Source: Callorhinchus milii
Lineage: Eukaryota
Assembly: GCF_018977255.1 (NCBI RefSeq)
Contig: NW_024704742.1
Coordinates: 78,804,001-78,868,000, forward strand
Length of the DNA stretch: 64,000 nt
Direction: 5' to 3'
Numbering within the stretch: the stretch's first letter is position 1; each line of letters opens with the position of its first letter. Below, in pieces: positions 1-64,000 of this stretch. A program made the position numbers and the translations under genes. The notes under the pieces are model-generated. The model ran no database searches and was not told the DNA's origin. It saw nothing but the letters and a program-made list of their open reading frames with translations.

Positions 1-198
1 TTAAGTGTTTGGCGTCTGGCGTGAAGGTCTTTATATAAATGCAAGTTGTTATTGAGACATGTCAACAAGCTTCACTTGATATACTGTAAAGTGTATTGAC
101 TGTGTATTTTGTGGGTGAAACTAATTCAGATATTAAGCATTGTGAGAGGATAACTGTACCCAAAGCCACAGATCACAAGAGAGGTTCAGATGAAAAAC

Positions 199-1040
199 AA
201 CAACAAAATTACATTTGTATAGCGCCTTTCATGTCGGGTGGACATGCCAAGGCACTGGCCACTCAGTGTTTTGGACCCGGGCTGGGAGGATAGAGGGTAG
301 GGGGGAAGGAGGGTGACTGAAGGTACGGTTGAAGAGGAAGGTCTTGAGATGGGTCTTGAAGGAGGCAAGGGAGGAGGCATGCGGAGGGTCTGCAGGATGG
401 AGTTCCAGAGGGTGAGGGTAGAGTGGCAGATGGTCCGCCCGCCAATGATGGGACAGACGAGCCAGGGGAGGTGAGGCAGGCCGGAGTCCCTGAGAGGAGG
501 GAGGGGGCAGGTTGGTAGGGGTTTAGGAGGTTGCAGTGGTAGGGGGAAGCAAGACCATGGAGGGCTTTGAAGGTGAGGACCAGGATCTTGAACTGTATCT
601 TCTGTGTAATGGGAAGCCAGTGGAGTTGGGCGAGGATGGGGGTGATAGGGTCGTAGAGCCTGGTTTCGAGAGTGGACATGGACTGCAAAGTTCTGGTTGA
701 TCTGCAGCTTATGGAGGGAAGCATTGGGGAGGCCGACAAGCAGGGAGTTTCTGTAGTCAAGCCTGAATGTTATGAATGCGTGTATGAGGTATTGAAGGCA
801 GCAGAGAGGTCAAGGAGGATAAGGAAGCAGAGGGAACCCTGGTCGCAGATGGACAAAATGTCGTTTGTCACTTTGACCAAAGCTGCTTCTGTGCTGTGGG
901 CGGCACGGAAACCCGGTTGAAGGGGTTCGTGAAGGGAGTTGCGGGAGAAGAAAGAGCAAAGCTGGGAAGCAATGGCTTTTTCCAAGACCTTGGAAAGGAA
1001 AGGGAGGTTGGAGATGGGACAGTAGTTGGAGAAAGTCTTT
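199..1040 (-). mobile_element. L2-clade LINE 3' fragment with internal deletions
   Basis: Translations [20 protein letters not shown] and [24 protein letters not shown]; (TTG)n tail. Confidence 0.9.
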
Positions 1041-1185
1041 CAACTCATTTGATCACTTCCTTCCAGAACACCCATCCTACTATCCTCCCATTACAGTATC
1101 CAGCTCAAAAGAGACCAACGTCCTGGGCTCAACCATCCTTCTTGGTGACCTATTCTTCTTGCAGTAGAGCCCTATCATACCTATA

Positions 1186-1760
1186 GGGTAAAATTCTACC
1201 CTAGTGTAGATTTAACTTATTATCAGAACACTTCAGAGCATCTAGAATTTCTCAAATCTGTATTTAAATACAGTCTTTAATTTTGAAGCCGTTTTTCTGT
1301 AAGTTCTTTTAAGAACTTTTGAAGAACCGTTCTGAAAGTTTAAAAATGAATTCAACAAGTTGGCAAATTCTGAGCACTCTGAAATGTGACTTTAATAGAG
1401 TAAATATAATAATAATAATAATCCTTGCATTTGATATAGCGCTTTTCACGTCGGGAGGACATCCCAAAGCGCTTCATAGAACACATTGTAAAGTGAATTG
1501 ACTGTATATTTGTGAGCGAACGCGGCAGCCAATTGCGCGAAGCAATGTCCCACAAACAGTCATGGATTGAAAATGACCAATTTATTATTGTTTTGTTTTT
1601 TTGGAGGGATTATTATTAGGAGTGTGGAGTAAGGAAACTTGCCCAAGGTTTCGCCCTGCCTGGAATTGAACTCAAGTCTCTCACTTGCAAAGCGAGTGCT
1701 CTAACCACTGAGCTACAGGACTCCACAGGTGAAAATATGGTCCCAAGTGAAATTTTACCC
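1186..1760. mobile_element. Degenerate palindromic MITE-like element interrupted by a young SINE
   Basis: Ends GGGTAAAATT / AATTTTACCC; internal symmetry around agttctttt-aagaact; related copy at about 30739-31107. Confidence 0.5.
1407..1726 (-). mobile_element. Young full-length tRNA-derived (Ala-like) Deu-type SINE with L2-like 3' end
   Basis: A box TAGCTCAGTGG, B box GAGTTCAATTCC, conserved body CTGTTTGTGGGACATTGC...ATTGGCTGCCGCGTT, (ATT)n tail. Confidence 0.92.
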
Positions 1761-1878
1761 ATCGTCATTGCATAGCTTGACTCTATAATGTTTGTGTTTT
1801 AAGGTTTGTCAGATAGTGTAATCATCCTCATCTGCATCTCTTGTTTTTTCAGACCTAAGTGTCTGAGATGGGACTTAC

Positions 1879-2082
1879 TTTGAGTTAATCTTGATTTCCC
1901 TGATATCACCTTTGAAAGATTCAGTGCCAGGGAATCGGTGGTCTGATCCAATCACACGTATGATGTCAGCACTGCCACCTCCAACAAAGGCAAAGAGTCC
2001 TTCCTGGGCCAGCCTAATGGTCGGAACAGCATACTCTTTACGGCTGGACACAGTAGCATGATCATTGACCTGCAAGATGGCA
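1879..2082 (-). CDS. LG gene exon ([18 protein letters not shown]...[10 protein letters not shown]...[14 protein letters not shown])
   Basis: tctttcag acceptor, AA|GTAAGT donor, phase 2-2; LQVND, FVGG and F.G.I.EI.IN motifs. Confidence 0.9.
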
Positions 2083-5000
2083 CTGAAAGACAGAATTAAA
2101 ATGTCATAAAACTAAAAGCCCAAAGGTAATCTAGGTTAATTTAACACTTCTAGCAATGTGGACCCTTTCCAGCAGTTTGTTTTAACACAAGCAGTCCCAC
2201 CATACATCAATTCGCTCAGCTTCCTCTGGAATAGCAGGCAAAGAAATTATTGCAATCGGAAGTACAATAAATCCTTCAATACAACAACAACATCTTGTAT
2301 TTATATAGTACCCTTCATGCTGGACGGTGTCTTGGAATACTTAGAAATTGAGATGTTGCTATTTTTCTCTGTGTAAACGTACTTAACTTCAAACCACAAT
2401 CTGCAATCTTCTTTTCATTTTCTAATTTAAAAATTGACATATGTCCAAGGCATCAACACATGCGCTTCTATTGGCTTGATGAAACATCATTAGACGCTGC
2501 CTACTGCAATATGCAGGAACTCATCTGCATGAGTTTCTGGCAAGCTAATGTAGTCGCAGGCTACTTGCCCTTAGACACACATGTGCATGTCCTGCCCACC
2601 CTGTCCACCCTAGACGGGGAGGATCATGGAGGGAACAAATAATAAGGAAAAGCTATACAGGAATAAATGTCTGTTGTGTTTGCCTCGAAAAAGCAATTGA
2701 CAGTAATTCCTGGTGATGCATTTTGAGACATGTCGACGTTATAGGCCCTAAGGTCTCTATCAAATGCAAGTATTGATAGTATTGTCATTATACTATTGCA
2801 AATTGTGGTTATCCTGTTATAAGATCATACAACCAAGGTTGACAATTTTTCCAATAACGATAATAAAATTGGATGATCAAACATCTACAAAAATATCAAT
2901 AGAAAAATGCAAAAACTGTTGACCATTCATGGCCTACACGATATAAATGCTGATGTTCCAAGTATTTAAATACCAAACAAAGAATGAGGAGCAAGACCGA
3001 TTGAATTTGAAGCATCTTACAAATCAGCAATTGTAGGTTTAGCTGAATACATCAGAACAAATCCCGATGACAGTATAAAATGATAGAAAAACATGGAAAC
3101 CAGAAAAATAAATTTTCTGTAATCTAGAACAAACAAGAATATGACATCCATCAAAAAGAAACAGAAAGTAGCTCATCTGAACCCAAAAAAATGAAAATTG
3201 TCTTTAAAAAGAAAATAATATCTGGTTGAAAAAAACAAATGGGAGAAGAAAATCATGCATGGCCAATTTTCAAGAGAAATGAAAGAACAAGATTAAGCTA
3301 TTACTATCCATTATTATGAAAATAAGATCTTAAAGAGAAACATTGATCCAAAATGTTGAATATACCATGAAGCACCAGAAACTGTGGATCACATATTGTC
3401 ATCATGTTCAGCGCTAGCACAATCAGTTTCTGATTTAACATAATATACAGTCAATTCACGTCACAGTATATTCTGTGAACCGTTTTGAGACATCTTGAAG
3501 ACATGATACAGCGCTACATCAAATGCAAGGATTATTATTATTAACATAATAATGTAGCTAAATATTTCACTGGACAATTTATTGACTGGTATGAACATTA
3601 ACTAGCAAAAGTGACATCAAAAAATAACACCACAATAATCTGGTATAGTATATACAGATAGAACAATAGTCTGTAACAAAGCAGATAATATCATAATAAA
3701 TCAACTAGATTGTAAATGTACTATTATTGATGTGGCTATCTTAAGTGATTACAACTTATGAAAAAGGAACTAGAGAAGATCAGCAAATATATCGATCTAT
3801 AAATTCAATGCAGACACATATGGCAATACAAGACAAGAATAGTTTCTATAATCAATGGTGCAGCTGGGAATGTAAGATAGTAAGACAATTCAGAAATGGA
3901 TTGACATAATATGTGGTGAACAAAATTTCCACCTCCTGCAGAAAGTAGTGATTTTAGGAAGTTTAAACATACTAAGAAAAGTAACATCCATTCAGGTGTA
4001 ATGTGGCAACGTTGTTAGTCTGGCTGAGCCATTACTGAAATCCAGTTAGAAACTGTAATATACACTGGATGCCAGATAATCAGAAACATTGGGGCGGACG
4101 TTTTGTCCATCTTAAGCGGCGTCCAATGTTAACCGGATTACCATTGCCATTGCCATTGGATGGGAAGGGGTCCAATTAGTGGTGGCTACAAGGTGATTGA
4201 CAGCCTTCAACCATTTGTGAATCGATGGGCACTCCACCCATTCACAAACAGCTTAGCTGTCAATCAATCACTTGTGAATGGCTGGAGTCTGCTGTCAGTC
4301 AGTCACAATTTGACTCCTCCCAACTCTATTCTGAAGCCTCTCGAGCACAGAACGCACGAGTGAGTACATTCAGCAGTGAACAGCGCGGCATTTTGTCTGG
4401 ATTTTAACAGGAGCATCCGTTGTTAAGTCACTGCAGGTAACTATACTTGCGTTTTTTCTTATTCTCTATTCCACCTTTTGTACATTTATTGTGTTCAATA
4501 TTGTCAACAAAAACGACACAACGGTCACTGAACTAGATATCTGACAGGGAACAGTGGTGGATATCTAAAGAAGCACTGAGTACCATTGGATCTCTCAACA
4601 GTCTTGACAGGGATGCTACATAATTTGGAACAGTAGAATTTTCTTTAATTTGTGCTGTCAACACCTGCCTGTCCCACCATTAACTGGTGGACTTTTAGCC
4701 ATTCTGACCCCGCTCTCTGGAACTCAATCTTGGAGTCCCTCTGATTTATCCCATCCCCTCATTTAAGACACATCTCTACCTCTACTTATCCGTCTCCACC
4801 CTCAACTCCAGACCACTGTTGTCCTCACAGACTGCCTGTCGGACATCAAATCCTGGATGATGGCTACCTTTCTCCAGTTGAATGTCAACAATACAATACA
4901 AAATTACACAGTCAGGGATTTCGACATGAGCTGGGGGTCGGGATCATGGAGGGTGGAAGGCATGGAGGGTAGGAGGGTGCCTGAAGGCTCGGTTGAAGAG

Positions 5001-8000
5001 GAGGGTTTTGAGATGAGCAAGGGAGGGGGTTAGGCGAAGGGACTGTGGGATGGAGTTCGAAAGGGTGGGGGCAGAAAGGCTAAAGGCCTGACCGCTGATG
5101 GTGAGGCGTGCCGGGTGGGAGACGTGGAGCAGGCCACAACCTGCTGAGCGGAGGGAGTGGACAGGTTGATATTGGCTCAGCAGGTCACAGAGGTAGGAAG
5201 GAGCAAGGCCATGGAGGGCCATGAAAGTGAGGACAAGGGTTTGAATGCTATCCTCTGGGGATGGGGAGTCATTGGAGCCGGGCGAGGGTGGGAGTGATGG
5301 GGTCCCGGAGCCTGGTATGGGAGAGGACACGAGCCTCAGAATTCTGGACAATCTGCAGCCTGTGGAGGGAAGAGTTGGGAAGCCTGACAAGGAGAGAATT
5401 GGCATAGTTGAGCTGAGGCCCTCCTGTTGGCTCCAATCACAGCATTACCCTACATGGATGCACTCTACACCTCGCTGAGCCAATATGGAACCTTGGTGTC
5501 TGTTCAACCCTCAACTATCCTTCATTCCCCCACATCCGTGCCATGACCCGCTTCACCTTTCCCCACCTCTGAAACATCGCCCGGCTACCCCACTGTCTCA
5601 CACCGCAGGCCACCGAGACCCTCATCTGCATGTTCATAACATCCAGGCTCGACTACGGAAACTCCCTGCTTGTCAGCATCCCAACTCCCTCCTCAGACTG
5701 CAGATCATCCAGAACTCTGCAACCCGTGTCCTCTCCCGCACCAGGCTCTGTGACCTATCAACCCCATCTTCACCCAACTCCACTGGCTTCCCATCATACA
5801 GAGGATACAGTTAAAGATCCTGGTTCTCACCTTCAAAGCTCTTCACGGCCTCACTCCTCCCTATCTCTCTGACCTCCTAAACCCCTACCAACCTGTCTGT
5901 TCTCTCTGCTCAGCAGGCTCTGGCCTGCTTCACATCACCCACCTTGCGCGCCCCACCATTTGTGGGCAGACCATCAGCCTCTCTGCCCCACCCTCTGGAA
6001 CGCCATCCCACAGTCCCTCCACCTTGCCCCCTCACTTGCCTCTTTCAAGACCTGTCTCAAGACCCTCCTCTTTGACCGTGCTTTCGGTCACCCTTCTACC
6101 CCTACCCTTCCTGCCCTCCACCCCTCCTGAAGCCAACCACCAGCTTGGTTGCAGATCTCTGACTGTCCAGCGCCTTGGACATCCTCCTGATGTGAAAGGC
6201 GCAATACAAATTTAATTTGTTGTTGTTGTCTCAAGACACAGCTCTTTGACCAAGTTTTTGGTCATCTTTCCTCTATCTACGACCTTGACTCCCATCATCA
6301 GCTCGGGTACTCATCCAGCACTGTGAAGTGCTTTGCAATGTCTACCTGACATAAAGGTGCTACATGAATGTAAAGCATATTGCATTGTGTATTGTACATT
6401 TTGACATTCATCAAGTTGAGTGTTGCTATTGCTGGGAAAAAGGAACATTTTTCCACTTTGGGCAGCCAGTATGAGAAATAAAACATTCCACATTCAAGCA
6501 ATTTATGCAGCACAGCTAGATATAGTGTAAATCTTCTGCTTTCCTCCAATTAACAAACTATTACTCTAAACTTAAAAGAGCACTGCCTACCATAACTGCT
6601 CAGTATCACACTAAACAAGACAATTACCCGTTGGGAACTCACTCATCCATTTCATAGATTTTATTTCTGAATCACATAATCTTTGGTATTATCCCAACAA
6701 AATCCTCCAAAAAATCATTTTTAAACAAAAAATTACATTTAAGAATTTCAAACTGATAATCTAGTGAAGAAACTATTTTGGTGCTCTAGAGTCATTGACC
6801 AAAAGTTACAATCACTTCACTTCGATCTACTGTTCTGTCAACCTGAGTGTACTCACAATTTTCCTGTGAAATTCAGCAATATGGTGTGCCACTGTGCATC
6901 AGAGAGGCTTTCGTTTACAGTGTACAGGTATATCAGCTGGCCAGGGTCATCTTCAGTGGCATAAATTGCAAAGATGTTGCCACCAAATAGGGCTAGGTAA
7001 AGAAGTCCTTCCTAGAAAAAAAACAGTGTAGAAGTTACTGTATGAATGAACAACAACTTGCAACAATATAGCGCCCCTCACGCAGGGTAGTGTCCCAGAG
7101 CACTTGACAGTAGCGGAGCACGACACTGAGCTGGGAGGAGGGGGTGGTGACATAGGCACAGTTGAATAGGAAAGTCTTCAGGTGTGACCTGAAGATGGGG
7201 AAGGAAGGGACAAGGTAGAGAGACAGAGGATGGGTGTTCCAAAGTTTCGGGGTGTAGTGGCTGAAAGTGTGGTCACCACTGGTTGAACGGAGGGCACGGG
7301 GACATACAGAATGCCGGAGCCAGTCGTGCAGAAGCATCGGGTTGTGGATTGGGGCTAATCAGGTCGGAGAGGTAGGGAGGTGCCAGGGTATGAAGGGATT
7401 TGAAAACGAAAACAGATCAGGCCAAAGCAAGATTCGGGGAGTGGGGAGTCAATGGAGTGGAAAATAGAGCACCCATGAACAGAATTAATTGTATTAAATG
7501 TGAATCCATGATACAAAATCTGAATTTCAAAATGAAATATTATAGGGAGTACTTAATATGAGAGTATGGGGAGAAGGATCTGAGATGGTGTATTTGGAGC
7601 CTGGAAGGAAAAGTTGGAGGAACATTAATCATAACAGCATTAATAATGATAATGATGGTAAATTGCCAGGATCCATGGAATCATACCCAGCATCCACATT
7701 GCCTCCATTGGAGTAATTATATATAAAAGATTAATTCATAGAATCTACAGAATTGAAACAGGCCATTTGGCCAACTCATTTATGATTTATGCCAGTGTTT
7801 GCATGTCACATGAGCCTCCACTTAATCTAACTTTCTTCCTCCCCCAACCTCCCTTCATACCCTTCCAAGACATTCTTCGTTGACCACACATTCGGTCATC
7901 TTTCCCCTAACATCCCTATCCTCCTTAGCACACCACCACCCACCTCCAATCCCCTGCACCCTCCCAGTCCCCCTGGAATTCAACCCCCAGCTCGGATGCA

Positions 8001-11000
8001 AACCCTCAACTGCCCAGCACCTCGGGACATGCTTCTGACATGAAAGGTGGATTTAACTGTAAAATTTGTTGATGTTGATCTATTTATTCCCTTCTCTCTT
8101 ATGTAAGTATCTGCGTTTCCTCTTAAATTCATTGATGTTTTCTACTTCAACTGCAGCTTCCACAGGCAGTGTAGAAGAAAATTGGAGAAAATAAGAGTTT
8201 GGAAATCAAAATGATTGAATTAATATTGACAGGCAAATATATTTACATATTAAAGTGTAAACGTACATCCAGATAAAAATAATTATATGTTTTCTTACCG
8301 GTCTTTCCCTAGTGATAAAAAGCAGTCCAGACTCTTCCTTAGTCTTGAAGGTCAGTCCGAACGTTTCTATGATGTTCTGAGGCTGAGTTATGTTCAGTTG
8401 AATGTAGGAGTCTACAGCATAAAAGTGAATCCCTTCTTCCACCTGAGTTAAGAAATATTCATACTGAAGTTATATGGTGTTATCCTGGCTCAGTTGGTAG
8501 CACGCTTGCCCTTGAGTCAGAATGTTGTGGATTCAAACCCCACATGAGGATTTTGAGCTCATTGTCTATGCTGACACTTCAATGCATTTGCTGGGTGTGT
8601 GCTGCATTTTAGAGGAGCTGTCCTTTGACGAGATGTTGAACTAAGGACTTGTCCGCCTTTTCTGTTGGACATTAAGGAGCCATTGGGACAATTCGTGAAG
8701 AGAGGGGAGTTTCTCTGGTATCGTGGCTAATAATTCCCCCAAGTTAAATTGTTCATTCACTTCATGACTGTTTGTGGGATATTGCTGCATTCATCTACAA
8801 AATACATACTTTACAGTAAATCCGGTGAAGCTCTTTGAGATATCCTCTTGACGTGAAAGACGCTCTACCAAATGTAAGATTTTTAAAATATTTTCAATAC
8901 AACATTTTTATTAAAGAATGAATGAGTTGGTGAGCCGCACCTTCAGGGATGCTCCAGTTTCTGTTTCTGGTCTGCTGAGTTAGCCAAGTTTAGGCATATT
9001 GATCTCCGGCTGCTATAATTGACGTGAAAGCTTCAATTTTGGGAGAGGCAAATCAGCCACTTCTGATGAAAGTCTTAACAAGCTTTCAAATGACTGGAGG
9101 AACTTGGGCTTTTTTTCACTGAAACAAAGAATGTTGCAGGATGACCTGATAAAGGTCTTTAAAATTATGAGAGGTTTTGATAGTCAATAAGGAAAAATTA
9201 TTTCCACCGGTCAGTGAATCAGCATCAATTTAACCTAAGTTAATAAACGAGCAAATGGGGAGGTTAGGAGAAAGCTTTTCACACATACAGTAGTTAGGAT
9301 ATGGAATGCCTTGCCGGGGAGAGGTGGCCGAAGCAAAATCCATATTGGCTTTCAAGAGGGAATAAAAAGCATCAGCTATAGGGGATGTGAAAGGACAGGT
9401 CAGTAAGACTGCCCTTGATGGAGCTTCCACAGACACAAGAGATTGAATTTCTTTCTGCTGTGCCATAAAGAATTCCTTCATCAATCAATCAATCAATCAA
9501 TCAATCGATCGATCGATCGATCGATCGATCAACCAACCAACCAACCAATCAATCAATCCACGACTGTTTGTGGGACACTTCTGTGTGCAATTGGCTGTCT
9601 CGTTTTATTTCACTTCAGGCTGTTTGTGGAACTTGTTGCGCTTAAATTAGCTGCTGTGTTCACCCACAAAATATACACAGTCACATCACTTTATTGTATG
9701 TCCTGTGAAGCTCTTTGAGACATCTCATCAATATGATAATGCGCAGTATCAAACACAAGGATTATTATTACAGTATTATCAGGCGGATTCAGGTCATTTA
9801 TATTGGAGGGTTAAGTTAACCCTTTCCAGTTAATAGTTAACAGCTGGAAAGTGTTACTGAGAGGGATGCAGAGGTCAGGTTAAGAGATTTAACACAAGTT
9901 ATTAAAAAAATGGCTTCATGTTAAAATGGGAAGAGGATAGAATGGTTATTTTGGCAAGAGGAGATCAAATGGCCCGCATGTACTCTTCATTTATACTCTT
10001 CATTTGTACTCTTGTCTGGTCTTGATATACAGAGTGGTTGATATAGAGTAAAACTTCTTAAATTCTGCCTAACAATATGCATAGACCTCAATCTCTGAAG
10101 AACTTCTGACTGCAACATCATGGGATTTTTCATTTCTCACAAGTCAACTTGTCATTCCAGATTCCCAAATTTGTTGTGATTGAAGAGTAGCTTTGTGTTG
10201 TAAGGCTTTATTAACCGGTTCTACGTACTTTCAATGCAAATCAAAGAGCAAAACACATACTCTAGGTGCAGACAGTCTGGATCTTAAATACTACTATGAT
10301 TCTACATGGATTGCACTGATCAGCAATAAAATATAATGCATAAAGGTTAGTGGTCTGTATATCCTTTGTGATTATCCCACCTCTCCCAATGACTGCACTA
10401 CCTGTTTGATGAATACTACCCATTTGTGATTTATGTGTGGTTTATGTTTGCCTTTCCAGACAGTACATAAGTTTCACTGAAGCTTCAGAAAAATAAAATA
10501 GAAGGGAAATCACAAGTTACTTAATATTGTTTCTCTTGTTCACTTGATGCAATTCACTGTTTACTGAAAACAAATTAAAATTGGATTAATTTGTGCACTT
10601 GTAGCTGATGGATTGCAATTGTTATTTGACAGATAATTTTTAGCAGGAGACAAATAAGGATGACTTGCCACTTCTAATCCACCTGATAAATGACCAGCAC
10701 CTCCTTTCCTGTCTGCTCACAGTCTGAAAGCTGTGGCCAGGAATGCAAAGCATGAATGTTTGGGACAATCATATTAAGAATATTTCGAGATATATTTTTT
10801 TACCTTTTTTTGCCAAATATGACACACAATAACAAGACTTAATACAATTTAGCATTGTTTACTTTTTATATAATGTGAAGAGACTTTTGTGCATGCACAA
10901 GTGCTGTATAAGTGCTGTACAAAATTGTATTACAAGCTAAGACCTGGAATTTCAGGTGTACTGTATTTACCTAATACACTTAATTGTGTTTACCAGATCT

Positions 11001-14000
11001 CAATTCACTTACTGGTGACAGCCTGGCTTTCTCAATGCTCGTCTCTTAGTCAGAAGGTTGTGGGTTAAAGCTCCAGATTGAGACTTTGAACTCACAGTCT
11101 AGGCTGACATTCCAGTGCAATGTTGGGGTGTACTGCCTTGTTGGTGGTGCCGTCCTTTGAATAAGATGTTAATTTGAGATCCTATCCACCTCTTTAGGTG
11201 AACTTTAAAGTTTCTATCACACTGTTCAAAAACTGACAGGAGATTCTCCCGGTGTTTTAGCCAACATTCCCCCAGATTAAATTGAGTCTTCACTTCATGA
11301 CTGATTGTGTGAACACTGCTGAAACAAAGTCACTACATTTTGCTCAACATTTCTGTAAAGTTCTTTGAAACATTTTGGAGACATAATACAATGCTAAATC
11401 AAATGCAAGGTTTATTATGAAATACCTCAGGAAAGAATAACAATTAGCGGCTACAATTGATCCCACTGCTTTCTGGACTGGGGGGAGTTTTTCATGGTTC
11501 CTGCTTTTGATTCAATCTGCTAGAAAGTAATAATAATAATCTTTACATTTGAATCCTTGAATTCGTATATATCCTTGTATTCATGTGAATCCATATAGTG
11601 TATTCACATTGTAGATGTTGAATGAGGATAGGACAGGCCTGAGCCATGATGCCCCACAGTCCAATTGCTTAATGATACTTACTGTCTGAGCTCACACATG
11701 AAGAGCATGAAAGGATCTCCATGTTTGTTGACCTGAGCATCAGCATTAGCAAGGGCAGTCAGGAGAGGGAAGGTCAAATTTGGAGTGGGAAATGACAGGA
11801 GCAATTTCGTCTCAAAACATAACGATGCAGCTTATATAAACTGTTCAGATAATGAGTTCCACAATCTCAGTACTCTCTACGTGAAGTAGTTCCTGATAAA
11901 TTCTCCATTAGATCCAAGTAGGAGGCTAATGTGGACTATATGTCCAGCATGGACTAGTTCGGATGAATAGCCTGTTCCCATGCTGTAATGTTCTGTACGA
12001 TTCTGTAAGACTTTGCAAACCTTATAAGATGTTTTCAAACAATCTGTAAATTCCTCCAATATAACTATAAATGCTGAACAAAAAAACATGACATTCACTC
12101 AAAAAATGCTGAACATAGGCTGAAATGGTTTCCCAATTGATCTACAACGTCTGCTATGTCTGCCTCAAAAAGTGCTGGAAAATAGTTTTGAGGTTTTTTA
12201 TATTCCTTGCTGTTTAACTGTGTTTAAATAATACTAATCCTTGCATTTGACATAGTGCCTTATCACGTCATTGAGACATCTCAAAGGGCTTCACAGAATA
12301 TGCTGTGAAGTGAATTAATTGTATATTTTGTGGGTGAAAATGTTAACAGTTTACATCGTAACTGTTTGATGGGACATTGCAAGAAATGACTGTTGCATTT
12401 ATCTTTAAAAATGCAATGGCTCTTTATGTCCCATGGTATCTTTCTCTGAACACTTTTCAACTCTACTCTCTTTAGGGCCACTTTCTATAAATGCTGAATT
12501 TGACTAGTTTTCAATCCCACTGTATATTTTCTGAGCAAAATGTGGAAGCCGATTGCATACAGCAGTGTCCCAGAAATAGTCGTGGATTGAGTGACCAAAT
12601 TATTAAATAATAGTTTTTTGTTTAAGGGATTATTACCCCCGGAAAGCAATCAGCCAATCGGATTCTTACTTACTACTAGGTAAACTAAGGCAAGTGGAAT
12701 AAGGAAACTTGCGTGTTATTCGCCAATGTTTTTCTGAGATTGCCTTCTCAACAACAACAACAACTTGCATTATATAGCACCCCTCATTCATCTTAGCGTC
12801 CCAGAGCGCTTGGAGGACTCAAGCCATAAGAATACATGTATGAGGTTTGGCTCAGTTGGTAGCTCTCTTGTCATTGAGTCAGGAGGTTATAGGTACAAGT
12901 CACATGTTAGGAATTTAAGATTGTAGATTAACATTCCAGTGCAGTTCTGGCGAAATGCTGCATTGTTAGATATACTGCCTTTCAAATGAAATGGAAAACC
13001 AGGGTCCCATCTGTTTAGGTAGATGTTAAAGATTCCATTGGCCCTATTTGAAAAGAAGAGGGAGTTTCTCCTGGTCTTCTCACTAACAACAACAACTTGC
13101 TTTAATAGATGCTTCACGTAGAATAGCATCTCGGCCCCCTTAACAGTGGTAGAGCTTGACACTGAGATGGGGGAGGTGGGAAGGGGACCTTAGTCAAGGT
13201 CGAAGAGGAAGGTCTTCAGGTGCGATCTGAAGATGGGCAAGTAAGAGGCGAGGTGGAGGGATTGAGGTAGAGAATTCTATAGTTTTGTGGCGTAGTAGCT
13301 GAAAGAATGGCTGCTGATGGTGAAGCAGAGGGGATGAAGGATGTGCAGATTTCTGGAGCCAGTTGAGCGAAGAAGAATGGTGTGTAAGCAAATTGGAGAG
13401 ATTGGGAGGTGCTTGGGCATGAAGTGAGTTGTATCCAAGTGGGAGGACCTTGAAATTGATCTGGGGTGATGGGGAGTGGATTTTGGTGAGGATACAGGTG
13501 GCAGAGTTTTGAATTAACTAGATTTTAGGAGTTAGAAGACCAGCGAGGAGAACAATGGAAAAATTCAAGGTCCGAGGTCACAAACCTGTGGATAAGGGAT
13601 CGAATAATACCGTAGATTTAAAAATAAATGGTCATTCAATTCATGGATGTTTGTAGGACATTGCCATGTATAAATTAACTGCTGCTTTTGTCTACAAATA
13701 CACAGTCACTATGTTATAGAAACAGTTCTTTGAGATGTTTTGATGTGATGAGGTGCTGTATTAAATGCAAGGATCAAATTATTATTAAGCACTTAGGAAT
13801 GCCGAAAAGTGGAACTGTATTACGATATACAGGAGACTCGTTAAGGTAAATCCTCACTCTAGCAAGGTGCCTAAAAACGTGGTTATCCTGGGTATGTGGG
13901 AGGAATTCCACCTACGTCTAGGTTTACTATATTTTCCTAGCATTTTACAACATGCAGAATTTGACAAATTCTTGAATTCAATCATAACTTTGAAGTGTAG

Positions 14001-17000
14001 AAAGATTCTGGTATAGCAATGGTCCATAGTACACAGCCCATGCTATAAGCGGACTTATGCTAAACTGGGGTACATTATAAGGTTGGCTTGTATGTGACTA
14101 TTGAGCAAGTGTGGGTATTTACTGAGGTTCCTTACCGTTTGGGGGCAGGTGTCAGGCGAGACATTCCTGTAGTCCGTGCTTTCTGATAACTCCCTTTTCC
14201 TCAGCTTACTCCCATTGCTGTGCAGGAATGTAGACACACAGCCTGAAAACCACCCAAGCCTGCGGGTAACAAACTTCCTTTAGATTTAATGAAACTAGTG
14301 GTTGTATTGGCAGTGAATCACATCCTGCTCCTTCTTCAGATGGAACAATTAAGACCACTCCTTCCAAGAAAACTAATTACATCTATTATGGGGTTGAGTT
14401 AGCAGCATTTGCAAATATTCATCTAATGGACAAACTATAAAAAGACAATTAACTGTAACCAGTGCAGACAATCAGGAAGGAGTCCCTGATAAAAAACGGA
14501 TGGAAATTAACCCCAGTTTCTTCACCCGCATATTTTTTGTATATTACAAAGCTGATTGCCAAAATTTTCACCTGAAATTGCGTGATGTGCTGCTAAATTC
14601 AATAGAGTGTGTGTAAAAATAAGCAGGATCACCAAGACAAGCAAGGCTGAGTCCATGACTTATTACAAAGCACTACTCAGTGACAGTGAGAATAGGAAAA
14701 ATGTTTTGCTGTTAAAACTTCCCTATTCATGTCAGTGGGTAGGACTTCATGACATCAAAGCAGTGAGATGGGGGGTGGGGAAGAATTCTACATACAAATG
14801 TCTCTTCTCAGACAGTCTGTAATCATAAAATGCAACAAGAAACATTGATTAAGAATTACCTTCAAATGTAAATATCTATTTGTGTACTTCCCATTAATTT
14901 TAACATGATTTCATCCTTGATACTATTCCTCACTGCCTGTCATTCACCTCAGATAGCCCATTTTTCATCAACTTGCCTTAACTAAAATTTTCATTTTATG
15001 CAAATACGTCTTTTCATTGCTTCAGGTTTTTAGTAAGATACAGTTCACATAAATTCTGTAGCTCAAAGAAGACAAAAAGAAGACAAAGGAGAGAATGTAG
15101 AGAATGTGTTAGTTGATGGGTTAAAGAGGTGATAGTGGAGTAAAATATAAGGGGGGTGTGGTGGGTTAAAACAAAACTGGGGAGAAGAGGTGTTAATAGT
15201 ATTCTTTGTCATCTTGTCCTGCCTCCCCCTCTCAATTTGTTCTTAAAAACCTCTCCCTCCCAACATGCCCCAGTTCTGACGAAGGGTCGTGGACCCGAAA
15301 CATTGACTCATTTTCCTTTCTCCGGAGATGCTGAGTTTTCCCAGCTCTCTCTGAGGTTGTACCTCAAATCGGGACTAGGGACTAGGTTGACACTTTAACT
15401 CATTGGTGAGGTTGTGCTGCATTATCAGAGGTGCCATCCTTTGGATGAGACATGGAACTGCTTATGCAGGTGGATGCTAAAGATTTCACGACCATATTTG
15501 AAAAAGAAGGGAGTTTCTCCTGGTGTCCTGATCAACAAATCCCCAGATAAAATTGGTTATTCATTTCATTATGTGACACTGCTGTGTGCAAATTGGCTGT
15601 TGTTTTTGCCCCAAGATATGCAGTTACTGTAATTCCTGGGAAGCATTTTGAGATATTTTGATGATGTGATTAGGTGCTATATGAAATGCAAAATCGTTAT
15701 TAATGTTATTAATGAAGTGTAAATTGAATAAGACATGAACCCTGAGAGCACACCTGTATCTAGCTTTGAAAGGACACATTTTAAGTGAGATGCTGCTCAT
15801 TGATATTCCTGCCATCACCCTGGTTCTTATTGTTGCAACAGCTTGCCAGAAGTCTCCCTAATCCACCTGCATGGCACAAGCACAGTTTTGATCGCTCTCT
15901 CCCCCAATTCGTCCACCTTTCCCCCTCCTTCCCCTCTTTTAGATCACACTCCAAGTGAAGGACATTATATAAAAGCAAGTTGTTGATCAATGTTCTGGGC
16001 CTGGAGGTCCCCTTGTCTATACCCTGTCCTGTAGCTCCTGTAGGTTAGAGCACTCACTTTGCAAGCGAGAGACCTGAGTTCAATTCCAGGCACAGGGCGA
16101 AACCTTGGGCAAGTTTCCTTATTCCACACGCCTAATAATAATCCCTCCAAAACCCAAAACAATAATAAATTGGTCATTTTCAATCCACGACTGTTTGTGG
16201 GACATTGCTGTGCGCAATTGGCTGCCGCGTTCGCCCACAAATACACAGTCAATTCACTTTACAGAGTGTTCTGTGAAGCGCTTTGGGACGTCCTCCCGAT
16301 GTGAAAAGTGCTATATCAAATGCAAGGATTATTATTTATTATTATTACCCATGAAGCCAAATTCCAACTCCCACTGGACCAACCTATTCATGCCCAGATT
16401 TTTACAGAGAGGAGGAATCTCGGCTGCCTCAACCTCATTATCTCTTTAAAATAATTTTTTTTGTTGCTCAGTGAACAAAGTGCCACTGGGTGGTGCCAAT
16501 GCACAAGAGAGAGAAGACAGATGCAAACTGCCTTCTGAGCTTTCTGATTTAATTGATACTCTGTGTGTTTGTGGGTGTTCATGGGGGTGGGGAGGGAGAA
16601 GAGAATGTCAAAAAATTAGTAGAGACAAACCACTCCAGGGAGAAACTGTAGGAAAATAACAGTCTCTCTAAGGGGAATCTTACACAGCTAAAAATGTATC
16701 TTGTGGAAGAAATATTCAGCTGGTTGGTAAAGCTACAGATTTTGGAAGTGTGGACTTATAATGGAATTTCCTGATGCCAGCAAGGTCTGTAACTTTTCTG
16801 ATCGGTGGAATTTAATCACCAGGGCACTAAAGGAATGCATGGCTTCAGCACATACTCTCCAGCACAGTTTGCCAAAGCTGTCAGAGAAATCAGGCATTTA
16901 GTCAATAGAATACTGTGGAAAGTGGATGTACAACTCCCCAGGACAGAGGAATTGATATACTAGATGCATAATCACTTAGATCACTGAATAAATCAAATTG

Positions 17001-20000
17001 AAAACTAAGTGAGCACTGAGACAAAGGCAATTACCAAGTGTATGTCATACACCCAACCTAGACCTATTTTCAGAGCTGAGTTCCATCAAATAAGACTTGA
17101 GGAGATTCAGTTACGGCAAGGAGCCCTGGTCAGAATATTGAGAAGTCTTGAGAAGAATGGTATTTTTGTTGAGGGAGAGGGAAATGCTCTCACATAAATC
17201 ACAGTTCTACTTTTCTGACTGGTTATAAAGGAGTATTGCACTGAACTTCACCTGGGGTGTGCTTTATAGCCACCTCATCGTGCATTAAAAAATAGTGCTT
17301 ATAATGGAATTTCCCAATTGTTGGCTTGTGCCCACAAGGTAACTTCTCAGATCAGTGGGATTTGATCTTCAGGGCACCACAAAAGGAATGGAATCCTTCA
17401 ACAGCAACAACTTGCATTTATATAGCGTCCCTCATGCAGGTTAGTGTCCCAGAGTGCATTCGGTCTAGATCAACAGGCCAGTGGTGATTTGATGATTCAA
17501 AAGTCCAATGTTTTACACAGGAATGAACATGGCAGCCAATTTGCACATAGCGATGACCCACAGACAGCCAAGAATTGAATGGCCAGGTTTATCTGGAGGA
17601 CTGATGGCTGGGACCCCAGAAGAAACTTGTTTCATTTTTCATTGTGATATCAATTCTCCACAATATCTTCCCTAACCTCCCTGCAATTACAACATCAACT
17701 GTCGATTTTCATTTGAGTCCAACATCCAGGCTTTGACCACTCAGTTGTTAATTACCCTATCTATAAAGAAATATTGTACATCCTGGTGTTCTGAAACTAC
17801 CCTTCACAACTCTGAAACTGTACCCTCTTGTTTTGTTGACCTGACGTATCCGAAAATATTATTATGTGCTGACTTTCTCAATACCATTTAGAATCATATA
17901 TGCAGGACAATTGTACCTTGAGTTTGCATTTTTTTCCAATGCTCCAAACAGAAATTCTCCAGCAGTCATTTCAATCCATTCTGATAGTTTCATGACTTGT
18001 GAGTCAACATCTGACCGAAGTAAATCTAGATCTAAAACATCCATCTGGAGAGAAGTGCTCTCTCTGTCCCATGTGATGGTGACCTGGAAGAGAGGCAAAT
18101 AACAACAACTACAACGACTTGCATTTCTATAGCACCTTTAACATCGGTAGGATGTCCCAAGATGTTGGACAATGAGAGGTTTGAATCCAAGTTAAGGGAT
18201 AGGATCAGAGAAGTGGAGGGCAAGAGGGAGTGGAGGAGGGAAGATGACTGTGTCGAAAAGGAAGATAATGATGATGAGGAGGAGGAGGAGTCAAGGGAGG
18301 AGGCCAGCCGAGGAGAAATTCTGGGATGGAGTTGCAGAGGGTGGGAGTAGAAAGATTGAAGGCCTGACTGCCAATACTGGAGCAGGCAGGATGGGGGACT
18401 TGAAGAGGCCATTGCCTGCAGAGCAGTGGTAGCGAACATTTTGGTGAAGTTTTAATAGGCCACAGAGATAGGGTGGAGCAAGACCATGGAAGGCTTCAAA
18501 GGTGAGGACAAGAATCTTGAACGTGATCCACTGGGGAATGGAGAGCCAGTGAAGCCAGATGAGGGTTGGGGGACCCGATTACAAACTTTAGTAAGTGAAT
18601 AACAATGAAACTGAATTAATTTTTACTTTTGTTGAATCACACATGAATTTGTTCGACTTCAATTTTCTTAGTTTCCCAAAACGTCCTGGCTGCACTGCAG
18701 GCTCCTTCAACTGGAACAGCAAGAGAGTAACTGCCAGGGTGTCTCCACCATTTCTGTAAATGGCCAGCAAGAGGTAAGCTTATAACACTGATCACTTCTG
18801 GATCTTTGTCCTGTTTTTCTTTAGGTCGGCTCGGTGCCTGACACAAGCCAATCAGCAAATCTATTGGGAATCCCATTCACGAATGGACATTTCTGCGTGG
18901 CTGGTATGGAGCATGCAGTCTCTCCATGTGAAGGGATGCATCACACTTACCTAATCCCTGAGAGTTTAAATGCAAAATACAAAAATAGGGAGATTTAGAG
19001 GATAAAATTGGATTATAAGTTTTGGGCTACAATAGTTTTCTTGAATACCCAAAATTGCTATGTTAGAAGCCCAACTGGTTATTGGTAAAAATTAACTGGA
19101 TTATTGGATGTAGACCTTTGTTGTGGTTCTGCCGTCTTCAATTCTGGCAATATAAATGAGCTTTGCTTTGATACATTTGCATTTGATTTAGCACCCATAA
19201 TGTCTCAAAGCTCTTTATAATATTTTTTTAAATTGTAGTGATTGTTTATTGATAGGCAAAATCTGCAACCAATTTGCACAGATTCGAGATTATGAGCCAA
19301 AAGTCCCAAAATGGGTTTGAACCCACAACCTTTGGACCCACAGGTAAGGGTGCTATCAACTGAGCCAGGCTGACTCCTATATGATGTGATTACAACAACA
19401 ACAACAACAAGATTCCATTTATAAAGCGCCTTTCACGTCAGGAGGACGTCCCAAGGCGCTGCACAGTTGGGTCATGACCCGAGCAGGGGGGAAATGGTCA
19501 GGGTGAGGGGAGGGAAGGGAGGGAGCGAGGAGGGGGGAAATGGTCAGGGTGAGGGAAGGGAGGGAGCAAGGAGGGGAAATGGTCAGGGTGAGGGGAGGGA
19601 AGGGAGGGAGCGAGGAGGGGGAAGAGAGTCGAGAGGGGAGCTGAAGGCTCGGTCAAAGAGAAAGGTTTTGAGACCGGCCTTGAAGGAGGAAAGGGAGGAA
19701 GCGGCGAAGGCACTGGGGGATGGAGTTCCAGAGCCTGGGGGCTGAGAGGCTGAAGGCCCGACCACCGATGGTAGGGCGGTTGGGGCGGGGGACGTGGAGC
19801 AGACCAGAGCCAGAGGAACGGAGGGTACGGGCAGGTAGGTAGGGGGATAGTAGGTTGGAGAGGTAGGAGGGAGCAAGGCCGTGAATGGCCTTGTAGGTGA
19901 GGATGAGGATCTTGAAATCAATCCTCTGGGGGATGGGGAGCCAGTGGAGGCGAGCGAGGGTGGGAGTGATGTGGTCGCGAAGCCTGGTGCGGGACAGTAC

Positions 20001-23000
20001 ACGAGCTGCAGAGTTCTGAATGACCTGCAGCTTGTGGAGGGAGGTGGCGGGAAGGCCGGCGAGGAGAGAGTTCCCATAGTCCAGCCTTGAGGTGACAAAG
20101 GCGTGGACCAGGGTTTCAGCAGCGTGAGGGGTGAGGTAGTGCCGTAGTCTGGCGATGTTCCGAAGGTGATGGAAGGCGGTGCCAGTTGTAGTGCGGATGT
20201 GAGGGAGAAAGGACAGCTCAGGGTCGAACAAAACGCCGAGGTTCCTGACTGGCTTTGAGAGGTGGAGAGTGCAGCCTTGGATGCTGATGGTGTCAGCGCC
20301 TGAGGTGCGGAGGCGCTGACGTGAGCCAATCAGGAGGGCCTCGGTTTTTCGCACGTTGAGCTGAAGAAAGTTGTCTCTCGTCCAGGACTCGATGTCGGAC
20401 AGGCAGGCTGTCAGGACATCGGTGGTCGTGGAGTTGAGAGTAGAGGAGGAAAGGTAGAGTTGGGTGTCATCCGCATACATGTGGAAGTTAACTCCATGTC
20501 TGCGGATGATGTCACCGAGGGGGAGCATATAGAGGGTGAAGAGGAGGGGACCGAGGACAGAGCCCTGAGGGACACCACATGAGACAGTACGGGGGGTGGA
20601 GGAGAAGCCATTCGTTGAGACAAAGTGAAGACGGTGAGAAAGGTACGACCTAAACCATTCAAGGACAGTGCCTTGAAGGTTTAGGTGGGAGGACAAGCGG
20701 TGGAGTAGGATAGCGTGGTCGACCGTATCGAATGCTGCCGATAGGTCGAGGAGGACGAGGAGACAGAGGGAGCCCTGGTCACAGATGGTCAGGATATCAT
20801 TGGTGACCTTGACCAGGGCAGTTTCTGTGCTATGGGCAGCACGGAAACCTGACTGAAGGGGTTCAAAAAGAGAATGGGTGGAAAGGAAAGAGCGCAGTTG
20901 GGAGGCAACAACTCTTTCCATTACATTTGACCTTAAGAGTAACATTATATAACTCATGCAATATTGATTTTGCACTATCTTGTGAGACCCATGTATAAAA
21001 TAAATTGTTCTGTTCAATATCAAAGGTAGATCCATATGAAGATAGTTGCAGAACATAATACTATGTAATGATTTGTTTCATGTTTGGCGTTTTCAGGTGA
21101 AGTGATAAATATCTTCCCATACCTGGTGCCAGTGGCCAAGGTTGACTGGATGTTTGGTGACAAGTTTGGAATTGCGTTTACTATCTAGTCCTTGCTGGAT
21201 AGTAAGATGTCCTTCCTCCAGTAGTAAGAGCCATGGATCATAGGAATTTGCAGTATCAGCCAATGTCAGGAGGACTCCGTAGGATGCGAGTGTATAGAAG
21301 CGCAAGGATAATGTTGCCGACTCACCAAAGTGAAAGTCTTGCAATGGCAGAGACAAGTATCCAAAGCCATGAAAACTGGTACCTGGAACAATAAGAAGTT
21401 TACAAAAGCAAACCATTAACTGGGATGTTCACTTCACATGCAAGGCGGTATATCAAATGGAATAATTATTATTTTATTATTATAATAAAGCCTTTCATGT
21501 CGGGAGGATGTCCCAAAGAGATTCAGAGGATATACCGTAAGGTGCAGTGACTGTGTGTTCTGTGGGCAAATTATGGTTCAAGTTTACATGCCAGTCACAT
21601 AGCTCTACAAATCCAGGTTTGCACTATCTGAAATAGTTACAAAGCAAAAGCAGATGTTTCAAATGCAGACATTAAAATTCTGCTGGTGACAAAGGCAATG
21701 TTAGGAATATATTGCTGGAAGTTCAGTAATTTGGCTAATGGGGTGTGTGCAGTTTGTGTGAGACATCTCCTAGTTTTCCTTTCTCTCCTAACCCACTTTG
21801 TTATTAAATCTATTTTCACAAATTTGCTTCACACAAAAGCTAACACAGAAACAGTGTTCCACGTACAGCATTACACCAGAACAGCACTGTCCAGCTTCAG
21901 CATGATGTTTGGGAAGCTCATTGACTAACGCATTAGACAGATACAATCCCCAGACTTGGGCTGCATCTGAAAATAAATCTTTGCTTTCTCAGCTCAATCT
22001 CTTCTACCAAGATTGTCGGTAGCACTTGCTTTTCTGGTCCGGAAGGTGGTATATATAAGCACCATATCAGGAGCTCATGGTCTCAGCTGAGACTATAGTG
22101 CAGTAATGAGGAGCACTTGTTGTAGATGCTTTCTTTTGGATGAAACTTTAAGCCTGTCTGCCTGTAGTCCTTAAATGGTTGTTAAGTGCTTTGAGACGTC
22201 CTTCCGTGGGTACGTTTAAATCTAAATTGTATTGTATTCTATTGTACAATACAATTTACATTTATATAGCACCCTTCTGAGGTTTCGAAGCACGACAATG
22301 CTGGCTGGGCATTCAAATTGGGGATGGGAGTCAAAGTGGGTGGGGGGGGTTGGGCCCAATGATTGTAAAAGCTGTGAAGATCCCATTAAACCATTTGAGA
22401 ACCAAAGGGATTTTCTCCTGGCATCTTGGCAAATAATCCTTCAGATAAACTAGTCATTCACCTCATGAATTATCTTATGTCGTAGCTGCAGCATGTGTTG
22501 TTTAGCACCTGGCGATATGTTATAATTGGCGTTTTCCAATGAGATCGATCCAATCTCATATCAAATAATAATAATAATAATCCTTGCATTTGATATAGCG
22601 CTTTTCACGTCGGGAGGACGTCCCAAAGCGCTTCACAGAACACACTGTAAAGTGAATTGACTGTATATTTGTGGGCGAACGCGGCAGCCAATTGCGCACA
22701 GCAATGTCCCACAAACAGTCATGGATTGAAAATGACCAATTTATTATTGTTTTTGGTTTTGGAGGGATTATTATTAGGCTCTGTGTGGAGTAAGGAAACT
22801 TGCCCAAGGTTTCGCCCTGCCTGGAATTGAACTCAGATCTCTAGCTTGCAAAGCGAGTGCTCAACCACTGAGCTACAGGACTCCACAATGCATTATGAAT
22901 CACTGCAAATTTCACCCCATCACCTCAGAAATAACATTAACCTCATGGACACCAACGTTCATCAATCCCCATTGAACACAACATTTATTTCCCTTGGTCT

Positions 23001-26000
23001 AATAACTTCATCACGTTCTCACAATAATCCTGGAACCTTGGAAGAAAGAAGAACACCTCATTCATAAATCACTTCTGACCTTTGCTGATAACGTGTTATC
23101 GGCAGAAGTCCCTCAATTCTATCCTTTATCATCAACTCCTTTCCCTGCTGCTGAATCTACACACACTGGCTTATAAATCTCTCCACGTCTGCCCTTTTTA
23201 ATGGTCAGCACCACTTTAATCAGCCTCCTGGTATCTCTGAGCTAGTGAATATTTCTCTGTCTCTCCCCATGTTTCCTGCTTCCCTTCCTTTAGAATCATT
23301 GGATGCATTCCATTCCAAACATTCGTGTTGTTTATTCAATGTTTCCCCACTCCCCTCATGTTATTAAATCAACGTTTGCTCTATTAATATCTATCTTTGC
23401 TCAGCTCCTGCCATTAAAGCTCCCATCATCTTTGCTCTGGGATCAGTAATGTCATTAAAATCAACAGTGAGAATCCATTTGCACCTTCATTCTCGGTATA
23501 ATCTCCCAAACTAATCTGTCACACTCTCATCGTTCAGCAGCACAAACTGTTGTCTAATGTTATGCCTATTATGAAAAAAAACTCTTCAAAAAAATCCACA
23601 AGGGACACTAAAATTATCTACCCTACAAAAATGTTTTTCAATTTCTGATTTAAATTATTCATACCACTACTCCTTTTGTTTAATCTTCTCTCAACAACCC
23701 AGTGTTTGAGCAGTACCTTCGTTCACCTGTTGCTCTTTACTAACAACTACAATCTAATAAAAATGGAAATGGGCAACTTCGTTGGACAAGTCCCTGGTTG
23801 AAGCCTAACAATAAGATCGATTAATGTCCCTCACGAAGGCACGAGATCTGAATTGCCAACTTCAAAAAGTCCCCAGCACAAAATGATTAGACTAAAGAAG
23901 GGGATGACTTTATTTGAAGTTCTTTCAGTGCAAATAACAAATCCTTTTGAGATATGATATCAAGGCCTGAGTGACAGGATCTCAACCCACATTGCTATTT
24001 ATCCTTCACTCCAACATGACCAATTGGATCACAAGCAATGACTGTGCTCGCTTGCAACTCAGATGGTGGTTTATAAACACTTTATTTTGCAGGCAGAGAA
24101 TGAAATAACATTCAAAGGTAATGGAAATATTATCTATTGTGGCCAGAGAACCGTGAAAGAAACAAAAAACTTCACTAATGTAATATTGTGCTGGATAATG
24201 GCATTGAGATTTGGAAAACCACAAGCACACACCTAATATAAACTTCACAAATTTAGAAAATGATAATAATAATCCTTGTGTTTGATATGCGGCCTTACCG
24301 CATCTTTGCGATGTCTCCAAGCGCTTCACAGGATATACTCTGTAGTGACTATGGATTTTGTAGGCAAATGTAGCAGCCGATTTGTGCGCAGCAAAGGCCC
24401 CCAAAAAACCATGAATGAACAATTTTATCTGAGAGGTTGTTAGCCAGGATGTCTGCCTAGGATCTTATATGTCCGCTTAATCAGACAGAAGGGATCTTGG
24501 CTTAATATCTCATCCAAAATTGCACCTCTGATAATGCAGCATCTCTACTATTCACTTCAGCAGCACTTGAGTGTCAGCGTAGCCAGTGAGCTCAACACCA
24601 CAATGCTGGGCTTAAACCTTCTGACTTTTGCCAAACCGTGCTCCCAATGCAAGTTAAGTGGCTTCAGAATAATTTTAAGCACGGTAATTGGTTTTCATAA
24701 GTGTTCATTGGTTTTCATAGGTGTCCCCTACCTACCTGCCCGTACCCTCCGTTCCTCTGGCTCCGGTCTGCTCCACGTCCCCCGCCCCAACCGCCCTACT
24801 ATCGGTGGTCGGGCCTTCAGCCTCTCAGCCCCCAGGCTCTGGAACTCCATCCCCCAGTGCCTTCGCCGCTTCCTCCCTTTCCTCCTTCAAGGCCGGTCTC
24901 AAAACCTTTCTCTTTGACCGTGCCTTCAGCTCCCCTCTCGACTCTCTTCCTCCTCCTCGCTCCCTCCCTTCCCTCCCCTCACCCTGACCATTTCCCCCCT
25001 GCTCGGGTCATGACCCAACTGTGCAGCGCCTTGGGACGTCCTCCTGACGTGAAAGGCGCTCTATAAATGGAATCTTGTTGTTGTTGTTGTTGTTCAGACA
25101 CCCGGTTGGCTAGAAAATTAATTCTCGATAATCAACCAGAATCAGTAAGATAAACGTAAGAGAAGTGTTTGAGGATTAGCATAATAGCTGAATAGCTGCA
25201 CTCATAGGAACATAAATAGGATTGATAAAATATAACCACTCATAGGAATAGAGAAAGCTGAGCATGCTTTCCCATTTAGCTAGTTCATGGCAGTTGTTTA
25301 TCGCATTTCTGAAGAGATTTTCCTGCATTCAGAATTTTCAAGCTCTCAGATCCCAAAATGCCATTTATAAAATCGGTGAATTATTCTTATTCTGGATTTG
25401 CAATTTCAGTCCAGCCACAAAGCCGCTATTTTAAAGATTTAGGGCTTTGTTTTTGAATTCTGTGATGATTCCAAAGATTATCATTGCATCACATTGAAGT
25501 AAAAAGTGTGGAATCTCGTAGCGTAGTGGTTAGAGCACTTGCCTTGCAAGCAACAAGACCTGGGTTCAATTCCTGGGCAAGGCAAAACCTTAAGGCAAGT
25601 TTTCTTACTCCACACGCCTCTGTTTACCTATTAGTAAGTAGGAACCCGGTTGTTAGTTGATTGGCGGATTGCTTTCAGAGTAATAATCCCTTGAAAAAAT
25701 AAATAATATAATTATTTGGTCACTTAATCCATGACTGTTTGTGGGACATTGCTGTGCACAATTGGCTGCTGCGTTTTGCCCCAAAATTATATTATCAATT
25801 CACTTTATAGTATATTCCGTGAAACACTTTGAGACATCTTAACAACGTGATAAGGCACTATATCAAATGCAAGGATTATTATTCACTCACCACAGTAAGT
25901 TAATTTGATCTCTTTCTGTATATTTCTGTGTTCACAAATCACAGATGTCCAACATGGCCTTAGAGTAGATTGGACTTTAAAAAAAAAGTATTCATAAGAC

Positions 26001-29000
26001 AGTGAAAAGGTTATTCACTGGGAAAAAAAACCTGTGAGTGACCATAAGAAACTTTAAAAAAGAAAGTTCAAAATAGGGATGAAAATTGCCGTTGTTCTGC
26101 TCGACATTCAGTTAAGTGCCTAAGAGAATATTTTCAGAATATTGGCATGCAATAAGTTGTTCGCTCAATTCCTGACAGAGATTTGTTTAAACAATAAGGG
26201 AAGGTTTCTAACAAATAAGGATTGTTCAGTTTGCTTAATCAAAATGTGGGAGAATGATAGGCAGTTCCATTTGCAGTATTTATGCACTAGCAGTCTCCAA
26301 AAGGTACCCTGTTCTAAGAGATAAGTATTGTGAATAATGCTCCTCGGTCTATATTGTGTCAGTAAATTTACAGGTACACTGTGATAGGAGCTAGAATTCG
26401 GGCTGAAACAATAAAAGCCATTGTACCAGAAGATGGTTTCAAACTTTTAGCCATCCTATTCTTTCTGTGTGCAAACTCAGCATACTTGCTTAGTAAAGTA
26501 ATATGGAAATAATTGTATGGTAATTTGTGTGTCAGTTTGGCTCGGTTGGTAATACTCTCACCTTTGAATCAGAAGGTTGTGAGTTCAAACCCAATTTTGA
26601 GACTTGGAACTCATATAATCCAGGATGAAACTCCAATGCTATCCTGAAGGTGTGCTGCATTGTTAGAGGTTCTGCCCTTTGGATGAGACACGGTGCATGA
26701 TAAAGATCCTGTGGCACTTTTTTGAAAAGAGAAGGCAGTTTCTCCTGGTGTACTGACCAACAGTTCCCCCCCAAATTGGTGATTCACTTCATGGATGTTT
26801 GTGGGACATTCCTTTATAGAACTTGGCTGCTGCATTCACCCACAAACCACACATTCACGTGATAACATATCCCATGAAAGGCTTTGGGATGTTGTCCTGA
26901 TGTGAAAGGCACTATATCAAATGTAAGAATTATATCTTATCATTTATTTATATCAAATATAATTAATAAGCATTTAATATATGTAAGCTTTTAGAGATCA
27001 GGTGGGCTAAGCCTAAAGCCTTTAGGCTAATATGGTAAAAGTTATATTTTTGGCTCAGGGGAGCATGGATTTCAGTCTGCTTAGTCAGATAAATGCCGAG
27101 AAAGAAAAATGTTCATAGAAATCAACTAGCCTTGATGCACAACCTAAAATTTACAGAATAAAATCACACATTTTTCAAGGCTATAAAATAGCAGTGCTTG
27201 GACCCTGAGTGGGTTCACCACTTACTTAAATAGGATACCACTTGGTAGTGCTTCTTAAGCATTTCTTAAATAGGTTAAGGAATGCTTTGAGGAATACCAC
27301 AAAATTTACCTTTTTGTTCTTTAACGACACCAAGAATTGTAACATTAAGGTGTGCTTCCTTTCTCTGCTCTTTTTCTTAAAATGTTTTGCTTGTGAGCCT
27401 TCAATATAGCAAATATGAACAGTCTGTTTCTTTCACTCTGTATTTACTATTGAGGATAGAATCCTGCCCTCTTAACAACAACAACAAAATTATATTTGCA
27501 TAGAAACTTTCACTTCGGTAAGACATCCCAGGGTGCTGAACAGACAGAGTTAAGGACCCGAGCTGAGGGTCAGGGTGGGAGGTGGGGGGAAGGCATCGGG
27601 GGGAAGCGGGGAGATCGAAAGCACGGTCGAAGAGGAGGGTCTTGAGGTGGGTCTTGAAGGTGGCAAGGGAGGGGGCGAGACAGAGGGACTACGGGATGGA
27701 GTTCCAGAGTGTGGGTGCAGAGTGGTGGAAGGCCCTCCCGTCAATAGTGGGACGATCAAGGCAGGGGACGTGAAGCAGGCCGGAGCCCGCTGAGCAGAGG
27801 GAGCGAACAGGGTGGAAGAGGGTTGAAGGTTGGAGAGGTAGGGGGAAGCAAGACCGTGGAGGGCTTTGAAGGTGAGGACCAGGATCTTGAACTGTATCCT
27901 CTGTGTGATGGGAAGCCAGTGGAGTTGGGCAAGGATAGGGGTGATAGGGTCACGGAGTCTAGTGCGGGAGAGGACACAGGCTACAGAGTTCTGGATGATC
28001 TGCAGCCTGTGGAGGGAGGACTTGGGGAGGCCGACAAGCAGTGAGTTTGCATAGTTGAGCCTCGATGTAATGAAGACGTGTATGAGGGTTTCGGTGGCCT
28101 GCGATGTGAGACAGTGTAGGAGCCGGGCGACGTTGCAGAGGTGGGGGAAGGCAGAATGGGTCATGGCACGGATGTGGGGTAGGAAGGATAGTTGAGGGTC
28201 AAACAAGACGCCAAGGTTCTTGACTGGCTTAGTGAGGTGGAGTGTGCAACCATGGATGGTGATGCTGTCAGTGCCTGAGGTGAGGAGGTGCTGACAGAGC
28301 CAATCAGGAGAGCGTCGGTCTTGTTGACGTTCAACTGGAGAAAGTTAGCTCTCATCGAGGACATGATGTCTGACAAAGGGTAACAGGTTACCCTCAACAA
28401 TGTTTGGGGCAGGTTTATGTTTTTAACCTCCTCTCTTAATGAGTGTGTCATAGACCAGAAAACAATCAACAAGGTTAATACTGTTTGTTTGGTAGAATAG
28501 TATTGCATCTATCAATTTATTTCCAGTCAGTCAGACATCTGACACACAACTGCTTACAAATCTCCTATTCCATAACTGAGAAAAGAAGCACTCGTTTGTC
28601 AGGTCTAGATTGTGTAATCTCCTCCGTGGATCTGGAGAAAGGGAAGTTAGAAACACATACACGTACACACGCCCTGCTTGCGTACACCAGGAACAGGGTA
28701 GTAGAAAGCAATCCCTCTTCCCATACAACTCAACAAGCATAATAATGATTCTTGCATTTCATATAGTGCCTTATCAGTTCTTCGAGATGTCTCAAAGTGC
28801 TTCATAGAATAGACTGCAAAGTGAATTGACTGTATATTTTGTGGGTGAAATGCAGCAGCCAATTGCTCACAGCAGTGTCCCACAAACAGTCGTGGATTGA
28901 GTGACCAAATTATTAATTGTTTATTTGTTTTTTGTTTGTTTGTTTATTTATTTATAGGAAGATAAATTAACTATTTATTTATTTGTTACAAATTTATTTG

Positions 29001-32000
29001 AATCTGTGATTAAATAACTCAATTGGAATTTCTGATGCAACAGAAAGTACAATGATCACTTGTCAATAAAGAAGAAAACATGTTTCTCTAGGACTTAAAT
29101 CTGTAAAGATTTCCAGGAGGATTTCAATCTGTGCACCAAGGAATCTCACAGAACTGTTCCCCAAAATGAGAAGGGTCCTATCAATAGCAATGTGGTTTAT
29201 AACCTCCATTTTGTGGAGGGGGATTTACCTTTAGAGTGAATGATGGTGCCTCTCCTAATAACAAACCTGCTGGGGAATAAAGAAGTGTATTTCCCCCTGG
29301 GCTACAAGGAAATTAAGCATATCCTCCTACGGTATGAATCAGAAATCACATCCAGACTAATCACCATAACAGAAGAGGACTGTGTGCAAAGCATCAGTCA
29401 TACCTTCCATTGCTGCTATGACAAGCACATATTTGTGCTAATTATATAAATATATAATACAAAAAAAACTCTCTTTTGCTGCTGCAGCTCTGGCCACAGG
29501 CAAAAACTGGTTTTCAGCAAACTATTACAATGATACTGAAACTAATCTCAGGGACAACAAAAATGCAGAACTGCCTGTGCACTCATTTCAACCCTCCATG
29601 AATGTGATGTCAGGACTTTTTAAAAAAAGGAACAGGAACACAGGAAAATGATGTGTTCAAATTGGATTCCTTTTCCATTTACCATCTTCAAAAACCTCAT
29701 CTTTTTCACTATTCCTTTAATCAATTTGTTTAAAAATAGAAAAAAAATCAGTCTGTCAACCCATGCTTTTCTCTATCTGTGAATTAACCACCTGACTGTC
29801 TGTGAAGAGACACTGTTGTGCACAATTGGTTGCCATGTTTTGCCCATAAAATACATAGTCAATCCACTTTACATTATATTCTGTGAAGCAATTTGAGACT
29901 TCTAAACAACATGATAAAGCGTATATCAAAATGCAAGGATTATTATCATTGCTATTATCAATACCCTCAAATCCACCTTTGTTTCCTACTTGCTCAGTAA
30001 GCCCTGTTGCTTTGTAAACACAACATTCATCTCATGTGGAAGGTATTATATCTAAGATAGTCACAAGAATATATTATTATTATGGATTATTATTTTGATT
30101 AATAATAAGATCAAAAGGGAAGTTTAAGAGAATTTTCTTTTGGGACAAAGAATGTACTGCCAGAGATTTGAATGGAGATGGGAATATGTTAGGCGGTGAT
30201 ACTGAATGAACAGCTTGCTCTGAGAGCCGGTGCAGAATCAATAGGCAGAATGATGTCCTCTGCATTGTTAAATTATATGATTGTATGATACAAGTGCAAA
30301 TTGCTATTCAAGATTAGTTTGGGTTCAATCAACTCAAGTCAAGGCAGTTTGGGTTCAGTGTAAATTTGAGAATCAGGAACCCTAGCTAGCCTAAGGAGGG
30401 CGCACAGGTCAATTGTAGCTCTCCTGTTCGATACCCCAACTGAGATCTGCAACCTCACTATAGCCTGGACATTAAATCTAACATTTGGTTCAACTGCTCT
30501 TGGTAAATGTGCAGAGCTGTTGAATGAGCTGAGTCATTCATTGTTTATCAAGTACTTCACTGGTAATATCAATAGATTGATTTTCATACAAAGATTTCAT
30601 CAAAGGAGAGTTTAATTTATAGATTATTTATTGGTTAAATTATTTCTGAGTAAGTAAAAGTGAATTATCATTCAGTAAACCTATAGTGATTACATTACAA
30701 TATGTGATTTTATCATTCCTGATGCTGAATCAGACACTGGGGAGAAATGCCTCCTGGCCAAGATTTGCTCTGTTAACGAACACTCAGAGAATTCACAACT
30801 TGTTAAATTCTTAAACAGAGTTTTCAGTTTTGAAGCTGTTTTTCTGTACATTTCTTGTAAGAACTACACAAAATGGGCTTCAAAGTTAAAACTGAATTCA
30901 CCACCTCCCATATCCTGTACATTTTGAAAAGCAAAAACAAATTTATTTGTACAGTCTAAGGTTTGCACCTGAGCTGGGAGCCATAAACAACAACAACTTG
31001 CATTTATATATCGCCCTTCATGCAGGGCAGCATCCCCGAGGGCCAACAGGCTGAGGACCATTGCTACGTTAATAGAGTAAATCTATATCCAGATGGAATT
31101 GTACCTCACACATGCAGTAGCTGTCTATTTTAATACTCGCTGCTGGCTAGGAGAAGGACCTCAAACCTTCCCGATGCATTCCAGTTGTGTTCCAGATAAA
31201 GAGTTCAAACTCAGGATTGTCACTGCAAGAATGAAGGAATAGGTTGGGAACAATCTTTCCACATGGAGAATTATTAGAAAATGGCACACTTCGCCACAAC
31301 AAGCTTGTGAGGTGGAAAGCATACATCATTTAAAAGGTAATTTTTAATGAATATTTGATGAGCAACGATACAAAAAGAAAAGTAAAGCATGGTTTGGGAA
31401 AAGAGCCAGGCATTGAGAATAGAGTTGTTAGCTCCAGGGGAGTAGGTAGAAACAGCACAGGCTGGATGAGCTAAATTACCTACTTCTAAATTTATGTTTA
31501 TGCAGCAACTTTCATGCCAGGAAGATGTTCCAAAATGCTTGGCACAGCTGGCTGGACAATGGACCTGGGGATGGGAGGTGAGAGGGCAGTGGGAATGGAA
31601 AAAATGACCAAAGGTGTGCCCAAAAAGGTCAGATAGGGTAGGGACATGAACCAGACCGGTGCTCACTGAGCAAAGGGAATGACTGGGTCAGGAGGTTTGA
31701 AAGAGATGATGCAATTTTTATTAACCTAAGAAAATGAGATAGTATTCAATCACAAGCCCATTCCTTGTACTAGCCACACACAATGTGTCCAATTCCCACC
31801 CTGAACAGTGGCAATAGGAATGTGGAGAACTGTCAGTGAAGGGCAATAAACTGGGCTGGGAGGAAATGTAGGGAAAGTCAAGGCAGCAACATTGTGTCTG
31901 GTAGAGTGATGTGTTTGTCTGGAGAGGTGGCTGTCTGATAGAGAACTGGTGCCATATCACTAAGGATGCTGCAGAGTTACTGGCTGGAAAAGAAACAAAG

Positions 32001-35000
32001 AACTCAATTATTCCAGTGGTGGAAATGGTGTTGTGTGAAATGTTCAGCCAGGCAAACTTAGTTATTTAAGGCTTTTCAGTGACCTCACTCTGTCTCATGC
32101 ACTGAGGGGAAACAGATGGTTTTGTCATGGTTTTGACAACGGGGGAAAAACTTCTTAGATATAGAGTGCAGCCAACCTTGTGTCACGTGCTTGTACTCTT
32201 GTAGAACAATGAAAGGTATCAGGCTTCAACTGTTTGCTATCAATGTGCAAAACAGTAGCTTGGGTTCATGAATCTGAGTAAGTCCTGCTCTGCTGCTGTC
32301 GGCAGAGTTGAGTTACTTCAACGCATTGTTTTACCTGTTGATTTGCTTTCATGAACTCTTTTACTCTCAAATCAGACAGAAACAGTTAAAGACACAAGAT
32401 TATGAAAGAGGCTCGGATAAGAGGCCCTTTGGCATATTTGATCAACTTGACACAAAACCCTGCAGAAATGTTTTATTTCAAAGCCTCAACGGATCAACAA
32501 AACAGCTTCCAACCAATGTTTTCAATGCAGAAGATAAGACATCTTGTTCCCAACAGGGACAAAAACCTGGAAGCACATGACTGATATACAGTTATAGCAC
32601 AGATGACCTCTCTTTACACCCGATTCCTAGTTGTGAGATTGGCAGGAGTTGAAGCAATATTTTCCATTACTTGGAAGAATCCAAAATTTTAAAGAGCTCC
32701 TGTGGCCATGAATATGCACTCCATGTGTCCTCATGATGCAGTTGGAGATTGAAGAGGAGGTGAACCCTTAATAGCATCTGAACCCATCAGACATTCAAAT
32801 TATTACTTGATAATTGGCTGCTGTGCTCAGTATTCAAGAAACAGCTTAAACAAACAGGCTCTTTATAACATCAACAACAACAAAATTACATTTATAGAGC
32901 ACCTTTCACGTTCGGAAGGACGTCCCAAAGCGTTGAATGGTCAGGGGCCCGAGCATGGGGGAGAGGTGGTGTAGAGGTGAGGGAAGGCAGAGATGTGGGA
33001 GGGCGACCAAAGGCACAATCGAAGAGAAGGGTCTTGAGACTGACCTTGAAGGAGGCAAGGAAGGAAGTGAGGTGAAGGGACCGTGGGATGGAGTTCCAGA
33101 GTGTGGGGGCAGAGAGGCTGAAAGCCCGGCCACCGATGTAGGGCGGGTCGGGCGGGAGACATGGAGCAGTCCGGAGCCCGCTGAACGAATGGAGTGGGCA
33201 GGTTGGTAGGGAGTCAGCAGGTCAAAGAGGTAGGAGGGGGCAAGGCCATGGATGGCCTTAAAGGTGAGGATGAGGAGAACATAGCTATGAGAACATAGCT
33301 TATACATGCAGAATACCACTGCCCCCTCAATGGTTGAAGAATGATATATTAGATAATCTTCAATTGTCTCTCTAATGAAATTGTAACAATAGAGCTAATT
33401 CGCGTACACTATTGCTAACTAATGGAATCCAGTTTCTGTACAAACAAGTCATTAATGCATCAGCGTTCTTGTCTCTTGCACTTCGGCTATCTAGTTCTGC
33501 TCTTTAATACTGATGACTGACCCACCACCCACCTTTGAGTAATTTGTTCAAAATGCAAAATACTGCAGATGATGGAAATCTGAAACAAAAACAGAAGTCT
33601 CTGAGAACACTCAGCAGGTCAGGCAGCATCTATGGAGAAAGGAAAGTGCGTCAACTTTTTGGGTCCCCAACCCTTTGTCAGTTCAGTTCTAACAAAACGT
33701 TGTGGACCCGAAACACTGACTCACGTTCCTTTCTCCGTAGATGTTGCCTGACCTGCTGAGTGTTCCCAGAGATTTCTGTTTGTTTGAGTAATTTATGATG
33801 GAATGTGTGATCGTTGTCAAGGAAACTCTGCATTTTTATGTGAAGACTATTACGTTAATAATCCTTATATTTGATATGGCGCCTTAGCACATCATCGAAA
33901 AGTATTGAAAAACATTGCACAGAATATGTAGCATACTTGCAGGCATATGCAACAGCCAACTTACATCCAATAATGTCCCACAAACAGCCATGATGTGAAT
34001 GACCAATTTAATTTGGCTGATTATTTTCCAGGATACCAGGAGAAATCTGGTTCTCTTTTTAAATAGGCACCTTCAACAATGGAGTGCCTCTGCATACTGT
34101 CAGCCTGGATAACGTGAGTTCAAAGTCCTTCCTCTTCTATATGCTCCCTCTTGGTGATGTCATCTGGAGACACGGGTTAAATTTTCTCATGTAAATTTCT
34201 ATTTCTGCTCCTCGAGCTGTGTCTCCAGGTCCTCTGATGTTCTGTCAGCTTGTTTGGAAGACGTTAGGTCCTGGAAGCACGTGAACCTCCTGCAGATGAA
34301 TTTTGACAAGATGGAAGCCATACTCTGGCTCCCATCAATGTTTTCTCTCTTGCGGCTCTGACCTCCTGAAGCCTATCCCTCAGACTCACCGAACCATTGT
34401 GTAACCTAGACGTCAGGTTCGACCTTCAGTTGTCCATCCTACACCACATCCGATCCCTGACCAGGACTGCTTTCCTCCACTTTCCTCATTGCCTGCCTCT
34501 AACCGTACCTTACTCCAAATACAGCTGAAGCCCTCGTCCATGTGTTCGTCTTCTCCTGCCTCGACTACTCAAATGCCCTCCTCACTGGTCTCCCCAGCTC
34601 CATTATCCACAAAATCCAGTTAATCCAAAACTCTCCTACATGCGTCAAGCTCTGCCACTGTCAAGCTCTCTGAGACATGGCACTGGGTGAGGGGTGCTGT
34701 ATAAATGGAAGTTGTTGTTAATTCATTGGCCTTGAGAGAGTGCAGATTTCAGCACCCAGCCCCTCCTTCCCCCTCTCCACACACACCCCATCCCCAAAAT
34801 AAGCAAGAGCCTGAGGTAGGAAAAAAGAGGTAGCATGAGGACCTGAATAGAACAAATAATAAAATAATAATTCTTGTATTTGACAAAGCACCTTACTGTA
34901 TCCTCTAGGTGTCTCAAAGCGCTTCTCAAGAAAGTGTAGTGACTGTGTATTTTATAGGCATTTACGGCAGCCAATTTGCACACAGCCAAGAAATGAATGG

Positions 35001-38000
35001 CCAATTTTTGTCAGAGGGTTTGCTGGCCAGGTCACTGGGAGAAACTCCTTTCTCTTACCTGCAGGTGTGTTGCTGCCACTCGCTAGTTTACATTGCCATT
35101 ACTTTATGTTGGGGTAAACTAAACAAAGTTGCAAATTTAAGCTCAAATTTCCCAGTCACCTAGGCTGAGATAAAATATTACTAAGAAAGATTTCAAACTT
35201 CTCAGCTGTGAAACGCTTGGAGCTTATCCCCTTCCCCCATCCGTGGAAACAATTCATTCTGGGGCTCAGCAGGAAGGGATACTCTTGACATAGGTTCTGA
35301 GATCCATCAGCGAGAAACTCTGCGGGAAATCGTGCTGATTGGCAGTCTCTCCTTTTGTGGATGCCAACCGGGAAGGGATTCTGAGCTGGAATGTTTCAGC
35401 AGGAACTAAACATAGGGAGGCATTGACATGGATTGTTTAATATGCTCAGCACACTCTGTAGAACATCTTCATTCAAATAGCTGCTATTTGAAGTCGTAAA
35501 GCAAGCTGTTGTTTCAGCTAGCTTTCTTCCCCGGCTCTCTATCTATTCCCTCCTGTCTGTGTGGCTGTATTTACTTTCTATTCCCTTTCTGTTTGATCGA
35601 ATATTTGAGTCAAGTCAGTTTTCATGTTATCTTTTTTGTGCGGGGATGAGGGGTAGAAGGTAATGTAAGAAAAAAAGTATGAAAGTAATAAGATCATGTT
35701 TTTCTTTGCCCCCAAGCAAAAATCTCAGAGCAAAACTATTATTACTGGCACTCAACCACCACAGGCCAAAAACTCAAATAGGTGATTCAGGCCATGACAT
35801 TGAGGTCAGTGAGGAGTGTTCATCTCTGGTCCATTAGTATTGATCTGAACAGACACAATGAATTTATAAATTTAACAAGAAAATTAGACCCAGTGTCATG
35901 AAACATCCGAATGAATTCCAAGTACTTACAACGACAACAACTTGGATTTATATAGCGCCCTCCACACCGGACAGCGTCTCAGAGCGTTTTAAAGCACTCG
36001 GAGCACTTAGTCGACTGAAGTCACTTCCATTCATCCCAGAGTTCCTCTGACTCCCTCCCTCCCTCACCTCGTTTAAGATCCGCTTTGAACTTGCCTTCGG
36101 TCATCTTTCCCCTCTCACCTCCCTCGGCTCCCAACCCCAGCTTGGGTTCCAGGGAAGTATTAAACACCTTGGGGAGTCCTTCAGACAATTAAAGGTGCTA
36201 TATAAATGTTAATTTGTATGGCATTTTATTTATATGCTCTGCAATGGCAGTGAGTACTGCCTCTGCACGACGCCATGGTGGAGACATGGCCCTGGAGGAT
36301 CGGAGTTTACCTGGCCAACAACACGGATGCCATGTCACACCTCCTGACCTTCCACCAACCACTTACTGAGCGCATCTTCTCTTTCTTCAGCATTTGCTTC
36401 GGTGACAGTAGCACTAACGCTGAGACCTGTGACCCCCGCACCTAACCCTAAACCTGGGTCATGATCCCATCTGTGCCCCCAGCCCCTATTCCTGCCCCCA
36501 ATCCCACCCTTAACCCCACAAACCCCACCCCTAATGCCCCCTAACCTCGCCCTGGACCATGATCCTCACCCCCACTATTAAATCCTTGCTCTCTCTACCT
36601 GTGACCTTTTAAAATCCTACCCACTCCCTCCCCTTGGTAGGCACTGGCCTGCTTCACGTCCCTTGCCCTATCCATTCCACCATCAGCAGTCAGACCTTCA
36701 GCTTTTCTGTCTTCCTTCTTCACCTCAGTTTCTCTTGTCTCTTTCAAGGTTCATCTCAAGAACTTCCTCTTTGACCACCCGTTTAGTTACATTTCCCCAC
36801 CCCATTGGCCCCCACTCCTCTGAATCTAAATCCCCATCTTAGATGTTGTGGATTCCTGTAGCTCAGTGTTTACAGCACTCGCTTCACAAGCGAGAGACCT
36901 GGGTTCAATTCCTGGCAGGGCGAAACCTTGGGCAAGTTTCCTCACTCCACATGCCTGATAATAATCCCTCAAGAAAAAATACTAATAAAATTGATCACTT
37001 CAATTCATGACTGTTTGTGGGACGCTGCTGTGCGCAATTGGCTTCCGCGTTTTGCCCACAAATATACAGTCAATTCACTTTACAGTATATTCTGTGAAGC
37101 GCTTTGAGACGTCTAGAAGACGTGAAAAAGCACTATATCAAATGCAAGGATTATTATTATAGATACAAACTTTGAACTGTTGAACACGTTACGACATCCT
37201 CCCAACTTGAAACGCTCAATATAAATGCAATTTGTTGTTGTGTGGGCTGATTTTGTTTACATTGGGTTGATTATTTTACCAGTAAATGTTTCATATCAGA
37301 TGCAGAAGACCATTACCACCCCACCCCGCCCCCATATAGTTGAAGAATGATAATTTTAGGTCATCTTCCTCATTTATAAGCACCAAATAATATGCAAATA
37401 TTTTAAGCAAAATGTACAATTTATTTGACAATTTTTTGTTGGGGGAGGACAGGTACCTTTTAAACAACTGGCTAGCTTGCAGAACTGGTTACTACATTCT
37501 TCAAACTGTGTGGCTATTATAAACGTCTTAAAATCATTTATTGCGTGCTTTGCATTTTTATGTATCTTTAGAGACTTAAATTACAGGTTATTTATTTGAA
37601 CAGGGATCTCACTTTTTGCATTCTGTCATATTACACAGAAACATATACAATTTCTGGGCAGGAGGGAGGCAATTTGGCACATTTTATCGCTCCTGTTTTT
37701 TTTAATTGCCCTTTTTTAATTAAGCTCCCTATTTCTTTTCTATTTATCCCACACCCCTTAATGATTCCATCACTCGGGACTTGAATGGCCCTAAATGAAA
37801 CACTGTGCTCACTGATTGGGTAATGCAGTAAAACAATCCACTGGGTGTTCACCACTGGGTTTGAATCCTGATGGGTCAGATGGGATGAAAGTCTGCTTCA
37901 TCTGTTCCCCACAAGAGTTCATTATGAAACATGGGTTTGAGTAATCTCTTCCCAGCGAACAGTAGCAAATTGCTCATAGAGAGATGCTGCTTCTCTCTCT

Positions 38001-41000
38001 GGCTTTTTTGCATGCTTTATTGGCATTTGCAAATAGCAAGTGACATTTTTGTGAATATTGCAGTTTAGGTGTCAGCCTGCTCAAATGATCTCAGCTCCAA
38101 GTCACAAGGTTGTGGGTTCAAACCTCATGTAGGGCCTTTGACTTCCCAGTCCAAGCTAACTCTCCAGTTCAATAATGGGATTGCATTGTCAGCGGTGTCC
38201 TCCTTCAGCAACAAACAACAACAACAAATTACATTTGTATAATGACTAACATGTCAGGAGAACGTCCCAAGACCCAGGACAGTTAGGGATCCGCAGCCGA
38301 GCTGGTGGTTGGGATCAGGAGGGTGACGGGCAGGGAGGGTAAGGGTAGGAGGGTGACCGAAGGCACGGTCGAAGAGGAGGGTTTTGAGATGGGTCTTGAA
38401 GGAGGCAAGGGAGAATTAAAAGTTAAACTGAGGTCCTGTCTACCTGATCAGTTAAAGGTTCCTTGGCACTATTTGAAAAGAGAAGGGATTTCCTCCCCGT
38501 GTCCTGGCCAACAAACCTTAGATAAAATTGATCATTCATTTCACGACTGTTTATGAAAATTAGCTGTCACAAATATATAGTCACTACATTTTATAGTAAA
38601 TCTTGTGAAGTGCTACGAGACATAAACAACATGATAAGGTGCTATATCAATTGCAAGGATTATTATTGACAAATTTTTGGCAGTTGAGAAGGAAAGTTGC
38701 AATTAACACGTCACATCCAGTTTACAAATCTTGCAGGAAAATCAACCCAGGTACAGTTGAGTGATCTTCAAAATGTGGGATTAAATCATATTTGTGGGTA
38801 AACAGTGTTAGTAACAGAACACAATGAATGGCAAAAGGCAGTAATAATAATAATAATAATAATCCTTGCATTTGATATAGCGCTTTTCACGTCGGGAGGA
38901 CGTCCCAAAGCGCTTCACAGAACACACTGTAAAGTGAATTGACTGTATATTTGTGGGCGAACGCGGCAGCCAATTACGCACAGCAATGTCCCACAAACAG
39001 TCGTAGATTGAAAATGACCAATTTATTATTGTTTTGTTTTTTGGAGGGATTATTATTAGGCTCTGTGGAGTAAGGAAACTTGCCCAAGGTTTCGCCCTCT
39101 GCCTGGAATTGAACCCAGGTATTGGAATTGAACCCAGTATGCGTTATGATAATAAATACTCGTGATAATTATCATATAATTTACTGGATTTTTCTTTTTC
39201 CAGTGTCATGAAAGTCACAGCTAAAGAACAATTTTGTGACAGCTGAGCTCATCATTATTGAGCCATTGATAATGGCCGTATAGAGCCTTATAAGGAATAC
39301 TCTATGCTCAGGCAACTGTTGAACACATTCTGATAAGGTCAACTGCTGGAGTCATGTAACTCAATGGTTAGAGCACTCGCTTGCAAGCGAGAGACCTGAG
39401 TTCAATTCCAGACAGGGTGAAACCTTGGGCAAGTTTCCTTACTCCACACACCTAATAATAATCCCTCCAAAACCAAAACAATAATAAATTGGTCATTTTC
39501 AATCTACGACTGTTTGTGGGACATTGTTGTGCGCAATTGGCTGCCGCGTTCGCCCACAAATATACAGTCAATTCACTTTACAGTATATTGTGTGAAGCGT
39601 TTTGAGACGTCTAGAAGACGTGAAAAGCACTATATCAAATGAAAGGATTATTATTGTTATTATTATTTTCTTGGCTGCTCTCCCCCTCCCCTCACTTGCA
39701 GCCTTGTGCTACTTGATGCTAACACTAATAAGTGCACACTGCAATGTCTTCTCTCCATTTCTCTCATGCACAAAGTTAAGATAGAGCAGATAGTGCCAGA
39801 TCAAGATTATATAGATACAAAAACGGCAAGGATCAGAAAGTAATTATTCTGCCTCAGTGGAATTCCGAGTTCCGAGAATTGAAGAGGAAATAAATAAAAT
39901 AAATAAAATGCAGCTTTGGTTTTCGAGTAACCAAAGAATAACAGTAATTATTTTGAAAAGTCAACATATTAGTTCTGTTTTAAAAAAAACAGATGGTGAT
40001 TTTGTCAGCACTGCACTGACATTTCCCTGTGTTTTCTCATACTGTGAAACGATAGCTCTCCCAAAGCATGGGAACAGCAGTTGACCTTATCAGAATGTGT
40101 TCAATGGTTGCCCGAGCATAGAGTATTCCTTATAAGGCTCTATACAGCCATTATCAATGGCTCAATAATGATGAGCTCAGCTGCCACAAAATTGTTCTTT
40201 AGCTGTGACTTTCATGACTCTGGAAAAAGACACATGGTTGTGAAAACCAGGCACTGAAATCGCCAACTGGAATAGGTCTCCACTAGGAGTAGAGAATGGA
40301 AAACATTTGGATTATTTTCATGGGTTTTTATGTCTGAACAGAGTTTAAATCCTAAACCTAATTAATTTTGTTGTTGCTTGTGTAGAAGAATTTTGAATTT
40401 TCAATGCTGGATGTCAGGTTTCATTTTAAAGCAACCTGCTCTGTAAGTGCCCGCAGCCTCACAGTCTGACTCGCTTAGGGCACTGCCTCATCATCCCTCC
40501 AAGTTCAGAGGCAGCTCTGGGTGCAATCGAGTTTGACAAGACGTTTTATTTGGACACAGGAGCAGTTAACAGACAATGAGGCTGATTCCACACTCCAGTC
40601 ACCAGAACAAGGCTTCAACAAAGTATGGAGCAAGTCATTGGGGGTTGGAATCAAGAGGGGTGGAGGGTAGACGAGGTGTGAGGGGAGCCGAAGCATGAAC
40701 AAAGAGGAAAGTCTTGAGACAAGGGAGGGATCGAGGCAGTGGGATTCCGGGATGGAGTTCCAGAGGATGAGGGCAGAAAAGCTGAAGGCCCGATCACCTA
40801 TGGTGGGGCAGGCAGAGCAGGGGACATGAAGCAGACCAGTGGCCACCGAGCAGGGGGAGTGGACAGCTTGGTATGGTGTTAATACGTCACAGAAGTAGGA
40901 AGGAATAAGGCCTTGTAGGTTTTAAAAGTGGGGACGAGGATTCATGTCACCTGAATAGACGGGACGTCAGTTTAATATTTCATCTGAAGGATGCACCTCT

Positions 41001-44000
41001 GACAATGTAGCATACCCCCAAACCCTAGTACTGCAATGGAATGGCAGTATAGACCAGTGTTGGTCAACCTATGCCCATGGGCTGGAAGTAGCCCATGGGC
41101 TGTGAAGAAGCGGCTCCTGAATATTCACACAAGTGTAGTTGAGGCATATATTCAATCAAGGAAATTTATTTTGTTGACCGACCATAAAGGTTAGCCACCA
41201 CTCGTGTAGACTATATGAGTTTGAAGTCCCAACGTGGAGTTTTGAACACACAACCTTATAACTCACATGAGAAAGTGTCACCAACTGAGCCAGGCTATGC
41301 ACTTATACATCCTCTTTATGTCTGACGCAATGTTGACATCAAGAATACACCTTCAGTTTTCTGGTTGTAATTCATAGAATCGTAAAATCTTAGAATTACA
41401 CAGCACAGAAGGCGACAATTTGGCTCATCATGTCTGTGCCGGCTCTTTGAAAAGAGCTATCCAATTCAATTCCACTGCTCCGTACTCTCCCCATAGCTCT
41501 GCAAACTTATCCTTCTTAAGCTGTCTTTGAGTTGAAAACCCAAATATTAACAATATATACTCGCTCTAACAAAGTGTACAGTAAAAGCAGGGAGAAGGAA
41601 AAAGAAAAATGAGAGAAACTAATTCACATGAACATGAACAAAATGGGTGAGGATAGGCTAAAATAGCATGAAATTAAGGGGGGAAAAAGGGAATAAGAGA
41701 TAGTACAAGGAAAAAAGGGGTGACAAGGTAAGCTCCAAGTAAGGTGTTATTTTTACAAACCAAAATTGTGCTTCTTGTAGTGGATTTGGGTTAATAATAT
41801 TTCAGTAAGTTTATTGGTGTTTTATGGAGTGCCAGAATGACTTGAGCTGAAAACATAAGCAATTGATTGGTCCATAGAAGTTACCACAGAACTACTGTCA
41901 GACTAAGTAACAATAAATAATCTTGCATTTTGATATAGCGCCTTATCACATTGTTGAGACACCTCATCACCTCAATTGCAACCACCAAAACGTTACATTG
42001 ATATAGCACCTTTTATATAAGGTAACATCTCGGAGTGCTTTGCAGGTACAGAGTTGAATACTTATGATGATGGGGGAGAGATGATCATAGGCACGTCGAA
42101 AGATGTAGGATTTGAAGTGGGATTTTAAGACATTAAAAGAGGGGTAGTGAGATAATGATAGAGGGAGGGAGTTCCAGAGGTTAACAGTGTAGGAACTGAA
42201 GATTCGACCACTGATGGTGGAGTGCAGATTGAGGGAGATGAGCAGCAAGCACATCATGTTCTCACACTGTAACCACTAAGCAAAGAGAAAATCAGGTGGT
42301 TGTGAGTGCTCGACTCAGCTGGACAAAGTTAAAGGAGTTTATTGCGACATTTAATGTATCGGTCAGATGACATGCTGTAATCTGGGTTGCCAATGCACAT
42401 AATTAGGTACCTTTCAGCAGAGTCTGCTCCCTGTGCAGCTGTTACTTCAGCGGGACGATCTTAGTTTACTGCCAGTTAAAATACTGGTTATGCAGCCACA
42501 TGCTCATCATTGGACCTGCCAGCAATGCAAATCCATTTATTTCTTGGTAACAGTCTCAAGTCTCGGAGATAGCATAGAGCTGCCAGCGAAAAGCAGCATA
42601 TAATTATGAGGGATTTGTCAACTCCACTTCGGTTATATAGAAGACTGGGCTATTCCCCACAGTGCAAATCACACAAGATGCGGACAATCCTGCAAAGATA
42701 GCTTTGGTCTCAAATGCTCCTCCTCGAGTCCAGGACAGTGATGGGAGTGGCAGTGATAGGAATATAATAGTCAACAGCTCTCAGTGATTGTGCCACCAAC
42801 AATGCTAAATCTCTTATTATTGGCTTAGCCCCACATTCACCTGGATTTCTTAATTGGTAAATACAATGCCAGAAACCCAGTTGTCTTCTCAGGAAAGTTA
42901 CTCATTCCAGTTTCCCAGAGATCAATTTACATTACTCTGCCATTTTGGAACCTATTTGGTTAAGTTTGTGATTTTTAAAGCATTCTTTCTTTCGCGTTCC
43001 TGGTCTGCAATGCTCAATTTGCCACCAAGCACTGGGTTTACTTACTAACTTAAGCATGAAAGAACCCAAAACAGCTGAAATAACGGTTTCATTGTGTCTG
43101 CCACATGCAGAAACCCCAACAGCACAATACACTTACAAGTATCAAAACCCAATTTGCACACATGTATGTCACCTAAACATAGACATTTCCCTGTATCTGG
43201 AATGGAGTGTATGTTCTCTCCCTGTGTGCTCTCTGCTAACCTAATTCTGAAGAACATTACATTATAATAATAATAATAATCCTTGCATTTGATATAATAA
43301 TAATAATAATCCTTGCATTTGATATAATAATAATAATAATCCTTGCATTTGATATAGCGCTTTTCATGTCTTCTAGACGTCCCAAAGCACTTCACAGAAT
43401 ATACTGTAAAGTGAATTGACTGTATATTTGTGGGCGAACGCGGCAGCCAATTGCGCATAGCAGTGTCCCACAAACAGTCGTAGATTGAAAATGACCAATT
43501 TATTATTGTTTTGTTTTGGAGGGATTATTATTAGGCTCTGTGTGGAGTAAGGAAACTTGCCCAAGGTTTCGCCCTGTGCCTGGAATTGAACTCAGGTCTC
43601 TCACTTGCAAAGCGAGTGCTCTTGTTGAGAGCCAGTGGGCTTGGGGACCCCAGTGTTGGGGTACTCCTGGAGATTAATCAGCTAAATCCCATGCAGCTTG
43701 CCATTGAGAACACTGTTTGACAAGCTTCTCACCACTTGTCTACCTAGAATCACCCTACTGCATTAGGGTTTGCTTGCAGGACTGACAGGAGACAAATGGG
43801 AAGAATCCCTGCTCCCAGTCAACACCTCCAAGTTCTTCTTAGTAGGAATTGTGTCTCTATCAGCCTGGCTCAGTTGGTAGAACTCTCTCATCTGAGTCAC
43901 AAGGTTGTGGGTTCAAGCCCCAAGTCAAGTCTTGAAATTCATGTGATTTAAGCAGACTTTTTAATGGAGTGTTGTGGGGGGATTTGCATTTTAGAAGTGT

Positions 44001-47000
44001 CGACCTTCTGATGAGATATTAAACCGAGGTACCGTCTGCCTCTTCAAGTCGACGTTAAAGATCCCATGGTGCTGCTCAAAAAGAGAAGGGAGTTTCTTCC
44101 AGTGTCCTGGCCCACAATCCCCCAAATAAAATTGGTTGTTTAGTTCATGGCTGTTTGTTGGACATTGCTGCATTTGCCCCAAAGACACACAGTCACTGCA
44201 ATTTACAATATATCATGTGAAGCACATTATGACATCCTCTAGATATGAAAGGTGATATGCCAAATATAAGGATTATTATTATTAATAAGTACTGCATGCC
44301 AATCTAAAACCGTTGTATCACCCACAAAGCATGTGTAGCCCTCCACTTCAACAACAACAACAAAATTGCATTGATAATAGCGTCTTTCACATTGGCTTTT
44401 TTTTCACCTGTTATTCTGAGCAGAATCGCTGCTCCTTATGTCTTTAGCCCTCCATTCATAGTCTGTCTGGAGTATTGCATCTGCTTTACATCCTCTCCCA
44501 AAAGTTAAGACAGTGCTATGTTGGCAGAAGCCTTTCTTAGTTTCACACATTTTAGTCACATTTTCTAGGCAGTCGATGAAGCTGTCCTGAATTAAGGAAC
44601 AGTGTTAAGTAATGAATGGATAATGTATTTATGATAATTGCTTTTCCTCCACAAAAATAATTTGAAGCCTACAACACAATACAATTTTCAACACAGTGTT
44701 ATATAACGCCATTCAGGGCTTCACACAGCTAAGATCTATCAACTTTATTTCAAGGTCAGTCACTAACCAGGAGATGTTGAAGGTTCTTCCACATGACTTG
44801 TTATGAAATGACAGCAGCTTTGTTTTTCTTGTGGACTCTGAGGCCTCCAAATGTCGAATGGTATTCCATTCAGCGATATATTATGAAGGCATCCCGTGAA
44901 ATTTCTTGTACTTAACATGGCATGATTCAGCTGAAGAACAAGAACAGGAATGTATTGATAAAATATCAAATAGCCTTTTAATTTTGGCTTTGCTGTCACC
45001 AATTATCTGCATTCCTCTTGTGAAAATGCTGACTCCTGCTTTGTGAAATTTTCCACTCAACCAACTACTTATTCATCAAATGCAAGCATAGGCAGTGAGC
45101 ATTGTGCATGAACTGTTGGGAACATTACATTTTCGACCAATATAATAACGTGATATCAGCTTGGCTGAGTCAGAAGGTTGTGGGTTCGAGCCCCACATCG
45201 GGACTTGGGATCACATAGTCTAAGATGACACTCCAATGCAGTGCTGTGTGGGGGGGGGGGGTGGTGTTACATTGTTGGAGGTGCCATCATGTTAAATTGA
45301 GGTCCCTTCTGCCTGTTCAGGTGGATGTTAAAGATTCCATGACACTGTTCAAAAACTGAAGGGAATTTTTCTCGGTGTCCTAGTCAACAATCCCGAAAAT
45401 AAAAATTGGTCATTCAGTTCATGACTATTTGTGGAAATGCTGTGCACAATTGTGCTGCTGTGTTTGCCTAAAATACAGTCACTCCATTTCACAATAAAGC
45501 CTGTGAAGCACTTTGAGAAGTCCTTCTGAAGAGATAATGTGCTATACCAAATCCAATTATTATTATTAGGGTTATTATAATACTGTCCAGTAACCAGGAT
45601 TAGTAGTTTAGCTCATTTTCTCTGCTCTAGCCCAAGGACACTGAGGCCAATTCTAATGCCGGGTTGGCTTTGTGACTGAGATGAACAACCTAAGCAGTAA
45701 CAAACCTAATCAAATTAGGTTGGTGTGGAATCCTGCAGCTCAGTGGTTAGAGCACTCGGCTCGCAAGCGAGAGACCTGAGTTTGATTCCGGGCAGGACAA
45801 AATGTTGGGCAGGTTTCCTTACTCCACATGAAGTAGGAACCAGTTGTTAGTCGATTGGTGGATTGCTTTTCCGGAGGTAATAATTCCTTAAAAAAAAATC
45901 GCTCACTTCAATCCATAACTGTTTGTGGGACACTGCTGTGTGCAATTGGCTGCCGCTTTTCTCCCACAAAATATACAGTCAATTCACTTTACCATATATT
46001 CTGTGAAACACTTTGTGACGTCTCGAAGACGTGATAAGGCGCTATATCAAATGAAAGGATTATTATTATTATTCATTTGACACTTGGACCCCTGATCAGT
46101 ATGTACAAATTTGGCACTGAACAATGCACATCAGAGAGGTATCACTCAATCTTTTTTGACAAATGATTGTATTTTCAATTGTTTTGAATTTCACTTTGAG
46201 ATGTTTTGATGTGATAAAAGTGTGATCACTCCTATCATCACTTTCAGTTATTCAATGTCTAGAAAATAAAGTCCATAGGATCTGTCACAGTACTCAATTC
46301 TGTGCTTTTGTGTTTGTATGTATCTGTGTGTGTGTCTCTGCTTCTCTAACATGTACCTACCTGCATCGGAGCTTGCTTCTCACATTGCTGGTTTAAATTG
46401 TGAACCTCATTATAATGCACAGATCTAAAATTTTACTTCTGGATGTGACCCTGAAGCATATAAAGAGGCCTGAAGTTATCCAAGGTTCAGATAAGCAGAT
46501 TGGAGTGTACTTAATACACTTTTCACTCAAATTGCTATTCTAAAACTGACACAAACTGTGTTCAGTGATGCTTTGGCACCATATTTCTACAAATTTTATT
46601 GAAAGTATAATAACATTTTATCTGACAAAATTGTTATCTTATTGTCTGCTATGATTTACTTTGGTTCAATCAGTTCTTTTGGCACTATCAAAGAGTTATG
46701 CATAAATTTTAATGTTACATAGATTAGGTTCAGCCTCTGTCCCATTCATGTCCTCAGTGTTCTGGGAAAATGTATTACAGAATATTTCAATTCAACTTTT
46801 CAGATTTTCTTAAGATTTCTAATGGGCTTTTGACCACCACTTAACAGTCTTCCACTGCTCAGTGGCCAGAGGTTAGTTGCAAAAGCTTGTCACTGACATA
46901 TGCATTCAGTGTTTAGGCATTGCAGGTCACTGGTAATGAATGATAAGTAGACAGACTGTGGCTTCTCTTGAGATCAATGCCTGCAGTTCCTGATTCTGAA

Positions 47001-50000
47001 TTGAAGTGCTCACTCTTCTTTTGTACAGGATATCTCTGGACTAATGGCGGTAGTTGTCATCCACTGAACCCTCGAAGTCTGCTGGCATTCTAACTGTTAT
47101 GTCACCTTCCCACACGATTCTCTGTTTCTCTTCTGCGATTTTGCACTTCCACGACCAAACAGCTCATAAATATTCATACATATCATGGTTTTCTCTTTCC
47201 TAAATGTAAAATAGTGTGGGGGAAACGGCAGGGGAGTGGATCTAAACAGATGCCTCTTACAGAGAGTCAATATGATACAAAGGGAGTGGAACTAAAGAGA
47301 TATATCTTACAGAGAGTCGTTACGGATACAATGGACTGAATTGCCTCCTTCTGTGCTGAGAAATAAGCTTATGATTTCTAAGCATCCAGGAAAGATTGGG
47401 AGAGACAGAAAGATTGAGAGACAGGGAGAGGGGGAGAGAGATGGGGGGAAGGGAGAGAGAGGGGGAAGAAAGGGGGATTTAGAGGGATTGAGAGAGGGGG
47501 TGAGAGAGAAAGAGAGAGAGAGAGAGGATGAGGGTAGGGAGAGGGGAGGAAGGAGGAATGGATTGAGAGAGTGGGAGGGAGAGGGGCGAGAGAGACTGTG
47601 AGAGACGGGGAGAGAAAGAGTGATTGAGAGCGAGGGGGAGAAAGTAATTGAGAGGGGAAGTGAGCAAGAGAGAGATTGAGAGCGAGCGTGACAGGGGAGA
47701 GAGTTGTTAGAGAGAGAGATTGTGAGAGGGAGGAAGAGAGAGAGGAGCGTGTGTCTGTATGTGAGAGTGTGAGTGAGAGGGGAGAGAGAAAGGGAGAGTG
47801 GGAGAGAGAGATTGTGTGAGAGGGGGAGAAGAAGAGTGATTGAGAGAGCAATTGAGAAGAGAGATTGAGAGGGAGTGTGAGAGGGGAGAGAGAGTTGTAA
47901 GAGAGTGTGAGAGGGAGTAAGATAGTGAGGGAGATAGAGAGAGCAGAGAGTGATCTAGAGAGTGTGAGATGGGAGAGAGTGTGCGTGAGAGAGAAGTGTG
48001 CGTGAGAGAGAAGTGTGCGTGAGAGAGAAAAGGGAGAATGATTGAGAGAGAGAGAAAGAGAGAGAGAGAAACAAAAAGAGTGAGAGAGAGGAAGAAGTGA
48101 GGAACAAGGACAGACACCGAGTGACGTGATGTGCCATGCAGTTTCCTCACAGAAAACTCCCTTTCCCCAGTGAAAAATCTCTCTATGTCCTTCAGTCAAA
48201 TAAATGCATGCTTAAATTAATGATTCCATTAATAAGACGTCCAGCACTTGATGTGACCTGGATCATTAATCGTTACCTTCCTTTCCTAAGCTTGGTTAAA
48301 AGATTAAGTGTGATAGGACTCTTGGCTCTCACTTGTGGATTCAAGCCCCTTGTCAGGATGTTGAACCCATAATGTAGCCTGACACTCCAATACAGGACTG
48401 GGATTTAATTATATTGTGGAAGTCCTTTGTATAAAACATAAAAATCAAGATCTGTCTGCCTGTTAAGGTGGATATTAAATATCCCATGGTACTACAGTAT
48501 TTCAAAAGAGTAGGGAGTTTCTCCCAGTGTCCTAGCCCCAAATGAAACTGATCACTTACTTTATGGCTGTTTGTGGGACATTGTTGTGAGTAAATTGGTT
48601 GCTGTGTTAGTCTACATAATACAGTCACTATACTCTATGGTGAATCTTGTAAAGTGCTTTAAGAAGTCCACCTGATATGAAATGCAAGGATTGATGCTAT
48701 AATCATTGGTTGCAGAGAATGATTACCTCAATATCCATTAGTCTAGCTCCAGTAGCTGTTGGGGCGATACATGCCTTCAGGGCACAGTTGTTTGTAGTGT
48801 AACAAACTCTGTATTGTGTTGAACAATGTACATTACTAATTAATAAATGGATATTTGTATACTAGTTTTCAGAACATAGCAATTCATCACATACAGACAA
48901 GCGCAGCACTTGTCCATATACTGCTCATTACCTTCATATTTCCTATGATTCCTCCTATGTAAACGGTGGAGGTTGGGACCAGCAGGAGGTATTTGTCTAA
49001 TGTATTTTGGCTTCCGAATGCTGAATGCGATCTCTGTGACACCATTTCTGTTACTTTGATTGAACCTTCATGTCCAAACCTGCAATTTCAATCATAATGA
49101 TATGAGAATGGCTTCAGACTTAAAATAGTCAAAAATAATATATGGAGTTAAATAACAGTTTTTTTTTTAACCCCGCATGTTGATGAATTTCTTCTAAGGT
49201 TTTTATGGTGATACTGTAGATTTTGTTTTAAGTCTGCAGAAAAAAGTTTTTGGAATTTCACTAAGATTTTAAGATGAGTTGTGTTAATTTACTCTCCAAA
49301 TTCCATCAATGACTCTACAAATGCATGGAATTGTCAGTTTGGTTTAGATAATCTAAGCAAGGTGATGGGCCTCCGCATGTGTCAGACACCTGACTGACCC
49401 TAAAAAAAGATGGAATTTTGGGCCCAAACTCGTGCTGAATCTGTTGCAATAGACTGACTAACCACTAGGGGCAGTGACTCACTGCTTCTCCCCAAGAGTG
49501 ACTCCAATTTTTACTCTGATATGCAGCCATCCAGGGCTTTACAACTTTCAACAACAAAATTACATTTGTATAGCGCCTTTCACGTCAGGAGGACGTCCCA
49601 AAGAGCAGGGGAAGGACTCAAGTATTTTTTTCTCTCTTGCCCATAGAGTGTTAAGTAAACGATTGCATTGTTTTAATACTTATTTTAGCATGTGGAGACC
49701 CTGACCTCAATTCGGGACCTCAAAGAGGTGTATAATATTTTAAAGGGGATTGACAAAGTGAAACCAGAACAATACTCTAGGATGCAATAAGTCAGCAGAA
49801 CAAGAGGACACAAAGTTAATGTGGCAAAGGGCAGTTTCGGGACAGATACCATGATGTTTTTTTTATTTAGACAGTAATTAATAACTGGAACACATTGCCA
49901 GGAAAACTAAATATATTTAAATTTAGAGTAAATAATCTCACCATTCTATGAACAATGAGAAGTATTTCTCACAAGATGTATTGGACAGTCTAGAGCTGGA

Positions 50001-50247
50001 CGTGTACACTTCATTGTACATTGCGCAAATGGCATTGCGCATTCCTGCTTTTAAGGAGACTGTCGATTATGAGTTGTCTTGGTGACTTTATGCTTATTCT
50101 GAGAGATACTTTACCTGTTAGCATTGATCTGATACCACTTCTCTTGCTGAAGTCTAACCAGGCTGATTACTGTGACGACAAGATTAGTCATTCCAAATCT
50201 GAAGTGCAGCAACCCATCGATCAGCTCCAGTCCCAAGAAACCTTTCA
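1879..50247 (-). CDS. Partial multi-exon gene encoding a laminin-alpha-like protein with at least three tandem laminin-G domains; join(50115-50247,48932-49079,44768-44930,21123-21382,17917-18083,14136-14259,8299-8442,6857-7011,1879-2082)
   Basis: Nine exons with canonical AG/GT sites and matching phases (1-2,2-0,0-1,1-0,0-2,2-0,0-0,0-2,2-2) give 1498 nt without a stop. LG motifs recur three times (F.T...GLL, L.L..G, W[HY].[IV], [YF][IV]GG, F.G[CD]). Several N-X-S/T sequons fit an extracellular protein. Confidence 0.9.
2790..3975 (+). mobile_element. Decayed R4/Dong-like non-LTR retrotransposon 3' part (RT thumb, CCHC knuckle, restriction-like endonuclease), interrupted by a SINE tail at about 3440-3543
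   Basis: Broken frames read [64 protein letters not shown]...[21 protein letters not shown]. Confidence 0.82.
4745..6228 (+). mobile_element. L2 LINE 3' part with an opposite-strand L2 nested at about 4890-5411
   Basis: RT C-terminal sequence stops at ...CAGTTGAATGTCAACAA (about 4890) and resumes at CTGAGGCCCTCCTG (about 5413); [12 protein letters not shown] motif; (TTG)n tail. Confidence 0.85.
4890..5411 (-). mobile_element. 5'-truncated L2 fragment nested in the plus-strand L2
   Basis: [16 protein letters not shown]...AFS.SAP.L.NS.P...LKTLLF translation. Confidence 0.85.
6857..7011 (-). CDS. LG gene exon ([51 protein letters not shown])
   Basis: T-rich ctag acceptor, TT|GTGAGT donor, phase 0-2; L.L.GG and SD.QWHTI motifs; absent from the ORF track. 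Confidence 0.9.
7047..7460 (-). mobile_element. Old L2 3' fragment
   Basis: [13 protein letters not shown]...[11 protein letters not shown] translation; L2-type tail. Confidence 0.75.
8299..8442 (-). CDS. LG gene exon, start of third LG domain ([48 protein letters not shown])
   Basis: aactcag acceptor, CCG|GTAAGA donor, phase 0-0; F...SY..L and FKT...SGLLF motifs. Confidence 0.9.
8483..8880 (+). mobile_element. Older tRNA-derived Deu-type SINE (related copies at about 11030-11420, 12845-13085, 26533-26930, 43862-44285, 45157-45570, 48340-48690 on +; 24262-24620, 33858-34125, 40945-41300 on -)
   Basis: TGGCTCAGTTGGTAG A box, B-box-like GTGGATTCAAACCC, CTGTTTGTGGGA body and L2-like tail; diverged. 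Confidence 0.75.
9095..9475 (+). mobile_element. CR1 LINE 3' fragment
   Basis: [29 protein letters not shown] and F...VVRIWNALP match the CR1 ORF2 C-terminus. Confidence 0.8.
9479..9557. repeat. Compound tetranucleotide microsatellite (TCAA)n(TCGA)n(CCAA)n(TCAA)n
   Basis: Directly visible, immediately after the CR1 3' end. Confidence 0.95.
10583..10694. promoter_or_regulatory. Candidate intronic enhancer with Pbx-Hox and Meis-type motifs
   Basis: TGATGGATTG (10606), TGACAG (10627), TGATAAATGA (10684) and GGATTA/TAATCC in non-repetitive sequence; motif evidence only. Confidence 0.3.
13085..13600 (-). mobile_element. Old L2 3' fragment
   Basis: L2 tail and degenerate F...LKTFLF-type region. 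Confidence 0.65.
14136..14259 (-). CDS. LG gene exon, end of second LG domain ([42 protein letters not shown])
   Basis: cccgcag acceptor, ACG|GTAAGG donor, phase 2-0; FSGC...C disulfide pattern. Confidence 0.82.
15205..15350 (+). mobile_element. Penelope-type terminal-repeat remnant containing a minimal hammerhead-like core (15272-15308)
   Basis: AGTT-CTGACGA-A-GGGTC-gtg-GACCC-GAAAC-ATT-GACT followed by CCTTTCTCCGGAGATGCTG, which is shared with the 33586-33785 element. Confidence 0.65.
16026..16347 (+). mobile_element. Young tRNA-derived Deu-type SINE
   Basis: Nearly identical to the reverse complement of 1407-1726. Confidence 0.92.
17917..18083 (-). CDS. LG gene exon ([15 protein letters not shown]...[17 protein letters not shown])
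   Basis: cttccag acceptor, AG|GTACAA donor, phase 0-2; continues WHQ|VTI directly. Confidence 0.85.
18100..18575 (-). mobile_element. L2 3' fragment whose tail ends just upstream of the 18083 acceptor
   Basis: L2 tail GGGACATCCTACCGATGTTAAAGGTGCTATAG...(TTG)n; [14 protein letters not shown] region. Confidence 0.78.
19392..20920 (-). mobile_element. Young 5'-truncated L2 LINE with uninterrupted reverse transcriptase C-terminal ORF (about 19653-20921)
   Basis: [54 protein letters not shown] motifs with no stops; CpG-rich; (TTG)n tail. Confidence 0.97.
21123..21382 (-). CDS. LG gene exon, first half of second LG domain ([12 protein letters not shown]...[11 protein letters not shown]...LEEGHL...VNLGHWHQ)
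   Basis: tgttccag acceptor, CAG|GTATGG donor, phase 1-0; F.G.GY, F.T....G+LL and WH motifs. Confidence 0.92.
22564..22886 (-). mobile_element. Young full-length tRNA-derived Deu-type SINE
   Basis: Intact A and B boxes, body and (ATT)n tail. Confidence 0.93.
24724..25094 (+). mobile_element. Young L2 3' fragment, same subfamily as 19392-20920
   Basis: Almost identical to the reverse complement of 19392-19847 apart from 3'UTR tandem-unit number. Confidence 0.95.
25506..25883 (+). mobile_element. tRNA-derived SINE, longer variant with an extra internal segment (related: 45724-46072)
   Basis: Same head and tail plus AAGTAGGAACC.GTTGTTAG..GATTGG.GGATTGCTTT insert. Confidence 0.85.
27475..28378 (-). 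mobile_element. L2 3' fragment
   Basis: [11 protein letters not shown]...[10 protein letters not shown]...[15 protein letters not shown] translation. Confidence 0.92.
32870..33277 (-). mobile_element. L2 3' fragment
   Basis: [16 protein letters not shown] translation and L2 tail. Confidence 0.88.
33586..33785. mobile_element. Inverted-repeat (foldback) Penelope-type element, arms about 95-100 bp
   Basis: ACACTCAGCAGGTCAGGCAGCATCTATGGAGAAAGGAA pairs with TTCCTTTCTCCGTAGATGTTGCCTGACCTGCTGAGTGT; each arm holds a decayed hammerhead-like core. Confidence 0.8.
34128..34650 (+). mobile_element. Degenerate L2 RT fragment
   Basis: [21 protein letters not shown] and [20 protein letters not shown] remnants. 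Confidence 0.8.
36847..37160 (+). mobile_element. tRNA-derived Deu-type SINE inserted in an L2 3' remnant
   Basis: Full head, body and tail; L2 tail resumes at about 37170-37240. Confidence 0.9.
38842..39137 (-). mobile_element. Young SINE, truncated inside the tRNA head
   Basis: Body and tail match 22564-22886; ends at a duplicated B-box segment. Confidence 0.9.
39193..40230. repeat. 156-bp inverted repeat pair (39193-39348 / 40075-40230)
   Basis: Arms align as reverse complements with about six mismatches by eye. Confidence 0.92.
39347..39665 (+). mobile_element. Young tRNA-derived SINE abutting the left inverted-repeat arm
   Basis: Full head, body and tail. Confidence 0.9.
41055..41203. 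mobile_element. hAT (Charlie-like) MITE, 149 bp, inserted in an older SINE
   Basis: Imperfect TIRs CAGTGTTGGTCAACCT / AGGTTAGCCACCACTC; 8-bp TSD GTATAGAC / GTGTAGAC. Confidence 0.8.
43264..43622 (-). mobile_element. Young SINE with a triplicated 30-bp 3' terminus
   Basis: ATAATAATAATAATAATCCTTGCATTTGAT x3 at 43264-43353, then the normal SINE body. Confidence 0.92.
43639..43830 (+). repeat. Unclassified old dispersed repeat, second copy at about 50783-50980
   Basis: Shared blocks GCTTGGGGACCCCAG, CAGCTAAA, AGCTTGCCATTG, CATTAGGG, TTGCAGG in the same order. Confidence 0.7.
44768..44930 (-). CDS. LG gene exon, end of first LG domain plus linker ([54 protein letters not shown])
   Basis: ttcttcag acceptor, G|GTTAGT donor, phase 0-1; FTGC...LNG...IW...C motif. 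Confidence 0.9.
47388..48110. repeat. About 720-bp degenerate GA-rich polypurine tract
   Basis: Directly visible; it explains the S/L/H-rich spurious ORFs. Confidence 0.95.
48932..49079 (-). CDS. LG gene exon ([50 protein letters not shown])
   Basis: ttgcag acceptor, AAG|GTAATG donor, phase 2-0; R.G..GSI.V and VYIGG motifs. Confidence 0.9.
49715..49930 (+). mobile_element. CR1-like LINE 3' remnant (a related remnant lies at about 54945-55170)
   Basis: [15 protein letters not shown]...TRGH...VINNWNTLP; second copy KYFFTKRVINEWNKLP. Confidence 0.7.
50115..50247 (-). CDS. LG gene exon, middle of first LG domain ([43 protein letters not shown])
   Basis: cttcag acceptor, AG|GTAAAG donor, phase 1-2; matches the FL.+E+..G...F...W..I.a.R pattern of laminin-alpha LG1. 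Confidence 0.9.
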
Positions 50248-50534
50248 CTGAAGATATTATACAAATAACAATGTGTTCACATTTAATGCATTGCTAGAAA
50301 AAGTACACAGACTCATTTGTTTCTTAATAAACTCCGAGGGCTGCAAGCATTTGCAATGGGATTTTTACCATGTGAGCTATTGTGGACTGGAAGGAATGGC
50401 GGAAGCTGAAATAATGTTTCCTTGCTTCCAGTATCAATGCCCTTGATTTCCTATTAATTTACACGGAATTGCATAAAATGATAGTGCACAAAAACAGGCT
50501 ATTGTGGCCCAACCAGTCTTTGCTGGTGTTTGTA

Positions 50535-50632
50535 CAGGGTTACCAAAAAGCAACCCTATTATCTAAAAAAATCATAATTTGTTTAAGTCTTATTAGACAT
50601 TGTAATGGTATCATGACTTTTTGGTCACCCTG
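50535..50632. mobile_element. Tc1/mariner-type MITE, 98 bp
   Basis: TIRs CAGGGTTACCAAAAAG / CTTTTTGGTCACCCTG (15 of 16 match) flanked by TA on both sides. Confidence 0.85.
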
Positions 50633-52987
50633 TATATCCACTTGAGTCCCATTGCCCTCCCTATAACCCCCTATTCTCTTCTTCCTTAAGTATGCAACAA
50701 GATTCCTCTAAAATATATTGATGCTCTCTTCCTGGAGGGACGCATCCTGCTTACCTAATTCCAGAAAGTGTCAGGAGCAGATGCTTGGGGACCCCAGAGT
50801 GTGTGTTGGGATACTGCAAGAGCCTAACCAGCTAAAATTGTATAGCTTGCCATTGCTATTGCTGTCTGGCAAACTTTCCATCTGCTTGTCCAGCTAGGGC
50901 CAACCTACTCATTAGGGCTTTGATTTGCAGGCTTAACAGGATCTGAGTGGGATGACTCCTTGCCCCGAGTGACTGCTCTGCCCTTCCAGGTTCTGCCGAT
51001 GAGCCCGGCTGGCTGTGCTGTTGTCAGCAGCGCTCTGGAAGACTACGGACCTGCTTGGCTCAGGAACTGGACTATCGAGACTGCAACAGAGAGCTGGCTC
51101 GATTCTGACATTCCGTTGCCAGGCACGTCACCTTGGAGCCAATTCAGCTCCAAGAAGACTCCATTTACCTCACCCCCAAGGAGCATAGTCACTAGTCGGT
51201 CATTTGACATTCGACAAGTGTGGGTTTGAGCCCTTACTAGGTCTATGTCACAAGCTTGACCTGCATTGGGACCTTGTTGTCCTTAAAGAGGAATGAGCTG
51301 ACCAGAGTCCTTAACCCTGAAGTAAATAAATAGACAAGTTAAAACATCAGGAGGGTGACAGTGCCAGCAGAAAGAAGACATCATGAGAAGGAGAGAATAG
51401 AATATAAAATATTCTGAACGACAATGTGAGGGCTTTTCAAACGCCCTGACAAGTAGATTGCTGCTGCTGATTCTGCAGTGAGGTATCATTACTCAGACTC
51501 CTAGTTCATAGTTTCTGCTGTATTTCATTTGAAAAAGGACCGAATTGCCAAATGAAAGGGCCAAGCTCATGATTTCCTGAAGTCTCCCAAGTCTTGAGGT
51601 GCCAATGCAACCCAATATAAAAAAAGGCTGTGACAGTATCAGTGACAAAAATGAGTTCACAATGTCAGAATCATCAGATTGTATTGCAATTGTATAGCAC
51701 ACTCTCCCATGCTTCATTTTATCCAATCTGAGTCTGAAAAGTTTTGATGATGAGCACAAGGGAGAATGCATTACAGTGTGAGGCTCTTTGTTCCCATGGG
51801 ATCTATTGAGATCCTCACCACCTATCAGTAGCTCTATATTGCAATGGTTCACAGTAAATTCAGTGCTTTAGTTATCGTATTTAACATTGATAATTCTGGA
51901 ACGTTGCAATTTCCACTTGATAACTGAAGACGAGTGTGAGCCTATCCCTGACTCCTCTGGCAGGGTTAAGAATGGAATTGGGGTCCACTTAAACAGTTTT
52001 GCAACTACTTTCAACTAACCCCTTTTCTACATGTCCACATTCCACATGGTTTCAACTTGGGGTGGGTGTAAAAATACAACTGAAGCCCCACTTAGAAAAA
52101 ATTAGGAACTGATTTTCTAGACCATACATCTGATTTTGCAACTAATTTCAACTAACCTCCTTTCTACACTTCCCTCATTGCAGATGGTCTCAATTGATCA
52201 CGCGCTTTGAAAGAAAATCCCAAGATATTGATACATTTGAACTTCCACTATAATGTGTATCCATGAGATTGGACTAAGTTTTAATTGTACATAATGCAGG
52301 ATGCAGGCCGAATCAATAGGTACTGAGCACTTGGAACAAGCAGATACAGTTGTACCCTAGCAAGACTTTGAATACAAAGTTGGTTAACTTGTCTGCTGTC
52401 TCAAACCATAAGTGTATCAAGTTGCTTTAAGTCATTTTGACTCTGACTTAATGTAAGACTTTGAGGTGTTGTCAATTGAATGTTTGTGACCAATAAATGG
52501 CTCAATTGAACTGTTTTTGAGTCGTCATTATTCCCTCGTTAATTCAAACGGGATACTGTTTTTGTCTAGTCACTGGAATGTTAGGTACCACCTCCGTGAC
52601 ACTTTACTGCAGGATTGTGACACGAATCTGGACCAAAGATTGTGGCACCACCATGATACGTGGCATTTTAGTGCCACTTCATAGGATATCAGCTCTACTC
52701 AATCTGAAATCTTTGGACTCACTTCAGGTAGACAAAGAGAAATTCTAGACACAGTTGTTAGCCACTGTATCAGTAAACATTCTCTTCGCACTCAGCAAAG
52801 CTACCGATAAAGCAACAATAACTTGCATATATATATTAGTTTCGCCCACAAAATATACAGTCAGCTCACTTTACAGTGTAGTCTGTGAAGCGCTTTGAGA
52901 CGTCTTGAAGATGTGATAAGGTGCTTTATAAAATGCAGATATTATTATTACTATTCACTTGGGGTAATGTCTCAGAGTGCTAAAGCA

Positions 52988-53185
52988 GAAGCTGAAGCCC
53001 AAGAGAAGGTATCTTATAGCCACTGCAGGGGTGTAAGCTGCCTTCTCTTGGGCTTCACCTTTAAGCGATCCGAGATGGTAAGCTAAGCCTCCTTCTATGC
53101 ATCTTTCCAAATTCTTATTCAATATGAATTTCCAGCGCAACTCTTACTCTAGGAATTCATACTGGATAAGAATTTGAAAGATGCA
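52988..53185. other. Two adjacent long hairpins (52993-53057 and 53098-53185)
   Basis: TGAAGCCCAAGAGAAGG / CCTTCTCTTGGGCTTCA is a perfect 17-bp stem that extends further; the second stem is about 38 bp, TGCATCTTTC...GAAAGATGCA. Confidence 0.85.
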
Positions 53186-54677
53186 GAGAAAGAATTATTT
53201 AGCATAATTAAATCAATAAAGTGAACGTCCATTCCATCGGCCACACCTGCAATCGAAATAGCTTCTCAATAAAACTAGTACACACAATGGTACAGTGGAG
53301 GAGAGCTTAATTGGGCACAGCAGTGGGTCACAAACAGTCGTAGTTTGAATGCCCAAATTCTTCTTTTTTTTTGAAGGGATTATTACACCAGGAAAAAACA
53401 ATCCACTTTACTGTATATTCTGTGAAGTGCTTTGAGACGTCTTGAAGATGTGATAGGGTGCTATATGAAATGCAGGTATTATTATTAGTAGTAGTATTAT
53501 TATTCACTTGTAGTAATGTCTCAGAGCGCTAAAGCTAATTGGGGAATAACAAGGGAGTTCCTACTTACTGCTAGGTGAACAGAGGCGTGTGGAATGAGGA
53601 AAGTTGCTTAACGTTTTGATCTGTCCGGAATCAAACCCGGGTCCTCTCGCATGAGAGGTGAGTGCTCTAACCATTGAGCTACATGACTTCACCTGTATCA
53701 GGAACTTACCTAAATTAGATCTCAGATACAAAATACACAGTCACTAACTTTATAGTAAATCCGGTGACACACTTTGAAATATCCTCCTGATAGAAAGTCG
53801 CTCTATCAAATTATTATTATTATTATTATCTCTCCAGTTTATGCTACTGGTTCAGTCTTATAAACACAAACTTCTTATCCAGACAAGATAATTATCCAGA
53901 GATCCAGATAATTTCTTATCTAGTCTTATCCAAATTTCTTATCCGCACATCTTAAAAGAGAGCCTTGACTTCACAGCGCAACTTTACTCTGACACAGGAG
54001 CCTGCTATGGATAAGTAGACACATGCAGATGCACAGCAGTCTGCTAAACAAGTGATCAACAAAGTCTCTTTCAATCCTAAACAGCAAGTCCTGAGCATTG
54101 TTACATTTGATGTGCATGTGGGTGGTTCTGCCTAAAAGCACTTTAAAAATCCAAATGCCATGTGAATTCATTTGTTTGCTTTGCCTGATGACATTTACAG
54201 GCATCTCTGAACATGTTCTTTGATTTATTTGACTCATTAAGTGACATTAGTGCAGTACTAAGTGGAATTAATTTTGTGTTTGTACTAACAGTTAACTTTT
54301 GTTGCTTAAAAATGTTCTAAAGGGTGCAGCTAATGGCTGTAATTTTGCATTAGTGTCACAAGTTTGAAGAATATATGAGCTAAATAAAGTTATTCAAATA
54401 TAAATGTAGCTTAAGTGGATTCACTCAACACTCCCTAGTGAACTAGTGACCACCTCCCACCCATTCCCTGAATACATTTACTGCCATTATTACACAGTTC
54501 AGAACTTTACAGCTGAGGGCTTAACTTGGCTCAAAATCTAAAATACTGCCCACAGAAATTAAGTTTTCTCCCTCAGTTTTTCAACATTTTATGTCAATCG
54601 ATTTCTGCTTAATAAATGTAAACCCAAAGCAATGCTCTTGGACACACTCAGATGGCAGAACAAGAGTGCACAGATTT

Positions 54678-54943
54678 TAATAATAATAATAATAATAATC
54701 CTTGCATTTGATATAGCGCTTTTCACGTCGGGAGGACGTCCCAAAGCGCTTCACAGAACACACTGTAAAGTGAATTGACTGTATATTTGTGGGCGAACGC
54801 GGCAGCCAATTGCGCACAGCAATGTCCCACAAACAGTCGTAGATTGAAAATGACCAATTTAATTATTGTTTTTGGTTTTTTGGAGGGATTATTATTAGGC
54901 GTGTGGAGTAAGGAAACTTGCCCAAGGTTTCGCCCTGCCTGGA
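54678..54943 (-). mobile_element. Young SINE, 5'-truncated, joined to a CR1 remnant
   Basis: Near-consensus body and tail; ends at CCCTGCCTGGAA. Confidence 0.9.
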
Positions 54944-55666
54944 AAGTTTAAAGTTGCAACAGGCAATTTCAGGCCTGACAGCGGGAAGTATTTCTTTACT
55001 AAGAGGGTAATTAATGAGTGGAACAAATTACCAGGAAGAGGAGTTGAGGCCGGAATACTTGACTCATTGAACAAAAGCAACTTTGTGCTGTGATGGGAGG
55101 ATGATACGGTAGATATTCTGCAAAATGAGATCAAATAGGCCAAAAGGTCTTCTTCATCCAAACCAATTTTGTGATATTCAAAAGAGGGTTGGCTTACCCT
55201 GGGTAGAGTGCACATCATACAATACTGCACCAAACAAAGAAGAAACTCACCGCTAATTTGGTTTTCACCCAGTGCTTACCTCAGATTTGTGTCTAAAACA
55301 CAATTATTTATATTGGATTTTCCAATATTTTTGCCAACTCCCAAGAACTTTTCATACACCCAACCACTTTGCAGAGTGGAGTTCCTACGCATTGCGTCTG
55401 ATTGACAGAGGAGTAACCATCTGTGAAACAGAATCCTTATTAAGGAATCCAATTAAATAACTCTCTGGGCTTTAGACTATAATCTCAGAGTTTGAAGTGT
55501 AATTTATCAATTCCCTACTTTATGGAAGTTCAAAGAAAGATCCCAAGAGATTTTCTGGTTTCACCCCATTAAATGGTTTCCTACGTCCAAGTATAACCAG
55601 AGTATCCTTCATTCCCACCTCACTTGGGGCCCGAAGGACAGTGTCCAAGCAAAAGTTCACATCTAC

Positions 55667-57047
55667 CACAAACAAACAACAACTATACGAAGTTGTATAG
55701 TGGCTTTCATGTTGGGAGGACATCCCAAGGCGCTGGACAATCAGTGTTTCGGACACAAGCTGGGGGTCGGGGGGCAGGGGGGGAAGGAGGGTGATTGAAG
55801 GTACAGTTGAATAGGAAGGTTTTGGGTCTTGAAGGAGGCAAGGAAAGGGGAGAGGTGAATTGATTGCGGGATGGAGTTCCAGAGAGTGGGAGCAGAGTGG
55901 CTGAAGGCCTGTCCGCCAATGGTGGAGCGGGTGAAGCAGGGGATGTGAAGCTCTCATCCAGGACCTGATGTCTGACAAACATTCTGTCAGGGACAGCAGT
56001 GGTCCTGGAGTCAAGGGTAGAGGTACAGTTGTGTGTCTACCGCATACATGTGATCCCGTGTCTGTGGATGATGTCACCTTGAGGGAGCATATAGATATTG
56101 AAGAGGAGGGGACCAAGGACAAAGCCCCGAGGAATGCCGGACGAGATGGTGCGGGGGGCTAGAGGAGAAGCTGTTTGTGGAGATGATGTGTGAGAGGTAC
56201 GATCTGAAACCGTCAAGTACAGAACCATGAAGGTTGAGGTGACAGGAGAGGCAGTGAATGAGGATAGAGTGGTCAACATTGTCAAAAGCAGTAGAGAGGT
56301 CAAGGACGACAAGGAGGCTGAGGGAGCCCTGGTTGCAGATGGACATAAATGTCATTTGTCACTTTGACCAGGGCCCTTTCTGTGCTGTGAGTGGCACAGA
56401 AGCCCGATTGGAGCGGTTCGAGAAGGGAGTGGCGGGAGAGGAAGGGGCGAAGCTGGGAAGCAACAACTCATTCTAGAACCTTGGAAAGGAAAGGGAGGTT
56501 GGCGATGGGGTGGTAATTTGAGAGCAGGATGGTCCAGGGAGGGTTTTTAAAAGATAGGAGTGATGACGGCCGTTTTTAAAGGGGTGGAAATGATGCCAGT
56601 CGACAGGGAGAGCTTTATGATGTCTGCGAGTAAAAGGGCAAGGAGGTGGAGCTGGGAGGTAAGGAGAGGGTTAGGGATTGGGTCGATGGAGCAGGTTGTC
56701 TATTTCATGTGGGTTATAGTGATGGTGAGAGTGGAGGAGGCCACAGGTTCGAAGGTGTGGAGGGTGGAATGGGTAGGGACTGGTGTGTGAGGGGGAGATG
56801 GGGAGGGGGTAGTAGACCGAAGGGCAGAGGCAGCTGAGCGGATCCCCTCGATTTTGGTTTTGACGATGTCCAGCATCGCCTCGCAGTTGGCATTGGAGGA
56901 GAGGATGGGGGAGGTGTGACCTCTGATACTGAAATAACAATTGTACTGAATGCCCTCGTATCTTCCATCTAATACCTTGAGAAACCCCTCTTAAGCTACG
57001 CAGAAACCCACAGTGATGACAGCAGTCAGCCTGACTCATCAGCAGGA
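55667..57047 (-). mobile_element. L2 LINE fragment with large internal deletions, running up to the assembly gap
   Basis: LLVVLDLSTAFDNVDH and GIPRGFVLGPLLFNIYMLP remnants; L2 tail at the low-coordinate end. Confidence 0.85.
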
Positions 57048-57077
57048 NNNNNNNNNNNNNNNNNNNNNNNNNNNNNN
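57048..57077. other. Assembly gap (30 N)
   Basis: Run of n characters. Confidence 1.
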
Positions 57078-57148
57078 TCACGGGTTAGTACTCACAACGG
57101 TTACTGATATTCAGCGGCGTGTATTTTAAGGTCCGCCAGGTCGTTTTG

Positions 57149-60100
57149 GCAGTTGGGAGGCAACAACTCTTTCCATTACATTTGACCTTAAGAGTAACAT
57201 TATATAACTCATGCAATATTGATTTTGCACTATCTTGTGAGACCCATGTATAAAATAAATTGTTCTGTTCAATATCAAAGGTAGATCCATATGAAGATAG
57301 TTGCAGAACATAATACTATGTAATGATTTGTTTCATGTTTGGCGTTTTCAGGTGAAGTGATAAATATCTTCCCATACCTGGTGCCAGTGGCCAAGGTTGA
57401 CTGGATGTTTGGTGACAAGTTTGGAATTGCGTTTACTATCTAGTCCTTGCTGGATAGTAAGATGTCCTTCCTCCAGTAGTAAGAGCCATGGATCATAGGA
57501 ATTTGCAGTATCAGCCAATGTCAGGAGGACTCCGTAGGATGCGAGTGTATAGAAGCGCAAGGATAATGTTGCCGACTCACCAAAGTGAAAGTCTTGCAAT
57601 GGCAGAGACAAGTATCCAAAGCCATGAAAACTGGTACCTGGAACAATAAGAAGTTTACAAAAGCAAACCATTAACTGGGATGTTCACTTCACATGCAAGG
57701 CGGTATATCAAATGGAATAATTATTATTTTATTATTATAATAAAGCCTTTCATGTCGGGAGGATGTCCCAAAGAGATTCAGAGGATATACCGTAAGGTGC
57801 AGTGACTGTGTGTTCTGTGGGCAAATTATGGTTCAAGTTTACATGCCAGTCACATAGCTCTACAAATCCAGGTTTGCACTATCTGAAATAGTTACAAAGC
57901 AAAAGCAGATGTTTCAAATGCAGACATTAAAATTCTGCTGGTGACAAAGGCAATGTTAGGAATATATTGCTGGAAGTTCAGTAATTTGGCTAATGGGGTG
58001 TGTGCAGTTTGTGTGAGACATCTCCTAGTTTTCCTTTCTCTCCTAACCCACTTTGTTATTAAATCTATTTTCACAAATTTGCTTCACACAAAAGCTAACA
58101 CAGAAACAGTGTTCCACGTACAGCATTACACCAGAACAGCACTGTCCAGCTTCAGCATGATGTTTGGGAAACTCATTGACTAACGCATTAGACAGATACA
58201 ATCACATCCCCAGACTTGGGCTGCATCTGAAAATAAATCTTTGCTTTCTCAGCTCAATCTCTTCTACCAAGATTGTCGGTAGCACTTGCTTTTCTGGTCC
58301 GGAAGGTGGTATATATAAGCACCATATCAGGAGCTCATGGTCTCAGCTGAGACTATAGTGCAGTAATGAGGAGCACTTGTTGTAGATGCTTTCTTTTGGA
58401 TGAAACTTTAAGCCTGTCTGCCTGTAGTCCTTAAATGGTTGTTAAGTGCTTTGAGACGTCCTTCCGTGGGTACGTTTAAATCTAAATTGTATTGTATTCT
58501 ATTGTACAATACAATTTACATTTATATAGCACCCTTCTGAGGTTTCGAAGCACGACAATGCTGGCTGGGCATTCAAATTGGGGATGGGAGTCAAAGTGGG
58601 TGGGGGGGGTTGGGCCCAATGATTGTAAAAGCTGTGAAGATCCCATTAAACCATTTGAGAACCAAAGGGATTTTCTCCTGGCATCTTGGCAAATAATCCT
58701 TCAGATAAACTAGTCATTCACCTCATGAATTATCTTATGTCGTAGCTGCAGCATGTGTTGTTTAGCACCTGGCGATATGTTATAATTGGCGTTTTCCAAT
58801 GAGATCGATCCAATCTCATATCAAATAATAATAATAATAATCCTTGCATTTGATATAGCGCTTTTCACGTCGGGAGGACGTCCCAAAGCGCTTCACAGAA
58901 CACACTGTAAAGTGAATTGACTGTATATTTGTGGGCGAACGCGGCAGCCAATTGCGCACAGCAATGTCCCACAAACAGTCATGGATTGAAAATGACCAAT
59001 TTATTATTGTTTTTGGTTTTGGAGGGATTATTATTAGGCTCTGTGTGGAGTAAGGAAACTTGCCCAAGGTTTCGCCCTGCCTGGAATTGAACTCAGATCT
59101 CTAGCTTGCAAAGCGAGTGCTCAACCACTGAGCTACAGGACTCCACAATGCATTATGAATCACTGCAAATTTCACCCATCACCTCAGAAATAACATTAAC
59201 CTCATGGACACCAACGTTCATCAATCCCCATTGAACACAACATTTATTTCCCTTGGTCTAATAACTTCATCACGTTCTCACAATAATCCTGGAACCTTGG
59301 AAGAAAGAAGAACACCTCATTCATAAATCACTTCTGACCTTTGCTGATAACGTGTTATCGGCAGAAGTCCCTCAATTCTATCCTTTATCATCAACTCCTT
59401 TCCCTGCTGCTGAATCTACACACACTGGCTTATAAATCTCTCCACGTCTGCCCTTTTTAATGGTCAGCACCACTTTAATCAGCCTCCTGGTATCTCTGAG
59501 CTAGTGAATATTTCTCTGTCTCTCCCCATGTTTCCTGCTTCCCTTCCTTTAGAATCATTGGATGCATTCCATTCCAAACATTCGTGTTGTTTATTCAATG
59601 TTTCCCCACTCCCCTCATGTTATTAAATCAACGTTTGCTCTATTAATATCTATCTTTGCTCAGCTCCTGCCATTAAAGCTCCCATCATCTTTGCTCTGGG
59701 ATCAGTAATGTCATTAAAATCAACAGTGAGAATCCATTTGCACCTTCATTCTCCGGTATAATCTCCCAAACTAATCTGTCACACTCTCATCGTTCAGCAG
59801 CACAAACTGTTGTCTAATGTTATGCCTATTATGAAAAAAAACTCTTCAAAAATCCACAAGGGACACTAAAATTATCTACCTACAAAATGTTTTTCAATTT
59901 CTGATTTAAATTATTCATACCACTACTCCTTTTGTTTAATCTTCTCTCAACAACCCAGTGTTTGAGCAGTACCTTCGTTCACCTGTTGCTCTTTACTAAC
60001 AACTGCAATCTAATAAAATGGAAATGGGGCAAACTTCGTTGGACAAGTCCCTGGTTGAAGCCTAACAATAAGATCGATTAATGTCCTCACGAAGGCACGA

Positions 60101-63100
60101 GATCTGAATTGCCAACTTCAAAAAGTCCCCAGCACAAAATGATTAGACTAAAGAAGGGGATGACTTTATTTGAAGTTCTTTCAGTGCAAATAACAATCCT
60201 TTTGAGATATATATCAAGGGCCTGAGTGACAGGATCTCAACCCACATTGCTATTTATCCTTCACTCCAACATGACCAATTGGATCACAAGCAATGACTGT
60301 GCTCGCTTGCAACTCAGATGGTGGTTTATAAACACTTTATTTTGCAGGCAGAGAATGAAATAACATTCAAAGGTAATGGAAATATTATCTATTGTGGCCA
60401 GAGAACCGTGAAAGAAACAAAAAACTTCACTAATGTAATATTGTGCTGGATAATGGCATTGAGATTTGGAAAACCACAAGCACACACCTAATATAAACTT
60501 CACAAATTTAGAAAATGATAATAATAATCCTTGTGTTTGATATGCGCCTTACCGCATCTTTGCGATGTCTCCAAGCGCTTCACAGGATATACTCTGTAGT
60601 GACTATGGATTTTGTAGGCAAATGTAGCAGCCGATTTGTGCGCAGCAAAGGCCCCCAAAAAACCATGAATGAACAATTTTATCTGAGAGTTGTTAGCCAG
60701 GATGTCTGGCTAGGATCTTATATGTCGCTTAATCAGACAGAAGGGATCTTGGCTTAATATCTCATCCAAAATTGCACCTCTGATAATGCAGCATCTCTAC
60801 TATTCACTTCAGCAGCACTTGAGTGTCAGCGTAGCCAGTGAGCTCAACACCACAATGCTGGGCTTAAACCTTCTGACTTTTGCCAAACCGTGCTCCCAAT
60901 GCAAGTTAAGTGGCTTCAGAATAATTTTAAGCACGGTAATTGGTTTTCATAGGTGTTCATTGGTTTTCATAGGTGTCCCTACCTACCTGCCCGTACCCTC
61001 CGTTCCTCTGGCTCCGGTCTGCTCCACGTCCCCCGCCCCAACCGCCCTACTATCGGTGGTCGGGCCTTCAGCCTCTCAGCCCAGGCTCTGGAACTCCATC
61101 CCCCAGTGCCTTCGCCGCCTCCTCCCTTTCCTCCTTCAAGGCCGGTCTCAAAACCTTTTCTCTTTGACCGTGCCTTCAGCTCCCCTCTCGACTCTCTTCC
61201 TCCTCCTCGCTCCCTCCCTTCCCTCCCCTCACCCTGACCATTTCCCCCTCCTCTCTCCCTCCCTTCCCTCCCCTCACCCTGACCATTTCCCCCCTGCTCG
61301 GGTCATGACCCAACTGTGCAGCGCCTTGGGACGTCCTCCTGACGTGAAAGGCGCTCTATAAATGGAATCTTGTTGTTGTTGTTGTTGTTGTTCAGACACC
61401 CGGTTGGCTAGAAAATTAATTCTCGATAATCAACCAGAATCAGTAAGATAAACGTAAGAGAAGTGTTTGAGGATTAGCATAATAGCTGAATAGCTGCACT
61501 CATAGGAACATAAATAGGATTGATAAAATATAACCACTCATAGGAATAGAGAAAGCTGAGCATGCTTTCCCATTTAGCTAGTTCATGGCAGTTGTTTATC
61601 GCATTTCTGAAGAGATTTTCCTGCATTCAGAATTTTCAAGCTCTCAGATCCCAAAATGCCATTTATAAAATCGGTGAATTATTCTTATTCTGGATTTGCA
61701 ATTTCAGTCCAGCCACAAAGCCGCTATTTTAAAGATTTAGGACTTTGTTTTTGAATTCTGTGATGATTCCAAAGATTATCATTGCATCACATTGAAGTAA
61801 AAAGTGTGGAATCTCGTAGCGTAGTGGTTAGAGCACTTGCCTTGCAAGCAACAAGACCTGGGTTCAATTCCTGGGCAAGGCAAAACCTTAAGGCAAGTTT
61901 TCTTACTCCACACGCCTCTGTTTACCTATTAGTAAGTAGGAACCCGGTTGTTAGTTGATTGGCGGATTGCTTTCAGAGTAATAATCCCTTGAAAAAATAA
62001 ATAATATAATTATTTGGTCACTTAATCCATGACTGTTTGTGGGACATTGCTGTGCACAATTGGCTGCTGCGTTTTGCCCCAAAATTATATTATCAATTCA
62101 CTTTATAGTATATTCCGTGAAACACTTTGAGACATCTTAACAACGTGATAAGGCACTATATCAAATGCAAGGATTATTATTCACTCACCACAGTAAATTA
62201 ATTTGATCTCTTTCTGTATATTTCTGTGTTCACAAATCACAGATGTCCAACATGGCCTTAGAGTAGATTGGACTTTAAAAAAAAAGTATTCATAAGACAG
62301 TGAAAAGGTTATTCACTGGGAAAAAAAAACTGTGAGTGACCATAAGAAACTTTAAAAAAGAAAGTTCAAAATAGGGATGAAAATTGCCGTTGTTCTGCTC
62401 GACATTCAGTTAAGTGCCTCAGAGAATATTTTCAGAATATTGGCATGCAATAACTTGTTCGCTCAATTCCTGACAGAGATTTGTTTAAACAATAAGGGAA
62501 GGTTTCTAACAAATAAGGATTGTTCAGTTTGCTTAATCAAAATGTGGGAGAATGATAGGCAGTTCCATTTGCAGTATTTATGCACTAGCAGTCTCCAAAA
62601 GGTACCCTGTTCTAAGAGATAAGTATTGTGAATAATGCTCCTCGGTCTATATTGTGTCAGTAAATTTACAGGTACACTGTGATAGGAGCTAGAATTCGGG
62701 CTGAAACAATAAAAGCCATTGTACCAGAAGATGGTTTCAAACTTTTAGCCATCCTATTCTTTCTGTGTGCAAACTCAGCATACTTGCTTAGTAAAGTAAT
62801 ATGGAAATAATTGTATGGTAATTTGTGTGTCAGTTTGGCTCGGTTGGTAATACTCTCACCTTTGAATCAGAAGGTTGTGAGTTCAAACCCAATTTTGAGA
62901 CTTGGAACTCATATAATCCAGGATGAAACTCCAATGCTATCCTGAAGGTGTGCTGCATTGTTAGAGGTTCTGCCCTTTGGATGAGACACGGTGCATGATA
63001 AAGATCCTGTGGCACTTTTTTGAAAAGAGAAGGCAGTTTCTCCTGGTGTACTGACCAACAGTTCCCCCCCAAATTGGTGATTCACTTCATGGATGTTTGT

Positions 63101-64000
63101 GGGACATTCCTTTATAGAACTTGGCTGCTGCATTCACCCACAAACCACACATTCACGTGATAACATATCCCATGAAAGGCTTTGGGATGTTGTCCTGATG
63201 TGAAAGGCACTATATCAAATGCAAGAATTATATCTTATTATTTATTTATATCAAATATAATTAATAAGCATTTAATATATGTAAGCTTTTAGAGATCAGG
63301 TGGGCTAAGCCCAAAGCCTTTAGGCTAATATGGTAAAAGTTATATTTTTGGCTCAGGGGAGCATGGATTTCAGTCTGCTTAGTCAGATAAATGCCGAGAA
63401 AGAAAAATGTTCATAGAAATCAACTAGCCTTGATGCACAACCTAAAATTTACAGAATAAAATCACATATTTTTCAAGGCTATAAAATAGCAGTGCTTGGA
63501 CCCTGAGTGGGTTCACCACTTACTTAAATAGGATACCACTTGGTAGTGCTTCTTAAGCATTTCTTAAATAGGTTAAGGAATGCTTTGAGGAATACCACAA
63601 AATTTACCTTTTTGTTCTTTAACGACAGCAAGAATTGTAACATTAAGATGTGCTTCCATTCTCTGCTCTTTTTCTTAAAATGTTTTGCTTGTGAGCCTTC
63701 AATATAGCAAATATGAACAGTCTGTTTCTTTCACTCTGTATTTACTATTGAGGATAGAATCCTGCCCTCTTAACAACAACAACAAAATTACATTTGCATA
63801 GAAACTTTCACTTCGGTAAGACATCCCAAGGTGCTGGACAGACAGAGTTAAGGACCCGAGCTAAGGGTCAGGGTGGGAGGTGGGGGGAAGGCATCGGGGG
63901 AAAGCAGGGAGATCAAAAGCACGGTCGAAGAGGAGGGTCTTGAGGTGGGTCTTGAAGGTGGCGAGGGAGGGGGTGAGACGGAGGGACTACGGGATGGAGT
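57149..64000 (+). repeat. Near-identical direct duplicate of 20894-27702, including SINE copies (58824-59146, 61805-62180) and L2 copies (60975-61392, 63773-64000)
   Basis: Initial offset 36255; colinear throughout; differences are mostly homopolymer indels and scattered substitutions. Confidence 0.97.
57378..57637 (-). CDS. Duplicate copy of the 21123-21382 LG exon, probably allelic or an assembly artefact
   Basis: Identical translation and splice sites, but out of order relative to the exon chain and next to a gap. Confidence 0.5.

Follow-up and report, generated by a model that had tools for sequence, protein, structure and literature searches.

A laminin alpha-type LG array in Callorhinchus milii that probably belongs to a sixth alpha chain of an old, otherwise invertebrate clade

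Nine exons in a 64,000-nt stretch of the genome of the chimaera Callorhinchus milii (the window) encode LG1 to LG3 of what is probably a sixth laminin alpha chain from a third alpha clade, and the chain is likely encoded by one gene of 57 exons and 1.01 Mb with an inferred 721-kb intron. It would be a secreted protein that trimerises via a coiled coil, is anchored to cells and, in all likelihood, does not use the standard node for polymerisation. The accepted number of laminin alpha chains in vertebrates is five, which derive from two ancient types.

The exons are read on the minus strand from position 50247 to 1879 of the window:

50115 to 50247, minus strand: model exon 41, LG1, phase 1-2
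48932 to 49079, minus strand: model exon 42, LG1, phase 2-0
44768 to 44930, minus strand: model exon 43, end of LG1, phase 0-1
21123 to 21382, minus strand: model exon 44, start of LG2, phase 1-0; Pfam Laminin_G_2, 28.7 bits
17917 to 18083, minus strand: model exon 45, LG2, phase 0-2; weak donor, based on splice sites and phase only
14136 to 14259, minus strand: model exon 46, end of LG2, phase 2-0; wholly contained in the C10 processed copy
8299 to 8442, minus strand: model exon 47, start of LG3, phase 0-0; both junctions in the C10 processed copy
6857 to 7011, minus strand: model exon 48, LG3, phase 0-2; in the RefSeq model (P0001) and the C10 processed copy
1879 to 2082, minus strand: model exon 49, LG3, phase 2-2; first 14 nt in the C10 processed copy

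All nine have AG/GT ends and matching phases, and their 1,498 nt yield 498 full codons with no stop and no EGF spacers. This confirms the initial annotation, which had described nine phase-consistent exons with three LG domains and had read them as a laminin alpha array; two refinements are the extent of the array, with LG1 starting one exon upstream of the window and LG4 and LG5 following downstream, and a repeat of part of the window, described below. Five tandem LG domains thus stand behind a coiled coil, and Pfam likewise marks five LG stretches in the orthologues. The domains are divergent: a single window exon passed the Pfam Laminin_G_2 cut-off (21123-21380), and four others were sub-threshold. 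The spliced peptide reached at most 166 bits against the fetched proteins, its own RefSeq piece left out, and 20 shuffles gave at most 32.3. The best solved-structure matches were the LG domains of alpha2 and alpha1 (PDB 1dyk, 5ik4, 5mc9; E about 2e-14). The single-sequence fold of P0001 had a mean pLDDT of 31.7.

Splicing was observed at four junctions. One of them is upstream of the window: a contig of run X1 departs from the genomic sequence at the acceptor of exon 40 and resumes 21.7 kb away at the exon 39 donor, which is a unique site, while run X2 reads straight through. This evidence consists of a single contig with a depth of 7.6 from a run whose RNA nature is a guess. Runs X9 and X10 left exon 40 uncovered and were uninformative. 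The other three junctions (46/47, 47/48 and 48/49) are spanned by the processed copy on C10, which is gap-free over 440 nt and identical at 425 of the 440 positions. Three of the eight window junctions are supported in this way. The other five, like all front-half junctions and the inclusion of the MAM domain described below, are based on splice sites and homology only. A sequencing-run search with 48900-50300 had no RNA run among the matches listed (share of run X1, 0.18).

The complete model comprises 3,172 codons without an internal stop, in the order signal peptide, LN, an arm of LE, LF and L4 domains, a coiled coil interrupted by a MAM domain, and five LG domains. All 56 introns are GT-AG as modelled, but the exon ends, of which seven were set manually, were picked to fit GT-AG and phase, and these properties are therefore partly built into the model. 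Outside the window, it contains the following features:

C1:79801195-79642344, minus strand: exons 1-38, front half
C1:79749701-79749593, minus strand: exon 23, carrying a 1-nt frameshift
C1:79701915-79672993, minus strand: MAM exons
C1:78920850-79642343, minus strand: inferred intron of 721,494 bp between exons 38 and 39
C1:79614019-79615887, antisense to the gene: LINGO ORF inside the inferred intron
C1:78920849-78920707, minus strand: exon 39, end of the coil
C1:78899007-78898833, minus strand: exon 40, start of LG1
C1:78802612-78789518, minus strand: exons 50-57, end of LG3, linker, LG4, LG5 and stop

The coiled coil that was to be sought in the upstream exons is present directly ahead of LG1, as indicated by the contig that joins exons 39 and 40 and by the alignment of the coil end with orthologues. 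The coil alone gave no phmmer match, and a clade profile matches exon 36 at 3e-9. The signal peptide, the short arm of LN and LE domains, the CxxC start of the coil and the LG array follow one another in order along the locus. RefSeq annotates XP_007890249.2 as 'usherin-like', a model that covers only the last 563 aa and whose first exon differs from the one that the processed copy joins to exon 48. Usherin has a fibronectin type III array, a membrane anchor and an LG pair in mid-chain. Although LG domains occur in both proteins, identity with usherin was rejected, as the present chain has no fibronectin repeats and its coiled coil is followed by five terminal LG domains in tandem, with a stop after LG5. 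A locus on C3 at 88.35-88.45 Mb with LN plus LG domains would fit usherin.

The assignment to a third clade, which was defined in this analysis from database proteins, is based on both ends of the gene. Among 1.84 billion representatives, only six non-self matches had E values below 1e-30 (2e-67 to 5e-40; the following match had 2e-28), and these are laminin-like proteins of a crinoid, amphioxus (two), a nemertean, a hemichordate and a priapulid. Third-clade proteins include Anneissia XP_033120753.1, Ptychodera XP_070542660.1, Branchiostoma XP_078587501.1 and XP_066271223.1, Lineus XP_064620727.1, Priapulus XP_014662548.1 and Owenia CAH1795786.1, all automatically named 'laminin subunit alpha-like'; identities to the RefSeq LG piece are 27-31%. 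An unrooted LG tree (42 rows) has three groups, and the query falls within the third (SH-aLRT 100), as it does in an unrooted mixture-model tree of 32 rows (100), in line with the phylogeny check suggested initially. Within the clade, it stands apart from the deuterostome members in the LG trees. For the other end, an unrooted tree of LN plus LE (21 rows) joins the gene with the third clade at 100/100. The whole chain is collinear with the clade and scores 1,435 bits to P0007 vs. 844 for the best canonical chain. Sequence comparison of both ends thus shows orthology to an old invertebrate clade, and the earlier suggestions of a fast-evolving or lineage-restricted alpha paralogue, or of a new multi-LG matrix protein, had to be abandoned. 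That the array is none of LAMA1 to LAMA5 proved correct, because five separate LAMA loci exist in the same genome, of which two group with vertebrate alpha1/2 and three with vertebrate alpha3/4/5. The window peptide shares 21-22% identity with the chimaera's own alpha1/2 chains, and BLAST matches between LAMA1/2 ORFs and the region were repeats. Word-based searches with P0001 among proteins of 309-986 and 987-2,815 aa retrieved no vertebrate orthologue, and atlas searches retrieved generic LG and LN clusters only.

The domains themselves are in agreement with this placement. As modelled, the query shares with the third clade the compact order LN-LE-LF-LE-L4-LE-coil-LG x5, clade-specific LN and LG4 motifs, an LN without PLENGE and an LG4 without the alpha1/2 aspartate. 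In the alignment, PLENGE or a one-letter variant is present in all five canonical rows and missing from the query and from four of four clade rows. The PLENGE loop of LN is described as required for polymerisation in one source (PMC8388930), and the loop found in the polymerising chains alpha1, 2, 3B and 5 is missing here. In LG4 of the query, both aspartate positions are replaced, which we take to be calcium ligands. Vertebrate alpha1 and alpha2 also have LG1-3 in tandem, a linker and LG4-5, but they possess two L4 domains, no LF, a PLENGE-type loop and a calcium-binding LG4. The query has one L4, vs. two Laminin_B stretches found by Pfam in the alpha1/2 row P0011, and does not group with these chains. 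The order LN, LE, LF, LE, one L4, LE, coiled coil and five LG is also that of vertebrate alpha3B and alpha5, and the invertebrate alpha3/5 rows P0049 and P0032 were the best non-clade short-arm matches. However, the alpha3/5 chains are longer (about 3,500-3,700 aa in full-length rows), have kept the PLENGE-type loop and form a separate clade; the query does not group with alpha3, alpha4 or alpha5 in the LG trees.

A peculiarity of the query is its MAM domain, a four-exon cassette (170 aa, phase 1-1, between exons 30 and 35) inside the coiled coil, inserted where invertebrate orthologues have a short loop. Three aligned clade proteins show this loop instead, and Pfam found no MAM in nine scanned proteins (eight of the third clade and one alpha1/2). 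A multi-MAM gene at C1:86.4 Mb is only 21-39% alike, so no donor has been shown. Laminin beta chains carry the L-beta knob, a globular insert that interrupts the coiled coil, and the likeness ends there, because here a MAM domain resides in an alpha chain. The chain would be secreted and could trimerise via its coil with beta- and gamma-type chains, possibly including a beta/gamma-like chain on C8. Anchorage might come from LG1-3 via integrins and from LG4-5 via sulfated glycans, and dystroglycan would be bound weakly. The MAM domain would protrude from the coil as a side knob and could supply lateral contacts of which the altered LN is incapable, and polymerisation by the standard node is likely to be absent in the putative trimer.

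The two halves of the model probably form one gene, as judged from phase, spacing and orthologues. Invertebrate proteins of 2,900-3,100 aa each match both halves, in order and on the same strand; exon 38 has a good donor and ends in phase 1, and exon 39 has a good acceptor, starts in phase 1 and begins in mid-coil. The spacing of anchor motifs over the presumed exon 38-39 splice is 232 aa, compared to 235, 235, 236 and 237 in the four orthologues measured. Alternatively, the ancestral gene might have split into an LG-less chain from LN to the coiled coil with MAM, ending near LINGO, and a separate transcript for the coil end and LG1-5. This would explain why the intron is 16 times as long as the next longest one modelled (44.6 kb, itself inflated by a duplication) and why RefSeq models the LG end alone, and no read or contig was found to bridge the junction. 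Reading through the exon 38 donor leads to a stop two codons on, so that an LG-less short form is possible. Nevertheless, the matching order, phase and spacing make a split unlikely, and a non-exhaustive look revealed no signal-peptide exon for the LG half. In a screen of 819 low-repeat ORFs of at least 70 aa in the intron (662 single-copy, the top 45 viewed by eye), the LINGO ORF was the only one that did not look transposon-like or non-coding, and short exons could escape such a screen. Neither exon 39 nor the exon 23 region turned up a second time in the genome. About as improbable as a split is it that the gene is a young, still transcribed pseudogene of the third clade disabled by the 1-nt deletion in the otherwise regular LE motif of exon 23; searches found no orthologue in other vertebrates, and relatives may be able to do without the gene. 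Yet this deletion is the single lesion in a coding sequence of 9.5 kb, it lies in a short one-base run of an assembly in which duplicated stretches of 35 kb differ by 61 gap openings, and it is presumably an assembly error.

The duplication in question is a repeat of about 36 kb that involves the window:

57048 to 57077, no strand: assembly gap of 30 N, exactly between two duplicate copies, the sole multi-N gap in the 1.166 Mb read
57149 to 64000, on to C1:78896544, no strand: second duplicate copy, repeating 20894-57047

The copies differ by 0.50% overall, with 61 gap openings over 35 kb, vs. none of 704 exonic positions (Poisson p 0.029), an invariance that also speaks against a pseudogene; exon 44, for example, recurs identically at 57637-57378 on the minus strand. 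The assembly contains both copies, and a genuine duplication with two identical LG1/LG2 exon blocks used singly is conceivable, but improbable. The gap lies exactly at the join, the four identical exons total 704 nt and would shift the frame if both blocks were used, and similar equal-score pairs occur elsewhere in the assembly. A false (haplotype) duplication is therefore likely. Very improbable is a fast-evolving vertebrate LAMA1/2 or LAMA3/4/5 paralogue that was drawn to invertebrate chains by long-branch attraction. The end branch of the query is long (1.31-1.67), though it resembles those of some other clade members, the tree tool warns of long-branch joins, alpha2 and alpha1 lead the structure matches, and L4 gives nearly the same score with an alpha1/2 row (43 bits) as with a clade row (40 bits). 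LN (136 vs. 43 bits), LG (369 vs. 156 bits) and LF all score highest to the third clade, the clade motifs are present, and AU tests rejected joining the query to vertebrate alpha1/2 (p 2e-65) or alpha3/4/5 (p 5e-6), so that this explanation is already largely refuted. In addition, the gene is located in a LINGO/HMG-box region, with SLC44 and HMG20-like genes as neighbours, away from the other LAMA loci.

The preferred reading, a third-clade alpha chain, corrects the 'usherin-like' RefSeq model and flags a likely false duplication. A second odd laminin chain with beta/gamma-like architecture exists on C8, which the LN tree left unplaced. As a tentative proposal, chimaeras might keep a whole second ancient laminin system lost in other vertebrates, composed of the third-type alpha chain, with a LINGO-hosting 1-Mb gene and a newly gained MAM knob that replaces LN-based polymerisation, and of the C8 chain, a type stated in print as absent from vertebrates. 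If true, this would be a basement membrane built by a non-standard cross-link. The gene offers a test of whether a trimeric coil can carry a MAM domain, and its LN without the loop for the standard lattice makes it a natural test of a full-length, likely non-polymerising laminin. A third alpha type that is shared with amphioxus and seven invertebrate phyla is probably alive in a jawed vertebrate; its presence in the chimaera implies that it existed in the jawed-vertebrate ancestor and was then lost, or is unannotated, elsewhere. In one vertebrate lineage, then, an ancient part of the basement-membrane toolkit has likely persisted.

The nine exons predicted on the minus strand between window positions 50247 and 1879 have AG/GT ends and matching phases, and their 1,498 nt comprise 498 codons with 0 stops, which confirms the initial annotation. 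In genome coordinates, the window spans G000:C1:78804001-78868000. The peptide contains LG2 and most of LG1 and of LG3, and LG4 and LG5 follow downstream of the window, within 14.5 kb and before a stop, so the proposed laminin-alpha-like LG tandem holds. Compared with fetched proteins, its own RefSeq piece excluded, the peptide scored at most 166 bits, versus a maximum of 32.3 for 20 shuffles. The Callorhinchus milii RefSeq protein encoded at this locus, XP_007890249.2 (P0001), is named usherin-like and omits 47 upstream exons of our 57-exon gene model.

Family searches identified five other laminin alpha loci in the genome:

C2:115.8 Mb, laminin alpha
C2:117.9-118.0 Mb, laminin alpha
C3:30.5-30.7 Mb, laminin alpha
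C3:35.0 Mb, laminin alpha
C18:14.9-15.0 Mb, laminin alpha

Their LG regions are 42-59% alike to database chains, among them named vertebrate alpha1, alpha2, and alpha4. The window peptide is only 19-26% alike to these five separate loci, and thus it is indeed not assignable to LAMA1-5. When used as a query against 1.84 billion representatives, P0001 had 263 matches; of the 149 non-self ones listed, 20 were traced to a name. Six non-self matches fall below 1e-30, all laminin-like: two from amphioxus and one each from a crinoid, a nemertean, a hemichordate, and a priapulid. For an LG tree, 135 proteins of at least 700 aa were screened, 98 were kept as long LG arrays, and 36 hand-picked ones were used together with six chimaera rows. 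The tree has three groups, alpha1/2 (support 99), alpha3/4/5 (99), and a third (100), which unites the query gene with 12 rows. Of these, 11 are named invertebrates, annelids, snails, and a bryozoan among them; the remaining one has no name. On 32 rows, a mixture-model quick tree agrees, and the LN domain and first LE repeats of the front half of the gene also fall into the third clade (100/100). AU tests rejected a grouping of the query with vertebrate alpha1/2 (p 2e-65) and with vertebrate alpha3/4/5 (p 5e-6). Together, these trees and tests contradict the earlier suggestion of a fast-evolving laminin-alpha paralogue, and the gene almost certainly belongs to an ancient third-type laminin alpha clade. 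The LG tree gives it a long branch, the tool warns about its pairing with the priapulid row, and its position among the clade members is tentative. No further vertebrate member was found in the P0001 database search, in which a relative more than 50% identical could be hidden inside P0001's own cluster, or in word-based searches (proteins up to 2,815 aa), and the Callorhinchus milii genome yielded no paralogue.

A weak L4 match 900 kb upstream pointed to the front half of a laminin, encoded on the same strand at C1:79.80-79.64 Mb. Single invertebrate proteins match the front half and the LG half in order. A third-clade profile had 48 minus-strand matches, 47 of them within the two halves, and two weak ones on the plus strand. 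Built from the full 1.166 Mb that covers both halves, the DNA between them, and their surroundings, the model has 57 exons, 3,172 aa, and 1,011,678 bp, with seven exons or exon ends set by hand:

G000:C1:79801195-79642344, minus strand, exons 1-38
G000:C1:78920849-78920707, minus strand, exon 39
G000:C1:78899007-78898833, minus strand, exon 40
window, 50247 to 1879, minus strand, exons 41-49
G000:C1:78802612-78789518, minus strand, exons 50-57

The end of exon 38 and the start of exon 39 are both in phase 1, and the two anchor motifs around this point are spaced by 232 aa, compared to 235-237 aa in 4/4 orthologues measured, therefore no exon seems to be missing. It is very likely that both halves form one gene, in which exons 38 and 39 would join across an intron of 721,494 bp. 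A coiled coil and an LN/LE arm modelled upstream in the same chain speak, given this inferred link, against a new free multi-LG matrix protein.

A contig of run X1 (guessed RNA, n=1, depth 7.6) contains exon 40 up to the acceptor and then the donor end of exon 39, a sequence unique in the genome and 21.7 kb from exon 40. Hence the coiled coil sought upstream was found, its end (exon 39) being spliced to exon 40 in this contig. Run X2 is unspliced and continuous through this intron. Three of the eight window junctions are backed by a processed copy:

G000:C10:20838074-20838513, 440 nt, spliced exons 46, 47, and 48 plus 14 nt of exon 49

It matches the spliced exons at 425/440 positions (97%) without gaps, with 7 silent and 8 changed codons and no stop, and it does not support the N-terminal 13-aa piece of P0001. 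It adjoins a SINE-like repeat. Its existence implies that the message was produced in the germ line. Of the junction support that had been called for, the X1 contig supplies the 39/40 junction, upstream of the window, and the copy supplies three junctions within the window; the other five are modelled. The gene is real and spliced, and with high probability it is functional.

Exon 23 is one base short within an LE repeat, which was bridged by X in the model. Behind a 30-N gap (57048-57077), the sole such gap in the 1.166 Mb, comes a second copy of window 20894-57047; the two copies share 35,467 aligned bases with 179 differing sites and 61 gap openings, and the four repeated exons have 0/704 differences. 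This 36-kb tandem duplication (window 20894-64000) is likely an artefact in which two haplotypes were placed in tandem. The first 70 or so bases behind the gap (57078-57148) are not part of the aligned block. Pairs of equal score occur elsewhere in the assembly, at C1:138.03-138.04, C2:117.997-118.003, and C2:124.97-125.00 Mb. One ORF overlaps the start of the block:

window 19656-21077, minus strand, 474-codon reverse transcriptase-like ORF, presumably LINE-type

Two further genes lie within or beside the laminin gene:

G000:C1:79614019-79615887, plus strand, LINGO-type single-exon LRR-Ig ORF of 623 codons, antisense in the inferred giant intron
G000:C1:78.76-78.78 Mb, plus strand, HMG20-like gene, tail-to-tail with the laminin gene, one of three paralogues in the genome

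Two 63% paralogues of the LRR-Ig ORF lie on C21 and C22, where the HMG-box neighbour has paralogues as well. Pfam gave families only; we take the ORF to be LINGO2 and the neighbours to be HMG20-like and SLC44A1.

The query has other residues in place of both alpha2 LG4 aspartates that differ (D to A) between PDB 1dyk and 1okq, and to which we ascribe a calcium role. At the first of these positions, 6/6 aligned third-clade members have a non-aspartate (glutamate in one). Passages of the literature describe that chains without the LG4 calcium site bind dystroglycan weakly (PMC10300086), that laminins are three chains joined via a coiled coil and polymerise through LN domains, that LG1-3 and the coil end bind integrins and LG4 binds dystroglycan via calcium (PMC11260871), and that polymerisation requires the PLENGE residues of the alpha LN (PMC8388930). 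This loop is present in 5/5 canonical rows and absent in the query and 4/4 aligned third-clade members. No third-clade protein scanned reached 0.001 with Pfam Laminin_N; their LN domains were found by a profile built from canonical LNs. A MAM domain, encoded by four exons, interrupts the coil near its midpoint, with flanks of about 297 and 285 aa. Three aligned orthologues carry a short non-coil loop there. The MAM domain is flanked by phase 1 introns, and therefore its exons are skippable.

A second unusual laminin chain is a possible partner:

G000:C8:19039229-19069975, plus strand, candidate chain with LN, LE, LF-like, LE, L4, LE, and coiled coil

It is known from domain matches. Its coil ends with a cysteine and then a stop, no LG was seen at the locus, and the LN tree assigned its LN to no group. 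We assume that this domain order is that expected of a "beta/gamma-like" laminin chain. PMC3516229 describes such a chain as absent from ecdysozoans, urochordates, and vertebrates. Two related LN genes, joined 97/97 in the LN tree, belong to none of its alpha, gamma, and netrin-1/G groups and are probably netrin-4-like:

G000:C5:25.80 Mb, LN gene
C12:15.91 Mb, LN gene
scaffold C67, duplicate of one of the two LN genes

The main laminin survey is that of Fahey and Degnan (2012), which may already show the invertebrate clade. Literature searches, with passages of PMC12549020, PMC4582122, and PMC5338690 among the text covered, gave no paper on a third alpha clade, a sixth vertebrate alpha, or a laminin with a MAM domain. 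From its sequence, the query chain would form a secreted, cell-anchored trimer, which is predicted to stay out of the standard laminin lattice, and the MAM knob may serve lateral contacts. An ancient third-type laminin alpha gene is present in a vertebrate.
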